From contig CAVZYA010000001.1 of NCBI GenBank assembly GCA_963779415.1, positions 96,001 through 160,000 of the forward strand: DNA of 64,000 bases, read 5' to 3'. Each line of letters starts with the position of its first letter. Position 1 is the stretch's first letter. The notes under the pieces are model-generated. The model did no database searches and was not told where the DNA came from. It saw only the letters and a list, made by a program, of their open reading frames with translations. The translations under genes and the position numbers were made by a program. The stretch is from an uncultured Acidobacteriota bacterium (GTDB lineage: Bacteria; Acidobacteriota; Thermoanaerobaculia; UBA5066). This document shows, piece after piece, positions 1 to 64,000 of the stretch.

Positions 1-853
1 AGCGGAGGCGCCGTGCCGCCACGAGGGCCCCCATCGCGCCGACGAACTCGCCGTGAGGGAGGAACCGGGACCTGGCGCCGACGAGGGAGTTCGTGAAGGC
101 GAGGACGTCGCGGAGGGCGGCGTTCGCACGGAGGGTCGAGCCGGCGTAGACGATGTCGAGCGGCGCTCCGGCCCCGTTTCGCTGGGCGAGCGCCCCGGCG
201 ATGAGCCCGACGTTCTCGCCGATCAGGCCGATGATGGCGTGTGCGAGGTCGCGCGGGTCCCGCGACGCGACGTGTCCGAGGTTCGCGGCCGTCAGGTCCC
301 CCGAGAGGGGGGTCTCACCGGCCCCATAGAGGTCACGGACGAGGAGGTCGACCTTTCTCCGGTCCCCCTGCGAGGCGAGAGAGGCGAGCGCGTCGTAGTC
401 GGACTCGTCGAGGAGGAGCCGGCCGAAGCCCTGGAGCGTCCCCCCTCCGAGGCCCGTCCCGCCGACGCGGACGACACGGCCGCCGTCGTCGACGCGGAGA
501 ATGGAGGTCCCCGTCCCGAGGCTCACGAGGAGATGAGGCCGCGAGGGGGTGAAGTCGGCGCGAACGAGGAGAGCCTCTTCCCCCAGCCCCCACGCTTCGA
601 ACTCGTCCACGAGGGCGACCGGAGAAGCCCCGGCGAACTGACGGGAGAGCCGCCTCGCCCCCGCGCCCGTGGCCGCGAGGGCCGGATCGTGCCGGCTGGC
701 CAGGAAGGAGGCGATCGCCGGGCGGTCGTTGCTCGGGAAGAGGAAAGTCTCGAAGTCGGTGAGGGGTGCCCCGGTCTCGACGACGACGGCCTTCGTGAGG
801 GTCGCGCCGAGGTCGAGGCCGATCTCCTCGGCGGGAGAGAGGGACTCCGTCAT
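1..853 (-). CDS. coaW: Type II pantothenate kinase (CoaW/Fumble family), runs off the window start
   Basis: Not in the ORF track because there is no stop in the window. Manual translation from ATG 853 gives IGLDLGATLTK, LGTGTSI, RVGGTGLGGGT, GDRRKVDLLVRDLY and GDLTAANLG. The ATG overlaps the GDSL stop (ATGA). Confidence 0.85.
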   Translation of the reverse strand, partial: MTESLSPAEEIGLDLGATLTKAVVVETGAPLTDFETFLFPSNDRPAIASFLASRHDPALAATGAGARRLSRQFAGASPVALVDEFEAWGLGEEALLVRADFTPSRPHLLVSLGTGTSILRVDDGGRVVRVGGTGLGGGTLQGFGRLLLDESDYDALASLASQGDRRKVDLLVRDLYGAGETPLSGDLTAANLGHVASRDPRDLAHAIIGLIGENVGLIAGALAQRNGAGAPLDIVYAGSTLRANAALRDVLAFTNSLVGARSRFLPHGEFVGAMGALVAARRLR

Positions 854-1668
854 GACCGTGATTGTCGCGCAGGTTCTCCCCGGGTCGAATCGGGAGGGAG
901 GGACGAGACGATCCGCGCGGCGATCTCGTCGTAGCCGGCCGGCCCGGGGTGGAAGTGGTCGGCCGCGAGCCGGTCGGGGCGCCCTTCGAAGAGATCGGCC
1001 ACCGGGACGACGAGGGCGCCGTCCACGGCGGCGGCCGCCTTCTCGAGGGCGGCATTCGACATGAGGAGAGCCATCCGGGCCGCCCGCTCGTCGCCGGGCG
1101 CGTCGGACCACGGATTGTAGAGTCCGACGAGACGGATCGGCGCCCTTGGATTTGCCGCCCGGATCTCCTCGAGAATCTTCGTGACGTCGGCCTCCACGCG
1201 GGAAAGGACGGTTCCCGGCGCGTTCGTCCCTTCGCCGGCCGGGGCGCCGGGAAGGGCACGCGTCAGGTCGTTGCCGGAGATCGACAGGACGACGAGTCCG
1301 GCCGCGGCGAGGCTCTCTCTCGTGGAGTGATCGTCCAGCTGCCGGAGGAGATCCGCCGTCCGGAACCCGTCGACGGCGAGGTTCTCGACCGTGACGGCGC
1401 GCCCCCCCCTCCGGATCTCGCGGGCCACGCGCTCCGGATAGCCCCCCGCCGCATCGCCGGCTCCGCGGGTCATCGAGTCCCCGAGCGCGACGATCCGGAG
1501 CGCTCCGGCCGGGGGAGGAGGCGCGGGGGTCGGCGTCGGGAGGACCGCCTCGGCCGCGGGGACCCCCGCGCGTCCCGAGATTCCTGCCGCGAATCCCGCC
1601 GCGAAGACGCCGGCCATTCCGACGGCGATCCCGGCCGGGAGAAACCAGAGAAAGAAGCGTTTCACCAA
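850..1668 (-). CDS. SGNH/GDSL hydrolase with N-terminal membrane anchor
   Basis: ALGDSMT block I, ISGND block III, DHFHP block V; hydrophobic N-terminus. Confidence 0.9.
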   Translation of the reverse strand: MVKRFFLWFLPAGIAVGMAGVFAAGFAAGISGRAGVPAAEAVLPTPTPAPPPPAGALRIVALGDSMTRGAGDAAGGYPERVAREIRRGGRAVTVENLAVDGFRTADLLRQLDDHSTRESLAAAGLVVLSISGNDLTRALPGAPAGEGTNAPGTVLSRVEADVTKILEEIRAANPRAPIRLVGLYNPWSDAPGDERAARMALLMSNAALEKAAAAVDGALVVPVADLFEGRPDRLAADHFHPGPAGYDEIAARIVSSLPPDSTRGEPARQSRS

Positions 1669-1700
1669 CCGGATTCTCGCCGATGGCGTAAAAAGGGGGC

Positions 1701-2433
1701 GTGGACGACGGTCCGGTCCTTTCGGCCGAGGGGCTGGCGAAGAGGTACGGCGACCGGGAGGTGGTGACGGACGCGACGTTCTCCCTCCGGCGCGGAGAGG
1801 TATTCGGCTTTCTCGGGCCGAACGGCGCGGGGAAGACGACGACGATCCGGATGCTGGTGGGCCTCGTGAAGCCGACCCGGGGACGGGCCGTCATCGACGG
1901 GCACGACGTCCAGCGCGAGTTCGAGGCCGCGATGCGGCGCGTCGGCTGCATCGTCGAGACTCCCGACCTCTACCGCTTCCTGACGGGGAGGGAGAACCTC
2001 GAGCACTTCGCCCGGATGGTCGGCAACGGCGCCCGGGGGCGGATCGCGGAGCTGGCCGATCTCGTCCGGATGACGGGCCGCCTCGACGACGCGGTCCGTA
2101 CCTACTCCCTCGGGATGCGCCAGCGGATCGGCATCGCGCAGGCGCTCCTCGGCGACCCCTCGGTCCTGATCCTCGACGAGCCGACGAACGGCCTCGATCC
2201 CGGCCGGCATCCGGGAGATGCGCGAGCTGATCCGCCACCTCGCGGACGAGCGGGGCCTCGCCGTCTTCGTCTCCAGCCACATCCTCTCGGAGGTCGAGAA
2301 GATCGCCGACCGGGTCGCGATCGTCCACCGCGGGCGGACGCTGGCCCAGGGGACCCTCTCCGAGCTGACGGGCGGCGGCGCCCGCTCGCTCGAGGACCTC
2401 TTCCTCGAGAAGACGGCGGGGGAAACGGTATGA
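1701..2433 (+). CDS. ABC exporter ATP-binding subunit (one apparent frameshift near 2200)
   Basis: GPNGAGKT, YSLGM and LILDEPTNGLDP in ORF 1701; continues as MRELIRHL...VSSH in ORF 2218..2433; extra C in a C-run. Confidence 0.88.
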
Positions 2434-3422
2434 CTCTTCCCGGGCTGGTCGAGAACGAGACGCTGAAGATCCTCCGGCGCCGGCGGTTCCGGGTGGTTCT
2501 CCTGGTCCTCGCGATCCTCCTCGCCGTCGTCGTCTTCGCCCAGGCGCGGCAGCGGGTGAGCGCGGAAAAGAACCAGCCGGGGTCGAACTGGCGGAGCCGT
2601 GCGGAGGCCCGCGTCGCGCAGATGGAGAGGCGCGTCGCCCAGCCGCGTCAGATGCCCGACAGCTTCGTCCGGTTCATGAAGTTCGAGACGGGCCGGCTGA
2701 AGTATCACCTCGAGAAGAACATCGACCCGGAGTCGGTGACGGGGCCCCTCTTCTCGCGGGGGTTCGCCGGGGTCGGTTCGATCCTCCTGCTTCCGCTTCT
2801 CGTCGCCGTCGTCGGCGCCGACCTCGTCTCGTCGGAGTTCTCGGAGGGGACCGTGACGCTTCTTCTGACCCGCCCCGTCGCGCGGTGGAAGGTGCTCCTT
2901 TCGAAGGTCGTCACGATGTTTCTCTTCACGACGCTCACGATCCTCTCGGCGGCGCTCCTCTCGTGGGCGATCTCCGGCGTCGCTTTCGGCTGGAAAGGGT
3001 GGGGCGCACCGGTCGTGACGGGCTTCCGCTTCTCCGCGGCCGGGTTCGACGCCTCGGCCGCGCGCGTCCTCCCTCTCTGGCAGGACGTCCTCGTGGCGTG
3101 GGGGCTCGCCTGGTTCTCGGCCCTCGCCGTCGGGGCGGTGACGATGCTCCTCTCGGTCGTCTTCCGCTCCACCGCGGCCGCGATGGGGACGATGATGGCG
3201 ACGTTGATCGGCGGGACGATCCTCTCCCGCGTGGCGTCGGACTGGGAGGGAGCCAAATGGTTCTTCGTCTCGTGCCTCCCGCTCCCGGAGTACTACACCG
3301 GGGTGCCGACGCCGTTTCCGGGGATGACGCTCGCCTTCTGTGCCGCCGTCCTCACGGCATGGGCCGCCGCGGCAACGGCGCTTGCCTTCGTCCTCTTCTC
3401 CCGCCGTGACATCACGAGCTGA
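2430..3422 (+). CDS. ABC-2 type permease
   Basis: MTLPGLVENETLKI start overlaps the ATPase stop; VSSEFSEGTVTLLLTRPVARWKVLLSK motif; several TM helices. Confidence 0.88.
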   Translation: MTLPGLVENETLKILRRRRFRVVLLVLAILLAVVVFAQARQRVSAEKNQPGSNWRSRAEARVAQMERRVAQPRQMPDSFVRFMKFETGRLKYHLEKNIDPESVTGPLFSRGFAGVGSILLLPLLVAVVGADLVSSEFSEGTVTLLLTRPVARWKVLLSKVVTMFLFTTLTILSAALLSWAISGVAFGWKGWGAPVVTGFRFSAAGFDASAARVLPLWQDVLVAWGLAWFSALAVGAVTMLLSVVFRSTAAAMGTMMATLIGGTILSRVASDWEGAKWFFVSCLPLPEYYTGVPTPFPGMTLAFCAAVLTAWAAAATALAFVLFSRRDITS

Positions 3423-3451
3423 GCGCAGCGTAGAATTCGCCCCCCGAACCG

Positions 3452-6400
3452 ATGAGCCCGAACGCGCACCCCGACGTCGTCAACGCCCTCGCGGATGAAT
3501 TCGGCCCGAACGCCGGCCTCGCCCTCGAGCTCTACGCCAGCTACCGGCTGAACCCCGCCTCGGTGGACGCCGGGTGGCGGCGCGCCTTCGAGATTGCCGA
3601 GACGAAGGCCGCCGGAGGTCCCGGAGCCCGGCCGCTTCTCTCCGCCGACGTCACCCCCGGAGCGGAAGAGGGGCCGGCCGCGCCGGCGGCGAGCGCGGCG
3701 GGGCCGGCACCGGCGGCGCCGCGCCCGTCCGCTCCGGTCCCGCTTCCCGACGGGGAGGTCGTGCCGCTCGCCGGGGGCGCCGCGGTCGTCGCGCGGAACA
3801 TGGACGCCTCGCTCGCCGTCCCGACCGCCACCTCGAACCGCCAGATCGCCGCCAAGACGATGGAGGAGAACCGGCGCATCCTGAACCGGCACCGCGAGGT
3901 GATCGGGGAGCGGAAGATCTCCTTCACGCACCTCGTGGCGTGGGCGATCCTCCGCGCCCTCGAGAAGCACCCGGCGATGAACGATGCGTATGCCGAGGTG
4001 GAGGGGCGCCCGGTCCGGGTCCGAAGGAAGAGCGTGAACCTCGGGATCGCGGTCGACGTGACGAAGAGGGACGGGAGCCGGACGCTTCTCGTCCCGAACA
4101 TCAAGGGGGCCGAAACGCTCGGCTTCGCCGGCCTCCTCGACGCCTTCGAATCGGTCGTCACGAAGGCCCGAAAGGGGCAGATCGAGCCGGACGCCTTTGC
4201 CGGGACGACGGTCTCGCTCACGAATCCCGGCACCGTCGGAACGACGGCATCGGCGCCTCGCCTCATGCCGGGGCAGGGGACGATCCTCGCGACGGGGGCT
4301 CTCGACTACCCGGCCGAGTTCGCGGCGATGCCCGACGAAGTCCTCTCCGCCGTCGGCATCTCGCGCATCCTGAACGTCTCCTCGACCTACGACCACCGGA
4401 TCATCCAGGGAGCGGAGTCGGGGCAGTTCCTCGCGACGATGGAGATGCTCCTCCTCGGAGGGGACAGCTTCTACGAGCGGATCTTCCACGACCTGAAGGT
4501 CCCTCACCGTCCGGTCCGGTTCGAGAAGGACCTGAATCCTCCCTTCTTCGCCGGGGGCCGGAACGTGGAGGCGGTCGAGAAGCAGGCCCGCGTCGGCGCG
4601 CTCATCAACGCGTACCGCGTCCGGGGGCACCTCGTCGCGAACCTCGACCCGCTCGGGCCGGGCGAGGACCTCCCGTACCACCGCGACCTCGATCCGCACA
4701 GCTACGGCTTCACGATGTGGGACCTCGACCGCCCCTTCGCGACGGGGGGACTGGGCGGAACGGCCCAGGCCACGCTTCGGGAGATCCTCGAGGTCCTCCG
4801 GCAGACCTACTGCGGAAAGATCGGCGCGGAGTTCATGTACAACGCCGACCCGGCCCAGAAGCAGTGGCTGATGGACCGGATGGAGTCGACGCGGAACCGC
4901 GCGAGCCTGACGGACGAGGAACGGAAGGTCGTCCTCACGCGCCTCGTCGAGGCGGAGGCCTTCGAGAAGTTCCTCCACACGAAGTACGTCGGCCACAAGC
5001 GGTTCTCGCTCGAAGGGGGCGAGGCGGCGATCCCGCTTCTCTCGCGCCTCCTGGACCGGTGCGTCGGGAAGGGAATCGGCGAGGTCGTCATCGGGATGTC
5101 GCACCGCGGGCGCCTGACGGTTCTCGCGACGATCGTCGGAAAGCCGGTGGACCAGATCTTCGCGGAGTTCGAGGACGTCCCGGACCCGGCCTCCATCCAG
5201 GGCTCCGGCGACGTGAAGTACCACCTCGGCGCCGCGGGGGTCCACGAGGCCCCCACGGGAGGAACCGTCGCCGTCGCCGTCGCGCCGAACCCGAGCCATC
5301 TCGAGGCCGTCGACCCGGTCGTGGAGGGGATGGTCCGCGCGAAGCAGACGCGGATCGGGGACCGGAATCACGAAAAAGTCATGCCCGTCCTCGTCCACGG
5401 CGACGCCGCCTTCGCGGGGCAGGGGGTCGTGGCCGAAACGCTGAACATGTCCCAGCTCCACGGCTACCGGACGGGCGGGACGGTCCACGTCGTCATCAAC
5501 AACCAGATCGGCTTCACGACGAGCCCCATCGACGCCCGGACCTCGACGTACTGCACCGACGTCGCGAAGATGATCCAGGCCCCGGTCTTCCACGTGAACG
5601 GCGACGACCCCGAGGCGGTTCTCCACGCGGTCGACGTCGCCCTCGACTACCGCTGCCGGTTCAACCGGGACGTCGTCGTGGACCTCGTCTGCTACCGCCG
5701 CTACGGGCACAACGAGGGGGACGAGCCAAGCTACACGCAGCCCCTCCTCTACCAGAGGATCAAGGCGCACCCCTCGACCGCGCACCTCTACGGCGAACTT
5801 CTCGTCCGGGACCACCGGATCCCCGCCGAGGAGGTCGAGGCGATCTGGAGCGACGCGCGCGGAAGGCTTCAGTCCGCCTTCGAGGCTTCGGCCGGCGGGC
5901 GGTCGAGGGCATCGTTCGTCGATTCGCTCACCGCGGCCCCGGCCCCCCGGATCGATCCGGGCCTCGACGCGAACGCGGCCCTTCGAAAGGTCGTGGAGGC
6001 GGTCTCGACCGTCCCGCCGGGATTCGAAATCCACCCCAAACTCCGCCCCGTCCTGAAGAAGAGGGCCGAGTACGCGAGCGGCCGGCCGGAGATCGACTGG
6101 GCCGGCGCCGAGATGCTGGCCTTCGGGATGCTCCTGATGAAGGGGATCCCCGTCCGTCTCTCGGGGCAGGACTCGGGGCGCGGCACTTTCAGCCACCGGC
6201 ATGCCGTCCTCGCGGACCATCGCTCCGGTGTCGAGTACGTCGCCCTGAACCACATCTCCCCGGGAGAGCAGGCCGAGTTCGAGGTGATCGACTCGCTTCT
6301 CTCGGAGAACGCGGTCCTCGGATTCGAGTTCGGCTACTCGGTCGCCGACCCCTCGACGCTCGTCCTCTGGGAGGCGCAGTTCGGCGACTTCGCCAACGGC

Positions 6401-7165
6401 GCGCAGATCGTCATCGACCAGTTCATCTCGGGCTCGGAGCAGAAGTGGAACCAGCGCTGCGGCCTCCTGCTGCTCCTGCCGCACGGGCAGGAGGGGCAGG
6501 GGCCCGAGCACTCCTCGGCGCGGCTGGAGCGGTTCCTGACGCTCTGCTCCGAGGAGAACCTGCGCGTCGCGAACGTCTCGACGCCGGCGCAGTACTACCA
6601 CGCCCTCCTCCGGCAGATGGAGGGCGATCTCCGCAAGCCGCTCGTTCTGATGGCGCCGAAGAGCCTACTGCGCCATCCGAAGGTCGTCTCGTCGCTCTCC
6701 GATCTCGCGGAGGGGGCGTTCCATCCGGTTCTCGACGACGGAGCTTTCGCGTCCGGCGGGACGGGGAGCGTCCGCCGGGTCGTCCTCGGGAGCGGCAAGG
6801 TCCTCTACGACCTTCTCGCGGGGCGCGAGAAGGCGAAATGCGACGACGTGGCGGTCGTCCGGCTGGAGGAGTTCTACCCCTTCCCGGGGCAGGAGCTGGG
6901 CGCGATCCTCGCGCGCTACCCGGCCGCAGCCGAGATCGTCTGGGTACAGGAGGAGCCGGAGAACATGGGAGGGTGGCGCTTCGTCCGGGAGCAGTTTCTC
7001 GACGGGCACGTCGCGGGGATCTCGCCGTCCCGGGTCCTTCGGTACGTCGGGCGGCGCTCGCTCGCGAGTCCCGCCCCCGGCTCCCACCACGCGTTCGAGC
7101 ACGAGCAGGAGGCCCTCGTCGCCGAGGCCCTCCGCGCTCCGGCCGCCGCCCGGACGGGGGTATGA
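3452..7165 (+). CDS. kgd: Multifunctional 2-oxoglutarate dehydrogenase/decarboxylase, E2-E1 fusion (Kgd/OdhA type)
   Basis: N-terminal acyltransferase domain with YDHRIIQG, then E1 motifs KRFSLEGGE, HGDAAFAGQG, WEAQFGDF and GPEHSSAR. Confidence 0.95.
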   Translation: MSPNAHPDVVNALADEFGPNAGLALELYASYRLNPASVDAGWRRAFEIAETKAAGGPGARPLLSADVTPGAEEGPAAPAASAAGPAPAAPRPSAPVPLPDGEVVPLAGGAAVVARNMDASLAVPTATSNRQIAAKTMEENRRILNRHREVIGERKISFTHLVAWAILRALEKHPAMNDAYAEVEGRPVRVRRKSVNLGIAVDVTKRDGSRTLLVPNIKGAETLGFAGLLDAFESVVTKARKGQIEPDAFAGTTVSLTNPGTVGTTASAPRLMPGQGTILATGALDYPAEFAAMPDEVLSAVGISRILNVSSTYDHRIIQGAESGQFLATMEMLLLGGDSFYERIFHDLKVPHRPVRFEKDLNPPFFAGGRNVEAVEKQARVGALINAYRVRGHLVANLDPLGPGEDLPYHRDLDPHSYGFTMWDLDRPFATGGLGGTAQATLREILEVLRQTYCGKIGAEFMYNADPAQKQWLMDRMESTRNRASLTDEERKVVLTRLVEAEAFEKFLHTKYVGHKRFSLEGGEAAIPLLSRLLDRCVGKGIGEVVIGMSHRGRLTVLATIVGKPVDQIFAEFEDVPDPASIQGSGDVKYHLGAAGVHEAPTGGTVAVAVAPNPSHLEAVDPVVEGMVRAKQTRIGDRNHEKVMPVLVHGDAAFAGQGVVAETLNMSQLHGYRTGGTVHVVINNQIGFTTSPIDARTSTYCTDVAKMIQAPVFHVNGDDPEAVLHAVDVALDYRCRFNRDVVVDLVCYRRYGHNEGDEPSYTQPLLYQRIKAHPSTAHLYGELLVRDHRIPAEEVEAIWSDARGRLQSAFEASAGGRSRASFVDSLTAAPAPRIDPGLDANAALRKVVEAVSTVPPGFEIHPKLRPVLKKRAEYASGRPEIDWAGAEMLAFGMLLMKGIPVRLSGQDSGRGTFSHRHAVLADHRSGVEYVALNHISPGEQAEFEVIDSLLSENAVLGFEFGYSVADPSTLVLWEAQFGDFANGAQIVIDQFISGSEQKWNQRCGLLLLLPHGQEGQGPEHSSARLERFLTLCSEENLRVANVSTPAQYYHALLRQMEGDLRKPLVLMAPKSLLRHPKVVSSLSDLAEGAFHPVLDDGAFASGGTGSVRRVVLGSGKVLYDLLAGREKAKCDDVAVVRLEEFYPFPGQELGAILARYPAAAEIVWVQEEPENMGGWRFVREQFLDGHVAGISPSRVLRYVGRRSLASPAPGSHHAFEHEQEALVAEALRAPAAARTGV

Positions 7166-7223
7166 CGCCGGGCCGGCACGGCCTGGGCCGCACGCCCCGA
7201 ATTAGGTAAGAATCCGGCACCCC

Positions 7224-8591
7224 ATGTCCGCGATCGTCCCGGCCGTCCCGCGAGAGCCCGACTCGATGCCGGCGCAGCCGGAGGCCGAAAAGAGCCTTCT
7301 CGGGGCGCTCTTCATCGACGGCGGGCTCCTGTCCCGCGTCATGGAGTTCCTCGTTCCGGAGGACTTCGCCGCCGAGGAGCACCGGGTCGTCTACGAGGCC
7401 TTCCTTTCGCTCGCCGACCGGGACGAGGCCCGCGACCTCGTGACGGTGCGGAGCGAGCTGGAGAAGGCGGGAACGCTCGAGCGCGCGGGCGGAGCGTCGT
7501 ACCTCGCCTCCCTCGTGGACCGCGTCCCCGACGTGGAGAACGTCGAGGCCTACGCGCGCCTGATCCGCGAGGCGTCCCTCCGCCGCGCCGTCATCCAGCA
7601 GTCCCGCCGGGCGATCCGCGAGGCGATGGAGCTGCCGGACGCCGAGCTGGTCCTCGAGAACGCCCAGCGCGAGCTCGTCGAGATCGCGAAGGGGTCGGTC
7701 AAGGGGGGGTTCGTCCGGATCGGGCGGATCGCCGAGAGGAACGAGGAGGAGATCCAGCGGATCCACGGCCGCGGGACGATGCTGACGGGCCTTTCGACGG
7801 GCTTCACGCGACTGAACGCGCTGACCCAGGGGTTCCAGAAGAGCGACCTGATCGTCGTGGCCGCGCGCCCCGGGATGGGAAAGAGCGCCTTCGCTCTGAA
7901 CATCGCGGCGCATCTCGCGATCCACCAGCCGAACACCGTGGGCTTCTTCTCCCTCGAGATGTCGGCCCAGCAGGTCGGCTTCCGGATCCAGTGCTCCGAG
8001 GCGCGGGTAAACCTCCAGCGGCTTCGCGAGGGGCGGATCTCCAAGGACGAGAAGAAAGCCCTCTTCTTCACGCTCCAGAAGATCCGCGACGCGAAGCTCT
8101 ACATCGACGACACGCCCGCCATCACCCTTCTCGAGATGCGCGCGCGAGCCCTCCAGCTCAAGCAGAGGTACGGCCTCGAGGCCCTCTTCGTCGACTACCT
8201 CCAGATCATGGGGACGCGCGGCAAGGTCGAGAACCGGACGCAGGAGGTCTCGGCCTTTTCGCGGGGCCTCAAGGCGCTGGCCAAGGAGCTGGACGTTCCG
8301 GTCGTCGCGCTCTCGCAGCTCTCCCGCCGGACCGAGCAGCGCGGCGCGAGCGAGAAGGAGCCGGTCCTGTCGGACCTCCGCGAGTCGGGAGCCATCGAGC
8401 AGGACGCGGACGTCGTCATCTTCCTTTCGCGCCCCGAGTACTACGACAAGGAGACCGAGCAGAAGAACGTCTGCGACGTGATCATCGCCAAGCAGCGGAA
8501 CGGTCCGACCGACCGGTTCACCCTCGGCTGGTCGGGGGAGTACACGCGTTTCTCCGACCTCGCCCAGGTCTCCGAAGCACCCGGCTACTGA
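7224..8591 (+). CDS. dnaB: Replicative DNA helicase
   Basis: AARPGMGKS, FSLEM, VDYLQ, LSQLSR, SDLRESGAIEQDAD, AKQRNGP. Confidence 0.97.
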   Translation: MSAIVPAVPREPDSMPAQPEAEKSLLGALFIDGGLLSRVMEFLVPEDFAAEEHRVVYEAFLSLADRDEARDLVTVRSELEKAGTLERAGGASYLASLVDRVPDVENVEAYARLIREASLRRAVIQQSRRAIREAMELPDAELVLENAQRELVEIAKGSVKGGFVRIGRIAERNEEEIQRIHGRGTMLTGLSTGFTRLNALTQGFQKSDLIVVAARPGMGKSAFALNIAAHLAIHQPNTVGFFSLEMSAQQVGFRIQCSEARVNLQRLREGRISKDEKKALFFTLQKIRDAKLYIDDTPAITLLEMRARALQLKQRYGLEALFVDYLQIMGTRGKVENRTQEVSAFSRGLKALAKELDVPVVALSQLSRRTEQRGASEKEPVLSDLRESGAIEQDADVVIFLSRPEYYDKETEQKNVCDVIIAKQRNGPTDRFTLGWSGEYTRFSDLAQVSEAPGY

Positions 8592-8598
8592 GCCCTCC

Positions 8599-9774
8599 GT
8601 GAAGCTTCGTCCGACCCGGGCCGTGATCGACCTCGACGCGCTCGCCGCGAACTACCGGGCGCTCGCCGGCGCCGTTCCACCGGGGGTTGCGGTGATGCCC
8701 GTCGTGAAGGCGGACGGTTACGGGCACGGGGCCGTCCCGGTGTCACGCCAGCTCGTCGCAGCAGGCGCCGGAATCCTGGCTGTCGCCGTCGTGGAGGAAG
8801 GGGCTGAACTGCGCCGCGGCGGAATCGAGGTCCCCATCCTCGTGATGGGCTGGATCGGACCCGAGCAGCTCGAAGCGCTGGTGGAGAACGGCCTGACGCC
8901 GAACGCCCACTCGCCGGAGCAGCTCCGGGAACTGGTGGAGTTTGTTGAGAAGAAACGAACGAAGCTCCGGTTGCACCTGAAGCTCGACACGGGAATGACG
9001 AGGTTGGGGATCCTGCCGGACCAGATGTCGCATGTCCTCGACGCCGTCGCGAGGGCGAAAGAGCACCTTTTCTTAGAAGGGGTATTCCAGAATTTCGCCT
9101 CGGCCGACGAATCCGGCTCGGCACAGACAGACGCTCAGGCACTTGCCTTCGAAGAGATGCTCGCGGCGATCCGGGCGGCGGGGCATACGCCATCGATGAT
9201 CCATACCGACAACAGCGCCGGTGCTCTCTCTCGTCTCTCTTCACCTTCTAAGAAATCTCTCGTCGGGGTCTCCCACGTTCGCCCCGGCCTTGCTCTCTAT
9301 GCTCCGTTGCCCGGTCTCCCCCTTGCGGATTCTCTTCGGGACGTCATGACGTTTGTCTCCGCCGTCGATCAGGTCAAGCGCGTGGCGGCGGGGACCCGGA
9401 TCGGGTACGGCGGAACGTTCGTCTGCGGACGGGAGACGACCGTGGCCCTCGTCCCGGCCGGCTACGCGGACGGCGTTCCCCGGTCCCTCTCGGGGCGGGG
9501 CCAGGTTCTGATCCAAGGCCGGCGCTGTCCGATCGCGGGGCGCATCTCGATGGACATGACGGCGGTCGACGTGACGGACCTTCCCGCCGCGCCGCGGCGC
9601 GGGGACGAGGCGGTCTTCTTCGGCCGGTCGTTCGGGACGCGCCTCGGCGTGGAGGAAGCGGCGGCCGCCGCGGGAACGGTGGCATGGGAGGTCCTCTGCG
9701 GCGTGGGGCCGCGGGTGCCGCGTATCATCGTCGCCGGCGGCCGCATCCTCGAGATGCAGTCGAAGTTTCTCTGA
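8599..9774 (+). CDS. alr: Alanine racemase
   Basis: VVKADGYGHG (PLP Lys), KLDTGMTRLG, IGYG, GYADG, GRISMD. Confidence 0.93.
   Translation: MKLRPTRAVIDLDALAANYRALAGAVPPGVAVMPVVKADGYGHGAVPVSRQLVAAGAGILAVAVVEEGAELRRGGIEVPILVMGWIGPEQLEALVENGLTPNAHSPEQLRELVEFVEKKRTKLRLHLKLDTGMTRLGILPDQMSHVLDAVARAKEHLFLEGVFQNFASADESGSAQTDAQALAFEEMLAAIRAAGHTPSMIHTDNSAGALSRLSSPSKKSLVGVSHVRPGLALYAPLPGLPLADSLRDVMTFVSAVDQVKRVAAGTRIGYGGTFVCGRETTVALVPAGYADGVPRSLSGRGQVLIQGRRCPIAGRISMDMTAVDVTDLPAAPRRGDEAVFFGRSFGTRLGVEEAAAAAGTVAWEVLCGVGPRVPRIIVAGGRILEMQSKFL
9070..9254. repeat. Convergent pair of TTCTTAGAAGG motifs inside alr
   Basis: TTCTTAGAAGG at 9070-9080 (+) and CCTTCTAAGAA at 9244-9254. Confidence 0.8.
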
Positions 9775-10542
9775 ATGTTCGTCTTCGAGTGGCTTGGCCG
9801 CGGGCTCCTCGGCGTCCTCCACGCCGTCGGCCGCTTTTTCGTCCTCCTCGGCCAGACCCTTCACGGCGCCGTCCGCCCGCCGTTCGCTCCCGGCGCCGCC
9901 GCGCGTCAGGTCGTCCGGGTCGGCGTCGACTCGGTCCCGGTCGTCCTCCTCACGGCCCTCTTCACCGGCGGCGTCCTCGCCCTCCAGACCTTCAAAGGAT
10001 TCTCGCGGTTCCATGCCGAGGCCTACATCGGCTCGGTCGTGGCCCTCTCGATGCTTCGCGAGCTGGGGCCCGTCCTGACGGCCCTGATGGTGACCGGCCG
10101 CGCCGGGAGCGCCATGGCGGCCGAGCTCGGCTCGATGCGGGTGACGGAGCAGATCGACGCGCTCGTCACTCTCGCCACCGACCCCGTCCAGTACCTCTTC
10201 GTCCCGCGCGTCATCGCGGGGATCCTCGTTCTCCCGATGCTGACGGTTCTCGCGGACGCGATCGGGATGGCGGGGGGATACCTCGTCGCCGTGACGTACC
10301 TCGGGGCGAACCCCGTGACGTACGTCGAGAACAGCTTCCAGTTCCTGAACCTCGACGACTTGACCTCCGGCCTGATCAAGGCGGCCGTCTTCGGTGGCCT
10401 TCTCGCGCTGATCGGCTGCCAGACCGGCTTCGACACGAAGGGCGGGGCGGAAGGCGTGGGGCGTTCCACGACACGCGCTGTCGTGGCGGGCTCGCTCGCC
10501 GTCCTGATCGCCGACTTTTTCCTGACGAAGATCCTCTTCTGA
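9775..10542 (+). CDS. mlaE: MlaE family ABC permease
   Basis: RELGPVLTALMVTGRAGSAMAAELGSMRVTEQIDAL; GGAEGVGRSTT. Confidence 0.93.
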   Translation: MFVFEWLGRGLLGVLHAVGRFFVLLGQTLHGAVRPPFAPGAAARQVVRVGVDSVPVVLLTALFTGGVLALQTFKGFSRFHAEAYIGSVVALSMLRELGPVLTALMVTGRAGSAMAAELGSMRVTEQIDALVTLATDPVQYLFVPRVIAGILVLPMLTVLADAIGMAGGYLVAVTYLGANPVTYVENSFQFLNLDDLTSGLIKAAVFGGLLALIGCQTGFDTKGGAEGVGRSTTRAVVAGSLAVLIADFFLTKILF

Positions 10543-11369
10543 TGAGCGCCTCCCGTCCCATCCTCGACCTCACCGGCGTGACGAAGAGCTTCGACGGCAA
10601 GCGCGTTCTCGACCGGCTGGATCTCTCCGTCGCGGCGGGGGAGTCGCTCGTGATCGTCGGCAAGTCCGGGACCGGAAAGAGCGTTCTCCTCAAGCACGTG
10701 ATCGGCCTCCTCGAGCCGGACGCCGGGAGGGTGGAGATCGACGGCGAGGACCTCTGGAAAGTCGGGCGCGTCCGCCGGGACGAGATCCGACGGAAGTTCG
10801 GGATGTCGTTCCAGGAAGGGGCTCTCTTCGACTCGATGTCGGTCGGGGAGAACATCGCCTTCCCCCTCGTCCGGCATACGAAGATGACGCGCGAGAAGAT
10901 CCGCGCGCGCGTGGCGGAATGCCTCGAGCTGGTCCGGCTCCCCGGCCTCGAGGCGAAACGGCCGTCGGAGCTCTCGGGCGGGATGCGCCGCCGCGTCGGC
11001 TTCGCCCGCGCCATCGCGCTCTCCCCGTCGATCCTCCTCTTCGACGAGCCGACGACGGGCCTCGACCCGATCACGACGGACGTCATCGTCGGGGTCATCT
11101 CGGCGCTCGCCCGGCGCCTGAACCCGACGACCATCACGATCACGCACGACCTGAAGGCGGCCTTTGCGATCGCCGACCGGGTGGCGCTTCTCTCGGACGG
11201 ACGGATCCGGGTGGCCCTCCCGCCGCGGGAGTTCGAAGCGTCGGAGGATCCCTACGTCGCCGCCTTCGTCCGGGGGGACAGCCGCCTCGAGCCCGCGCCG
11301 GATCCGGATGTGACGGCCGCCTCTTCCCGTGGGGGGGCCTCCGGGCCGACAATAGGGACGTCTCCATGA
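10542..11369 (+). CDS. mlaF: MlaF family ABC ATP-binding protein
   Basis: GKSGTGKS, FQEGALFDS, LSGGMRRRV, FDEPTTGLDP; ATG overlaps the mlaE stop. Confidence 0.92.
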   Translation: MSASRPILDLTGVTKSFDGKRVLDRLDLSVAAGESLVIVGKSGTGKSVLLKHVIGLLEPDAGRVEIDGEDLWKVGRVRRDEIRRKFGMSFQEGALFDSMSVGENIAFPLVRHTKMTREKIRARVAECLELVRLPGLEAKRPSELSGGMRRRVGFARAIALSPSILLFDEPTTGLDPITTDVIVGVISALARRLNPTTITITHDLKAAFAIADRVALLSDGRIRVALPPREFEASEDPYVAAFVRGDSRLEPAPDPDVTAASSRGGASGPTIGTSP

Positions 11370-12808
11370 GCACGACGGCCAAGATCGGCGCCTTCTTCCT
11401 CGTCGTCCTGATCGCGGCGGGAATCCTCATCCTCCGGATCGAGGACATCGCCATCGGAAAGAAGGCGAGAACCCACGCCGTCGAGGTCCACTTCGCCGAC
11501 GTGGCGGGGCTCGACGACAAGTCTGCGGCCCGGATCGCGGGCGTCCGCGTCGGGAAGGTGGACGGCATCCGTCTTCTCCCGGACGGCTCGGCCGTCGTCC
11601 GGATCGCCCTCGAGGGGGACGTCGAGCTTCGTCAGGGGGCGACCGGGCAAATCCGGGCGATGGGCCTCCTCGGCGACAAGTACGTCGACCTCTTCCCCGG
11701 GCCACCGTCCGGAGCGAAGCTCGCCGACGGGACGCGGATAGAGGGAAACGTTCCTACCAGCCTCGACGAGCTGACGTCGCTCGCGGGGGACATCGGGAAG
11801 GACGTCAAGGAGCTGACGTCGGCCCTTCGCGGCTCGCTCGGCGGGCGCGAAGGAGAGGAGAAGCTGAACCGGATCGTCGACAACATCGGGCGCCTCGCCG
11901 AGTCGCTCGCCCAGATGGTCGAGGCGAACCGGCTCAACGTCGACGCGACGCTCAGGAACATCCGTGAGTTCACCTCCGGGCTGAACGCCACTCTCGCGCG
12001 GCTCGACCGGATCCTCGACGAGAACCGGGGAAGCCTGAAGGGGACGATGGCGAACACGGACGAGCTTTCGGCGAAGCTGAAGACGACGGCGGACAACCTG
12101 AACTCCATCACCCAGAAGATCGACGAGGGGAAGGGGACCATCGGCAAGCTCGTCAACGATCCGGAGACGGCCCAGAACCTCAACGACACGCTGAAGTCCG
12201 TGAAGTCCGGCGTCGACCAGCTGAACACGACGCTGACGCAGGTGAACAAGCTGGAGCTGCAGTTCGGCTTCCGCGGGGAATACGGGACGCGCAACGGGGC
12301 CGGGAGCGGTTTCTTCACCCTCGACATCATGCCGCACGAGAACCGCTTCTACCGGTTCGAGCTGGTCACGCCCGCGAACGGGCGGCGGTACGACGAGGCG
12401 CAGACGGTCACGATCCTGAACCCCGACGGAACGCAGACGACGACCCAGTACGTCACCACGAGTTACAAGGACCAGCTGGCCATCTCGGCGCAGATGGGGT
12501 GGCGGCATCGACGACACGATCCTCCGCGCCGGCCTCATCGAGTCGCGAGGCGGCGTCGGCATCGACCAGATGCTCTGGGGGGACCAGGTCCGGCTGACGG
12601 GCGAGGTCTGGGATTTCAACAGGTCCACCTTCCGCCCGCAACATGAAGATGTACGGGCGTTGGGTGCCCGGGAAGAACTTCTTCGTCACGGCGGGCGTGG
12701 GCGACCTTCTGAATCCGTCGGAGCGGTCGCTCCTCGCTCGGTGCGGGCTTCAGCTGGACGGACGAGCGGGTCAAGACGCTCCTGGGAACCGCGACGGTCT
12801 TCCGGTAA
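11366..12808 (+). CDS. mlaD: MlaD/MCE family protein with helical region (apparent frameshifts near 12500, 12640 and 12740)
   Basis: TM anchor, VAGL...RIAGVRVGKV, GLLGDKYV, GKGTIGKLV; C-terminus reconstructed to WTDERVKTLLGTATVFR* (TAA 12806-12808). Confidence 0.82.
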
Positions 12809-12809
12809 T

Positions 12810-12871
12810 CGGGGGGTGCGTCGTCCGTCTCCGCCGGTGGGACGCCGGGTTCGCACCCCCCGGCCCCCCCT
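12810..12871. repeat. G-tract hairpin, REP-like element, copy 1
   Basis: CGGGGGGTGCG (12810-12820) pairs with CGCACCCCCCG (12852-12862), followed by GCCCCCCCT. Confidence 0.6.
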
Positions 12872-12899
12872 GACCCTCGCGATCAGGTAGCCTCGCCTC

Positions 12900-14264
12900 G
12901 TGGCCAAGAAACAAATCTCGGTATTCGCCTGCACGGCATGCGGGGCGCAGGCCCCGCGCTGGCTCGGACGCTGCCCGGAATGCGGCGCGTGGAACACGCT
13001 CGTGGAGGAGCGAGCGGCCGCGTTGGCGGACGGCAAGGCGCGCCCGGGCGGCGCCGCGTCCGCCGTCCCGCTCGCGGGCGTCGAGGCGTCGGATCTGCCG
13101 CGGATTCCGACCGGGATGCCCGACGTCGACCGGGTGCTCGGCGGCGGCCTCGTTCCCGGCTCGGTCGTCCTTCTCGGCGGAGAGCCCGGCATCGGAAAAT
13201 CGACGCTCCTCCTCCAGGTCGCGGCGAGGCTCTCGATGCGGATGGGCCCCGTCCTCTACGTCACGGCCGAGGAGTCGGCTCGGCAGGTCCGGATGCGCGC
13301 CGACCGGCTGGGGATCGGAGGGGCCCCGGCGGCCGGCATCTTCCTTCTCCCGGAGACGGACCTCGGGAGGATCCTCGACGTCGCCCTTGCGGGGAAGTTC
13401 GGCGCCGTCGTCGTCGACTCCATCCAGACGATCGCCTCGGATGAAACGGCCGGAGCCCCGGGCTCCGTGGGACAGGTGCGCTCCTGCGCGGGGCGGCTTC
13501 TCTCCTTCGCGAAGACGACCGGAACACCGGTCTTTTTGATCGGACACGTCACGAAGGACGGGACGCTCGCGGGCCCGAAGGCGCTGGAGCACCTCGTCGA
13601 CGCCGTCCTCTCCTTCGAAGGGGAGCGCTTTCACTCCCAGCGCGTCGTCCGGGCGCTGAAGAACCGCTTCGGGCCTGTCCACGAGCTGGGGGTCTTCGAG
13701 ATGTCCGGCACGGGGCTGACGGAGGTGGCGAACCCGTCGGCTCTCTACCTCGGCTCGGGAGCGGGGGCGAGGCCCGGCTCGGCGGTTCTCGCGGGGGTCG
13801 AGGGGACCCGGCCGCTCCTTCTGGAGGTTCAGGCGCTCACGGTCGAGGTGAAATACGGGACGCCGAGGCGGACGGCGATCGGATTCGACGGGACGCGTCT
13901 CGCGCTTCTCCTCGCGGTCCTCGAGCGGCACGGGGGGATGAAGCTCTCTTCCTGCGACGTCTTCCTGAACGTGGCGGGGGGCGCGGAGAGCGCCGAGCCG
14001 GCCGCCGACCTCGCCGTCTCGGCGGCCGTCGCGGGAAGCCTCCGCGGCCGGGCCCTCCCCCCCGCGACGGTCGTCTTCGGCGAGATGGGGCTTCTCGGCG
14101 AGATCCGCCCGGTCTCGGACGTCCCTCTCCGCCTGAAGGAGGCCGTCTCTCTCGGCTTCAAGGGAGCCATCCTCCCCGCGGGGAACGCCTCCGAGGCCGC
14201 GGCCTTTCCCGACCTCGCCGTGACGCCGGTCCGGTCCGTCGAGGAAATGCTGACGCGGCTCTAG
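12900..14264 (+). CDS. radA: DNA repair protein RadA/Sms
   Basis: C4 Zn finger CTACG...CPECG, GEPGIGKST, KNRFG, Lon-like C-terminus. Confidence 0.97.
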   Translation: MAKKQISVFACTACGAQAPRWLGRCPECGAWNTLVEERAAALADGKARPGGAASAVPLAGVEASDLPRIPTGMPDVDRVLGGGLVPGSVVLLGGEPGIGKSTLLLQVAARLSMRMGPVLYVTAEESARQVRMRADRLGIGGAPAAGIFLLPETDLGRILDVALAGKFGAVVVDSIQTIASDETAGAPGSVGQVRSCAGRLLSFAKTTGTPVFLIGHVTKDGTLAGPKALEHLVDAVLSFEGERFHSQRVVRALKNRFGPVHELGVFEMSGTGLTEVANPSALYLGSGAGARPGSAVLAGVEGTRPLLLEVQALTVEVKYGTPRRTAIGFDGTRLALLLAVLERHGGMKLSSCDVFLNVAGGAESAEPAADLAVSAAVAGSLRGRALPPATVVFGEMGLLGEIRPVSDVPLRLKEAVSLGFKGAILPAGNASEAAAFPDLAVTPVRSVEEMLTRL

Positions 14265-14270
14265 CCTCCT

Positions 14271-14471
14271 TCAGGCCGGCCGCGGGCCGCCGAGGATCCG
14301 CGCGGGGAGGAAGATCAGCGCCTTCACGACGGCGAGAACGCCTCCGACCGCGATCCCGACGAGGTGGAACGGGAGCAAGAGCAGCCAGACGAACGGGTAG
14401 AGGACCAGCCCCAGGAGCGCCAGCGGCCAGCAGAGGACGAGGAGGATGAGCCAGAGAAAGAACTTCGCCAT
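14271..14471 (-). CDS. Small hydrophobic membrane protein (66 aa)
   Basis: Almost entirely hydrophobic; GGAGG RBS upstream; fills the gap between radA and rubrerythrin. Confidence 0.65.
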   Translation of the reverse strand: MAKFFLWLILLVLCWPLALLGLVLYPFVWLLLLPFHLVGIAVGGVLAVVKALIFLPARILGGPRPA

Positions 14472-14601
14472 CGCGGGCCTCCGGGAGGTGTTACGGGCGG
14501 CTCCGGCAGAGGTTTCGTTTTCGCTGATCCCATTGCATCATGGCCCCGGGCGAAGGGGCATGGGAAGGTCCGCGGGGAACGCTCCGGGAGGAGACGCGAA
14601 G

Positions 14602-15120
14602 ATGAAGACTCTCGACCTGACGAAGATCGACCTGAGAGACGCCCTCGACCTCGCCAGCCTGATCGAAGACGAGGCGAAAGAGCGGTACGAGGAGCTGGCC
14701 CATCAGATGGAGCTGCACCACGATGCCGACGTCGCCCGGTTCTTTCACTTCATGGCCAAGAACGAAGCCCGTCACGGCGAGGAGCTGGCCGAGCGGCGAG
14801 CGCGACTCTTCCCGAGCCTGCCGCGCCGGGTCGACCGCTCGATGATCTGGGATGTCGAGGCACCCGCCTACGAGACCGTCCGGGCCTTCATGTCGCTGAA
14901 GGAGGCCCTCGAGGTGGCGCTCGCGGCCGAGGTCAAGGCCTTCAACTACTTCTGCGAGGTCCTGAAGTCCATGCCCGAGGGGGAAGTCAAGAAGCTCTTC
15001 GAGGAGTTGAAGGAAGAAGAGGTCCACCACCAGAACCTCGTCAAGCTCGAGATGGCAAAGCTCGGGCCCGAGGAGAAGTTCACGACCGAGGACTTCGCCG
15101 ACGAGCCGGTCGGGCACTGA
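14602..15120 (+). CDS. Rubrerythrin/ferritin-like diiron protein
   Basis: Two E...ExxH helix pairs (IEDEA/NEARH and AEVKA/EEVHH); GGAGGAG RBS before ATG 14602. Confidence 0.85.
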   Translation: MKTLDLTKIDLRDALDLASLIEDEAKERYEELAHQMELHHDADVARFFHFMAKNEARHGEELAERRARLFPSLPRRVDRSMIWDVEAPAYETVRAFMSLKEALEVALAAEVKAFNYFCEVLKSMPEGEVKKLFEELKEEEVHHQNLVKLEMAKLGPEEKFTTEDFADEPVGH

Positions 15121-15132
15121 AGCCCCGGGCGT

Positions 15133-16033
15133 TCAGACCCCGGCGAAGCGCTCCCCGGTGAGGGTTTCGAAGGCCTCGACGTATCGGGCATAGGTGCCCG
15201 CGACGACGTCCGGAGGGAGGGGGGGCGCCGGTGGCGATTTGTCCCAGCCCGACTTCTCCAGCCAGTTGCGGAGAAACTGCTTGTCGTAAGAGGGGGGCGA
15301 GCCGCCGGGATGCCAGCTCTCGCGCGGGCCAGAAGCGCGAGGAGTCCGGGGTGAGCGCCTCGTCTATCCAGACGAGCCGGCCGCCGTCGTCGAGGCCGAA
15401 CTCGAACTTCGTGTCGGCGAGGAGGATCCCGCGCGACTCGGCGAAGGCCGCCGCCCGCGCGTAGATGCCGAGAGTCAGCTCCTTCAGCTTCGCGGTCAGC
15501 TCCTCGCCGAGAACGTCGGCCATGCGGGAGACCGGGATGTTCTCGTCGTGCCCGCTCTCGGCCTTCGTGGCCGGCGTGAAGATCGGCTCGGGGAGCCGGT
15601 CGGATTCGCGAAGCCCCGGCGGCAGGCGGTGGCCGCAGACTTCGCCGCTCACCCGGTAGTCCTTCCAGCCCGAGCCGGCGAGAAAGCCGCGTGCCACGCA
15701 CTCGAACGGGATCACGCGGCACTTCCGGACGAGGACGCCGCGCCCCTGAAGAAGCGCTTTCTCGGCGTCGAGAGGAGCCGGGAAGCGGGCCGCATCGGTC
15801 TCGATCAGATGGTTCGTCACGACACTCTCGAACTTCCGGAACCAGAAGGTCGAGAGGCGCGTCAGGAGGACGCCCTTGTCCGGGATGCCCGGCGAGAGGA
15901 CGACGTCGAACGCCGAGATCCGGTCGGTGGCGACGATCAGAAGCTTGTCGCCGAGATCGTAGACGTCCCGGACCTTTCCGCGTCGCGGCGGGGGGAGTCC
16001 GGGGAGGGAGGTCTGGCTGACGGGCTCGTGCAT
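15133..16033 (-). CDS. purC: SAICAR synthase (apparent frameshift near 15300)
   Basis: [41 protein letters not shown]; tail [10 protein letters not shown] in the shifted frame ends at TGA 15133. Confidence 0.93.
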
Positions 16034-16039
16034 GCGCGG

Positions 16040-16061
16040 AGTCTAGCCCGCGCGCTAGACT
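16040..16061. promoter_or_regulatory. Back-to-back TAGACT -10 boxes for divergent purC and pepA
   Basis: Perfect inverted repeat AGTCTAGC-N6-GCTAGACT; the minus-strand box lies 6 nt from the purC ATG. Confidence 0.6.
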
Positions 16062-16098
16062 TCGCGGGTCTCCGGAATCCGACTCTCGAGGAGAACAC

Positions 16099-17636
16099 GT
16101 GAAGCTTCTGAGCCCTTCCAGAACGAAACGCTCCCGTCCGGACGCCCTCGTCGCCTTCTGCCTTTCCGGAAAGGAAGGGGCGCCCGACTTCGGAACGTTG
16201 CCGAAGCCTCTGGCCGAGGAGGCCGCGCGGCACGCGCCGGCGAAGATCGGCGGCGACGGCACCTCCTGCACGATCCCTCTCGGCGACGCCGGATCCGCGC
16301 GCCGCCTCTATCTCTTCGGCGCCGGAAAGAGCGCAGAGATCTCCCCGCGAAAGGCTCGCGCCCTCCTCCGGACGACCCTCAGGGCCGTCGCCAAGAACGG
16401 CGAAACGTCGGCGGAGGTCGACTTCCCGTTCCGGTTGCAGCGGATGGACGCGGCCGAGAGCCGGGACTTTCTCCTCCGGAACCTGGCCCTCGCCGACTAC
16501 GACTTCAAGACCTACAAGTCGGGAGACAAGGAGCCCTCGCCCCTCGTCTCCGCCTGGTTCGCCCCGGACCGCGGCCCCTGGAAGGGGATCGATCCGAGAA
16601 CGGCGGCGAAGGAAGCTGCGGCGGCCGGGGCGGTGGTCCTGGCGGCCGAGCTGGTCCGGGAGATGGGGAACACGCCCCCCTGCGACATGACGCCGTCGAT
16701 TTTCGCGGCCCGCGTCGAGGAGGAGGCCGGGAAGCGGAAGCTGAAACTCACTATTCTCGACCGGGAGGCGATGAAGGCCGAGAAGATGGGAGGGCTCCTC
16801 GCCGTCAGCCGCGGATCATCGGAGGAGCCCCGCCTCGTTGCGCTGGAATATCGGGGCGGGAAGAAGGACGACCCGCCCGTCGCTCTCGTCGGCAAGGGGG
16901 TCACGTTCGACGCCGGCGGCATTTCCCTCAAGCCGGCCGAGAAGATGGGGGAGATGAAGTGGGACATGATGGGCGCGGCGACGGCGGTCGGAACCGTGCT
17001 GGCGGCCGCCGACCTGAAGCTCCCCGTCAACCTCGTCGCGATCGCGCCGCTGACCGAGAACCTCCCGTCGGGCTCGGCCTACAAGCCCGGCGACATCGTC
17101 CGCTTCCGGAACGGGAAGACCGCCGAGATCGACAACACCGACGCCGAGGGGCGTGTCATCCTGGCCGACGCGCTCGACTACGCGAAGGAGTGGAAGCCGA
17201 AGGCGATCGTCGACTACGCGACCCTCACCGGTGCGGCGCTCGTCGCCCTCGGTCTCGAGGCGGCTATCGTCTTCACCGCGGACGACGACCTCTCCCGCGA
17301 GCTGGTCTCGGCCGGCGAGCGGACGGACGAGCGCCTCTGGCGCCTCCCGCTCTGGGAGGACTACAAGGAGAACATCAAGTCCGACTGGGCCGACGTCAAG
17401 AACACGGGGGGCAAGTGGGGGGGTCGATCAACGGCGCGATGTTCCTGAAGGAGTTCGTCGACGCGAAGACGCCCTGGGCACACCTCGACATCGCGCCGAC
17501 GGCGAATTACGACCACGAGTACGCCGGGTACGCACCGGGGGCGACGGCCTTCGGTGTCGCCCTGACGCTCCGGTGGCTGAAGGACCGCCTCGAAGGGCGC
17601 AAGCGGGGCCGCCGGCCGGCGCGCCGCCGGGCCTGA
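16099..17636 (+). CDS. pepA: Leucyl aminopeptidase, M17 (frameshift in G-run near 17420)
   Basis: VGKGVTFDAGGISLKP, MKWDM, NTDAEGR; tail GSINGAMFLKEF...WAHLDIA in the next frame. Confidence 0.93.
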
Positions 17637-17641
17637 CCGGG

Positions 17642-19391
17642 TTGCTCGCGTCCCTCCGCGTCCGCGACCTCGCCGTCCTCGAGGACGTGGAGGTCTCGTT
17701 CGGGGAGGGGCTGACCGTCCTGACCGGCGAGACGGGAGCGGGAAAGTCGCTCGTCGTCGACGCCCTTTCGCTTCTCTCGGGCGACCGGGGCGACGCCACG
17801 CTCGTCCGCGCCGGAGCGGAGAAGCTCGTCGTGGAGGGGGCCTTCGACTCCGACGACGACGCCGTCCGCGAGGCGCTTTTCGAGGCCGGCCTTCTCGACG
17901 GGGAGCGCGGCGCGGCCGACGGCGTCGTCATCCGGCGCGAGGTGGCCTCCGGCGGAAAGGGGCGTCTCTTCGTGAACGGCTCGCCGGCGGTCCTGAAGAC
18001 GCTCGCGGAGATCGCCCCGCGCCTCCTCGTCCTCTACGGGCAGGCGGAGGCGCGCGAGCTTCTCGACCCGTCGGCGCCGCGGGAGCTGCTCGACCGGTAC
18101 GCGGGACTTTCGGAAGAGGTGGCGCGGACGGCGGGGTACTACCGGACGTGGCGCTCCCGGGAAACGGATTGCTCGCGCCTCCGCGCGGCGGAGAGCGACC
18201 GGGCGCGCAAGCTCGACCTTCTCGAATTCCAGATCCGGGAGATCGACGCGGTAAGGCCCGAGGAAGGAGAAGACCAGGAGCTTTCTTCTGAGAAAGGAAA
18301 GCTCGCGAACGTAGAGAAGAGTCGGGACCCTGCTCGCACAGGCCGTGGAGGCGTTGGAGTCCGAGGAGAACGGCGCCATTCGCGCGGCTTCGTCGGCGCG
18401 GCGCGCTTTTCTCCTTCTCGAAGAAATCGACTCGTCGTACGGTGCGCGAGCCGCGAGGGTCTCCGAAGCGATCGAGACGCTCAGCCAGGCGGCTCTCGAG
18501 GCCTCTCGCGACCTCGAAAGGCTGCAGGCTGACCCTTCCCGCCTCGCTTTCGTGTCGGAGCGTCTGGACGCGCTCGCGCGCCTGAAGCGGAAGTACGGCG
18601 CGACGCTTTCGGACGTCCTCCGCTTCCGGGAGGAGATCGGGAAGGAGCGGGCCGAGCTTTCGGATCTGGAAGGGGCGGTCGTCAAGGCCGAAAAGGCCGC
18701 GCGCGAGGCGTTCGACATCTACCGGAAGGCGGCCCTGGAGCTTTCCGCCGCGAGGGCGGCCGCGGCCCCGCGCCTCGCGAAGGCGGTCCGGTCCCATCTC
18801 TCCGACCTCGCGTTTCCGAAAGCGGCCTTCGACGTCTCCGTGTCGCGAAAGCCGGACGCGGAGAGCCCTTTTTCGGCCGGGGGCGAGCGCGTCGCCTGTG
18901 CGGCACACGGCATCGACGCCGTCTCCTTCTCGTTCGCCCCGAACCCGGGCGAGCCGGCGCGGCCGCTCCCGAAGATCGCTTCGGGAGGGGAGCTGGCGCG
19001 CGTCCAGCTCGCCCTCGCGGCGTCGCTCGCGGAGGAGGAGATCCGGCTCGGGGGCGGGCGTCCGCGGCGCGGCGGCCCGGTCCGGACGTTCGTCTTCGAC
19101 GAGGTGGACGCCGGGGTCTCGGGCGCGACGGCCGAGGCCGTGGGCCGGAAGCTCCGGTCCCTCTCCCGCCGCGAGCAGGTCCTCGTCGTGACGCACCTGC
19201 CGCAGGTCGCGGCGGCGGGGGAGCGGCATCTCCTCGTGACGAAGGAGACGTCGGCGGGCCGGACTCGAACCCGGGTCGCCGAGCTGGATGAGAAGGGGCG
19301 GATCGAGGCGATCGCCGGGATGCTCGCGGGAACCTCGGTCGGTCCGGCCGCCCGCGCCCAGGCAAAGCAGCTCCTCGGCGGCCGGAGCTGA
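17642..19391 (+). CDS. recN: DNA repair protein RecN (frameshift near 18320)
   Basis: TTG start, LTGETGAGKS, IASGGELARV, FDEVDAG, VTHLPQVAA. Confidence 0.92.
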
Positions 19392-19454
19392 AGCCGGCAC
19401 GAAGCCAGCGGGAATTTCGAGACCGGTTCGCTACAATCAATTTCGGGGCAAATT

Positions 19455-22400
19455 CTGGAAGCAACGAAAGTCTCCTGCCCATATTGCTCGAACCCCGTCG
19501 CATCCGGAGCGGCGTACTGCCCCACATGCGGGCGGGACCCCTCGGATCACTCGCTCCACGGGAGGACGCTGGACCCTCCCTCTTCGAAAAAGGGGGCGGA
19601 CTCTTCCGCCGCACCCGCGGCCGACGAGACGGCCGCTCCGTCCCGCCCATCTGCGGCCCGGGAGCAGAGAACTTCCGGTTTCGCCAGCTCGATCGCGGGA
19701 ATGGCGTCGCTGCCCGAAGGGACGGAGATCGGCTCGCGCTACCGGGTCGTGAAGCTCCTCGGCCGCGGAGGGATGGGGGCGGTCTACCGGTGCCGCGACG
19801 AGGAGCTGCAGCGCGACGTGGCGCTCAAGATCATCCGTCCCGAGATCGCCGCGGACCTCGATGTCCTCGACCGTTTCAAGCGCGAGATCCAGCTTTCGAG
19901 CCGCGTGACGCACCGGAACGTCCTTCGGGTCTACGACCTCGGCGAGGCGGACGGAGTCCGCTTCCTGACGATGCAGTTCGTCGAGGGGGACGATCTCTCG
20001 AACCTCCTGAAGAGGACGGGCGCCCTCCCGACGCCGCGGCTCGTGGCCCTCTTCCGGCAGGTCTGCGAGGGGCTGGCGGCGGCGCACGAGGAGGAGGTCG
20101 TCCACCGGGACCTGAAGCCCCAGAACATCATGGTCGACGCCTCCGACCACGTCTGGCTCACCGACTTCGGCCTCGCGAAGAACCTCGGCGGGTCGGCCAT
20201 GACGGAGATGGGAGCCGTGATGGGGACCCCCGCCTACATGTCCCCGGAGCAGGTACGGGGCCAGGCCGTCGACAAGCGCGCGGACATCTACTCCCTCGGC
20301 GTGATCCTGTACGAGATGGCGACGGGGCAGGTCCCGTTCTCCGGAGGCTCGGCCTACGAGGTGATGATGCGGCGGCTGACGACGGCGCCCCGGCCGGTCA
20401 CCGAGATCAATCCGGGCATCCCCGCCTACCTCCGGAAGATCCTCGAGCGCTGCCTCGCGGTCGACCCGGCCGCGCGCTACCAGAGCGGTCGCCGAGATCG
20501 TCGCCGACCTCGACGCGACGACGTATCGGACGACGGTCCGTTTCGAGCTGCAGCGCCGGCGCTGGATGCTCGTCAGCGCGGCCCTCCTCCTCGTCGCCGC
20601 CGTCGCCATCGCGGGCGTCTCGTGGCTGCTGAAGCGGAGGCCGGCGCCGGCGAAGGCCGCCGGGCCGCCCCGGGCCATCCTCATCGCCGACTTCGACAAC
20701 AGGACGGGCGACCCGATCTTCGACGGAACGCTCGAGAACGCCCTCGGGATCGCCCTCGAGGACGCCTCTTTCATCACCACGTTCAGCCGGGGGGCCGCGC
20801 GGAAGGAGGCCGCCGAGGTGCGCCCGGGCGCCAGCGGCCTCTCCGAACCCGTCGCCCGGCTCGTCGCCGCCCGGGAAGGGGTCGGCACGGTCATCGCCGG
20901 GACGGTGGAGAGCCGGGGCGAGGGCTACCGCGTCTCGGTGACGGCGGAGGACGCGCGGACCGGGAAGCCGATCGTCTCGGCGGAGGCGGACGCCGACGGC
21001 AAGAACGCGGTTCTCGGCGCCGTCGCGAAGCTGGCCTCGAAGGTCCGCGGCGCCCTCGGCGACACGAAGCCCGAGTCGGCCCGCCTCGCCGCGGCCGAGA
21101 CCTTCACGGCCGGCTCGCTCGCGGCGGCCCACGAATACGCTCTCGCGCAGGACGCCGCGCTCGCCGGAAAGTGGGAAGCGGCGCGGGAGGGCTACGAGAA
21201 GGCGATCGGGCTCGACCCGAAGATGGGGCGGGCCTACGCCGGGCTCGCGGCCGTCTACCAGAACGAGGGGCGGCACGAGGAGGCGAAGAAGTCGCTTGAG
21301 GACGCCCTCGCCCGGCTGGATCGGATGAGCGACCGGGAGAAATACCGGACGCGCGGCCTCTACTACGTCACCGTCCGGAAGCCCGACAAGGCCATCGAGG
21401 AGCTGAAGAACCTCGTCGCCCAGTACCCGGCCGACACGAACGGCATCGCGAACCTCGCCCTCGCGTACTTCTACCGGCGGGAAATGGCCCAGGCCCTCGC
21501 GGTGGGCCGGCGATTCACGGAGATCTACCCGAGCGCCGTCCCCCAGCGGAACAACGTCGGCCTCTTCGCCATGTACGCGGGCGAATTCGACACCGCCGTC
21601 CGCGAGCAGAAGGCCGTCCTCGACCTGAACCCGAAGTTCCACCTCGCCTTCGTCGGCCTCGCGCTCTCCCAGCTCGCGGAGGGGAAGCCGGCCGACGCGC
21701 GGGAGACGTGGCAGAAGCTGGCCGCGCTCGACGCCCGCGGCGCCTCGATGGCGGCGATGGGACTCGCCGACATGGCGCTGGCGGCCGGAAAGCCGTCCGA
21801 GGCGGCGCCCCTCCTCGAGAAGGGAGCGGCCGACGATCTGAACGCGAAGAACCCCGACGCGGCGGCGGCCAAGCTCGTCGCGCTCGCCGAGGCGCAGCGT
21901 CGCGCTTGGGGAACGAAAAGGCGGCCGTCGCTTCGGCCGAAAAGGCCGTTTCGCTGGCGAAGGGCGAGAACATCCTCTTCCCGGCGGCGCGGGTCTTCAT
22001 CGCCTTGGGAAAGACGCCTCGGGCGCTGGAATTGGCGGCCGACCTCGGCAAGCGCCTCGAGGACGACCCGAGGGCGTACGGCAAGCTGATCGAGGCCGAA
22101 GCAGGTCTCAAGGCGGGCAAGGCCGCGGAGGCCATCCGGACGATCGAGGCGGCCAAGGCGATCGCGGACACCTGGATGGGGCGGTTCCTGCTCGGGCGCG
22201 CGTACGTCGAAGCCGGCGCTTTCACGGAGGCCGATTCCGAGCTGGAGACGTGCATGAAGCGCCGCGGCGAGGCGACGGCAGTATTCCTCGATGAGGTGCC
22301 GAGCTGGCGGCTCTTTGGTCCCGTTCTCTACTGGAGGGGCCGGGCTCAGGAAGGGCTGAAGAGCCCGGCGGCCGCCGACACCTTCAAGTCCTTCCTTGCC

Positions 22401-22466
22401 CTCCGCCCCGGCGCGGGCGGGGATCCGCTCGTCGCGGACGCCCGCCGGCGGCTGGGCTCGCCCTGA
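19455..22466 (+). CDS. Membrane Ser/Thr protein kinase with N-terminal Zn ribbon and C-terminal TPRs (frameshifts near 20490 and 21900; start uncertain, first ATG at 19701)
   Basis: GRGGMGAVY, VALK, HRDLKPQN, DFG, GTPAYMSPEQ; TM helix; TPR-like helices; in-frame upstream CPYC...YCPTCG. Confidence 0.85.
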
Positions 22467-22481
22467 AGAGGCGAACCCAGC
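22451..22481. terminator. Hairpin between convergent genes (possible bidirectional terminator)
   Basis: GCTGGGCTCGCC-N7-GGCGAACCCAGC, 11 of 12 positions Watson-Crick paired. Confidence 0.5.
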
Positions 22482-22499
22482 CCACCTGAAGGTTTTCTG

Positions 22500-25400
22500 T
22501 CAGGGGCTCGGGACGGGAGTGACTCGGACGTTGTCGATGTAGGTCCCGTAAGAGTCCGAAATGCCCAGATCGGCGAACGAGAGCGTCGTGGCCGTGCCCG
22601 TTGCGACTACGCTGTACGAGTACGTCGTCCACTGCGTATCGGAGCTCGTCGAAGTGGCCGTCAGGTCCGCGACAACGGCTCCGTTCCATTTCACCTGAAC
22701 GTGATTGTCGGACGGGTTCGGTGCGTTGGGCCGGGGAGAGAAGTCGAACTGGAGGCTGTACGTGACGCCAGTCACGGTCGTGAGGGTTTGCTGAATCGTG
22801 CTCGAGCAGTTGGAGTCGAGCTCCACGAACTGAATTCCGTCTCCGACGGCCGGCGACCCGGCGACGTTGCTCTGAATCTCGATCAGGCACGGAGCGGGCG
22901 TGGTGGCCGTCCAGCCGGGAATGGAAGCGACAGATGGAGTACGTGCCGGGCGTGATCGACCGGGTCCTCGAAGCTCCCGTTCGTGACGATGTCTCCGTTT
23001 CCCGCCACGGCGATGGTCAGAGGCTGACTCATGACCTGCACCGGGTTCGAGGAATCGGTCGCCTGCACGGTGAAGCTGTACAGCCAGGAGTGGTCGGGGT
23101 GCCGCTGATCAGCGCGCCAGACAGCATCAGACCCGGAGGCAGCGAGCCGGAGGCGATCGTCCAGCTCACCGGAGCCGTCCCGCCCGTCGAAGCCAGCATC
23201 TGACTGTAGCCTGACCCCACGACTCCGTAAGGCAATGACGTGGTCGTGATGGCGAGAGGGTTCGCGATTCGGAGGGTGTAGGCGCGGTTGCCTGTCTTCG
23301 AGGCGGAGTCCGTCACAGACACGCCGACAGCGAAGGTGCCGGCGACCAGAGGCGTTCCAGAGATCAGGCCGGTCGAATTGTTGATCGATAGGCCGGCCGA
23401 AAGGCCCGTCGCCGTCCAGACAGTGTAGGGAGGTGTGCCGCCCAGGGCCGTCAACGGATCCGAATAGAACTGGCCGGCCACGCCGTCGGAGCAGCGAGGA
23501 AATCGTGATGACCGGCGGAGAGGTCGCCGGCGTGTTCGTCGGGTCGTTCGTGTTCGGGGCGTGCGCCACGACGACCGGCGCCACGTTCTGGATGATGTTC
23601 GTGAGCGTCGGCGCGTCGACCGGACCCCGGATCGTCACGAGAATCGACTCTCCCGGCCCGAGAACGAAGGTCGCGTTGCCGTCGGACGGATCGGTGATCC
23701 CCGGATCGGGAGGGGTGCCCGGGGCGATGAACTCCGGGTCGATGACGCTGGCGACCGGAACGTTGTGCTGCTGCTCGAAAAGGAAGCAGTTCTGCGAGGC
23801 CGGAGTTCGCGTAGGGCTTGGTGATGATGAGTTGAATCGGTATGTCGGCCGGGGTTGTCCCTGCGAGCTGCACGTGATATGTCGCGGCCGTGTTCCCGTC
23901 GTTCGTCACCGTGTAGGTGGCGTCCGAGACCGGGGCGTTGGTGACGTTCGGGTTGGTGACGTTCGGATTGGTCACGTTCGGGTTCGTGACGTTCGGGTTC
24001 GTCACATTCGGATTCGTAACATTCGGGTTCGCGAGATCGGCGTTCGTGACATTGGGGTTCGTCACGTTGGGGTTCGTTACATTCGGATTCGTGACGTTCG
24101 GGTTCGTCACGTTGGGGTTCGTGACGTTAGGATTCGTGACGTTGGGGTTCGTGACGTTCGGATTCGTCACATTCGGGTTGTAGACCTCGACCGTGGTCAC
24201 GTGATCAGTCGTGCCATCGGGGTCGATGAGGGTGGGGGCGGAAGGATCGGTGTTGAAGACGACGAAGCCGGTGAGGCCGTCCGTCTTGAGGGGCCGCCCG
24301 GCGGGCCGTTCACCTCGGCCACGTCGACTTCGATCAGGGCGTGAGGATCCGTCGAGAGCGCGTAGACGGAGCGCGCAACGGACGAGTTCGCCGGGATGAC
24401 GACGTCGAGTGTCGTCGTCGCCGGCGGGAGCGGGTTCGGGAGCGGATTCGGTGCCGGCACAAAGGAGGCCTGGCCGCCCGCGGGCTGGGCGGCGATGGTG
24501 AGACGGAAGGTCCGCTCGAGCGGGGTGAGGTTCTCGACACTCAGCGCCAGGGCGCGCTGGAGGGTCGTCGAGAGAGGCTTGGCGTTCTGGGCCGACGTGA
24601 CGGCGAGGCCCTGCGAGATCCGTGCAGCGTAGATGTTCTGATTCCGCATCCCCTCGTTGCCCGGAGCGCAAGGGGGACGTTGGCGTGCCGATCGAAGACG
24701 CTTGTCCCGCCCGCTGCCGTGCTCCCCGGGGGCGTGTAGTCCGCCCAGGTTGGACCCAGGGTCCGCGGCGGGCACGACGTCCTGGTTCGACGTCCAGGAG
24801 GCGAGGAAGACGGGATTGGTGCCCGGCAGGCTGTTGAAGCGCCAGCGGCGGCCGGGGGCGCTCGGCGGCAGGAAGGTCGGGCCCGCCACGTCGATGTAGT
24901 CGCCGAGGAACGGAACGGTCCCCTGCTGGAAGAGCTTCAGGTTGGGCGGGTTGATCTGGAGTTGCTGAGGGCGCTAATGGTCACCAGTCTCGTCGCCGCG
25001 CGTGCCGAAGATGTATTGCGAGAGTCGCCCCGAGGTGAAGACAGGGGAGACGGCGGCATCGGCCTGGACGAATCGCAAGTCGATGGTGTGCCGCCATTGT
25101 GTCATCCCGGTCTCGACGAAGAATGGCGTGAAGACCAGATCGGCCCCGCCCGGATTGATGAGAAGCTCGCCCTCGAGCTGACGCGTCTCGAGATAGAGCT
25201 TCCCGGTGACCGGGTCCGGCGTGAGCGGATTGCTCCGGGGCGAGAAGAGCCCGAACGTGTGGTCGAGGCGGGCGTCGTAGTAGATGATCGTGATCTTGTC
25301 GGCCGTTACGGACATCTGGGGCATGAACTGGTGGCCGCGGGAGAACGAGTTGGCGACCGGCGTCGCGTCGTCCGTCAGTGTACCGTTGTCGATGGGTGTT

Positions 25401-26679
25401 GGCGTCGACCAGGTCGAGCCGCCGTCCGTCGAGACGGAGAGGACTACTCGCGCGTCACCGTTCGGTCCGATGCCCCGCTGCGACCAGGCGACGAAGACCT
25501 TCCCCCGGAAGGTGGGGGTGTCGGGCTCGTCGTCATCTTCGGAGCCGGCGTCCGGGCGGCGGTCGATTCCGATCGTCGGGTAGGCGTTTGTCCGGAAAGA
25601 GTCTGTCGACGTCCCCTGATCGAAGAATGACGGGGCCGTCGGATTCGCGGCGTTGTAAGCCGGGAGCGAGACGACGACGGACGGCGTCGAGAAGAGAATG
25701 CCGCGAAGCGACCGGGTGACCATGATCGCGTCCGTCTGTGATCCTCTGGCGAACCTCCGCCAGACGACGTAGACGACGCCGGTGGCTGGGTCGATCGCGA
25801 TCGAAGCCCCCTGGTTGACCTTGTTCGTCCCGTTCAGCTTGACCGGCCGGCTCCACGAGCTCCCGCAGTCCCTGGAAGACGAGAAGAAGACGTTCGTGGT
25901 CAGGGAGCCCCCTGTACCGGTGGCTTCGGTCCAGGCCGCGTAGACCGAGCCGGCAGGCACCGTCTGCGAGACCGTGGCGTCCGGATTCCCCGGCTGAGGC
26001 TGCGGGATGGTCAGGTTGCAGACGCCGCTGAGGAGGCGCGGCTTGTCCACGGCGATCCACGGCTTGTCGATGAAGGGAGATCCCGTGGAGCTGTCGACGA
26101 CCTGCGTGTCGATGTACCGGATCGGATCGGAATCAAGCGTGGGATCGCCGTTCTCCTTGTTGTTCAGGTCCATGAACCTCGAGACGAAGAGGACGCCGGC
26201 GTTCGTGCTCCGGTTGAAGGCGATCCCCGAGTAGTAGAAGAGCCCGTTCGTGCCGGCGCGGACGACCGGGTCGGCCGCGGTCGTGAACGTGGAGAGCGGC
26301 CCCGTGCGCGGAACCTGCTGCGGGTACCCCGGCAGGAGCGTGCTCTTCCAGGTGATGCCGCCGTCGAAGGACTTGAAGACACCCAGCCAGGCATCGCCGG
26401 TCTCGGGGGGGCCCGAAGTCGGGGGGAACGGGAGGTCCACGGCCCGATAGTCGTTCGCCCCCGCGAGAAGGTGGCGGGGATTCCGGCGAAGACATGGCGA
26501 CGAGGGCTCGTTCTGGCGCTGGAGGAACGGATCGCCGCCGGGCCACTGGATGCCCGAGACCATGTTCACGTTCTGGCTGGCCACCTGCGCCAGCGGCGGG
26601 CCGCGCCGGGAGGCTGAGCCCTGCGAGAAGGGTGGCGAGAGGCGACGGGGACGAGCAGGCCGGCATTCGGACCACGCAT
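22500..26679 (-). CDS. Large secreted multidomain protein: signal peptide, Asp-box/BNR sialidase-like propeller, (NPNVT)n repeat, two putative Ig (He_PIG-like) domains, DUF642-like C-terminus; split by many indels
   Basis: AGGAG RBS before ATG 26679; Asp boxes SFDGGITW, SRDCGSSW, STDGGSTW; GGTPPY...GLISGTP and SLPPGL...ISGTPT; NGSFEDP...VELDS...IDNV. Pieces fall in consecutive minus-strand ORFs. Confidence 0.75.
23940..24179 (-). repeat. 16 x 15-bp coding tandem repeat (15 NPNVT plus one NADLA)
   Basis: Counted directly; NPNVT units differ only at synonymous positions. Confidence 0.95.
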
Positions 26680-26834
26680 CAGATGCTCCTTTTTCGAAAG
26701 AGAGGGAGGGGAAAGAAATCGGTTGAGGGGGTTTTCTGTTGAAGTCTGGAGAGGGCCGTCCCGTTTCTCACGGCTGCGGCGCTTTGATTCATTTCCGCAT
26801 CCAGGGGTAAGCTCTGTGCCCTGGAGCGAATTCT

Positions 26835-26853
26835 GTCAATGAGATTCATTCTC
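26835..26853. promoter_or_regulatory. Fur-box-like operator overlapping a minus-strand TTGACA (26834-26839)
   Basis: GTCAATGAGATTCATTCTC matches GATAATGATAATCATTATC at 14 of 19 positions. Confidence 0.5.
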
Positions 26854-27193
26854 CGTTGCGACAGCCGGCCGGGGGACCCGGGAGTCCGCGGGGCCCGGAA
26901 GGAAGGCCGGGCGCCGCGGCGGCGCCCGGCGGAGCGGATCGATCGAGGGAAAGTCCGGTGCACGCCCGAAGAACCGGCGGAGAAAAGCGGGCCCGAAAAT
27001 GGCGTGGAGGGGGTGCTCCAGGGTATTGAAATCAAAGCGGTTACGGGATTTCAGAGCCGCTGTGCGAAAAGCTGTGGATTCGCGTTCGAAAAGTGGGGTT
27101 CACGCGGTATTTACAGGGGTCTCACGAGGTCGCACAGGAACCGGTGCAGGGAGACGCGGCGCGTCGTTCTGGTATCTTCCGCCGGGGTTCTTC

Positions 27194-27730
27194 ATGATCG
27201 TTCGCACATACAGAGGAGCCACTCCGCGACTCGGCGAGCGGGTCTTTCTCGCGGAGACGGCCGTCGTCGTCGGAGACGTCGTCCTCGGCGACGACGTCTC
27301 GATCTGGTACTCGTCGGTCGTCCGCGGCGACTGCTGCTGGATCCGGATCGGGGCGCGGAGCAACGTCCAGGACAACTGCACGCTCCACGTCACGAAGGAG
27401 ACCGGGCCTCTCGTCCTCGAGGAGGAGGTCACTCTCGGCCACAACGCCGTCGTCCACGCCTGCACGATCCGGAGAGGGACGCTGATCGGGATGAACGCCA
27501 CCGTCCTCGACAACGCGGAAGTGGGCGAGAGCGCGCTCGTGGCGGCGGGCTCAGTCGTCCTCGCCGGGACGATCGTCCCGCCCCGGACGCTCTGGGCGGG
27601 GAATCCGGCGAGGCAGAAGCGGGCCCTGACGCCTGAGGAGGTCGAGGGGCTTCGGACGTACTGGACGAACTACATCGGCTACAAGGCCGAGTATCTCCGC
27701 GGCGAGGCCGCTTCGGCGCGATCGGCGTGA
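27194..27730 (+). CDS. Gamma-class carbonic anhydrase family (YrdA-like hexapeptide repeat)
   Basis: VVRGD, NVQDNCTLH, GHNAVVHAC metal-binding His; hexapeptide repeats. Confidence 0.92.
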   Translation: MIVRTYRGATPRLGERVFLAETAVVVGDVVLGDDVSIWYSSVVRGDCCWIRIGARSNVQDNCTLHVTKETGPLVLEEEVTLGHNAVVHACTIRRGTLIGMNATVLDNAEVGESALVAAGSVVLAGTIVPPRTLWAGNPARQKRALTPEEVEGLRTYWTNYIGYKAEYLRGEAASARSA

Positions 27731-27734
27731 CCGG

Positions 27735-29013
27735 ATGATTACGTCGCAGAAGGGGACGCGGGACCTTCTCCCTCCCGAGACGCGGGTCTGGAACTGCGTC
27801 GAGCGGACGGCGCGGGAGGTCTTCGGGCTCTACGGCTTCGACGAGATCCGGACGCCGACGTTCGAGGCGACGGAGCTCTTCGTCCGGAGCGTCGGCGAGT
27901 CGACCGACATCGTCCACAAGGAGATGTACACCTTCACGGACCGGGGGGGGCGCTCCGTCACGCTCCGGCCGGAGAACACGGCGGGGGTGGCACGGGCCTA
28001 CGTCGAGCACAGCCTCGCACAGGCGGGCCGCCCCTGGAAGCTCTACTACATGGGTCCTCAGTTCCGCTACGAGCGACCCCAGAAAGGGCGCTTTCGGGAG
28101 TTCCGGCAGATCGGCGCCGAAGTGCTCGGCGACCCGACGGCACTGATCGACGCCGAGGTCATCGTCATGCTGTTCGATTTCCTCGGGCGGCTCGGGTTCA
28201 CGGGCCTCTCGGTATCGCTCAATTCCGTGGGGACCGAGGAGCGACGCGGCCGGCTTACGTCGAAGCCGTGAGGACGTTCTTCTCTTCGAATGAGGGGAAG
28301 CTCGGCGAAGACGACCGCAGGCGCCTCGCGCGAGAACCCGCTGCGGGTCCTCGACTCGAAGGATCCCGCGGTCAGGCGAGCTCGTCGCTTCACCCGATTT
28401 TCCGAAGATGGTCGACCTCCTGTCGACGCTCGACCCGGCCTCGGACGCTCACCATCGCGAACTCAAGGCGCTTCTCGATCCAGAGCAAGGTCCCTTTCAA
28501 GGAAGAGCCCCGTCTCGGTCCGCGGCCTCGACTACTACACGCGGACCGTCTTCGAGGTGACCGCGGAAGGGCTCGGGGCGCAGGACGCGCTCGCTCGGCG
28601 GCGGCCGCTACGACCGTCTCGTCTCCGACCTCGGCGGACCGAAGACTCCCGGGATCGGTTTCGCCATCGGCGAGGACCGGCTCGTCGAGGTTCTCCCGGA
28701 GTCCTTCAGAAGGAGGGCTCGGGAAAGCGCGTGCTCCGTGGCCGTGATGCCGGTGGGAAGCCCCGACGTGCCCGATGCGTGGGAGGTCGCGAGATCCCTT
28801 CGCGCGGCGGGGATCGCGGCCGACCTGCACTCGGGGCACAAGGGGCTCGGCCCGGCCCTGAAGTCCGCCGAGAAGTCGGGCGCGAAGTGGGCCATTCTCG
28901 TCGGGCAGGAGGAGACGCAGAGAGGCGCCGTGGTCGTGAAGAACATGGCGAGCCGGACCCAGGAAGAGATCCCCCGGGAGTCCCTCGCCGACGTTCTCCG
29001 TCCGCGTCTGTAA
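27735..29013 (+). CDS. hisS: Histidine--tRNA ligase (several apparent indels 28250-28600)
   Basis: KGTRD, DIVHKEMY, LRPENTA, FRYERPQKGRFREF, NPLRVLDSKD, VRGLDYYTRTVFE, GGRYD, anticodon domain in ORF 28738..29013. Confidence 0.92.
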
Positions 29014-29024
29014 GATCCACGCGG

Positions 29025-30776
29025 ATGTCCGCACTCGCGCGCACCCCCGCCGGCGCCCTTCGGAAGGACCATGCGGGGCAGACCGTCCGTCTCGAGGGCT
29101 GGGTCAATCGCCGCCGCGACCACGGCGAGCTGGTCTTCGTGGACCTTCGCGACCGGTCGGGCCTCGTCCAGGTCGTCTTCGACGCGCGGTTCCTTCCGTC
29201 GAAGGAGATTCTCGAGACCGCCAAGGAGATCCGGAGCGAGTTCGTCCTCGACGTCGAGGGGACCGTCGTCCCGCGCGAAGGCGGCGCCGTGAACCCGGAG
29301 CTTCCGACGGGCGAAGTCGAGGTCCGCGCGACGGCCCTTTCGATCCTGAACCGCTCGGAGACGCCGCCGTTCCCGATCGAGGACGACGTGAAGGCCTCCG
29401 AGGACCTGCGGCTCAAGCACCGCTATCTCGACCTCCGTCGTCCCGTCATGACGCGGAACTTCGTCATGCGGAGCGACGTGACGTTCCGGATCCGGAAGAT
29501 CCTGCACGAGGAGGGCTTTCTCGAGATCGAGACCCCGATCCTGACGAAGTCGACGCCGGAAGGAGCGCGCGACTTCCTCGTCCCGGCCCGGGTCCACCCG
29601 GGCGAGTTCTACGCGCTGCCGCAGTCGCCGCAGCTCTTCAAGCAGCTCCTGATGGTCTCGGGGATGGAGCGGTATTACCAGATCGCGCGCTGCTTCCGGG
29701 ACGAGGACCTCCGGGCGGACCGGCAGCCGGAGTTCACGCAGGTCGACCTCGAGCTCTCCTTCCCGACCGAGGAGACGATCTTCGCGCTCGTCGAGCGCCT
29801 CTTCGCCGACGTCTTTCCGATGTGCGGCATTCCGTGTCCGACCCCCTTTCCACGGATGACGTACGACGAGGCGATGGAGCGGTTCGGGATCGACCGGCCG
29901 GATACACGGTTCGGCCTCGAGCTCGGCGACGTCGCGGGGCTCGAAGAGAAGATCCCTTCGAAAGTGGAGAAGGTGAAGGGCCTCTGCGTCCCCGGTGGAG
30001 GCTCTTTCTCGCGCAAGCGCCTCGACGATTTCGAGAAGGGGGCGAAGGCGGCGGGCGCGGAGTGGTTCTTCTGGGTGAAGACGTCCTCCCCCTGGAATTC
30101 CAATTCGAAGAAATTCTTCGACGACGGCTCCGTCGAGCGCCTCCGCGAGTCGGTCGGCGCGAAGGAGGGCGACCTCGTCCTCGTCGCCGCCGGAAAGGCC
30201 AAGAACGTTTTCGACTGCCTCGCCTCTCTCCGCGTCCAGATCGCCCGCGAGGAAAAGCGGATCCCCGAGGGGCGTCACGATTTCCTCTGGGTGACCGACT
30301 TCCCGCTCCTCGAGTGGCATGAGGAAGACCGGCGGTGGTACGCGATGCATCACCCCTTCACGTCGCCGCGCGAGGAGGATCTTCCCTTCCTCGACTCCGA
30401 CCCGGGACGCGTCAAGGCGCGGGCGTACGACGTCGTCCTGAACGGGATGGAGCTCGGAGGCGGCTCGATCCGCATCCACCGGCCGGACGTCCAGTCGCAG
30501 GTTTTCGCGCGGCTCGGGATCGGGCCCGACGAGGCTCGCGCGAAGTTCGGATTTCTCCTCGACGCGTTCCGTTTCGGCGCGCCCCCGCATGGCGGTATCG
30601 CGCTCGGGCTCGACCGGATGCTGATGGTCCTCTCGGGGAGCACGTCGATCCGCGACGTCATCGCGTTCCCGAAGACGGCGTCGGGCACCTGCCTCATGAC
30701 CGGCTCGCCGGGGCCGGTCGATCCCGCTCAGCTCTCGGAGCTGGGGATCGCGCTGGCGAAGCCGGTCAAGAGTTGA
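29025..30776 (+). CDS. aspS: Aspartate--tRNA ligase (likely non-discriminating Asp/Asn)
   Basis: RRDHG, STPEGARDF, LPQSPQLFKQ, FRDEDLRADRQPEFTQ, GGGSIRIH, PPHGG. Confidence 0.96.
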   Translation: MSALARTPAGALRKDHAGQTVRLEGWVNRRRDHGELVFVDLRDRSGLVQVVFDARFLPSKEILETAKEIRSEFVLDVEGTVVPREGGAVNPELPTGEVEVRATALSILNRSETPPFPIEDDVKASEDLRLKHRYLDLRRPVMTRNFVMRSDVTFRIRKILHEEGFLEIETPILTKSTPEGARDFLVPARVHPGEFYALPQSPQLFKQLLMVSGMERYYQIARCFRDEDLRADRQPEFTQVDLELSFPTEETIFALVERLFADVFPMCGIPCPTPFPRMTYDEAMERFGIDRPDTRFGLELGDVAGLEEKIPSKVEKVKGLCVPGGGSFSRKRLDDFEKGAKAAGAEWFFWVKTSSPWNSNSKKFFDDGSVERLRESVGAKEGDLVLVAAGKAKNVFDCLASLRVQIAREEKRIPEGRHDFLWVTDFPLLEWHEEDRRWYAMHHPFTSPREEDLPFLDSDPGRVKARAYDVVLNGMELGGGSIRIHRPDVQSQVFARLGIGPDEARAKFGFLLDAFRFGAPPHGGIALGLDRMLMVLSGSTSIRDVIAFPKTASGTCLMTGSPGPVDPAQLSELGIALAKPVKS

Positions 30777-30804
30777 GGAAGAGAAGATCGGGGATTTTCC
30801 GAAA

Positions 30805-31935
30805 ATGAGAAGAGCAGAGAGGTCGCGGTTCCGGGAGCGGCTGTCCTGCTTCTCGTTCGCGGCGGGTGGCGACCGGACGGATGTGGTCGTGGGAGCGGGC
30901 GCTTTTCGCGTTCTCGCCTCGCGGCTCCCCGACATCGCGCCGGGCCGCTGGTTCCTCGTCTCTTCGAAGAGAGTCTTCACTCTCCATGGCGAAGAGCTTC
31001 TCGCGGGAGGCGTCGAGAGGCTCGATCGCAAACCCCTCCTCGTCCCCGACGGCGAGGCGGCCAAGACGTGGGACGTCCTCGGGCGACTGCTCTCCGAGCT
31101 GGCGACGCGAGGCCTGAAACGGGACGGCGGGATCATCGCCCTCGGCGGCGGGACGGTCGGGGACGTGGCCGGCCTCGCGGCGGCGCTCGCGCTCCGCGGG
31201 GTGCCGGTCGTTCAGGTTCCGACGACGCTTCTCGCGGCTGCGGACAGCGCGCTCGGCGGCAAGACCGCGGTCGACCTTCCGGCGGGAAAGAACATGGCCG
31301 GGACGTTTCACATGCCGCGGCTCGTGGCCGTCGAGATCGGGACGCTCGAGACGCTCCCGCCACGGGCGTTCCGCTCCGGTCTCGCGGAGGTCGTCAAGAG
31401 CGCGCTCCTCTCGCGGCCGTTCTTCTCCGAGATGCCGGGGCTCGTCCCGGGGCTCGCCCGAAGGGATCCCGCCGCCGTCGTCCGCGCCGTGCGCCGATCG
31501 CTCGCGATGAAGGCGGCGGTGGTCGCGGCGGATCCGTTCGAGCGGCGGGGCCTCCGATTCGCGCTCAATCTCGGGCACACGGTGGGACACGCGCTGGAAG
31601 CCGCGTCCGGCTACCGCCTCGCCCATGGAGAAGCGATCGGATGGGGGCTTCTCGCGGCGATCCGGCTCTCCGAGGAGCGAGCCGGCCTCTCGCGGCCGGC
31701 GGCCGACGCCGCGCGCGCCTGGATCCGGACGCTCGTCCGTCCGCCGCTTCCTCCTCTCTCGGCGCTCCGCTCGTGGCGGGGTCGCCTGAAGGCCGACAAG
31801 AAAGCGGACCGGGAGGGCCTCGTTGCGGTTCTCCTCGCGGCGCCGGGGCGAACGACGCTCTGCCGGGTCGCACCGAAGGACCTCGCGGCGGCCTTCGAGG
31901 CGTCACTCCCATCGTACAATCGGCCCGGGAAGTGA
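30805..31935 (+). CDS. aroB: 3-dehydroquinate synthase
   Basis: DGEAAK, GGGTVGD, PTTLLA...DSALGGKT, NLGHTVGHALE, HGEAI. Confidence 0.92.
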   Translation: MRRAERSRFRERLSCFSFAAGGDRTDVVVGAGAFRVLASRLPDIAPGRWFLVSSKRVFTLHGEELLAGGVERLDRKPLLVPDGEAAKTWDVLGRLLSELATRGLKRDGGIIALGGGTVGDVAGLAAALALRGVPVVQVPTTLLAAADSALGGKTAVDLPAGKNMAGTFHMPRLVAVEIGTLETLPPRAFRSGLAEVVKSALLSRPFFSEMPGLVPGLARRDPAAVVRAVRRSLAMKAAVVAADPFERRGLRFALNLGHTVGHALEAASGYRLAHGEAIGWGLLAAIRLSEERAGLSRPAADAARAWIRTLVRPPLPPLSALRSWRGRLKADKKADREGLVAVLLAAPGRTTLCRVAPKDLAAAFEASLPSYNRPGK

Positions 31936-33710
31936 TGAGGGCGGCGAAGCTCCCCCGGCTCCGTATCGTCACGGCGCTTCTGGCCGCGCTCTCGCTCGTT
32001 TCGATCCTTCCCCTCATCGGGCTCCATTTCTCTCTCGCGAGCCTCAATCGCGACGCGCTCGAGACGTCGGAGAAGAAGTACCTGAAGGGGAGTTCGGTCA
32101 CCCTCGCCGATTCCGTCGAGAAATACTTTCGGGAGGCCCAGAACGAGGTGATCCGGGTTGCCGACGGCATCCGGCTCGGACGGGAGATCGCGACCTCCTC
32201 GGGGGCGAACGTCGACCCGTTCTTCTCGATCGGCCGCTCCCGCCTCCTCGACGCCTATATCGAGAGCTTTTCGCGGTCGGGAATACGCCTTCTCCGGGCC
32301 GTCGACCGCGACGGCGTCGGGGCGACGGTCCCGGCGGAGAGTGTCGATCCCGGCCTCGAGGAGAAGCTCACGCAGGCGCTGAACGTGGCTCTCAAGGGGC
32401 AAATCTGGCGGAGCGGCGAGCCGGTCTACCCGAAGTCGTTTCCGGACGGCGGGCTCGTCGTGGCGGCGCCGGTGCGCGCGGACGCGGCGGGCGTGATCGG
32501 CGCCGTCCTCGCCTTCGTCTCCCTCCGCCCGCTGAAGGCCCAGTTCCTCCGGGTGGGGCAGGAGGCCGCGGGGCCGAAAGGGGCTTTCCTCGCCTACGTC
32601 GTCGACCGGCGGGGCCATCTCCTCTTCTCGAGCGATCCGGCGGCGTTTCCGTCCCCGGACCTCTCGCGAATCGACCTCGTCCGGGAGTTCATGGCGCAGC
32701 CCGTCCGGTTGACGAAGAGCTATGTCCGCGGTTCGGGGGAGTCGGCCCGGCGCGTCCTGGGAACGCTGGCGCCGGTCCCGCCCCCGACCGACTGGGGCGT
32801 CATCGTCGAGACCGAGGAGCAGAGCGCCTTCGCCTCGGTCACGCGGACGGCGCAGGTCTCGACGGTCCTCGTCCTCCTCGCCGTCGCTCTCGCCGGGGGC
32901 GTGGCCCTCGTCGCGGCACGGTTTCTCTCCCGTCCGGTTCTCGACCTCGTCGAGAAGGTCCGCTCCGTCGCCGATGGTCATTTCAAGCAGCGGGTGCCGG
33001 TGCGCGGGGTCTACGAGCTGGCGCAGCTCTCCGAGACCTTCAACTCGATGTCGGACTCGATCGAGAGGTCGGTCGAGCGTCTCCGCCTCGCGGCCCGCGA
33101 GAACCAGGAGCTGTTCATCAACTCGATCCGGACGCTCGCGGCCGCGATCGACGCGAAGGACCCCTACACGCGGGGCCATTCCGAGCGCGTGGCGCGATAT
33201 TCGGTCATGATCGCCCGGCACATGGATCTCTCACCCGAGGAAGTCCGCACCGTGAGGCTCGCGGCGCTTCTCCACGACGTCGGCAAGATCGGGATCGACG
33301 ACCGGATCCTCCGGAAGCCGACGGCGCTGACGAGCGAGGAGTTCGAGGTGATGAAGAGTCACCCGGTGAAGGGCTCCGTCATCATGGGCCAGATCCCGCA
33401 GCTGAAGGAGGTGGTGCCCGGCATCCGGAACCACCACGAGAAGTGGGCGGGCGGCGGGTACCCGGACGGCCTCGCCGGGGAGGCGATTCCGCGGATCGCC
33501 CGGATCATCGCGGTGGCGGACACGTTCGACGCGATGACGACGACGCGTCCCTACCAGAAGGCGATGCCGCTTCCGTACGTCATCGAGCGGGTCCGGAGCT
33601 TCGCCGGGAAGTCGTTCGACCCGGCGGTCACCGCGGCTCTCGAGAAGGCTTTCGCGAGCGGCGATCTCGAGTTCCTGGGTGAAGAGGTGCCCATGAAGGC
33701 TTCCGCATGA
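31935..33710 (+). CDS. Membrane HD-GYP c-di-GMP phosphodiesterase with Cache-like sensor and HAMP
   Basis: Two TM helices, HAMP, GHSERVA, LHDVGK, HHEKWAGGGYP, VADTFDAMT..RPY. Confidence 0.9.
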   Translation: MRAAKLPRLRIVTALLAALSLVSILPLIGLHFSLASLNRDALETSEKKYLKGSSVTLADSVEKYFREAQNEVIRVADGIRLGREIATSSGANVDPFFSIGRSRLLDAYIESFSRSGIRLLRAVDRDGVGATVPAESVDPGLEEKLTQALNVALKGQIWRSGEPVYPKSFPDGGLVVAAPVRADAAGVIGAVLAFVSLRPLKAQFLRVGQEAAGPKGAFLAYVVDRRGHLLFSSDPAAFPSPDLSRIDLVREFMAQPVRLTKSYVRGSGESARRVLGTLAPVPPPTDWGVIVETEEQSAFASVTRTAQVSTVLVLLAVALAGGVALVAARFLSRPVLDLVEKVRSVADGHFKQRVPVRGVYELAQLSETFNSMSDSIERSVERLRLAARENQELFINSIRTLAAAIDAKDPYTRGHSERVARYSVMIARHMDLSPEEVRTVRLAALLHDVGKIGIDDRILRKPTALTSEEFEVMKSHPVKGSVIMGQIPQLKEVVPGIRNHHEKWAGGGYPDGLAGEAIPRIARIIAVADTFDAMTTTRPYQKAMPLPYVIERVRSFAGKSFDPAVTAALEKAFASGDLEFLGEEVPMKASA

Positions 33711-34486
33711 GGCGGCGGGCGGCCGCCGCTTTCGCCGCAGCCCTTCTCGCTTGCGCCTGCGGCGCCAAGATGGAGAAGCCTCCGGCGGAGAACCCGGTCC
33801 TCGCCGACCTCGTCGACTACCGGTCCGGCCTCCAGATGCTGCGCGAAGGGAGGGCCGACGAGGCCATCGCGGTTCTCTCCCGGGCCCGCCAGAGCAACCC
33901 GCGCGATCCGAACGTCTCGAACGCCCTCGGCCTCGCGCTCCTCTACAAGAAGGACTATCCCGCCGCCGAGAAGTCGTTCAACGAATCGCTCAAGCTCAAC
34001 CCCGACTTCCTCGAGGCACGCAACAACCGGGGCGTGACCGAGCTCGAGATGAACCGGCTCGACGACGCCGAGCGCGATTTCCAGGCCGTCCTGGACGGCC
34101 CGCAGTCGCCAGAAAGGGCGAACGCCCATTTCAACCTCGGTCTCGTCTACAGGAAGAGGGCCCAGTGGGTGGACGCGGAACGGGAGTTCTCCCTGGCTCT
34201 CGCCGACAGCCCGCAGATGATCCGTGCGATGCGGGAGCGGGGCGTCGTCCGCGTCCAGCTGGAGAACTTCCACGAGGCGCTTCCGGACTTCCTGGGCGCC
34301 CTGAAGGAAGACCCGAAGGACACCGTCTCCAACTACAACGCCGCCCTCTGCCTTCTCGCCGTGGGACGACGGGACCTCGCGCTCCGTTACATGGAGCGCG
34401 CGGCCGCGGACCCGGAGAGCGACGAGGGACGGAAAGCGTGGCGCTTCCTCGACGCGGAGCACCGCAACGCGAAAGAGCCGAAATGA
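33707..34486 (+). CDS. TPR lipoprotein (PilF/Tgl-like)
   Basis: Lipobox-like LACAC; TPRs such as SNALGLAL, ARNNRG and HFNLGLVY. Confidence 0.75.
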   Translation: MRRRAAAAFAAALLACACGAKMEKPPAENPVLADLVDYRSGLQMLREGRADEAIAVLSRARQSNPRDPNVSNALGLALLYKKDYPAAEKSFNESLKLNPDFLEARNNRGVTELEMNRLDDAERDFQAVLDGPQSPERANAHFNLGLVYRKRAQWVDAEREFSLALADSPQMIRAMRERGVVRVQLENFHEALPDFLGALKEDPKDTVSNYNAALCLLAVGRRDLALRYMERAAADPESDEGRKAWRFLDAEHRNAKEPK

Positions 34487-34833
34487 GATTTCACGAGATC
34501 CTCGACGGCCTTCTCGCGGCGCCTGGAGCCCTGGCAGCCGCTTTCATCGACCCCCAGGGGCAGACCGTCGCCCAGGCGGGCGATCCGGCGGTCACCGAGG
34601 TCCTCGGCGTCCTGCAGTCCGTCTGGCTCGGCGAGCTGGAGCGCGCGGCGCGACGCGCCGGGCTCGGGCCCGTCCAGGACCTCTCGCTCGAGTTCGCGAA
34701 CCAGCGGGTCCTCTCGGCGCAGGTCAAGGAGGGGTATTTCCTCCTCGTCGTCTTCGAGGCGGGAGGCCTTCCGTCCTTCGCGCGATCCCGCCTGGACGAG
34801 GCGCGGCGCGAGCTGGCCGAGGAGATCGGCTGA
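34483..34833 (+). CDS. Roadblock/LC7 domain protein (MglB/MglC-like)
   Basis: 116 aa, MRFHEILDGLLAAPGALAAAFIDPQG...YFLLVV pattern; ATGA overlap with the TPR gene. Confidence 0.75.
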   Translation: MRFHEILDGLLAAPGALAAAFIDPQGQTVAQAGDPAVTEVLGVLQSVWLGELERAARRAGLGPVQDLSLEFANQRVLSAQVKEGYFLLVVFEAGGLPSFARSRLDEARRELAEEIG

Positions 34834-34860
34834 CGCGCGCCGCCTGATACTCTCGCCGCG

Positions 34861-35787
34861 ATGGCCGACTCCCGTTCGCTCTTCGCCCGGCTGAAGCGCG
34901 GGCTCTTCATGACCCACACCGAGCTGATCAGCCGGGTGGGGACGGCGGTGAAGGGGGCGCTGGCGCCCGATCCGGCGGCACTCGAGGCGCTCGAAGAGGC
35001 GCTCCTCCTCTCGGACGTCGGGCCGGCGACGGCGCGGGAACTGGTGGCCGCCGTCCGCGAGGAGGCGGGGCGCCGCGGCTCCGAGAAGGGGGACGTCGTC
35101 CGCGACGTCCTCCGGCAGGAGATCGCGCGGCGGCTCGACGTTCCCGCACCCGCGGCCGCGGTGCCGGCGACCGGCCCACGGGTCGTCCTCGTCGTCGGCG
35201 TCAACGGGACGGGGAAGACGACGACCGCGGCCAAGCTCGGCGCCCGCGCGGTCGGCGAAGGGAAGTCCGTCGTCTTCGGCGCCGCGGACACCTTCCGCGC
35301 GGCCGCGATCGAGCAGCTCGGCATCTGGGCAGAGCGCCTCGGCGTGCCGCTCGTCTCTCACCGCCCCGGCGCCGATCCGGCGGCGGTCGTCCACGACGCC
35401 TGTTCGGCCGCGAAGTCGCGGAAGGCCGATCTTCTCCTCGTCGACACGGCCGGGCGGCTTCACACGAAGCACAACCTGATGGAGGAGCTGGCGAAGATCC
35501 GGCGGATCGCCGCGCGGGAGATTCCCGGCGCCCCGCACGAGGTCCTCCTCGTCCTGGACGCCGTCACGGGGCTGAACGGCCTCGCGCAGGCGCGCGAGTT
35601 CACGAAGTCGGCCGGCGTCACGGGGCTCGTCCTGACGAAGATGGACGGGACGGCGAAGGGGGGAGTCATCCTTCCGATCGTCCGGGAGCTGAAGGTCCCG
35701 GTCCGCTACGTGGGCGTCGGGGAGACCGTCGAAGACCTGATCGACTTCGATCCCGCCGCGTTCGCCCGCGCGCTCGTCGATGGCTGA
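34861..35787 (+). CDS. ftsY: SRP receptor FtsY (NG domain only)
   Basis: GVNGTGKTTT, DTFRAAA, DTAGR, TKMDGTAKGG. Confidence 0.96.
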   Translation: MADSRSLFARLKRGLFMTHTELISRVGTAVKGALAPDPAALEALEEALLLSDVGPATARELVAAVREEAGRRGSEKGDVVRDVLRQEIARRLDVPAPAAAVPATGPRVVLVVGVNGTGKTTTAAKLGARAVGEGKSVVFGAADTFRAAAIEQLGIWAERLGVPLVSHRPGADPAAVVHDACSAAKSRKADLLLVDTAGRLHTKHNLMEELAKIRRIAAREIPGAPHEVLLVLDAVTGLNGLAQAREFTKSAGVTGLVLTKMDGTAKGGVILPIVRELKVPVRYVGVGETVEDLIDFDPAAFARALVDG

Positions 35788-36910
35788 CGACGCCCCGATC
35801 TGGGAACGGGTCTTCGCCCTCGCCGAGCGGGGCCGGTACTCGACGTCTCCCAATCCTCACGTCGGCGCCGTCCTCGCGGACGACAAGGGGAGGGTCGTCG
35901 GCGAAGGGTTCCACGACCGGGCGGGGGGACCGCACGCGGAGATCGTCGCCCTCCGCGCCGCCGGCGGGAAGGCGCGCGGCGCGACGCTCTTCGTCAACCT
36001 CGAGCCGTGTGCCGGGCAGGGCCGGACGCCTCCCTGCGCGGAGGAGCTGATCGCCGCGGGCGTGGGCCGCGTCCTCTGCTCCCTCGAGGATCCCGACCCG
36101 CGGACCTCGGGGCGCGGCGTCCGTCGGCTCCGTGAGAAGGGGATCGACGTGGAGGTGGGGGCGCGCTCCGAGGCCGCGTCGCGGCTCAACGAGATCTTTC
36201 TCGTCTCCCAGCGTGAGGGGCGCCCGTTCGTTCATCTGAAATGGGCGGCGTCGCTCGACGGGCGGATCGCGGCCCCGGGGGGCGCCTCGAAATGGATCAC
36301 CGGAGAGGCGGCCCGGGGGGACGCTCTCCGCCTCCGGGAGGAGCACGATGCGATTCTCGTCGGGGCCGGAACCGTTCTCGCCGACGACCCGCTCCTGACG
36401 CGGCGGCTTGGGCTCGCACGGTCGATCCTCCCGCATCGCCGGATCGTCCTCGACGGGGCGCTCCGGGTCCCGGCGACAGCGCGCGTCTTCGAACGGATCG
36501 AGGGATCGGAGGCGTGGCTGGTCACGACCCGAACCGGAGAGAGAGAGGGAGAGGGGGAGACGCGGCGCTTCGCGCCGTTCCTCGAGAAGGGAGTCGAGAT
36601 CATCGCCCTTCCGGCATGCGGATCCGGGATCGATCCCGCGGCGCTTCTTTCGAGGCTTCACGCTCTCGAGGTCCGGTCACTTCTCGTCGAGGGCGGTGCG
36701 AAGACGGCCTGGTCGTTTCTCTCGGCAGGACTCGTGGATCGGGTCACAGCGTACTTCGCGCCGCTGCTGCTCGGTGGGGAAGCGGCCCCGGGTCCGCTGG
36801 GCGGCTCCGGATTTCCGGATCCCGCCTCCGCCTTCCGGACGGGCTCGCTCGACGTCGAGCGGTTCGGCGAGGACCTCAGGATCTCGGCGCCCCTCGCGCG
36901 GCGAGCGTAG
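35780..36910 (+). CDS. ribD: Riboflavin deaminase/reductase
   Basis: PNPHVG, HAE, LEPC...PPC, SLDG, VEGG. Confidence 0.95.
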   Translation: MADDAPIWERVFALAERGRYSTSPNPHVGAVLADDKGRVVGEGFHDRAGGPHAEIVALRAAGGKARGATLFVNLEPCAGQGRTPPCAEELIAAGVGRVLCSLEDPDPRTSGRGVRRLREKGIDVEVGARSEAASRLNEIFLVSQREGRPFVHLKWAASLDGRIAAPGGASKWITGEAARGDALRLREEHDAILVGAGTVLADDPLLTRRLGLARSILPHRRIVLDGALRVPATARVFERIEGSEAWLVTTRTGEREGEGETRRFAPFLEKGVEIIALPACGSGIDPAALLSRLHALEVRSLLVEGGAKTAWSFLSAGLVDRVTAYFAPLLLGGEAAPGPLGGSGFPDPASAFRTGSLDVERFGEDLRISAPLARRA

Positions 36911-36920
36911 GATCGGGCGG

Positions 36921-37562
36921 ATGTTCACGGGGATCGTCTCCTCGAAAGCCCGGGTGGTGCGCCTCACGCGCCGGCCGAAGGGGGCCTTCCTCGAGATCGA
37001 GCGCCCGGCCGGCTGGAACGACGTCTCGCCCGGAGAGAGCATCGCCGTCTCGGGTGTCTGCCTCACGGCCCTCGCGCCGTCGAACGCGGGGCCTCTCCGT
37101 TTCGACCTCTCGCCGGAAACGCTTTCCCGGTCGACGCTCGGGAAGGCCTCGCCCGGCGCCGGAGTCAACCTCGAGCGGGCGCTTGCGGCCTCGGACCGGC
37201 TCGGCGGGCATGTCGTGGCGGGGCATGTCGACGCGACGACCCCGATTACGGGGATCGTGCCGGCGGACGACTTCTGGACCGTCTCGTTCGCTCTCGACGC
37301 CTCCTGGGCCCGCTACGTCGTCGAGAAGGGCTCCATCGCGCTCGACGGGATCTCCCTCACCGTGGCGCGTCTCGGGGACGACCGGTTCGACGTCGCCGTC
37401 ATCCCCCACACGTGGGAGGAGACGACGCTCTCGGAGCGGTCGGTGGGCGACCTCGTGAACGTCGAGGTCGACGTCCTCGCGAAGTACGTCGAACGGATGC
37501 TCGAAGGGCATCGGTCGCGCCAAGACAGGGACGAAAGGCTTCGGGAGCTCCTCTCGTCTTGA
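36921..37562 (+). CDS. ribE: Riboflavin synthase
   Basis: MFTGIV N-terminus, GVCLT, NLERA, GGHVVAGHVD, GISLT. Confidence 0.95.
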   Translation: MFTGIVSSKARVVRLTRRPKGAFLEIERPAGWNDVSPGESIAVSGVCLTALAPSNAGPLRFDLSPETLSRSTLGKASPGAGVNLERALAASDRLGGHVVAGHVDATTPITGIVPADDFWTVSFALDASWARYVVEKGSIALDGISLTVARLGDDRFDVAVIPHTWEETTLSERSVGDLVNVEVDVLAKYVERMLEGHRSRQDRDERLRELLSS

Positions 37563-38716
37563 CCCCGGGCGCCTACGTCCACATCCCGTTCTGCGCCCAC
37601 CGCTGCGCCTACTGTTCGTTCGTGGCGCTCGAAGGGAGATCCGAGGAGAAGAGTCTCTTCGAAGGGGTGGAGAGGGAGATTCGCTCGAGGGGAGCCGACG
37701 CGTCGCGCGGCCTTCGGAACTTCGACTCGGTCTACTTCGGAGGGGGTACTCCATCGTACGTCGACGCGATCCGGCTCCGCGGCGTGCTCGGGACACTCGA
37801 AGAAGTCTTCGGTCTCTCTTCAGATGTCGAGATGACGGCCGAAGCCAACCCGGACGACCTGGACGGCGAGAAGCTCCGTGCGCTCCGCGCCGTGGGCATC
37901 AATCGCCTCTCCGTCGGGGTCCAGTCCCTCGTGGACGAGGAGCTGGTGCCGCTCGAGCGCCGGCACGACGCGGCGGGAGCGCGACGAGCCGTGGAGGAAG
38001 CTTGCCGGCTCTTCGGAAACGTCTCGGCCGACCTGATGATCGGCATTCCGGGGCAGACGCGGACGACCCTCCGCCAAAGCGTGGACGGGCTTCTCGCGGC
38101 GGGGATCCGCCACCTTTCGGTCTACCTCCTCGAGATCGAGAAGGCGCCGCGTCTCGTCCGGCTCCTCTCCGAGCGGCCGGAGCTCTTCGCCGACGACGAC
38201 GAGATGGCCGACCGCTGGCTGGAGGTGGACGAAACGCTTGAAGCTGCCGGCCTGCCGCGCTACGAGATCTCGAACTGGGCGCGCCCCGGCTTCGAGAGCC
38301 GGCACAATCTGAAGTACTGGACCCTCGCCCCCGTCCTCGGATTCGGCGTCGCGGCGCACAGCTTCGACGGAAGGCGCCGAAGCGCCAACACCGGAATGCT
38401 CATGGAGTACCTCCGTCGAACGCGGGCGGGCGAATCGACGACGGCGACGGTCGAAGAGAACGCCGGGGGATCGGATTTTCTCAGAAGGAAGGAGAGACTG
38501 ATGCTGGGCCTGCGGCTGGCGGAGGGCGTCCCCTCTTCCTCATTCGATGAAATCCGGTCCTCGCTGCCCGCCGCGGAGGCCTCGCGGATTGGAGATGCAT
38601 TCGACGCCGGACTCCTGGAGACCGTCGACGAGGCGGGGGAGCGTGCCGGTCGACGGGTTCGCCTCACGCGCAAGGGCGTGCTCCTCTCGAACGAGGTCTT
38701 CGCGCTTTTCCTCTAG
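37559..38716 (+). CDS. hemW: Radical SAM heme chaperone HemW
   Basis: TTG start; YVHIPFCAHRCAYCSF, GGGTPS, YEISN, HNLKYW. Confidence 0.9.
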   Translation: MTPGAYVHIPFCAHRCAYCSFVALEGRSEEKSLFEGVEREIRSRGADASRGLRNFDSVYFGGGTPSYVDAIRLRGVLGTLEEVFGLSSDVEMTAEANPDDLDGEKLRALRAVGINRLSVGVQSLVDEELVPLERRHDAAGARRAVEEACRLFGNVSADLMIGIPGQTRTTLRQSVDGLLAAGIRHLSVYLLEIEKAPRLVRLLSERPELFADDDEMADRWLEVDETLEAAGLPRYEISNWARPGFESRHNLKYWTLAPVLGFGVAAHSFDGRRRSANTGMLMEYLRRTRAGESTTATVEENAGGSDFLRRKERLMLGLRLAEGVPSSSFDEIRSSLPAAEASRIGDAFDAGLLETVDEAGERAGRRVRLTRKGVLLSNEVFALFL

Positions 38717-40129
38717 GCCGAGGTGGACGCCGCCCCGTTGCGGCGCCGGAAGATGAAGAAGGCCGGGACGCCGAGGGCGACGATGACGAGGCCCGGAATC
38801 GTGTACGTCGGCTTGTAGAGGGCGAGGGCGATCGTGACGTAGACCGTGGCGGCGACGTAGAGAACCGGGATGATTCGCTCGGCGACGGAGCGGGCCTCGA
38901 GTGCCGGGATCGTCCGCGCGAGCCGCCAGCGCCCCACGATCGTGGCGATGTAGAAGATGAGGACGGTCGTGATGACGTAGTCGAGGAGGTCTCCGTACTT
39001 TCCGGAGAGACAGAGGAGGGAGGCCCAGACGGCCTGGGCGACGAGGGCGGCGACGGGGATCTGGCTCTTCGGCGACACCTCGGCGAAGAGCGGGAAGAAG
39101 AGGCGGTCCCGGGACATGGCGTAGAGGACCCGCGCACCCGAGAGAATCAGGCCGTTCAGGCAGCCGAAGGTCGAGACGAGGATGACGATCGCCATCACGG
39201 CTCCGGCCAGGCCGCTCTCGGAGCCTCCCGCGGCGGCCGCGATCGACGCCGTCGCGACGCGGTCCTCGGGAGCCGACGCGATGTCCCCGAGGGAGAGGAC
39301 GTTCAGGTAGCCGACGTTCGTCAGGGTGTAGAGGATCGTCACGAGAGCCGTCCCGTAGACGAGCGCCTTCGGGACGTTGTGCTCGGCGTCGCGCACCTCC
39401 TCGCCGAGAAAAGTGACGTTGTTCCAGGAGTCGGCGGCGAAGAGCGATCCGACCGTCGCGACGGCGAAGGCCCAGGCGAGGGGAATCGCGAGATCCGATG
39501 TCGCCGGAAGGGCCCAGGAGAGCGACGGGAGGCGGCTCCCGGCGACGAAGCAGACGGCCATGAGGCCGAGGAGCGAAAGGACCTTCGCCGAGGTGAAGAC
39601 GTTCTGGAGAGTCGCGACGTTCCGGACGCTCGTCGTGTTCCACCAGGTCAGAAAGGCGATGAGGGCGATGGCGACGAGCTCGACGGGAGAGAGCCGGAGA
39701 AACCGCGCGTGGAAGAAGACATGCTTCGAGGAGACCGCCGGCAGAAGAGACGCCGAGGTACTTCGCGAAGGCGACACCGACGGCCGCGAGCGTTCCCGTC
39801 TGGATGACGAGGAGCATCGCCCAGCCGTAGAGGAAACCCCCGAGGTCGCCCCACGCCTCGCGGAGGAAGACGTACTGGCCCCCCGCCTTCGGAAAGACCA
39901 TCGCGAGCTTGCCGTAGCTCCAGGCGCCGGCGACCGTGACGAGGGCCGTGAAGACCCAGACGAGGAGAAGGAGGGAGGCGCTCTTGACCTGCCGCGAGAT
40001 GTCGGCCGAGACGATGAAGATCCCGGAGCCGATCATCGAGCCCGCCACGACCGTCGTGGCGTCCAGAAGACCGAGCCGCCGCGGGAGGGTCCGCGGCGGC
40101 GCGATGCTGGGGTGGGTGACGGAGCCCAT
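38713..40129 (-). CDS. APC family amino acid permease (frameshift near 39745)
   Basis: GSMIGSGIF, AGGQYVFLREAWG, many TM helices across two frames. Confidence 0.88.
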
Positions 40130-40166
40130 GGGAACTGCAGAGGGTTCCGCCTCGGGGCGGAGCGCC

Positions 40167-40589
40167 CTACTGGGCCGGGTTCACCCAGTCCATGACGATG
40201 CCGATGTTCTTGGCGCCGTTGTTCCGGACGATGTCCATGACCTTCATCGCGTCGCCGTAGTTGGCGGCGTCCTCGGCCGAGAAGAAGACGACCTTGTTCC
40301 CGCGGTTCTTGAGGAGCTCCTGCAGTCGGATGGCGAGGTTTCCGGCTTCCACCCGCTCCTTGTTCAGATAGATCTCCCGGCGGGCCGTCAGGGAGACGAT
40401 GAGCTGGTCCGTCGCCTGCGGCGGGGGAGTGTTCATCTCCGCCTTGGGCGGGACCGAGACGTCGTAGCCGCGCTGCATGAGGGGCTGGATCACCATGAAG
40501 ATGATCAGGAGGACGAGAACGACATCCACGAGAGGCGTGACATTGATCTCCGACTTCGGTCCGGCGTGGCTGCCTACATCCATTCCCAT
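40167..40589 (-). CDS. exbD: ExbD/TolR family protein
   Basis: EINVTPLVDVVLVLLIIFMV. Confidence 0.92.
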   Translation of the reverse strand: MGMDVGSHAGPKSEINVTPLVDVVLVLLIIFMVIQPLMQRGYDVSVPPKAEMNTPPPQATDQLIVSLTARREIYLNKERVEAGNLAIRLQELLKNRGNKVVFFSAEDAANYGDAMKVMDIVRNNGAKNIGIVMDWVNPAQ

Positions 40590-40601
40590 CGTCCGCCTCC
40601 C

Positions 40602-41021
40602 TTACTGCTCGCCCTTTTTCTCGGTGATGAGGGCGACCTTCTCGAAGCCCCCCTCCTTGACCATCTTCATCACGTTCCGGACGTCGCCGTACGAGAGACG
40701 GGAGTCCGCCTTGATGAGGATGTCCTTGCTCGAGGCGCGCTCGCCGAGTTCCTTCATCTTCGCGAGGAACTCCTTGTCGGGGAACCACTTCGTGTCAATG
40801 AAGACGGCCTTGTCGGCCTGCACGGAGACCAGGACCTCGTTCTGCGATTCCGGCTTCTTGCCGGGATTGTCGGTCTGCGGCAGGAGGACCGGCCGTCCCT
40901 TCTGCAGCATCGGCGTGACCACCATGAAGATGATCAGGAGGACGAGACAGACGTCCACCAGCGGCGTGACGTTGATCTCGCTCTTGACGTCCTGGCGGCC
41001 CCCGAAGTCTTCCATTCCCAT
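40602..41021 (-). CDS. exbD: ExbD/TolR family protein
   Basis: EINVTPLVDVCLVLLIIFMVVTP; IKAD...YG. Confidence 0.92.
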   Translation of the reverse strand: MGMEDFGGRQDVKSEINVTPLVDVCLVLLIIFMVVTPMLQKGRPVLLPQTDNPGKKPESQNEVLVSVQADKAVFIDTKWFPDKEFLAKMKELGERASSKDILIKADSRLSYGDVRNVMKMVKEGGFEKVALITEKKGEQ

Positions 41022-41038
41022 TGCCGGATCTCCTTTTT

Positions 41039-41068
41039 CCGGGGGGACGTTTCCCCCCGGTCCCCCCT
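41039..41068. repeat. G-tract hairpin, REP-like element, copy 2
   Basis: CCGGGGGGA-CGTT-TCCCCCCGG followed by TCCCCCCT. Confidence 0.6.
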
Positions 41069-41745
41069 CATGCCGCCTTTGCCGCCTGCCGCTTCAGGAA
41101 GTAGTCGATCAGCTCCGACGAGGAGTTCGACATCTCGACCTGGAAGCGCTCGATCTTGTTGAGGAAGTAGTTGTAGAACCAGACCGCCGGGATGGCGACG
41201 CCGAGGCCGGCGGCCGTCCCGTAGAGCGCTTCGGCGATACCGGCCGACACGGCACCGAGTCCCCCCGTGCCCGTCGCGGCCATGCCGGCGAACGACCGGA
41301 TGATGCCGATGACGGTGGCGAAGAGGCCGATGAAAGGCGCGGTCGTCGCGATCGTCGCGAGGCCGCCGAGCCCCTTCTTCATGTCCGCGGTCGTCATGAG
41401 GGCCGAGCGCTCGATGGCCCGCTCGGCCGCCGAGACGGTGTCGTGCCCGACGACGACGCCGTGCTCGCCGTAGTTGAACTCCAGGAGTCCGGCCGACACG
41501 ACCTTGGCGACGTGGCTCTCCTTGTATTTCTTGGCGAGGTCGATCCCTTCCCGGATCTTGTCCTGCTTCAGGAGCTGTCCGATCTCCAGCGCGAACTTCA
41601 CGGACTGCTTCCGGGCCTTGTTGAAGGTCAGGAGCCGCTCGATGAAGACCGTGACGGAGTAGATCGACAGGAACACCAAAAGCAGCATGATCCCCTTGAC
41701 CAGGGGGCTCATGACGGTCCAGATGTGTCCCCAATCCATCGACAT
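41068..41745 (-). CDS. exbB: MotA/TolQ/ExbB proton channel protein
   Basis: LATIATTAPFIGLFATVIGI; GIAEALYGTAAGLGVAIPA. Confidence 0.93.
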   Translation of the reverse strand: MSMDWGHIWTVMSPLVKGIMLLLVFLSIYSVTVFIERLLTFNKARKQSVKFALEIGQLLKQDKIREGIDLAKKYKESHVAKVVSAGLLEFNYGEHGVVVGHDTVSAAERAIERSALMTTADMKKGLGGLATIATTAPFIGLFATVIGIIRSFAGMAATGTGGLGAVSAGIAEALYGTAAGLGVAIPAVWFYNYFLNKIERFQVEMSNSSSELIDYFLKRQAAKAA

Positions 41746-41815
41746 AGCTAAAAGTCCTCCTTTACTCGGAACGATTGAATCTTGAGTCGGTCTCCCGAAT
41801 CGGCCGGACGCCGCC

Positions 41816-42541
41816 TCACTGGAGCGTGAAGGTGACGGTCACCGTGAGGTAGACCGGAACCGTGCGCCCGTTGAACGTGGCCGGCTTGTATTTCCACTGT
41901 TGAACCGCCCTCATGGCGGCGTTGTCGAGAAGGGGGTTGATGCCGCGCAGGACGCGGACGTCGGAAACGGCGCCGTCCTTCGTGATGATCGCTTCGAGAA
42001 TGACGACGCCCTGCATCCGGGCCTTGCGGGCGGCTTCCGGGTACTGGGGCCTGACCCGCGAGATCTCGATCGGCTCCTTGACCTCGCCGCCGACGCGCAT
42101 CGGCTCCTCGGCTCCCGGCACGCCGCCGAGGACGCCGCCCGGCACACCGCCGAGAACGCCGCCCATGACGCCGCCCGGGACACCGCCCTCGACGCCCCCC
42201 TCGACGCCTTCACCCCCCGAGTCGTCGGTCGACGGCTTCGGAAGGGCGTCCGGGATGACGACGGGAGCCGTCATCTGGTTCGTCTGCGGCTGCTCCACCT
42301 TCTGCACGACCTTCGGCGCGGCCGCCTTCGGCGGCGGCGGGGGAGGCGGCGGCGGCGGGGCGGCCTGCACGTAGAAGGAGACCGGAATCGGCGGGTCGGG
42401 AATCTCCTCGATGTACCAGAGAGAGAGGGCGACGGCGCTGCCGATGACGAGAACGTGGAGGATGAAGGCGAGCGGGAACGTCATCCAGCGCTTCTTGTCG
42501 ACCTTCTGCTTCGTGGATTCGATGAGGGCGGCTTCGAACAT
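41816..42541 (-). CDS. tonB: TonB family energy transducer
   Basis: TM helix with His, poly-Pro, (GGVx)n linker, PQYPEAARKARMQGVV...AVQQWKYKPA. Confidence 0.92.
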   Translation of the reverse strand: MFEAALIESTKQKVDKKRWMTFPLAFILHVLVIGSAVALSLWYIEEIPDPPIPVSFYVQAAPPPPPPPPPPKAAAPKVVQKVEQPQTNQMTAPVVIPDALPKPSTDDSGGEGVEGGVEGGVPGGVMGGVLGGVPGGVLGGVPGAEEPMRVGGEVKEPIEISRVRPQYPEAARKARMQGVVILEAIITKDGAVSDVRVLRGINPLLDNAAMRAVQQWKYKPATFNGRTVPVYLTVTVTFTLQ

Positions 42542-42571
42542 CGTGACGTCTCCGGGCGCGAGCCCTTGGGG

Positions 42572-43456
42572 CTACATGCCCTCCAGCGGATTCTGCTTGG
42601 CCGTCTCCTGACGCTGTTTTTCCTGAACCCTCTTCCGGACCTCGAGGCCCTTCTTCTGCCACTCGTCGGCCTGCTTCAGCTCCTCGGCGCGCTGGGAGCC
42701 GTTCGTCTCGATCTTGGCGAGCTCCCGGTAGAGGAGGTTCTCGTAAAACATCGCCTCGAAGTAGTCGGGATTCAGCTCGAGAGCTTTGTTCAGGTCCTTC
42801 ATTCCCTGATCGACGATGGCGCGGCGCTGGTCCGCGGGGAGCGACTCGGGGACCGAGTTATAGGACTTGTCCCATGCCGTGACGCCCATCGTGTAGTAGA
42901 CCTCGGCGTTCGTCGGCTCGATGTCGGCCCGCTTCCGCTGCCACGTCATCGAGTTCTCGAAGTCGCCTTTCTTCGCATAGAGCATCGCGATCGTTTGAAC
43001 GGCCGCCGAGTCTTTCGGATTCCGCTGGACCATGTCCTTGAAGAAATCGATCGCCTCGTCGTACTTCTGCGAGTTCATGTACGTCGTGACGAGGAGCTTC
43101 GCGGCCTTCTCGTCGTCGGGCTTCACGGCGAGGTACTTCTTGAAGTACTCGATCGCGTTTGCGAGCGCGTCGATGTCCTTCTGGTTCTGGGAGCCGGGGT
43201 TGTACATCCCCATGTAGGACATCGCGATGAACTTGTCGAGACGGACTTCCTTGGGGTCGAGCTCCTGGGCCTGCTTGTACTTCTCGAGGGCGTCGCTGTA
43301 GAGCTGCTCCTTGAAGTACTGATTCCCCTTCCGGATGAGCTGCCGGCTCTGCAGCCGGTTGCAGCCCATGAAGGTGACCGCGAGGGCCGCGATCGCCAGG
43401 GCCGCGGCGCGGCGGGCGGTGGTCCGGGTGAGCGCCACGGTCCGGTTTTCCGTCAT
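42572..43456 (-). CDS. TPR lipoprotein heading the tonB-exbB-exbD-exbD operon
   Basis: AGGAG RBS before ATG 43456; signal peptide ending FMGC; TPR helices. Confidence 0.8.
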   Translation of the reverse strand: MTENRTVALTRTTARRAAALAIAALAVTFMGCNRLQSRQLIRKGNQYFKEQLYSDALEKYKQAQELDPKEVRLDKFIAMSYMGMYNPGSQNQKDIDALANAIEYFKKYLAVKPDDEKAAKLLVTTYMNSQKYDEAIDFFKDMVQRNPKDSAAVQTIAMLYAKKGDFENSMTWQRKRADIEPTNAEVYYTMGVTAWDKSYNSVPESLPADQRRAIVDQGMKDLNKALELNPDYFEAMFYENLLYRELAKIETNGSQRAEELKQADEWQKKGLEVRKRVQEKQRQETAKQNPLEGM

Positions 43457-43870
43457 CGCCCCGTCACTCCTTTCACGAACCCGCCTCCACCCTGTGAGAC
43501 CCGCGTGCCGCAATATTAGTTCCGGACCCGGAAACGGCGTGCGATTCCGTCGGAATCGAGCGGCCTGTCGAGATGCCGGGCGCCGGACGATCCGTTCCGT
43601 TTCGTCGAATCCGCTGACTCCGGCTTTCGTGTCGGGTTTCCAGGGGAAGACCTCTGTTTCTCTCAGGCTGCCGGACAGGCCGGAATCCCGCGCGTCTATA
43701 TCGGACGAGCGGAACCTCGGATCGCCGGAAAGGGGATTCTTACGGAGGCGTCCGAAAAGTTCAAGGAGATTCTTCCGGAGAGCCGCCCGCGCCGGGGACG
43801 CCACGGGGGAGAGACACGGAGACGCGCGGGAACCTCCGCCCCCCGTCTCTCGCCCCGTACAATCGTCCCC

Positions 43871-45625
43871 ATGAAGTGCTCCCGGCGGCCCGAGGGCCGC
43901 GAAATCATTCTTATCGTCGCGTTCGTCGGAGTCCTCATTGGCGGCGGCTCGATCCTGGCCCAGGCGCGCCCCTCATCCCCGGCGCCGACCCCGCCCGCCG
44001 CGCAGGCCCCGGTCGGGAGTTTCGTCAGCCGCGAGACGGTCGACGTCACGAACGTCGACGTCGTCGTCGAGGACTCGAAAGGGAACCGCGTCACCGGCCT
44101 CAGGAAGGACGACTTCACCGTCATCGAGGACGGGATGGAGCAGCCGATCACGAACTTCTTCGCCGTGGAGCAGGGACGGATGACCGTCGTCGGGGACGAA
44201 GAGATCCCGCAGGCTCCCGCGCCGGCCCCTGCGGCGCCCGCCGCATCGGCGCCGGCCGCTGCCCCGGCGGTGAAGACGAAGATCGTCATCTTCGTCGACA
44301 ACCTGAGTCTGACGCCCGCCAACCGCAACCGGGTCTTCCGGAACCTCGAGGATTGGGTCCGCGATGCGGTGAAGGGGAACGTCGAGGGGATGATCGTCGT
44401 CTGGAACCGGTCGCTGAAGGTGAGGCGGAAGTTCACGAACGACGGACGTGACCTCTCGGACATCCTCGCGCAGATCGAGGGGGAGACCGGCAGCGGCGTC
44501 AACCGGAACTCCGACTTCCGCGACATCATCCAGCGGGTCGAAGACGCCCAGTCGGTCGACCAGGCGAACTACATCGTGCAGGGCTACGCGGAGTCGCAGA
44601 CGAGCGATCTGACCTTCACGCTGGAGGCGCTGAAGGGGGCGATCGATCAGCTCGCCGGCGTCGAAGGCCGGAAGATCCTGATCCACGTCTCCGAAGGCCT
44701 GCCGCAGTACCCCGGAGCGGAACTCTGGCGCTACGTGCAGGACAAGTTCCACGACTCGAGCGGGATGATGAACCAGTTCCAGTACGACAAGACCGCGTCC
44801 TACATCGGGCTTGTCCGTGCCGCGAACGCCGCCGGCGTGACGATGTACATGTTCGACGCCTCGGGCCTCGCCATCGATCCGAACGTCTCGGCCGAGGCCG
44901 GACACCAGAGCACGCGGATCGACACGTACACCATGCGATCCAACATGCAGTCGATGCTCCAGATGATGGCCGAGGAGACGGGCGGCGAGGCCATCCTCAA
45001 CAAGAACGTCATTACGGCCGACCTGAAGCAGATCGAAAAGGACTACACGTCCTACTACTCGCTCGGCTACCGCAGCCTCCGCGCCGGCTCCGACCGGCCG
45101 CACAAGCTGGATGTGAAGGTGAAACGCAAGGGCCTGACCGCCCGGGCCCGCCGTAGCTACGTCGAGAAGGGGATCGAGACGCGGACGGTCGAGGCCGTCG
45201 AGTCGGGCCTCTACTTCTCCCGGGACGAGAACCCGCTCGCCGTCGGGCTCGAGGTCGGGCAGGCCGAGCCCAACTCCTCGGGCTACTTCCAGGTCCCGAT
45301 CCGGGTCCGGATCCCTTTCTCCCGGATCGCGATGCTCCCCGACGGGGCGAAGGTCCGCGGGCGGCTCAGGTTCTATTTCCTCGTCATGGATTCCTCGGAG
45401 AAGAAGTCCGATCTCTCGACGCAGTCGAAGGTCGTCGAGATGGACGCGAGGAGGTTCGAAGAGGTCCAGAAAAAGGACTTCATCTACGACGTGTCGCTCC
45501 TGATGATTCCGGGGCGCCAGCGCCTGTCGTTCGCCGTCCGGGACGAGACCACGGCGCAGGTCGGCTACGTCCAGAAGGACCTCTTCGTGTCGGTCTTCTC
45601 GGGCACGCCGCCGACGCCGAAGTGA
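43871..45625 (+). CDS. Secreted VWA-domain protein (Acidobacterial VWFA-related type)
   Basis: Signal peptide, VTGLRKDDFTVIEDG, GRKILIHVSEG, AEETGG, YYSLGY. Confidence 0.85.
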   Translation: MKCSRRPEGREIILIVAFVGVLIGGGSILAQARPSSPAPTPPAAQAPVGSFVSRETVDVTNVDVVVEDSKGNRVTGLRKDDFTVIEDGMEQPITNFFAVEQGRMTVVGDEEIPQAPAPAPAAPAASAPAAAPAVKTKIVIFVDNLSLTPANRNRVFRNLEDWVRDAVKGNVEGMIVVWNRSLKVRRKFTNDGRDLSDILAQIEGETGSGVNRNSDFRDIIQRVEDAQSVDQANYIVQGYAESQTSDLTFTLEALKGAIDQLAGVEGRKILIHVSEGLPQYPGAELWRYVQDKFHDSSGMMNQFQYDKTASYIGLVRAANAAGVTMYMFDASGLAIDPNVSAEAGHQSTRIDTYTMRSNMQSMLQMMAEETGGEAILNKNVITADLKQIEKDYTSYYSLGYRSLRAGSDRPHKLDVKVKRKGLTARARRSYVEKGIETRTVEAVESGLYFSRDENPLAVGLEVGQAEPNSSGYFQVPIRVRIPFSRIAMLPDGAKVRGRLRFYFLVMDSSEKKSDLSTQSKVVEMDARRFEEVQKKDFIYDVSLLMIPGRQRLSFAVRDETTAQVGYVQKDLFVSVFSGTPPTPK

Positions 45626-45629
45626 CGCG

Positions 45630-47141
45630 ATGAGGTTCCTCTCGGCGGAGGAGTCGCGGGCCGCGGACGCGCGGACGATCTCCGCCGGGACGCCCGGGCT
45701 CGTCCTGATGGAGCGCGCGGCCTCCGCCGTGGCCCGGGAGGCGGTCCGCGCGCTCGCGGCGCGGCCGGAGCGCGCCGTCTCCATCGCCGTCCTCGCCGGG
45801 CCCGGGAACAACGGGGGAGACGGGTTCGAGGCCGCGCGGAGGCTCCGCTCCGCCGGATGGAGGGGAGTGGAGGTGCTCCTCGTCGGCGATCCCGGGCGGC
45901 TCTCCGGGGACGGAGCGGCCACGTTCGGGAGGCTTGCGGGCGCCGGAGTGCCCGTGCGACTCGTCTCGTCATCGCCGGATCTCGAGTCGCTCCGGCAGGC
46001 GACCTTCGTGATCGACGCGCTCTTCGGGACGGGACTCACGCGCCCGATCGAAGAGGAGTCGCTCTCCGGTCAGGCGGTGCGTTTCCTGGTGTCAGGGCGC
46101 CCGTTCGTCCTCTCCGTCGACGTCCCGTCCGGTCTCTCCGGAGACGCCGGAGCCGTCCCGGGCCTCGCCGTCCGCGCGGACGTCACCGTGACGTTCGGTA
46201 CCCCCAAGAGATGCCACGTCTTCCTTCCTTCGGCCGGCCTCTGCGGCCGGCTCGTCGTGGCCGACATCGGGCTACTCCCGCCGGAGGGGACCCGGACGGC
46301 CGGGGAGCCGGAAGTGATCACGGCGAACGACGTCGCCCCTCTCTTCCCGCCGCGCGAGGCCTCTTCGCACAAGGGGACGTACGGACACCTCCTCGTCATC
46401 GGGGGCTCGGACGGTTTCTTCGGGGCGCCGGCCCTCGCGGTGCGCGCCGCCCATCGAAGCGGCGCAGGCCTCGTGACGCTGGCGGCTTCGGAAGAGGTGC
46501 GGCGCTCCGTTCACGCCCTCTCGCCCGAGACGACCTCCGTCCCGCCGGACGCGGACCTCGCCTCGTACGATGCCCTCGCCGTTGGCCCCGGGCTGGGCCG
46601 CTCCGGCGACGCGAGGCGACTCCTGTCACGCCTCGCGGCCGCTCCGAAGCCGGCCGTCTTCGATGCCGACGCGCTCAACCTCGCCGGCGAGGCCAGCTTC
46701 TTCCGCTCGCGGCGCTCGCCGACGATCCTCACCCCTCACCCGGGCGAGGCCGGGCGCCTCCTCGGCCTAGACGCCGCGTCGGTGAACGCGGACCGGTTTG
46801 CCTCCGCGCGGGCGCTGGCCGACCGTTCGGGAGCTGTCGTGGTGCTGAAGGGATTCCGGACGGTCCTGGCCGACGCGTCGGGGCGGACGGCGGTCGTCCT
46901 TTCCGGAAACCCCGGGATGGCGAGCGGCGGTACGGGAGACGTTCTGACCGGGATCGCGGGCGCACTTCTCGCGCGCGGGCTCTCCGCGTGGGACGCGGCC
47001 GCGGCCGCGACCTTCCTTCACGGTGCCGCGGGCGATCTCGTCGTGGAGAGCCTCGGGGAGGAGGCGCTGGTCGCGAGTGACGTCGTGGCGGCGCTCGGAG
47101 CGGCCTTCGGAGTTCTCCGCGACGCGCGCCCCGTTTTCTGA
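45630..47141 (+). CDS. nnr: Bifunctional NAD(P)H-hydrate epimerase/dehydratase
   Basis: LMERA, GPGNNGGDG, DALFGTG, HKG, GPGLG, TPHPGE, GGTGDVLTG. Confidence 0.95.
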   Translation: MRFLSAEESRAADARTISAGTPGLVLMERAASAVAREAVRALAARPERAVSIAVLAGPGNNGGDGFEAARRLRSAGWRGVEVLLVGDPGRLSGDGAATFGRLAGAGVPVRLVSSSPDLESLRQATFVIDALFGTGLTRPIEEESLSGQAVRFLVSGRPFVLSVDVPSGLSGDAGAVPGLAVRADVTVTFGTPKRCHVFLPSAGLCGRLVVADIGLLPPEGTRTAGEPEVITANDVAPLFPPREASSHKGTYGHLLVIGGSDGFFGAPALAVRAAHRSGAGLVTLAASEEVRRSVHALSPETTSVPPDADLASYDALAVGPGLGRSGDARRLLSRLAAAPKPAVFDADALNLAGEASFFRSRRSPTILTPHPGEAGRLLGLDAASVNADRFASARALADRSGAVVVLKGFRTVLADASGRTAVVLSGNPGMASGGTGDVLTGIAGALLARGLSAWDAAAAATFLHGAAGDLVVESLGEEALVASDVVAALGAAFGVLRDARPVF

Positions 47142-47560
47142 TGAAAGAGCGGCTCTGTCCCTCGGAGGCGGAGACGAGAGCCTTCGCGCGGGAACTCGCG
47201 GCGCGCCTCCGGCCGGGAGACATCGTCCTCCTGATCGGAGACCTCGGAAGCGGAAAGACAGTCTTCGTCAGGGGCCTCGCGGAAGGGCTCGGAATCGATC
47301 CGTCGGAGGTCTCCTCGCCCACCTTCGCGCTTCTTCACGAGTACGGCCCCGCCGGTGAGGCGCCCCGCCTCCGCCATGCCGACCTCTTTCGGCTCTCCGG
47401 AGGAATCGGCGAGGTCGCTGCGCTCGGCCTCGAAGGAGGGGACGAGGCCGTCCTCGCGGTCGAGTGGCCTCGGCCCCCCTTGCGGGACGCGCACGCCTGG
47501 CGCGTCCGGATCGAGGAGGTGGGGGGAGGCGCGCGCCGGATCCTTATCGAAGGGCCCTGA
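47141..47560 (+). CDS. tsaE: tRNA threonylcarbamoyladenosine biosynthesis ATPase
   Basis: GDLGSGKT, VSSPTF, HADLFRL, VEWP. Confidence 0.92.
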   Translation: MKERLCPSEAETRAFARELAARLRPGDIVLLIGDLGSGKTVFVRGLAEGLGIDPSEVSSPTFALLHEYGPAGEAPRLRHADLFRLSGGIGEVAALGLEGGDEAVLAVEWPRPPLRDAHAWRVRIEEVGGGARRILIEGP

Positions 47561-47581
47561 CCCGCGGCGGCGGCCCGGCCC

Positions 47582-48886
47582 TCAGGGGCCCGGCGGATGG
47601 ACGTTCGCCGGAAAGAGCCCCGGAACGATCGAGGTCACGACGAGGGCCAGCGTCAGGAGGATCATGACGACGCAGGTTCCCCACGACAGCACGTTCCAGA
47701 GACGGCCGTTGACGTGCTCTCCCATCAGGTCCCGCCGGTTCACGAGAAGGCCCATGAAGATCAGGATGAAGGGGAGGAGGAGCCCGTTCAGCACCTGCGA
47801 GAGGAAGAGAACGGGGAAGAGAGGGACCTGCGGGATGAGGATGACGCCGGCTCCGAGGACGATCATCACCGTGTAGAGCGCGTTGAACTGCGGCGCCTCG
47901 CGCCAGCTCTTGTTGACCCCGGCCTCGAAGCCGAGCCCTTCGCAGACCGAGTACGCCGTTGCGAGGGGGAGGATCGAGGCGGCGAAGAGCGAGGCGTTCG
48001 CGAGGCCGAAGGCGAAGAGGATCTTCGCGAAGCGTCCGGCGAGCGGCTCGAGCGCGATGGCGGCCTCGGCGGCTCCCTCGATCCGGATCCCCCGCGGGAA
48101 GAGGGTCGCCCCGCACGCCACGATGATGAAGAACGCCACGACGTCGGTCAGGACGCAGCCGACGATGACGTCCCACCGGGAAAGCCGGTATTCCTCCGGC
48201 CCGATTCTCTTCTCGACGATCGAGGACTGCAGATAGAACTGCATCCAGGGGGCGATCGTCGTCCCGACGAGGCCGATGATCATCAGGATCCAGGCGGCGT
48301 TCGACTCGATCCGGGGCCCGATCGACTGCCGGATGACGTCGCCCCACACGGGTTTGGCGACGAAGGCCGAGACGATGTAGGTGAGATAGACCGTGCAGGA
48401 GACGAGGAAGATCTTCTCGACCGTCTTGTAGTTCCCCTTCACGACGAGCCACCAGACGGCGAACGCGCCGATCGGGACCGACACCCAGCGCGGAACACCG
48501 AAGATCTCGAGGGCGGCAGCCCAGCCGGCGAACTCCGCCACCGTGTTTCCGATGTCGGTCACGAAGAGAGCCGAGAGGATATAGAAGGTCATCCGGAGCC
48601 CGTAGTTCTCGCGGATCAGGTCGGCGAGCCCCTTCCCGGTGATCGCTCCGAGCCGGGCGGCCATCTCCTGCACGACGATGAGGGCGATCGTGATCGGCAC
48701 CATCGTCCAGAGGAGCGAGTAGCCGAAGTGCGCGCCGGCGATCGAGTAGGTCGCGATGCCGCCGGCGTCGTTGTCGACGTTGGCCGTGATGATCCCGGGC
48801 CCGAGCACCGCGAGAAAGAGCGTGAGACGCCGCCGCCAGTCGGGGGCCGCCGGCCGGACCCCGGAGACGGACGGCGGGGGGGTCAA
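47582..48886 (-). CDS. NRAMP-related divalent metal (probably Mg2+) transporter
   Basis: TTG start overlapping the upstream stop; GPGIITANVDNDAGGIATY, QEMAARLG, GTTIAPWMQFY. Confidence 0.88.
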   Translation of the reverse strand: MTPPPSVSGVRPAAPDWRRRLTLFLAVLGPGIITANVDNDAGGIATYSIAGAHFGYSLLWTMVPITIALIVVQEMAARLGAITGKGLADLIRENYGLRMTFYILSALFVTDIGNTVAEFAGWAAALEIFGVPRWVSVPIGAFAVWWLVVKGNYKTVEKIFLVSCTVYLTYIVSAFVAKPVWGDVIRQSIGPRIESNAAWILMIIGLVGTTIAPWMQFYLQSSIVEKRIGPEEYRLSRWDVIVGCVLTDVVAFFIIVACGATLFPRGIRIEGAAEAAIALEPLAGRFAKILFAFGLANASLFAASILPLATAYSVCEGLGFEAGVNKSWREAPQFNALYTVMIVLGAGVILIPQVPLFPVLFLSQVLNGLLLPFILIFMGLLVNRRDLMGEHVNGRLWNVLSWGTCVVMILLTLALVVTSIVPGLFPANVHPPGP

Positions 48887-50190
48887 CGGCCCCTCCGGCC
48901 CCGCGCGGGCCTCTCCTTGAGCCGGTCGAAGACGTCGTCGATCGTGATGAGGCCGACGAGAACCCCTTCGGGGTCGACGACCGGGAGGGCGAGGAGGTCG
49001 TACTTCGACATCGTCTCGGCCACCTCGTCGGCCGGGACCTCCGCCGTGACCTGCCGGACCGGGCTCACCATGACGCTCTCGAGGGTCGCCGCGTCGTCGG
49101 CGGCGAGCAGCTCGCGGACGGAGAGGACGCCGAGAAGCCGCTCGCGCTCGTCGACCACGTAGAAATAAGTGATGACCTCCTGCTCCCTCGCGAGTGCGCG
49201 GAGCTTGGAGAGCGCCTCGCGGACGCCGAGGCCGGGAGGAAATGCCACATAGCTCGTGTCCATGACGCCGCCCGCGGTGTCCTCGTCGTGGACGAGAAGC
49301 TCGGTGACCTCCTCGCGCGCCTCTTTCTCCATCAGCTGGACGAGGTCGCGCGCCTGCTCTCCGGGCAGATCTCCGAGGACGTCGGCCGCTTCGTCTGCGG
49401 GCATCTGCTCGAGGATCTCGGTCGCGTGAGGGGCGGAAAGCTCCTCGATCATGTCGGCCTGGACGTCCGGCTCCAGCTCGTGGAGCGTCTCGGCCGCCGT
49501 CTCGACGTCGAGCTTCCGGAAGATGCCGCCCCGCTCGGGCTGCGGCAGCTGGCTGATGATCTCCGCGAGATCGGCGGGATGGAGGCGCGCCAGCTTCTCG
49601 TGCGGCATTCGGGTTTCGAGCCGATCGAGCCTCGTGGTCAGCGGCTGGAGCGAGTCCCACGGGATGAGGCGAGCGGGAACGGAGGCGTCCGAGAAGCGTC
49701 CGCCCCGCGGCGTGACGCCCGAGCCGAAGACGCGCCGGACGAATCCCCGCGGCCCGACGTCGGCGGCCGTCAGGGCGAGATCGCCGGAGACGACGTCGAG
49801 CTTGAGATCGTTGACGCGGACGACCTTGACGCCGTTGATGTCGACGATCTGCTTGTCGAGGAGGTGGCGCCCGAGGAGGATCTCGTCGTCCGTCGGCGCG
49901 CGATGGATGAGGTCCTCCCGCGAGAGACGCGTCCGGACGGCGCCGCGCTGGAAGATCGCGACGTCCTCCCAGGGAAGAACGAAGGTCTCGAACCGGTCGC
50001 GCAGGAGGAGGCCCGTGATCATCGGGAACGGGGAGCTGACGCCCGTGTCGACGACGAGGTCCCGGATCTTTCCGACGGGCCGGCGCGCCACGTCGAGCAC
50101 CCGCTCGCCGAGGAACTCCGAGAGGAAGAAGCCGTCGTGCGCCGGCACCGGGGCCGGACGCGGCGGCGCGGGGCTCATCGGAGCGGGCAT
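48883..50190 (-). CDS. PRC-barrel plus MgtE N-terminal plus CBS-pair cytosolic protein (no transporter TM domain)
   Basis: LLDKQIVDING..VVRVND, LHPADLAEI, EDTAGGVM, KYDLLALPVVD...GLITIDD. Confidence 0.88.
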   Translation of the reverse strand: MPAPMSPAPPRPAPVPAHDGFFLSEFLGERVLDVARRPVGKIRDLVVDTGVSSPFPMITGLLLRDRFETFVLPWEDVAIFQRGAVRTRLSREDLIHRAPTDDEILLGRHLLDKQIVDINGVKVVRVNDLKLDVVSGDLALTAADVGPRGFVRRVFGSGVTPRGGRFSDASVPARLIPWDSLQPLTTRLDRLETRMPHEKLARLHPADLAEIISQLPQPERGGIFRKLDVETAAETLHELEPDVQADMIEELSAPHATEILEQMPADEAADVLGDLPGEQARDLVQLMEKEAREEVTELLVHDEDTAGGVMDTSYVAFPPGLGVREALSKLRALAREQEVITYFYVVDERERLLGVLSVRELLAADDAATLESVMVSPVRQVTAEVPADEVAETMSKYDLLALPVVDPEGVLVGLITIDDVFDRLKERPARGRRGR

Positions 50191-50259
50191 CCCGGCGATT
50201 GTCGGGACCTCGCCGCCGTTGGTCAATGAATGGAACGCTCTTTTCGGTAAGCTTGCCAG

Positions 50260-51366
50260 GTGAGCCGCCCGACACCGCGCACCGCGGGCCTCCCGCAGAC
50301 CGTGCCTCTTCTCGTCGTGACCCGAGGGGCGCGGATGGAATCGGTCCACCGGGGATCCGTTGCGGTCGTGGCCGCCGACGGCCGGCTTCTCGCGGCGGCG
50401 GGGGACCCGCTCCAACCCGTCTTCCTTCGCTCGGCGGCCAAGCCGTTCCAGCTCACGCCGTTTCTCGCGGCCGGGGGCGAGCGCCGCTTCCGCCTCACGA
50501 CGAAGGAGGTCGCCCTGGCGGCCGCGTCACACGGGGGCGAGCCTTTCCACGTCCGGACGGTTCGGGGGCTCCTCGAACGAGGCGGCTTCTCGGTGGACGA
50601 CCTTCACTGCGGCGCGCACGCCCCGATGAGGGAAGAGACGGCTCGCGCGCTCGCCCACCGGCACGAGAAACCGAGCGCCCTCCACAACAACTGCTCGGGG
50701 AAGCATGCGGCCATGCTCCTCTGCTGTCGCCTCCTGAAGGAGGACCCGGCGACCTACTGGCACCGCGACCACCCGCTCCAGAAACGGATCCTCGACACGG
50801 TCTCCCGGATGACGGGCGTCTTGGAGGAGCGGATCGGCCTCGGCGTCGACGGGTGCTCGGTTCCGGTCTTCCAGGTCCCGCTCTACAACCTCGCGCTCTC
50901 GTATGCGCGGCTCGTCGGACCGCGCCTTCCGGGCGAGCCGGCGGCGGAGTTCGCGGCGCGGAGGAGGATCGTCGAGGCGATGACTTCCGAACCCGAGATG
51001 GTCGCGGGAACGGGCCGTTTCACGACGCGACTGATGCGGGAGTTCGGAGGGGATCTCCTCGGCAAGGAAGGGGCGGAAGGGGTTTACGCCGTGGGCGTTC
51101 CGGCCCGGCTCGCCGCCTCGCTTCCGGTCGACGGGCCGGTCGGCATCGCGCTGAAGATCGAGGACGGCGCCGAACGCGGACGCGACGCCGTGACGGTCGA
51201 AGTGATGCGCCAGCTCGGACTCGCCTCGGGGACGCGGCTCTCGCGCCTCAGGCGCCTCGCGCGGCGCCCCGTCCGGAACGTCCGGGGAGAGGTAGTCGGC
51301 GGGATGATGCCCGTCTTCTCCCTCGATCTCTTCGCGTCCGAGGCCGCCGCCGGGAGAGCTCGTTGA
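50260..51366 (+). CDS. L-asparaginase II (Rhizobium etli-type)
   Basis: RSAAKPFQ, SHGGEPFH, NNCSGKH, DGC, KEGAEG, KIEDG. Confidence 0.92.
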   Translation: MSRPTPRTAGLPQTVPLLVVTRGARMESVHRGSVAVVAADGRLLAAAGDPLQPVFLRSAAKPFQLTPFLAAGGERRFRLTTKEVALAAASHGGEPFHVRTVRGLLERGGFSVDDLHCGAHAPMREETARALAHRHEKPSALHNNCSGKHAAMLLCCRLLKEDPATYWHRDHPLQKRILDTVSRMTGVLEERIGLGVDGCSVPVFQVPLYNLALSYARLVGPRLPGEPAAEFAARRRIVEAMTSEPEMVAGTGRFTTRLMREFGGDLLGKEGAEGVYAVGVPARLAASLPVDGPVGIALKIEDGAERGRDAVTVEVMRQLGLASGTRLSRLRRLARRPVRNVRGEVVGGMMPVFSLDLFASEAAAGRAR

Positions 51367-51827
51367 AGACCGTCCGCGTCGGCAAAATCGCGCAGGGGCT
51401 CCTCCTCGCCCTCTACACGTCGGGCGTCCTCGTCCTGACCCTTCTCGTGCAGGGGCGCCCGGGGGTCCGGACGAATCTCGCCCCGTTCGATGACCTGCAG
51501 CGACTCTCGAGTCTCGCGGCGCGGCGGGGAATCCTGTCGAACGTCTTCCTCTTCGCGGTGAGCGGGATCGCGGCGAATCTCGCAATGTTCGCGTTCTGGG
51601 CGTTTCTCGGTTGGAAGTTCCTCGACGGGAAGGGGCGGTCGGCATGGCGGAACGACGCCGACATCCTCCTCGCCGGGTCTCTCTTCTCCACGGGGATCGA
51701 GGCGGCGCAGCTCTTCCTCCCGACTCGGGCGGCCGACGTCAACGACGTCTTCTGGAATATCCTCGGGACATTCGTCGGCGTCGGCGTGGCTCATGCCGCT
51801 TCCCGGGTCCGCCTCGAGTGGGAGTAG
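51363..51827 (+). CDS. VanZ family membrane protein
   Basis: [35 protein letters not shown]. Confidence 0.85.
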
Positions 51828-51857
51828 GCTCCCGGCAACCGGGCGACGGACCCACGA

Positions 51858-51943
51858 GCCGGAGTGGCGGAACGGCAGACGCGGGGGACTCAAAATCCCC
51901 TGTCCGCAAGGACGTGCGGGTTCGAATCCCGCCTCCGGCACCA
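51858..51943 (+). tRNA. tRNA-Leu(CAA)
   Basis: GCCGGAG/CTCCGGC acceptor stem, GGGGA-CTCAAAA-TCCCC anticodon arm, long variable arm, GTTCGAATC, encoded CCA. Confidence 0.97.
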
Positions 51944-51973
51944 TCCGTGAGCAGACTTCGGGAACGTCATCTA

Positions 51974-52002
51974 TTGACGGGCTGCGGAGGCCGGAGTAGT
52001 CT
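51974..52002 (+). promoter_or_regulatory. Sigma70-type promoter of carD
   Basis: TTGACG-N17-TAGTCT; GGAGGAGG RBS downstream. Confidence 0.7.
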
Positions 52003-52033
52003 TCCGTTCCCAACCCGGGAGGAGGCCGTCACC

Positions 52034-52552
52034 GTGTCATTCAAGGTCGGCGACAGGCTCGTCTATCCGAACCACGGAGTCGGCGTGGTCGAGCGGATCC
52101 AGGAATCGCTGCTCGACGGTTCTCCGTCTCCGTGCTACCAGCTGCGCCTGATGTCCAACAATTCCCGGGTGATGGTGCCGATGAGGAACTCGGAACGGAT
52201 CGGGCTTCGCCCGCTGACGCGGCGGGCCGAGGTCGGAAGCGTTTTCCGCGCCCTCGAGAACGGCGCGCAGCCGCTCTCCGGGGACTGGAAGGGGCGGTAC
52301 AAGCAGAACCTCGACAAGATGCGCTCGGGCCGGCTGACCGAGATCGCGGACGTCCTCTCGAACCTCAGCTGGGTCCAGAAGCAGAAGGCGCTTTCGTTCC
52401 GCGAGAAGAAGATGTTCGAGCGGGCCCGCTATCTCATCGTTTCCGAGATCGCCCAGATAAACGGTCTCGCGGAGCGGGAGGTGGAGTCCGAGGTCGACAA
52501 GGCGCTCGGCCGCTCGATGGTCCGACGCCGTTCGGTCCTTCAGGATCACTGA
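52034..52552 (+). CDS. carD: CarD/CdnL family transcription factor
   Basis: FKVGDRLVYPNHGVG, VMVP, GLRPL, DWKGRYK (conserved Trp). Confidence 0.93.
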   Translation: MSFKVGDRLVYPNHGVGVVERIQESLLDGSPSPCYQLRLMSNNSRVMVPMRNSERIGLRPLTRRAEVGSVFRALENGAQPLSGDWKGRYKQNLDKMRSGRLTEIADVLSNLSWVQKQKALSFREKKMFERARYLIVSEIAQINGLAEREVESEVDKALGRSMVRRRSVLQDH

Positions 52553-52604
52553 TCGCCGCGGCCCGCGGCGACGGCGGACGGCACTCTCCCGTATAGTCAG
52601 GGGG

Positions 52605-53366
52605 ATGTCGCTGCGTACCGCGGCCGTGTCCGTCGCCCTCGCTCTCGCGATCGTGCTCCCGGCACGCTCGGCAGGCCCCCCCCGGTCCGACGGCGTCTCG
52701 GAGTTCCTGCTTCTTTCCCTCGACATGGAGCGCAAGGGGGCCCTCCAGGATCTCGAGGACCTCGACCGGATCACCGCGCGGATTTCCCGCGCCGAAGAGG
52801 ACTTCGGGGCCGCCATGCAACGGCTCGGCCGCCTCGCACGCGAGATGACGGCCGACCGGCAGTCCGTCGATAACGCGGAGGACGCCGTCGTGGAGGCTGA
52901 GGGCCGGGTCCGCGCAGAGCAGGAGCGGAGGCGGGAGCTTTCGGCCCGTATCGCCGAGCGGGTCCGGCGGATCGCCGCGCTGCGCGGCGAGATCCTCCGG
53001 CGGCGCGAGATCGGCCGGTCGCCGGACGATCCGGTCTCGGGCCGGTGGGAGGTCGTGATCAACCCCGGACCGGTCCGCGGCGTCTTCCGGCTCGTCCTCG
53101 ACGGAACGCTCGTCTGGGGCGATTACACCCTCGAGGGAGGATTCCGCGGGTCGGTTCGCGGGACGCTCGTCGCGGACCGGCTGAGTCTCGAACGGATCGA
53201 CAGCGAGCAGGGCTTCGACGCCCGGTTCTGGGGGCGGCTGAACGCCGCGCAACGACGAATCACGGGAACCTGGGAGGCGACGGCGCTCGCCCCCGCGGTC
53301 GGGCCCGTCGCCGGCTCCTGGACGGCGGCTCCGGCGAAGGAGCCCGAAGAGGGAGAGAAGCCATGA
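52605..53366 (+). CDS. Secreted hypothetical protein, coiled coil plus C-terminal beta domain
   Basis: Signal peptide, heptad-rich middle, TATAGT 7 nt before the ATG. Confidence 0.7.
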   Translation: MSLRTAAVSVALALAIVLPARSAGPPRSDGVSEFLLLSLDMERKGALQDLEDLDRITARISRAEEDFGAAMQRLGRLAREMTADRQSVDNAEDAVVEAEGRVRAEQERRRELSARIAERVRRIAALRGEILRRREIGRSPDDPVSGRWEVVINPGPVRGVFRLVLDGTLVWGDYTLEGGFRGSVRGTLVADRLSLERIDSEQGFDARFWGRLNAAQRRITGTWEATALAPAVGPVAGSWTAAPAKEPEEGEKP

Positions 53367-54079
53367 TCTCGGAGAAGGACGATCACATTCCCGCCCCCGC
53401 CGGGCCGGCGAAGAGGAAGGGAGCCGCCGCCGCCGCCGCGACTCGCTCTCTCGGGCTCGCGTGGGGGGACCGGATTCTCTTCGCGGCGCTGGGGCTTCTC
53501 CTCGGCTTTGCGGTCGCCTACATCTATCTCGAGCGCGGCGGGCGCGGGGGGCCGGTCCCGTCGTCCGCGGACCCGCACGCGGGGATCTCGGGCGTTCAGC
53601 CCGGAGCGACCCGCGATCTGCCGGGCTCCGGGGGCGGAGCCCCGGGCATCTCGATGGACCCTTCGGTTCAGAAGGGAATCGCCGATCTTCAGGCGGCCGT
53701 GGCCCGCGACCCGAAGAACGCCGACCTTCTGGTCAACCTGGGGAACGCCGCGTACGACGCGGGAGACTGGCGCCTCGCCGTCGACTCGTACGAGCGCGCC
53801 ATCACGCTCAAGGGGGACGATCCGAACGTCCTGACCGACCTCGGCGTCTCGTACCGGAATCTCGGCGATCCGGAAAAGGCGCTCGCCCGGTTCGACCGTG
53901 CGCTCAAGGCCGATCCGGGGCACTGGCAGGCTCTCTACAACAAGACCGTCGTCCTCGGGATCGACAAGGGCGAAACGAAGAAGGCGAAGGAGCTGCTCGC
54001 GAAGCTGAAGGCGAGCGGCCAGAACGGCGCCAACGTCGAACAGCTCGAGAAGTCGATCGATCAGGCGGCCGGTCGCTAG
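53363..54079 (+). CDS. Membrane-anchored TPR protein
   Basis: TM helix, DPHAG, TPRs LVNLGNAAYD and LTDLGVSYRNLG. Confidence 0.8.
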   Translation: MISEKDDHIPAPAGPAKRKGAAAAAATRSLGLAWGDRILFAALGLLLGFAVAYIYLERGGRGGPVPSSADPHAGISGVQPGATRDLPGSGGGAPGISMDPSVQKGIADLQAAVARDPKNADLLVNLGNAAYDAGDWRLAVDSYERAITLKGDDPNVLTDLGVSYRNLGDPEKALARFDRALKADPGHWQALYNKTVVLGIDKGETKKAKELLAKLKASGQNGANVEQLEKSIDQAAGR

Positions 54080-54095
54080 GGGGAGGGCCGGGCCG

Positions 54096-55481
54096 ATGTC
54101 CGGCGAGCTCTTCGACGAACCCGACCCGTCCGAAGAGGCTCAGGTACCGGCCGTGCCGCCGACGGGAGCTCCTCTCGCCGACCGGATCCGCCCCCGGGAC
54201 CTTGCCGAGGTCGTCGGTCCGCCCGAGCTCGTCGGGCCGGAGTCGTTTCTCGGGAAGGCCATCGCGGAGGACCGCGTTCCGTCGCTCGTCTTCTGGGGCC
54301 CGCCGGGATCCGGGAAGACGACGCTGGCGCGTCTCATTGCGGCCCGGACGCGTGCCCGTTTCGTCGCCTTCTCGGCCGTCGTCTCCGGCATCAAGGAGAT
54401 CAAGGCCGTCATGGAGGAGGCCGGACGCGTCCGGCGCAGCGGACGGCGGACGCTTCTCTTCGTCGACGAGATCCACCGCTTCAACCGTGCGCAGCAGGAC
54501 GCCTTCCTGCCGTTCGTCGAGACGGGAGTGATCGTCCTGGTCGGCGCGACGACGGAGAACCCTTCGTTCGAGCTGAACGGCGCGCTCCTCTCGCGCCTGC
54601 GCGTCGTCATTCTTCCTCCGATCGCGGAGGCCGACCTGATCGTCCTGATGAAGCGAGCGCTCGCGGACCCCACGAGGGGCCTTGCGGCAAGGGTCACGGT
54701 CGAAGAGGACGCCTTCGAATGGCTCGCCCGGTTCGCCGACGGCGACGCACGGCGAGCCCTCACGGCTCTCGAATCCGCGGTCGCCCAGATCCCTTTCGAA
54801 GAGAATCCCCCAGCGCTCTCGGTCTCCCTTCTCGAAGAGATGTTCCGGCGCAAGGTCCTTCTCTACGACAAGTCGGGCGAGGAGCATTTCAACCTGATCT
54901 CGGCTCTCCACAAGTCGCTCCGCGACTCGGACGTGGACGCCTCGCTCTACTGGCTCGCCCGGATTCTGGAAGCGGGCGAGGACCCGCTCTACGTCGCCCG
55001 GCGGCTCGTCCGCTTCGCGTCGGAGGACGTGGGCCTCGCCGATCCCGGAGCGCTTCGCGTCGCGCTCGACGGGAAGGACGCCGTCGACTTCATCGGCCTG
55101 CCCGAGGGGGCGCTCGCCCTCGCCCAGGTCGCCGTCACTCTCGCCCTCGCCCCGAAGTCGAATGCGCTCTACACGGCATACGGAGCGGCCGTCTCCGACG
55201 TGAGGGAGCGTCCGAACGAGCCGCCGCCGCTTTCGATCCGCAACGCCCCGACGAAGCTGATGAAGGAATCGGGCTACGGAGCCGGCTATCTCTACGCGCA
55301 CGACCTCGCGGAGAAGACCGCCGGCCTCGACTGCCTCCCCGACGCGCTTCGCGACCGGATCTACTACCGGCCGACCACCGAAGGGAAGGAAGCGAGGTTC
55401 AAGGAGCGGGCCGACGCGATCCGGAAGCTGCGGCAAGAGCTGAAGAGGAAGAGAAGGGGAGAGGGGGAACGACGAGGGTGA
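54096..55481 (+). CDS. rarA: Replication-associated recombination protein A
   Basis: PLADRIRP, WGPPGSGKTT, DEIHRFNRAQQD, GATTENPSF, ISALHKSLR, SEDVGLAD, PKSN. Confidence 0.96.
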   Translation: MSGELFDEPDPSEEAQVPAVPPTGAPLADRIRPRDLAEVVGPPELVGPESFLGKAIAEDRVPSLVFWGPPGSGKTTLARLIAARTRARFVAFSAVVSGIKEIKAVMEEAGRVRRSGRRTLLFVDEIHRFNRAQQDAFLPFVETGVIVLVGATTENPSFELNGALLSRLRVVILPPIAEADLIVLMKRALADPTRGLAARVTVEEDAFEWLARFADGDARRALTALESAVAQIPFEENPPALSVSLLEEMFRRKVLLYDKSGEEHFNLISALHKSLRDSDVDASLYWLARILEAGEDPLYVARRLVRFASEDVGLADPGALRVALDGKDAVDFIGLPEGALALAQVAVTLALAPKSNALYTAYGAAVSDVRERPNEPPPLSIRNAPTKLMKESGYGAGYLYAHDLAEKTAGLDCLPDALRDRIYYRPTTEGKEARFKERADAIRKLRQELKRKRRGEGERRG

Positions 55482-55540
55482 GGAGATCCAGGGAGAGAAA
55501 AGCCGTAGAGAAAAGGACCGGAGGAAGAACCACGAGAGAC

Positions 55541-55626
55541 TTCTTAGAAGGTGAATCGGTCACGGGCGCGGGCTAAGCTCACGATATGCGCCTCGACCTG
55601 ACCAGAGTTCTATTACCTTCTAAGAA
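55541..55626. repeat. Convergent pair of TTCTTAGAAGG motifs bracketing the TlpA gene start
   Basis: TTCTTAGAAGG at 55541-55551 (+) and CCTTCTAAGAA at 55616-55626. Confidence 0.8.
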
Positions 55627-56896
55627 AATCCCTTGGTCGGTCTCCCTCTTTCTTGTCGTTACTCTTATCGTTCTCTCCGGGTCCGCGCTTGCCCAGCCCG
55701 CTTCCGGCTTCGATCCCGTCGGCCTCTGGTACGCGCGGCTCTCGCCGACGGAGAACAACCCCGTGGAGTTCCAGGTCCGGATCTCGAGGAAGAAGAGCGC
55801 GCTTTCGGCGGCGCTGATCAACGGAACGGCCTCCGAGCCGTTCAGCGGCGTTGCCTGGGACGGGGCGACCCTCACACTCGAGATGGCGCACTACGACGCG
55901 AAGATCGTCGCGACGCCGAAAGAGGGGGGCCTGGAAGGGACGTTCACCCGGATCGTCGCGGGAGGGACGCGGGAGTTCCCGTTCTCGGCGACCCGGACGG
56001 CGCCTCCTCCGGTCGCCGTGAAGAAGCCGGGGCTCTCCGTTTCGGGGTCTTGGGCGGTCGAGATCGCGTTTCCCGGAAAGAGCCCGGAGAAGGTCACGGC
56101 GCTCCTCTCGCAGAAAGGAACCGTGGTGACAGGAACGATGGCGTCGGTGAGCGGGGATTACGGACCGCTCCACGGGACGTTCGACGGCCAAGAGCTGGTC
56201 CTCACGGTCTTCAACGGGATCTTCGTCTATCGCTTCACGGGCGAGCTTCTGCCGGACGGAACGCTCGCGGGCGAGTACCTTTCGTCCAGGCTCCCGCCGG
56301 TCGACTGGAGGGGGAAGAGACAGTCTGTCGTCGCCGACTTCGCCGGCCTGAAGCCGACGGAGCCCGAAAAGCCGTTCGTCTTCGCCCTCCCCGCAATGGA
56401 CGGAAAGAGGCTCTCGTCGACGGAGCCTCCCTTCGCGGGGAAGGCGATGATCGTCACCGCCATGGGGTCGTGGTGCCCGAACTGCCACGACGAGGCGCCG
56501 GTTCTCGAGGAGCTCTGGAGGAAGTACCGGGCGCGAGGGCTCGAGGTCGTCGCCTTCACCTACGAGTACACGGACGACCTGGAACGGAGCCGGCGGCTCG
56601 TGGCGGAGTTCCGGAAGCGAAATGGCGTCACCTACCCGATCCTCTGGGCCGGGACGACGAAGGACGCCGCCTCCTCGCCGCTCTTTGCCCGCGTGGACGG
56701 GCCGCGCGCCTATCCGACGACGTTCTTCCTCGATCGGCAGCACCGGATCGTGGGTGTCCACTCCGGATTCGACGGACCGGCAACCGGCGCGCGCTTCAAG
56801 AAGCTGAAGAAGGAATGGGAAGAAACGGTGCGAAAGCTCGTCGGAGCGGCGGATGAGTTCCCGGTCCCGGACGCGACGTCGATCGGGGTCAACTAG
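55586..56896 (+). CDS. TlpA family thiol-disulfide oxidoreductase with long N-terminal beta domains
   Basis: Signal/TM segment, SWCPNC, YPTTFFLDR. Confidence 0.85.
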   Translation: MRLDLTRVLLPSKKIPWSVSLFLVVTLIVLSGSALAQPASGFDPVGLWYARLSPTENNPVEFQVRISRKKSALSAALINGTASEPFSGVAWDGATLTLEMAHYDAKIVATPKEGGLEGTFTRIVAGGTREFPFSATRTAPPPVAVKKPGLSVSGSWAVEIAFPGKSPEKVTALLSQKGTVVTGTMASVSGDYGPLHGTFDGQELVLTVFNGIFVYRFTGELLPDGTLAGEYLSSRLPPVDWRGKRQSVVADFAGLKPTEPEKPFVFALPAMDGKRLSSTEPPFAGKAMIVTAMGSWCPNCHDEAPVLEELWRKYRARGLEVVAFTYEYTDDLERSRRLVAEFRKRNGVTYPILWAGTTKDAASSPLFARVDGPRAYPTTFFLDRQHRIVGVHSGFDGPATGARFKKLKKEWEETVRKLVGAADEFPVPDATSIGVN

Positions 56897-56910
56897 AAGG
56901 GATCTCCCGC

Positions 56911-58375
<1,465 letters not shown>

Positions 58376-58386
<11 letters not shown>

Positions 58387-59686
58387 GCGGATTCATACCA
58401 CGAGACGCGCGGACGCGCAGGGTGGCTGGGAGGAGACGGACGAGCCAGAGGACGACACTCCCCCACGCGAGCAGGAGAGCGAGGGGGTTGACGGCGTTCA
58501 GGCGGAGGACCTCGGCCCAGACCGCCATGCCGAAAAGCGAGTAGAGAGTCGCCGGAACCGCCTCGCGCCGGCCCGGTGAGAAGGCGAGCGGCCAGAGGAG
58601 CATCTGGAATCCGAACCCCGGGGAGAGGGCGAAGAAGACGAGCGTCGCGGCGCGGCTCGCGAGGAGGCCGTTGTCGCCCCGGCGAACCATGAGGTAGGCG
58701 AGGGCGCTTCCGAGGAGGAGGGCGGCATACGAGACGAAGACCGGCGGGAACGGGAGCTCACCCCCGAACAGCTCCAGGAGGTAGTACCACCCCCAGAGGC
58801 CGTGAAGGCTGGCATACCGGATCACGTTCCGGAAGACGGGCCCGGGAAGGACGAGAGCGTAGGGGACGACGAGGAGGAGAAACGGTCCGGCCGCGAGAAT
58901 CGCGTCGCGGAGCCGTATTCCCCAGCCTCGCGAGAAGCCGAGGAAGGCGGCGACGAACGCGACGACGATCTGCTTCAGGGCGACGGCGGCTCCGACGAGC
59001 AGGGCCGGAGCGAGCGTCGCGCCACGCGACCGTCCGCGCACGGCCACCGCGAGGGCGAGAATGAAGATTCCGATGGCGAGCGCGTCGAACTGGGCGCCGA
59101 AGGCGCTCACGGCGATCGGGACGGGGTTCACCCACCAGAGGGCGGCTCGCGCCGTGCCGCGGCGGCGGGTCGCCGTTCCCCGCCCGTGGAAGAGGAGGGC
59201 CAGCGCGACGAGGGCGTCCCCGAGCATGGCGACGACCCGGAACCCGAAGACCGGACGGACGTGGGCGGCGCGCGCGGCGGCGTCGGTGGCGGAGAGGACG
59301 TGCCACCAGACCGGGCTGTAGTTGTAGCGGTCCGTGACCTCGTAGACGATGTCTCCGTGGCGAACGGCCTGGACGACGATCTGGTACGAATCGAGGTCCC
59401 AGGTGGGGGGCGCGACCCACGCGAGCGCGAGGCGGACGGCGCCACCGGCGATGAGCGCGGCGAGCGCGGCGGATCCCAGGCGGCGGGCGCGAGCCGTCCG
59501 GACGCCCAGGACGAAGGCCCCGGCGCTTCCGGCGAGAAAGAGGCCGGTCGAGGCGAGACGCGTCCGTCCTCCCGGGCCGAAGACCCCGAGCGCGGCCAGG
59601 AACGAGAGGAAGGCGAGGAGCAGAAGGAGCCCCGCCACGACGACTCCCGGGGTGCGGTCGAGCGCGCGGCGGAATGTCGTGGTCAC
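58376..59686 (-). CDS. GT-C fold membrane glycosyltransferase (GT87/PIG-M-like)
   Basis: About 10 TM helices; [26 protein letters not shown] motifs. Confidence 0.7.
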
Positions 59687-59708
59687 GATGACGGCCGGTG
59701 CCGCCCTC

Positions 59709-62533
<2,825 letters not shown>

Positions 62534-62605
62534 GAAGGCTTTAGCGCGCACCCGGTACGCGAAAATGTAATGTTAGCAGAGCGGTTCTAGTCTTTCGGAC
62601 GCGGA

Positions 62606-62639
62606 AGGGGTCGGGGGAACCCGGTCGCGGGTTCCCCCG
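62606..62639. repeat. G-tract hairpin, REP-like element, copy 3
   Basis: AGGGGT then CGGGGGAACCCG-GTCG-CGGGTTCCCCCG. Confidence 0.6.
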
Positions 62640-62683
62640 GAACATTGACAGCGGAAGTTACTCGTTCTGATTCGCGAAGCGAA

Positions 62684-63562
62684 TCAGAACGAGTTGAGGA
62701 CGTACTCGAGCGGGTTTACCGGCTTCCCTTCGAGATGCACCTCGTAGTGGAGGTGGGGCCCGGTGGAGCGCCCCGTCGAGCCTACCAGGCCGATCAGGTC
62801 TCCCCGCTTGACCCGTTGGCCCTCCGTCACGCGCGCCGCCCCGAGGTGTCCGAAGAGCGTCGTGACTCCGTAGCCGTGCGAGATGAGAATGATCCGCCCG
62901 TAGCCTTTATCCCATCCGACCCGGACCACGGTCCCGCCAGCGGGGGAGAAAACCCGGTTTCCCGAGGGCGTCGAGATGTCGATTCCGGTGTGAAACTCGC
63001 GATCGCCGGTGAACGGATCGTTCCGGAGGCCGAAGCCTGCGGTCAGTATTCCAGCCGCCGGCGCGAGCGTGGGAGTGAGGGCGAGCCGGTCGGCCTGAAG
63101 GGTGAGTTTCCGCTCGACGGTCTCGAGGCGCGAGGAGAGAAGGCCGCTCCGACGCGTCGCCTCGGTCATGCCGAGTTCGACGGAAGCGGTCGCGTCGAGA
63201 GGAATCGCCGCCAGTCCCCCGACGCCGCCCGTTCCCGGGTCGTTCACCGCGGAGAGGCCTGCCGCGATGGAAAGAAGGCGCGTTTTCTCCTCGAACTCGG
63301 TCAGCTGCTTTTCGAGGCCTTCGAGCTTTCCGTTCAGGTCGCGGGCGCGGGTCCGGAGGTCCTGGTTCTCGGCGACGAGAGCCGAAAACTCGCGGTTCTG
63401 CCGGATCGAACGGACCCAGAGAGCCGTGAAGGTGGCGCCGACGGCGACCGAAAGAAAGACGAATGCGGCGGCACCCCAGAGAAGCCGGGTGGAGACGCGG
63501 AACTGACGAAACCGCGCCCGGGCATGCGGGACGAAAATGATTGTGTGCTTGTCCGTCGGCAT
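62684..63562 (-). CDS. M23 family metallopeptidase with TM anchor and coiled coil
   Basis: HTGID, GYG, STGPHLHYEV. Confidence 0.92.
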   Translation of the reverse strand: MPTDKHTIIFVPHARARFRQFRVSTRLLWGAAAFVFLSVAVGATFTALWVRSIRQNREFSALVAENQDLRTRARDLNGKLEGLEKQLTEFEEKTRLLSIAAGLSAVNDPGTGGVGGLAAIPLDATASVELGMTEATRRSGLLSSRLETVERKLTLQADRLALTPTLAPAAGILTAGFGLRNDPFTGDREFHTGIDISTPSGNRVFSPAGGTVVRVGWDKGYGRIILISHGYGVTTLFGHLGAARVTEGQRVKRGDLIGLVGSTGRSTGPHLHYEVHLEGKPVNPLEYVLNSF

Positions 63563-63683
63563 GGTTTTTCTCTGGCGTCCACCCGTGCGAACAGACCTGT
63601 TCCCCCTACCCGGGGAATTCCCTGATCTACGGCGGGAGTCTATTCCCCCCCCGGATCGAGTCAAGCGAAAACGGCCCCGGGCC

Positions 63684-64000
63684 TCAGGTCCCCGGCGTTG
63701 TGCCGGACGGCCGATAACGGATCGCTTCGGCGACGTGCGCCTCGGTGACGCCTTCCTCGCCCGCGAGATCGGCGATCGTGAGCCCCAGCCGGAGGACCCG
63801 GCTGTAGGCGCGTGCCGAAAGGCCGAGCCGGTCGACGGCCCGCTCGAGGAGCTTGCGGGCCCCGTCCGCCAGACGCGAGTCACGTTTCAGGGTCCGTCCC
63901 GAGAGCGCGCTGTTCGTTAGGCGGGGATCGCCGGTTCTCCGGAGCTGGCGTCCTCGTGCGGTCACGACCCGGGCGCGAACCGCCGAGGAGGATTCGCCGT
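63684..64000 (-). CDS. comM: YifB/ComM Mg-chelatase-like AAA+ ATPase, C-terminal part
   Basis: ESSSAVRARV..AR..Q, LSARAYSRVLR..TIADL, HVAEAIRYR. Confidence 0.88.
   Translation of the reverse strand, partial: GESSSAVRARVVTARGRQLRRTGDPRLTNSALSGRTLKRDSRLADGARKLLERAVDRLGLSARAYSRVLRLGLTIADLAGEEGVTEAHVAEAIRYRPSGTTPGT

Follow-up and report, generated by a model that had tools for sequence, protein, structure and literature searches.

The window analysed here, a stretch of 64 kb, contains four exact copies of an 11-nt word, TTCTTAGAAGG, arranged as two head-to-head pairs (Table 1). The first pair lies inside an alanine racemase gene (alr; Pfam Ala_racemase_N and Ala_racemase_C), and the second flanks the ATG at 55586 of a tlpA-like gene encoding a Redoxin/AhpC-TSA protein. 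Shuffled sequence gives 0.02 copies per window and none of 100 shuffles reached four, in keeping with the first-pass annotation, which had described both pairs and expected far fewer than one copy by chance. Direct reading also bore out its finer observations: the minus copy in alr (ACGAGAGATTTCTTAGAAGGTGAA) and the intergenic copy (ACGAGAGACTTCTTAGAAGGTGAA) are identical at 23 of 24 positions, GGGAGACC stands precisely 12 nt upstream of both minus copies, the left flanks are GA-rich and the right flanks TC-rich at both pairs, and the AT-ending codons used are rare, with TTA, TCT and CCT occurring at 0.16, 2.6 and 4.6 per 1000 codons in 565 long training ORFs. Its count of at least four copies was correct for exact matches and understated the family, to which seven weaker profile matches and, at 38478, a copy with one mismatch also belong in the window. 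The aspartyl-tRNA synthetase ORF that carries one of the candidate weak pairs is continuous and contains Pfam tRNA-synt_2 and GAD. Scans for sigma-70 promoters and intrinsic terminators at both exact pairs found nothing, and Rfam 15, run over the whole window at the gathering score, returned one tRNA and nothing else.

Table 1 Copies of the paired word, related profile matches and the associated hairpin in the 64-kb window.
Feature	Position	Strand	Details
alr sense arm	9046..9102	+	Exact core at 9070-9080, read F-L-E-G with the rare codon TTA; score 24.2
alr antisense arm	9232..9278	-	Exact core at 9244-9254, read P-S-K-K; score 42.0; GGGAGACC 12 nt upstream on the motif strand
Candidate weak convergent pair	18286..18425		Cores at 18286 (+, score 22.5) and 18415 (-, score 20.3)
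Candidate weak convergent pair in aspartyl-tRNA synthetase	29954..30112		Cores at 29954 (+, score 21.4) and 30102 (-, score 23.0)
Lone profile match	30797..30807	+	Score 28.7
Lone profile match, C variant	37655..37665	+	Score 29.7
One-mismatch copy, TTCTCAGAAGG	38478..38488	+	Score 24.5
Weak profile match in rarA	54793..54803	-	Score 20.7
Long imperfect hairpin around the tlpA-like start	55492..55678		ATG at 55586-55588; purine-rich left arm, loop with ancestral start block, pyrimidine-rich right arm
tlpA left (sense) core	55541..55551	+	In the rarA-tlpA spacer, 45 nt before the ATG; score 35.3
tlpA right (antisense) core	55616..55626	-	Codons 11-14 of the tlpA-like gene, L-P-S-K-K-I in the signal-peptide n-region; score 36.0

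Copy number, pairing and genomic placement

Across the 4.36-Mb source genome TTCTTAGAAGG occurs 31 times (1 per 140 kb), compared with 0.24-0.42 expected under Markov models of orders 0-4 and 1.6 under order 5, and no other of the 130,746 11-mers with at least 15 occurrences exceeds expectation by so large a factor. Each copy forms the core, TTCTT[A/C]GAA[G/A]G in its general form, of an oriented arm that is rich in purines and about 40 nt long. A position-weight scan, used in place of an nhmmer profile from 31 copies that was too insensitive for a 50-nt motif, identified 208 sites above 20 bits (about 200 copies) against 5 in an order-3 Markov genome. On iteration the profile drifted to the C variant and collected 13 pairs, all with a spacing of exactly 91 nt, from paralogues that by eye resemble Ser/Thr kinase genes. 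An exact A-variant core with a TTA codon occurs at the equivalent kinase position in other genomes (L150, L173), and the 13 pairs, at first removed as false positives, are on sequence grounds probably true members of the family; they are not independent of one another because the genes are paralogues.

All six reading frames are occupied, by 15, 16, 14, 13, 7 and 13 sites, in a tabulation that is valid just for frame occupancy and circular for the A/C choice, stop-free frames having been required; the arm is therefore not a protein motif. The rare codons TTA, CTA and AGA are kept within arms against codon usage, and the first-pass view of a signal imposed on coding DNA is upheld.

The arms are strongly biased towards convergent pairing. 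Among neighbours within 400 nt of each other in the source genome, 36 were convergent (+-), 5 divergent (-+) and the rest tandem (5 ++ and 2 --). Convergent spacings span a sixfold range of 45-265 nt with no helical periodicity; the commonest class is 45-100 nt, and 11 of the 36 pairs fall at 74-85 nt. Of the 36 pairs, 21 fall within ORFs that run on uninterrupted and show coding signal to either side, and some loci carry tandem arrays of arms. In other Thermoanaerobaculia and Acidobacteriota genomes, 32 of 46 loci had a downstream partner and none an upstream one, compared with one of each among 34 chance profile matches in other phyla. A genome count about 100 times expectation, a strong convergent bias both here and in other genomes, and searches that found no link to a transposase or RAYT all speak against the simpler accounts that had been named at the outset, namely a chance-level count, unpaired copies, and the end of a known IS/MITE or a known regulon motif.

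By GC skew the origin is at about C2:450 kb and the terminus at about C1:480 kb. The ori/ter polarity for which the first-pass annotation had proposed a test was not seen, the genomic copies following no replichore pattern. Copies are patchily distributed, with none in C1 between 1.22 and 2.18 Mb. An ordinary operator, also put forward in the first-pass annotation, is unlikely given that most pairs lie deep in housekeeping genes and in six frames.

Conservation, origin and loss of the arms

Among the relatives searched, eight genera were free of the motif and the family was seen in just two Thermoanaerobaculia genera, which agrees, together with its over-representation and head-to-head pairing, with the lineage-specific nucleotide-level signal originally proposed. 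Exact copies number 1-31 per genome in the source genus; in the second genus, g4, genomes of 3.6-4.4 Mb carry 75-201 (1 per 22-50 kb), and the copies lie along contigs at intervals of roughly 20 kb. Two congeners of the source genome, G003 and G007, retain a single exact copy apiece, and the arms at orthologous positions have degraded.

Both cores in alr and hisA are identical at 9-11 of 11 positions across the genera, as is the antisense core in rnr, whose sense core is identical at only 7-9 of 11. Four- and six-fold third positions are saturated at this distance (0.38-0.51 identical between genera), and outgroup genera score 0-6 of 11 at the cores. Selection, or else a sequence-specific drive that is still operating, maintains the arms as nucleotide sequence throughout the two-genus divergence; where a species seems to have lost this pressure, its arms decay.

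Arms can arise in place by substitution, and also by small in-frame insertion. The alr sense arm involves no insertion relative to outgroup alr and has a core of 9-11 of 11 both among its relatives in the genus and in the second one, the hisA pair is colinear with outgroups and has hisA sequence as its loop, and a further alr arm in the second genus arose in place by substitution. The alr antisense arm sits in a 7-residue insertion that is present in the source genus and g4 and missing from outgroup genera, with a core of 9-11 of 11 in all seven ingroup relatives compared; adjoining it, G006 and G038 carry additional in-frame insertions, and G006 alr has an extra in-frame unit of 111 nt. Whole units appear to have been inserted in frame into linkers of rnr (roughly 20 residues) and fmt (25-29 residues, estimated by eye against the E. 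coli sequence). The two tlpA arms were inserted separately, on either side of an ancestral block. Neither is present in G004 or G002, G003 and G007 have the left one, and of the five g4 genomes searched, four (G010, G031, G034 and G036) showed at least one arm by eye. When 14 short units were aligned (the fmt locus and 13 pairs of 90 nt or less), only the arms were conserved, and the GC-rich loops were unrelated.

Predicted folding of the paired arms

The hairpin around the tlpA start folds at -59.9 kcal/mol (z = -2.5), and either strand folds equally well, so RNA and DNA are indistinguishable on this measure. In a consensus from three species, the 70 pairs are 87% paired, counted by alignment cell, compared with 49-57% in slid controls; 18 pairs show compensatory change (2-5 in slid controls), and none of 500 shuffles reached the observed value, although this covariation rests on three sequences and could stem from template switching between palindrome arms, not from selection. 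In G007, TTA has become CCG in both arms. An eight-sequence alignment spanning both genera was poor and gave no consensus structure, and the best Rfam match to the hairpin was a plant miRNA model at a chance-level E = 0.73.

Across the genome, the minimum-energy fold pairs both cores in 22 of 36 pairs, with a mean fold z of only -1.2. On the mRNA strand, G.U outnumbered A.C in the inner flank (56 versus 31, p = 0.01), an RNA-level hint that is missing from the core and outer flank. Partner arms are alike at 17.9 of 55 flank positions and non-partner arms at 18.0, duplex energies are the same for partner arms, non-partner arms and random neighbours, and arms agree with their partners at the central A/C base and at no other position. 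In-register pairing outside the core is near random, and a generic stem would therefore extend over just 11-19 bp or so and close large loops.

We tentatively favour, at a probability of about 0.4, a stem-loop signal that selection maintains, with a stem of fixed sequence and a lineage-specific putative factor as its reader; the first-pass annotation had not considered a folded stem-loop. The working unit would be an arm followed 45-265 nt later by an arm in the opposite orientation, with the host sequence between them, whether a protein segment or a start codon, becoming the loop. The stem, of fixed sequence, would comprise the 11-nt core and part of the inner flank and would form in RNA or single-stranded DNA, and the factor may recognise sequence and structure together; at tlpA, where the stem would enclose the start codon, it could gate translation. 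The sixfold range of spacings is easily accommodated by a loop and not by the bending of a duplex shorter than 100 bp, which favours a stem-loop, whereas ribosomes would melt hairpins inside translated ORFs, which counts against one. No candidate for the reader protein came to light. The recognition logic resembles that of attC/integrase, REP/RAYT and CRISPR-repeat/Cas6, and we claim membership in none of these. A CRISPR-guide idea was dropped after a crude array scan gave coding tandem repeats only. Separately, the 16S rRNA tail GGATCACCTCCTTTCTAAGGG shares TCACCT and TCTAAG with the antisense arm; a convincing pairing model was not achieved.

Alternative readings and biological meaning

It is unlikely, in our estimate, that the arms are instead duplex DNA sites at which a lineage-specific dimeric or oligomeric protein (nucleoid-associated, bridging or a domesticated transposase) clamps an inverted pair, one subunit per arm. 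Such sites would account for arms that each fit the family consensus independently, for the absence of arm-to-arm covariation genome-wide, for the equivalence of both strands, for the spread of copies along contigs in the second genus and for sites that occupy all six frames as well as the spaces between genes, as they should if location with respect to genes is irrelevant; loss of the protein would fit G003 and G007. However, the commonest spacings are hard to loop as duplex and lack helical phasing, the tlpA arms do covary, and neither a candidate protein nor an ori/ter pattern was found. Of the nucleoid or looping role envisaged earlier, then, the paired signal stands, while the spacing range and the tlpA covariation favour a folded stem-loop over duplex looping.

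We consider it improbable that competence machinery drives the motif, with substitutions accumulating it where proteins tolerate it, as for the DUS and USS of Neisseriaceae (e.g., Neisseria) and Pasteurellaceae (e.g., Haemophilus). Those are likewise oriented short words, hugely over-represented, written by substitution into coding DNA, common to related genera and sometimes found as inverted pairs, which are known for DUS. The present word is strongly over-represented in both coding and non-coding DNA, is common to two genera with counts that differ between species, and originated by in-place substitution in conserved genes (hisA, alr site 1 and the further second-genus alr site). ComEC was found in G000 and in 23 of 26 genomes searched, but it also occurs in motif-free genera and in G003 and is therefore non-discriminating. 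A word for uptake can do without a partner, but pairing here is close to absolute, and the purine/pyrimidine arms are long. Known uptake sequences occur about once per kb, and the density here is 20-100 times lower; the uptake option of the first-pass annotation survives, with a density far below its precedents.

Equally improbable are relics of an old burst of MITEs or of mobile hairpins like the Rickettsia palindromic elements, inserted in frame and now inert and decaying. Those elements and other in-frame MITEs (e.g., Correia elements) also place hairpin-forming inverted arms in frame within genes, at surface or linker positions, and the inverted arms and unit lengths of about 100-300 nt seen here, the whole-unit insertions in rnr and fmt, the extra G006 alr unit, the lack of both tlpA arms in G004 and G002 and the tandem arrays would all fit. 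However, at hisA, alr site 1 and the kinase-like 91-nt pairs the loop is the host's own conserved sequence at unchanged length, the tlpA arms were inserted separately, loops are dissimilar between copies, and arms are selected at synonymous sites; neutral relics would not hold 11/11 cores and the rarest codon across saturated synonymous divergence. The single contiguous insertion of a typical MITE was found only at rnr, fmt and the extra G006 unit and not at hisA, alr site 1 or tlpA, similarity between copies is confined to the arms, and no flanking target-site duplication was seen. Inspection by eye, which was not exhaustive, noticed no long gene-enclosing copy in the match lists, and no autonomous partner (convergent arms 0.5-4 kb apart around a transposase-like gene) in G000 or among the listed G010 matches.

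Nor does Y1 transposase track the motif: Y1_Tnp (PF01797) had no match in G010 (99% complete, 90 exact copies), compared with three in G003 and two in G007, each with one exact copy. This bears equally on REP/BIME doublets and REPINs, which resemble the present pairs as short, species-specific inverted doublets with variable spacers, hundreds of copies inside transcription units and possible hairpins. A REP unit, however, is a 20-40-nt imperfect palindrome with a GTAG or CGTC head, whereas the present arm is asymmetric and purine-rich, carries neither head in the 31- or 208-copy consensus and is near-palindromic just at TTCTnAGAA. REPs are also extragenic and RAYT-mobilised, unlike pairs that lie mostly in ORFs and arms of which some arose in place, and we rejected membership on palindromic unit, location and RAYT co-occurrence alike. 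Integron attC sites, which are recognised as a folded single strand and not by overall sequence, similarly set conserved inverse core sites around a centre of very variable length, but their RYYYAAC/GTTRRRY cores do not fit the consensus found here and the present sites occupy housekeeping genes without cassette arrays, so we set attC membership aside.

Inverted repeats at which a master invertase flips the enclosed segment, also within genes, are very improbable: many loci do share a common inverted repeat flanking 45-265 bp, one of them around a start codon, but the segments between the arms of alr, hisA and rnr are colinear across all genomes compared, a flipped alr segment would by hand reading hit a stop codon in an essential-type enzyme, and the arms are conserved in dozens of housekeeping genes.

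Returning to the stem-loop reading, we place at a little short of even odds the broader proposal that these two Thermoanaerobaculia genera possess an undescribed genome-wide form of nucleic-acid signalling, in which selection has written fixed-stem loops into start regions and housekeeping genes, dozens to hundreds of them, a lineage-specific putative factor reads them (e.g., for RNA fate, DNA self-recognition or chromosome handling), and the signal erodes in species that have lost the factor. The accessible parts of the literature on repeats, palindromic elements and motifs in Acidobacteria and Thermoanaerobaculia, and on uptake sequences, contain no description of the element. Signals imposed on coding sequence are rare, the familiar ones being uptake sequences, Chi and KOPS, and Acidobacteriota are a dominant, poorly studied soil phylum. 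If a trans-acting factor reads the paired arms, they would add a new case of a signal, in DNA or RNA, that a whole lineage imposes on its protein-coding sequence, and the first such signal described in Acidobacteriota. The near-loss in G003 and G007, set against amplification in the sister genus, provides a contrast for phylogenetic profiling to find the reader. The elements also alter proteins, by lengthening linkers and by supplying a new N-terminus to the signal peptide encoded by the tlpA-like gene, and can merge or split gene calls, and synonymous sites in these genomes are not free.

Excess of the motif and its convergent pairing

We counted the 11-mer TTCTTAGAAGG across the source genome, G000 (4.36 Mb, contigs C1 to C3, 68% G+C), and found it far above model expectation, with 31 exact copies against 0.24–0.42 expected under Markov orders 0 to 4 and 1.6 under order 5. 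When the 130,746 11-mers with at least 15 occurrences were ranked by observed/expected ratio, the top five (96–171) were all overlapping windows of this motif, and the best unrelated 11-mer reached only 20. Within the window (C1:96001–160000) there are exactly four copies, recovered as the two head-to-head pairs described in the first-pass annotation; its estimate of far fewer than one expected copy agrees with dinucleotide shuffles (0.02 copies; four reached in 0/100). The details it gave are readable in the sequence: the minus copy in alr matches the plus copy at tlpA at 23 of 24 positions, GGGAGACC lies 12 nt upstream of both minus copies, and left flanks are GA-rich and right flanks TC-rich. 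The coding copies do use rare codons, as it held; in 565 long training ORFs the codons forced by the motif occur, per 1000, at 0.16 (TTA), 0.75 (CTA), 1.9 (AGA), 2.6 (TCT) and 4.6 (CCT). A second set of 11-mers in G000, unrelated to the motif, assembles to CCGCTGGCAGATGG (26–31 copies, observed/expected 12–20) and may represent conserved coding words of paralogue families; TACGAGATGCT and CACCCGAACAT are also over-represented.

Table. Coordinates of features in the window and in contigs of G000
Feature	Sequence	Position	Strand	Remark
TTCTTAGAAGG, alr pair	window	9070	+	
TTCTTAGAAGG, alr pair	window	9244	-	
One-mismatch copy of TTCTTAGAAGG	window	38478		window search
tRNA gene	window	51858–51940		sole Rfam match in window
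tlpA region with lengthened RarA/MgsA ORF	window	55479–55700		
TTCTTAGAAGG, tlpA pair	window	55541	+	
ATG of Redoxin/AhpC-TSA gene	window	55586		
TTCTTAGAAGG, tlpA pair	window	55616	-	
Apparent fusion ORF	C3	158602–160350		NamZ_C / MobB
Apparent fusion ORF	C2	154212–156851		Asp-Al_Ex fragment / Asp-Al_Ex-asparaginase ORF
Exported-looking protein	C1	393807		begins MLPLLPSKKIP
16S tail GGATCACCTCCTTTCTAAGGG	C1	1283796		3' end
Coding tandem repeats	C1	274775; 1788486		CRISPR-array scan
Coding tandem repeat	C2	781230		CRISPR-array scan
Origin (GC skew)	C2	near 450 kb		
Terminus (GC skew)	C1	near 480 kb		
Stretch without copies	C1	1.22–2.18 Mb		

Alignment of the 31 exact copies resolved an oriented motif of ~40 nt, the arm, in which a purine-rich outer flank (often GGAGAC(C)...CCGGAGAT) leads into the 11-nt core and then an inner flank, TGAAGAG(GG). 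An iterated weight matrix found 208 sites above 20 bits in G000, as opposed to 5 when a genome simulated by an order-3 Markov model was scanned; across these sites the core varies at its centre (A or C) and at position 9 (G or A). The inverted pairing proposed from the window recurs genome-wide: with 91-nt paralogous pairs set aside, the 182 sites form 36 convergent (+-), 5 divergent (-+), 5 ++ and 2 -- neighbours within 400 nt, and the arms of a pair stand 45–265 nt apart, 11 of the 36 at 74–85 nt. The group set aside, 13 pairs with a constant spacing of 91 nt, brings convergent pairs to 49 and lies in paralogous genes that by eye resemble Ser/Thr kinases (...AIKVLPEEFFE..., ...FEEI...), and the same kinase-like position in other genomes bears an exact TTA-containing core. 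A scan of species representatives with a 17-mer query (GGAGAT plus core) matched at least 113 stretches. Among the 80 matches listed and analysed, an antisense core (up to 2 mismatches) lay 63–199 nt downstream in 32 of 46 loci with Thermoanaerobaculia or Acidobacteriota in their titles and upstream in none of the 46, compared with 1 downstream and 1 upstream among 34 single matches in other, mostly AT-rich phyla; at some listed loci two to four sense arms follow one another in tandem, with 30–45-nt intervals.

Location, conservation and origin of the arms

Both arms lie within one ORF with coding signal on either side in 21 of the 36 pairs in G000, as called by a crude codon-usage gene model. 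Pfam-confirmed hosts include alanine racemase, RNase R, HisA-type isomerase, AspRS, TANGO2, LeuRS, HypF, DapB, aspartokinase, a NamZ-MobB junction and an HflX-type GTPase. Since all six reading frames are used (15, 16, 14, 13, 7 and 13 sites), the element is not a protein motif; the other 104 sites fall in non-coding DNA or at the edges of genes. In the window, the host of the first pair is the racemase (Ala_racemase_N and Ala_racemase_C), its cores translating as F-L-E-G and P-S-K-K, and the second pair brackets the start of the Redoxin/AhpC-TSA gene that follows a gene for an MgsA/RarA-type ATPase. No regulator gene stood out in the neighbourhoods of the strongest sites of G000. Copies are patchy along the genome and, in the ori/ter check suggested in the first-pass annotation, show no replichore polarity. 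Two apparent fusion ORFs have arms precisely at their junctions; as frames stay open through the elements, these may merge or split gene calls.

Exact copies number 31, 13, 12, 1, 7, 4, 14 and 1 in genomes of the source's own genus and 90, 147, 75, 201 and 101 in a second genus of the same family, compared with 0–1 in all other genera and families searched and 0–8 for reversed-word controls. The C variant with flank (GATTTCTTCGAAGG) occurs in 3/5 genomes of the first genus and 5/5 of the second, in none of 16 genomes from eight other genera sampled, and all its controls gave 0. G024, among the 31 genomes counted, and G019, an alr outgroup, are flagged unpublished; the outgroup picture is identical from G008, G009, G012, G015 and G016, and our conclusions are independent of both.

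Conservation in relatives, suggested as a check, is evident at alr, where both sites can be identified in each of the 8 first-genus genomes and in 5/5 of the second genus. Between G000 and the second genus, both cores are identical at 9–11/11 positions in alr and hisA, and in rnr the antisense core is at 10–11/11 and the sense core at only 7–9/11; elsewhere in these genes, conserved four- and six-fold codons agree at only 0.38–0.51 of their third positions, which amounts to saturation. Outgroup genera match at 0–6/11 of the same core columns, and the rare TTA, CTA and AGA codons are kept in most lineages. G003 and G007, with one exact copy each, have eroded orthologous arms (rnr TTTCTTCAGGG in G003; the tlpA arms of G007).

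Arms arose differently from locus to locus. The hisA pair, spaced 74 nt in G000 as in G010, aligns colinearly with outgroups and its loop is ordinary hisA sequence, VEAALA-T / FSSLLADF having become VEDFFERK / FLTLLRRF with one codon added. Site 1 of alr involved no insertion; site 2 lies within a 7-residue insertion common to both genera and missing from outgroup genera, and further in-frame insertions abut it in G006 (37 residues, bringing a new sense arm) and G038 (21 residues). In the second genus alr has four sites, one of which (IFLEG in place of AFEE) differs among close relatives. In rnr the entire unit, FLEG...PSKK, of ~20 residues, was inserted into a linker, and shorter or degraded forms of it occur in G003, G004, G036 and G034; by eye a similar unit occurs in fmt, in what we take from the E. 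coli sequence to be a linker. At tlpA, G004 and G002 have a compact form (stop, 12 nt, ATG), whereas in G000, G003 and G007 a left arm of ~130 nt is inserted before, and a right arm of 43 nt after, the ancestral block GCTAAGCTC...ATGCGC; by comparison with the compact form, the purine-rich left arm lengthens the RarA/MgsA ORF by 7 codons. At least one tlpA arm is present in four of the five second-genus genomes searched (G010, G031, G034, G036), and none is shown in G038. The right arm supplies a new N-terminus to the tlpA-like protein (residues 3–16, LLPSKKIP...), and an exported-looking protein on C1 likewise begins from an antisense arm; from these two N-termini, arms seem to have been recruited as signal-peptide n-regions. 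Conservation, in-place origin and erosion together exclude a neutral relic and suggest prolonged purifying selection, or else a sequence-specific drive still at work, lost in some species.

Known repeat families and candidate readings

The finding is real, and the known repeat and signal families tested do not account for the motif. Unlike REP/RAYT elements, the arms are not palindromes and most pairs are inside genes, and Y1_Tnp does not track the motif (absent in G010, present in G003 and G007). Nor does a standard MITE fit: loops share no similarity or consist of the host's own sequence, arms can originate in situ, and target duplications were not observed. A CRISPR-related repeat was rejected, a crude array scan of G000 giving only three long coding tandem repeats (two with ~90-nt and 21–24-nt units, the third a GTCGGC-type low-complexity run). 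An invertible segment is unlikely, because the enclosed alr, hisA and rnr segments are colinear in every genome compared. No Rfam family matched the element in the window or the tlpA hairpin, and no sigma-70 promoter or intrinsic terminator was found at either window pair. Rickettsia palindromic elements, Correia elements, attC sites, invertons and DUS/USS densities were compared from general background. The portions of the literature available to us on Acidobacteria and Thermoanaerobaculia repeats, palindromic elements, motifs and uptake sequences do not describe the element.

We weighed a hairpin against two protein sites. Several results speak against a generic hairpin: partners resemble each other no more than non-partners do (17.9 vs 18.0 of 55 flank positions, p = 0.58), their duplex energies are equivalent (partners -44.1, non-partners -43.5, random neighbours -42.8), arms agree only at the central A/C (31/49 vs 22 expected, a figure inflated by paralogues), and mean fold z is -1.2. 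In favour of a hairpin, cores pair with each other in the minimum-energy fold of 22/36 pairs, and several units fold strongly (z -3.4 to -5.2). At tlpA, folding gives a ~70-pair stem whose apex lies close to the ATG. In the three-sequence tlpA consensus (G000, G003, G007), 87% of cells are paired vs 49–57% in slid controls and 18 pairs have changed on both sides vs 2–5, values reached in 0/500 shuffles; in G007 both arms carry CCG where the core had TTA. This covariation could also come from template switching between the arms of a palindrome. Because the two strands fold equally well (-59.9 and -59.8 kcal/mol), RNA and DNA are indistinguishable at tlpA. Among 33 pairs with assigned transcription direction, the inner flank on the mRNA strand has more G.U than A.C (56 vs 31, p = 0.01), with no such excess in the core (21 vs 15) or outer flank (91 vs 96), a weak hint for RNA. 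The 16S tail and the antisense arm (CTTCACCTTCTAAGAA) have TCACCT and TCTAAG in common, so the sense arm is partly Shine-Dalgarno-like; no convincing pairing model between tail and arm was found.

A pair of protein-binding sites on duplex DNA would fit the lack of partner-specific likeness but is unlikely, since the distance between arms varies too much, and is often too small, for duplex DNA to loop easily, which counts for a hairpin. An uptake-type drive appears improbable, and we give similarly little credence to an eroding in-frame mobile hairpin, which the rnr insertion would suit and the in-place hisA arms would not. We favour, tentatively and with a probability of about 0.4, a lineage-specific paired-arm signal maintained by selection, which would act as a stem-loop of fixed stem sequence and arbitrary loop read by a putative factor.
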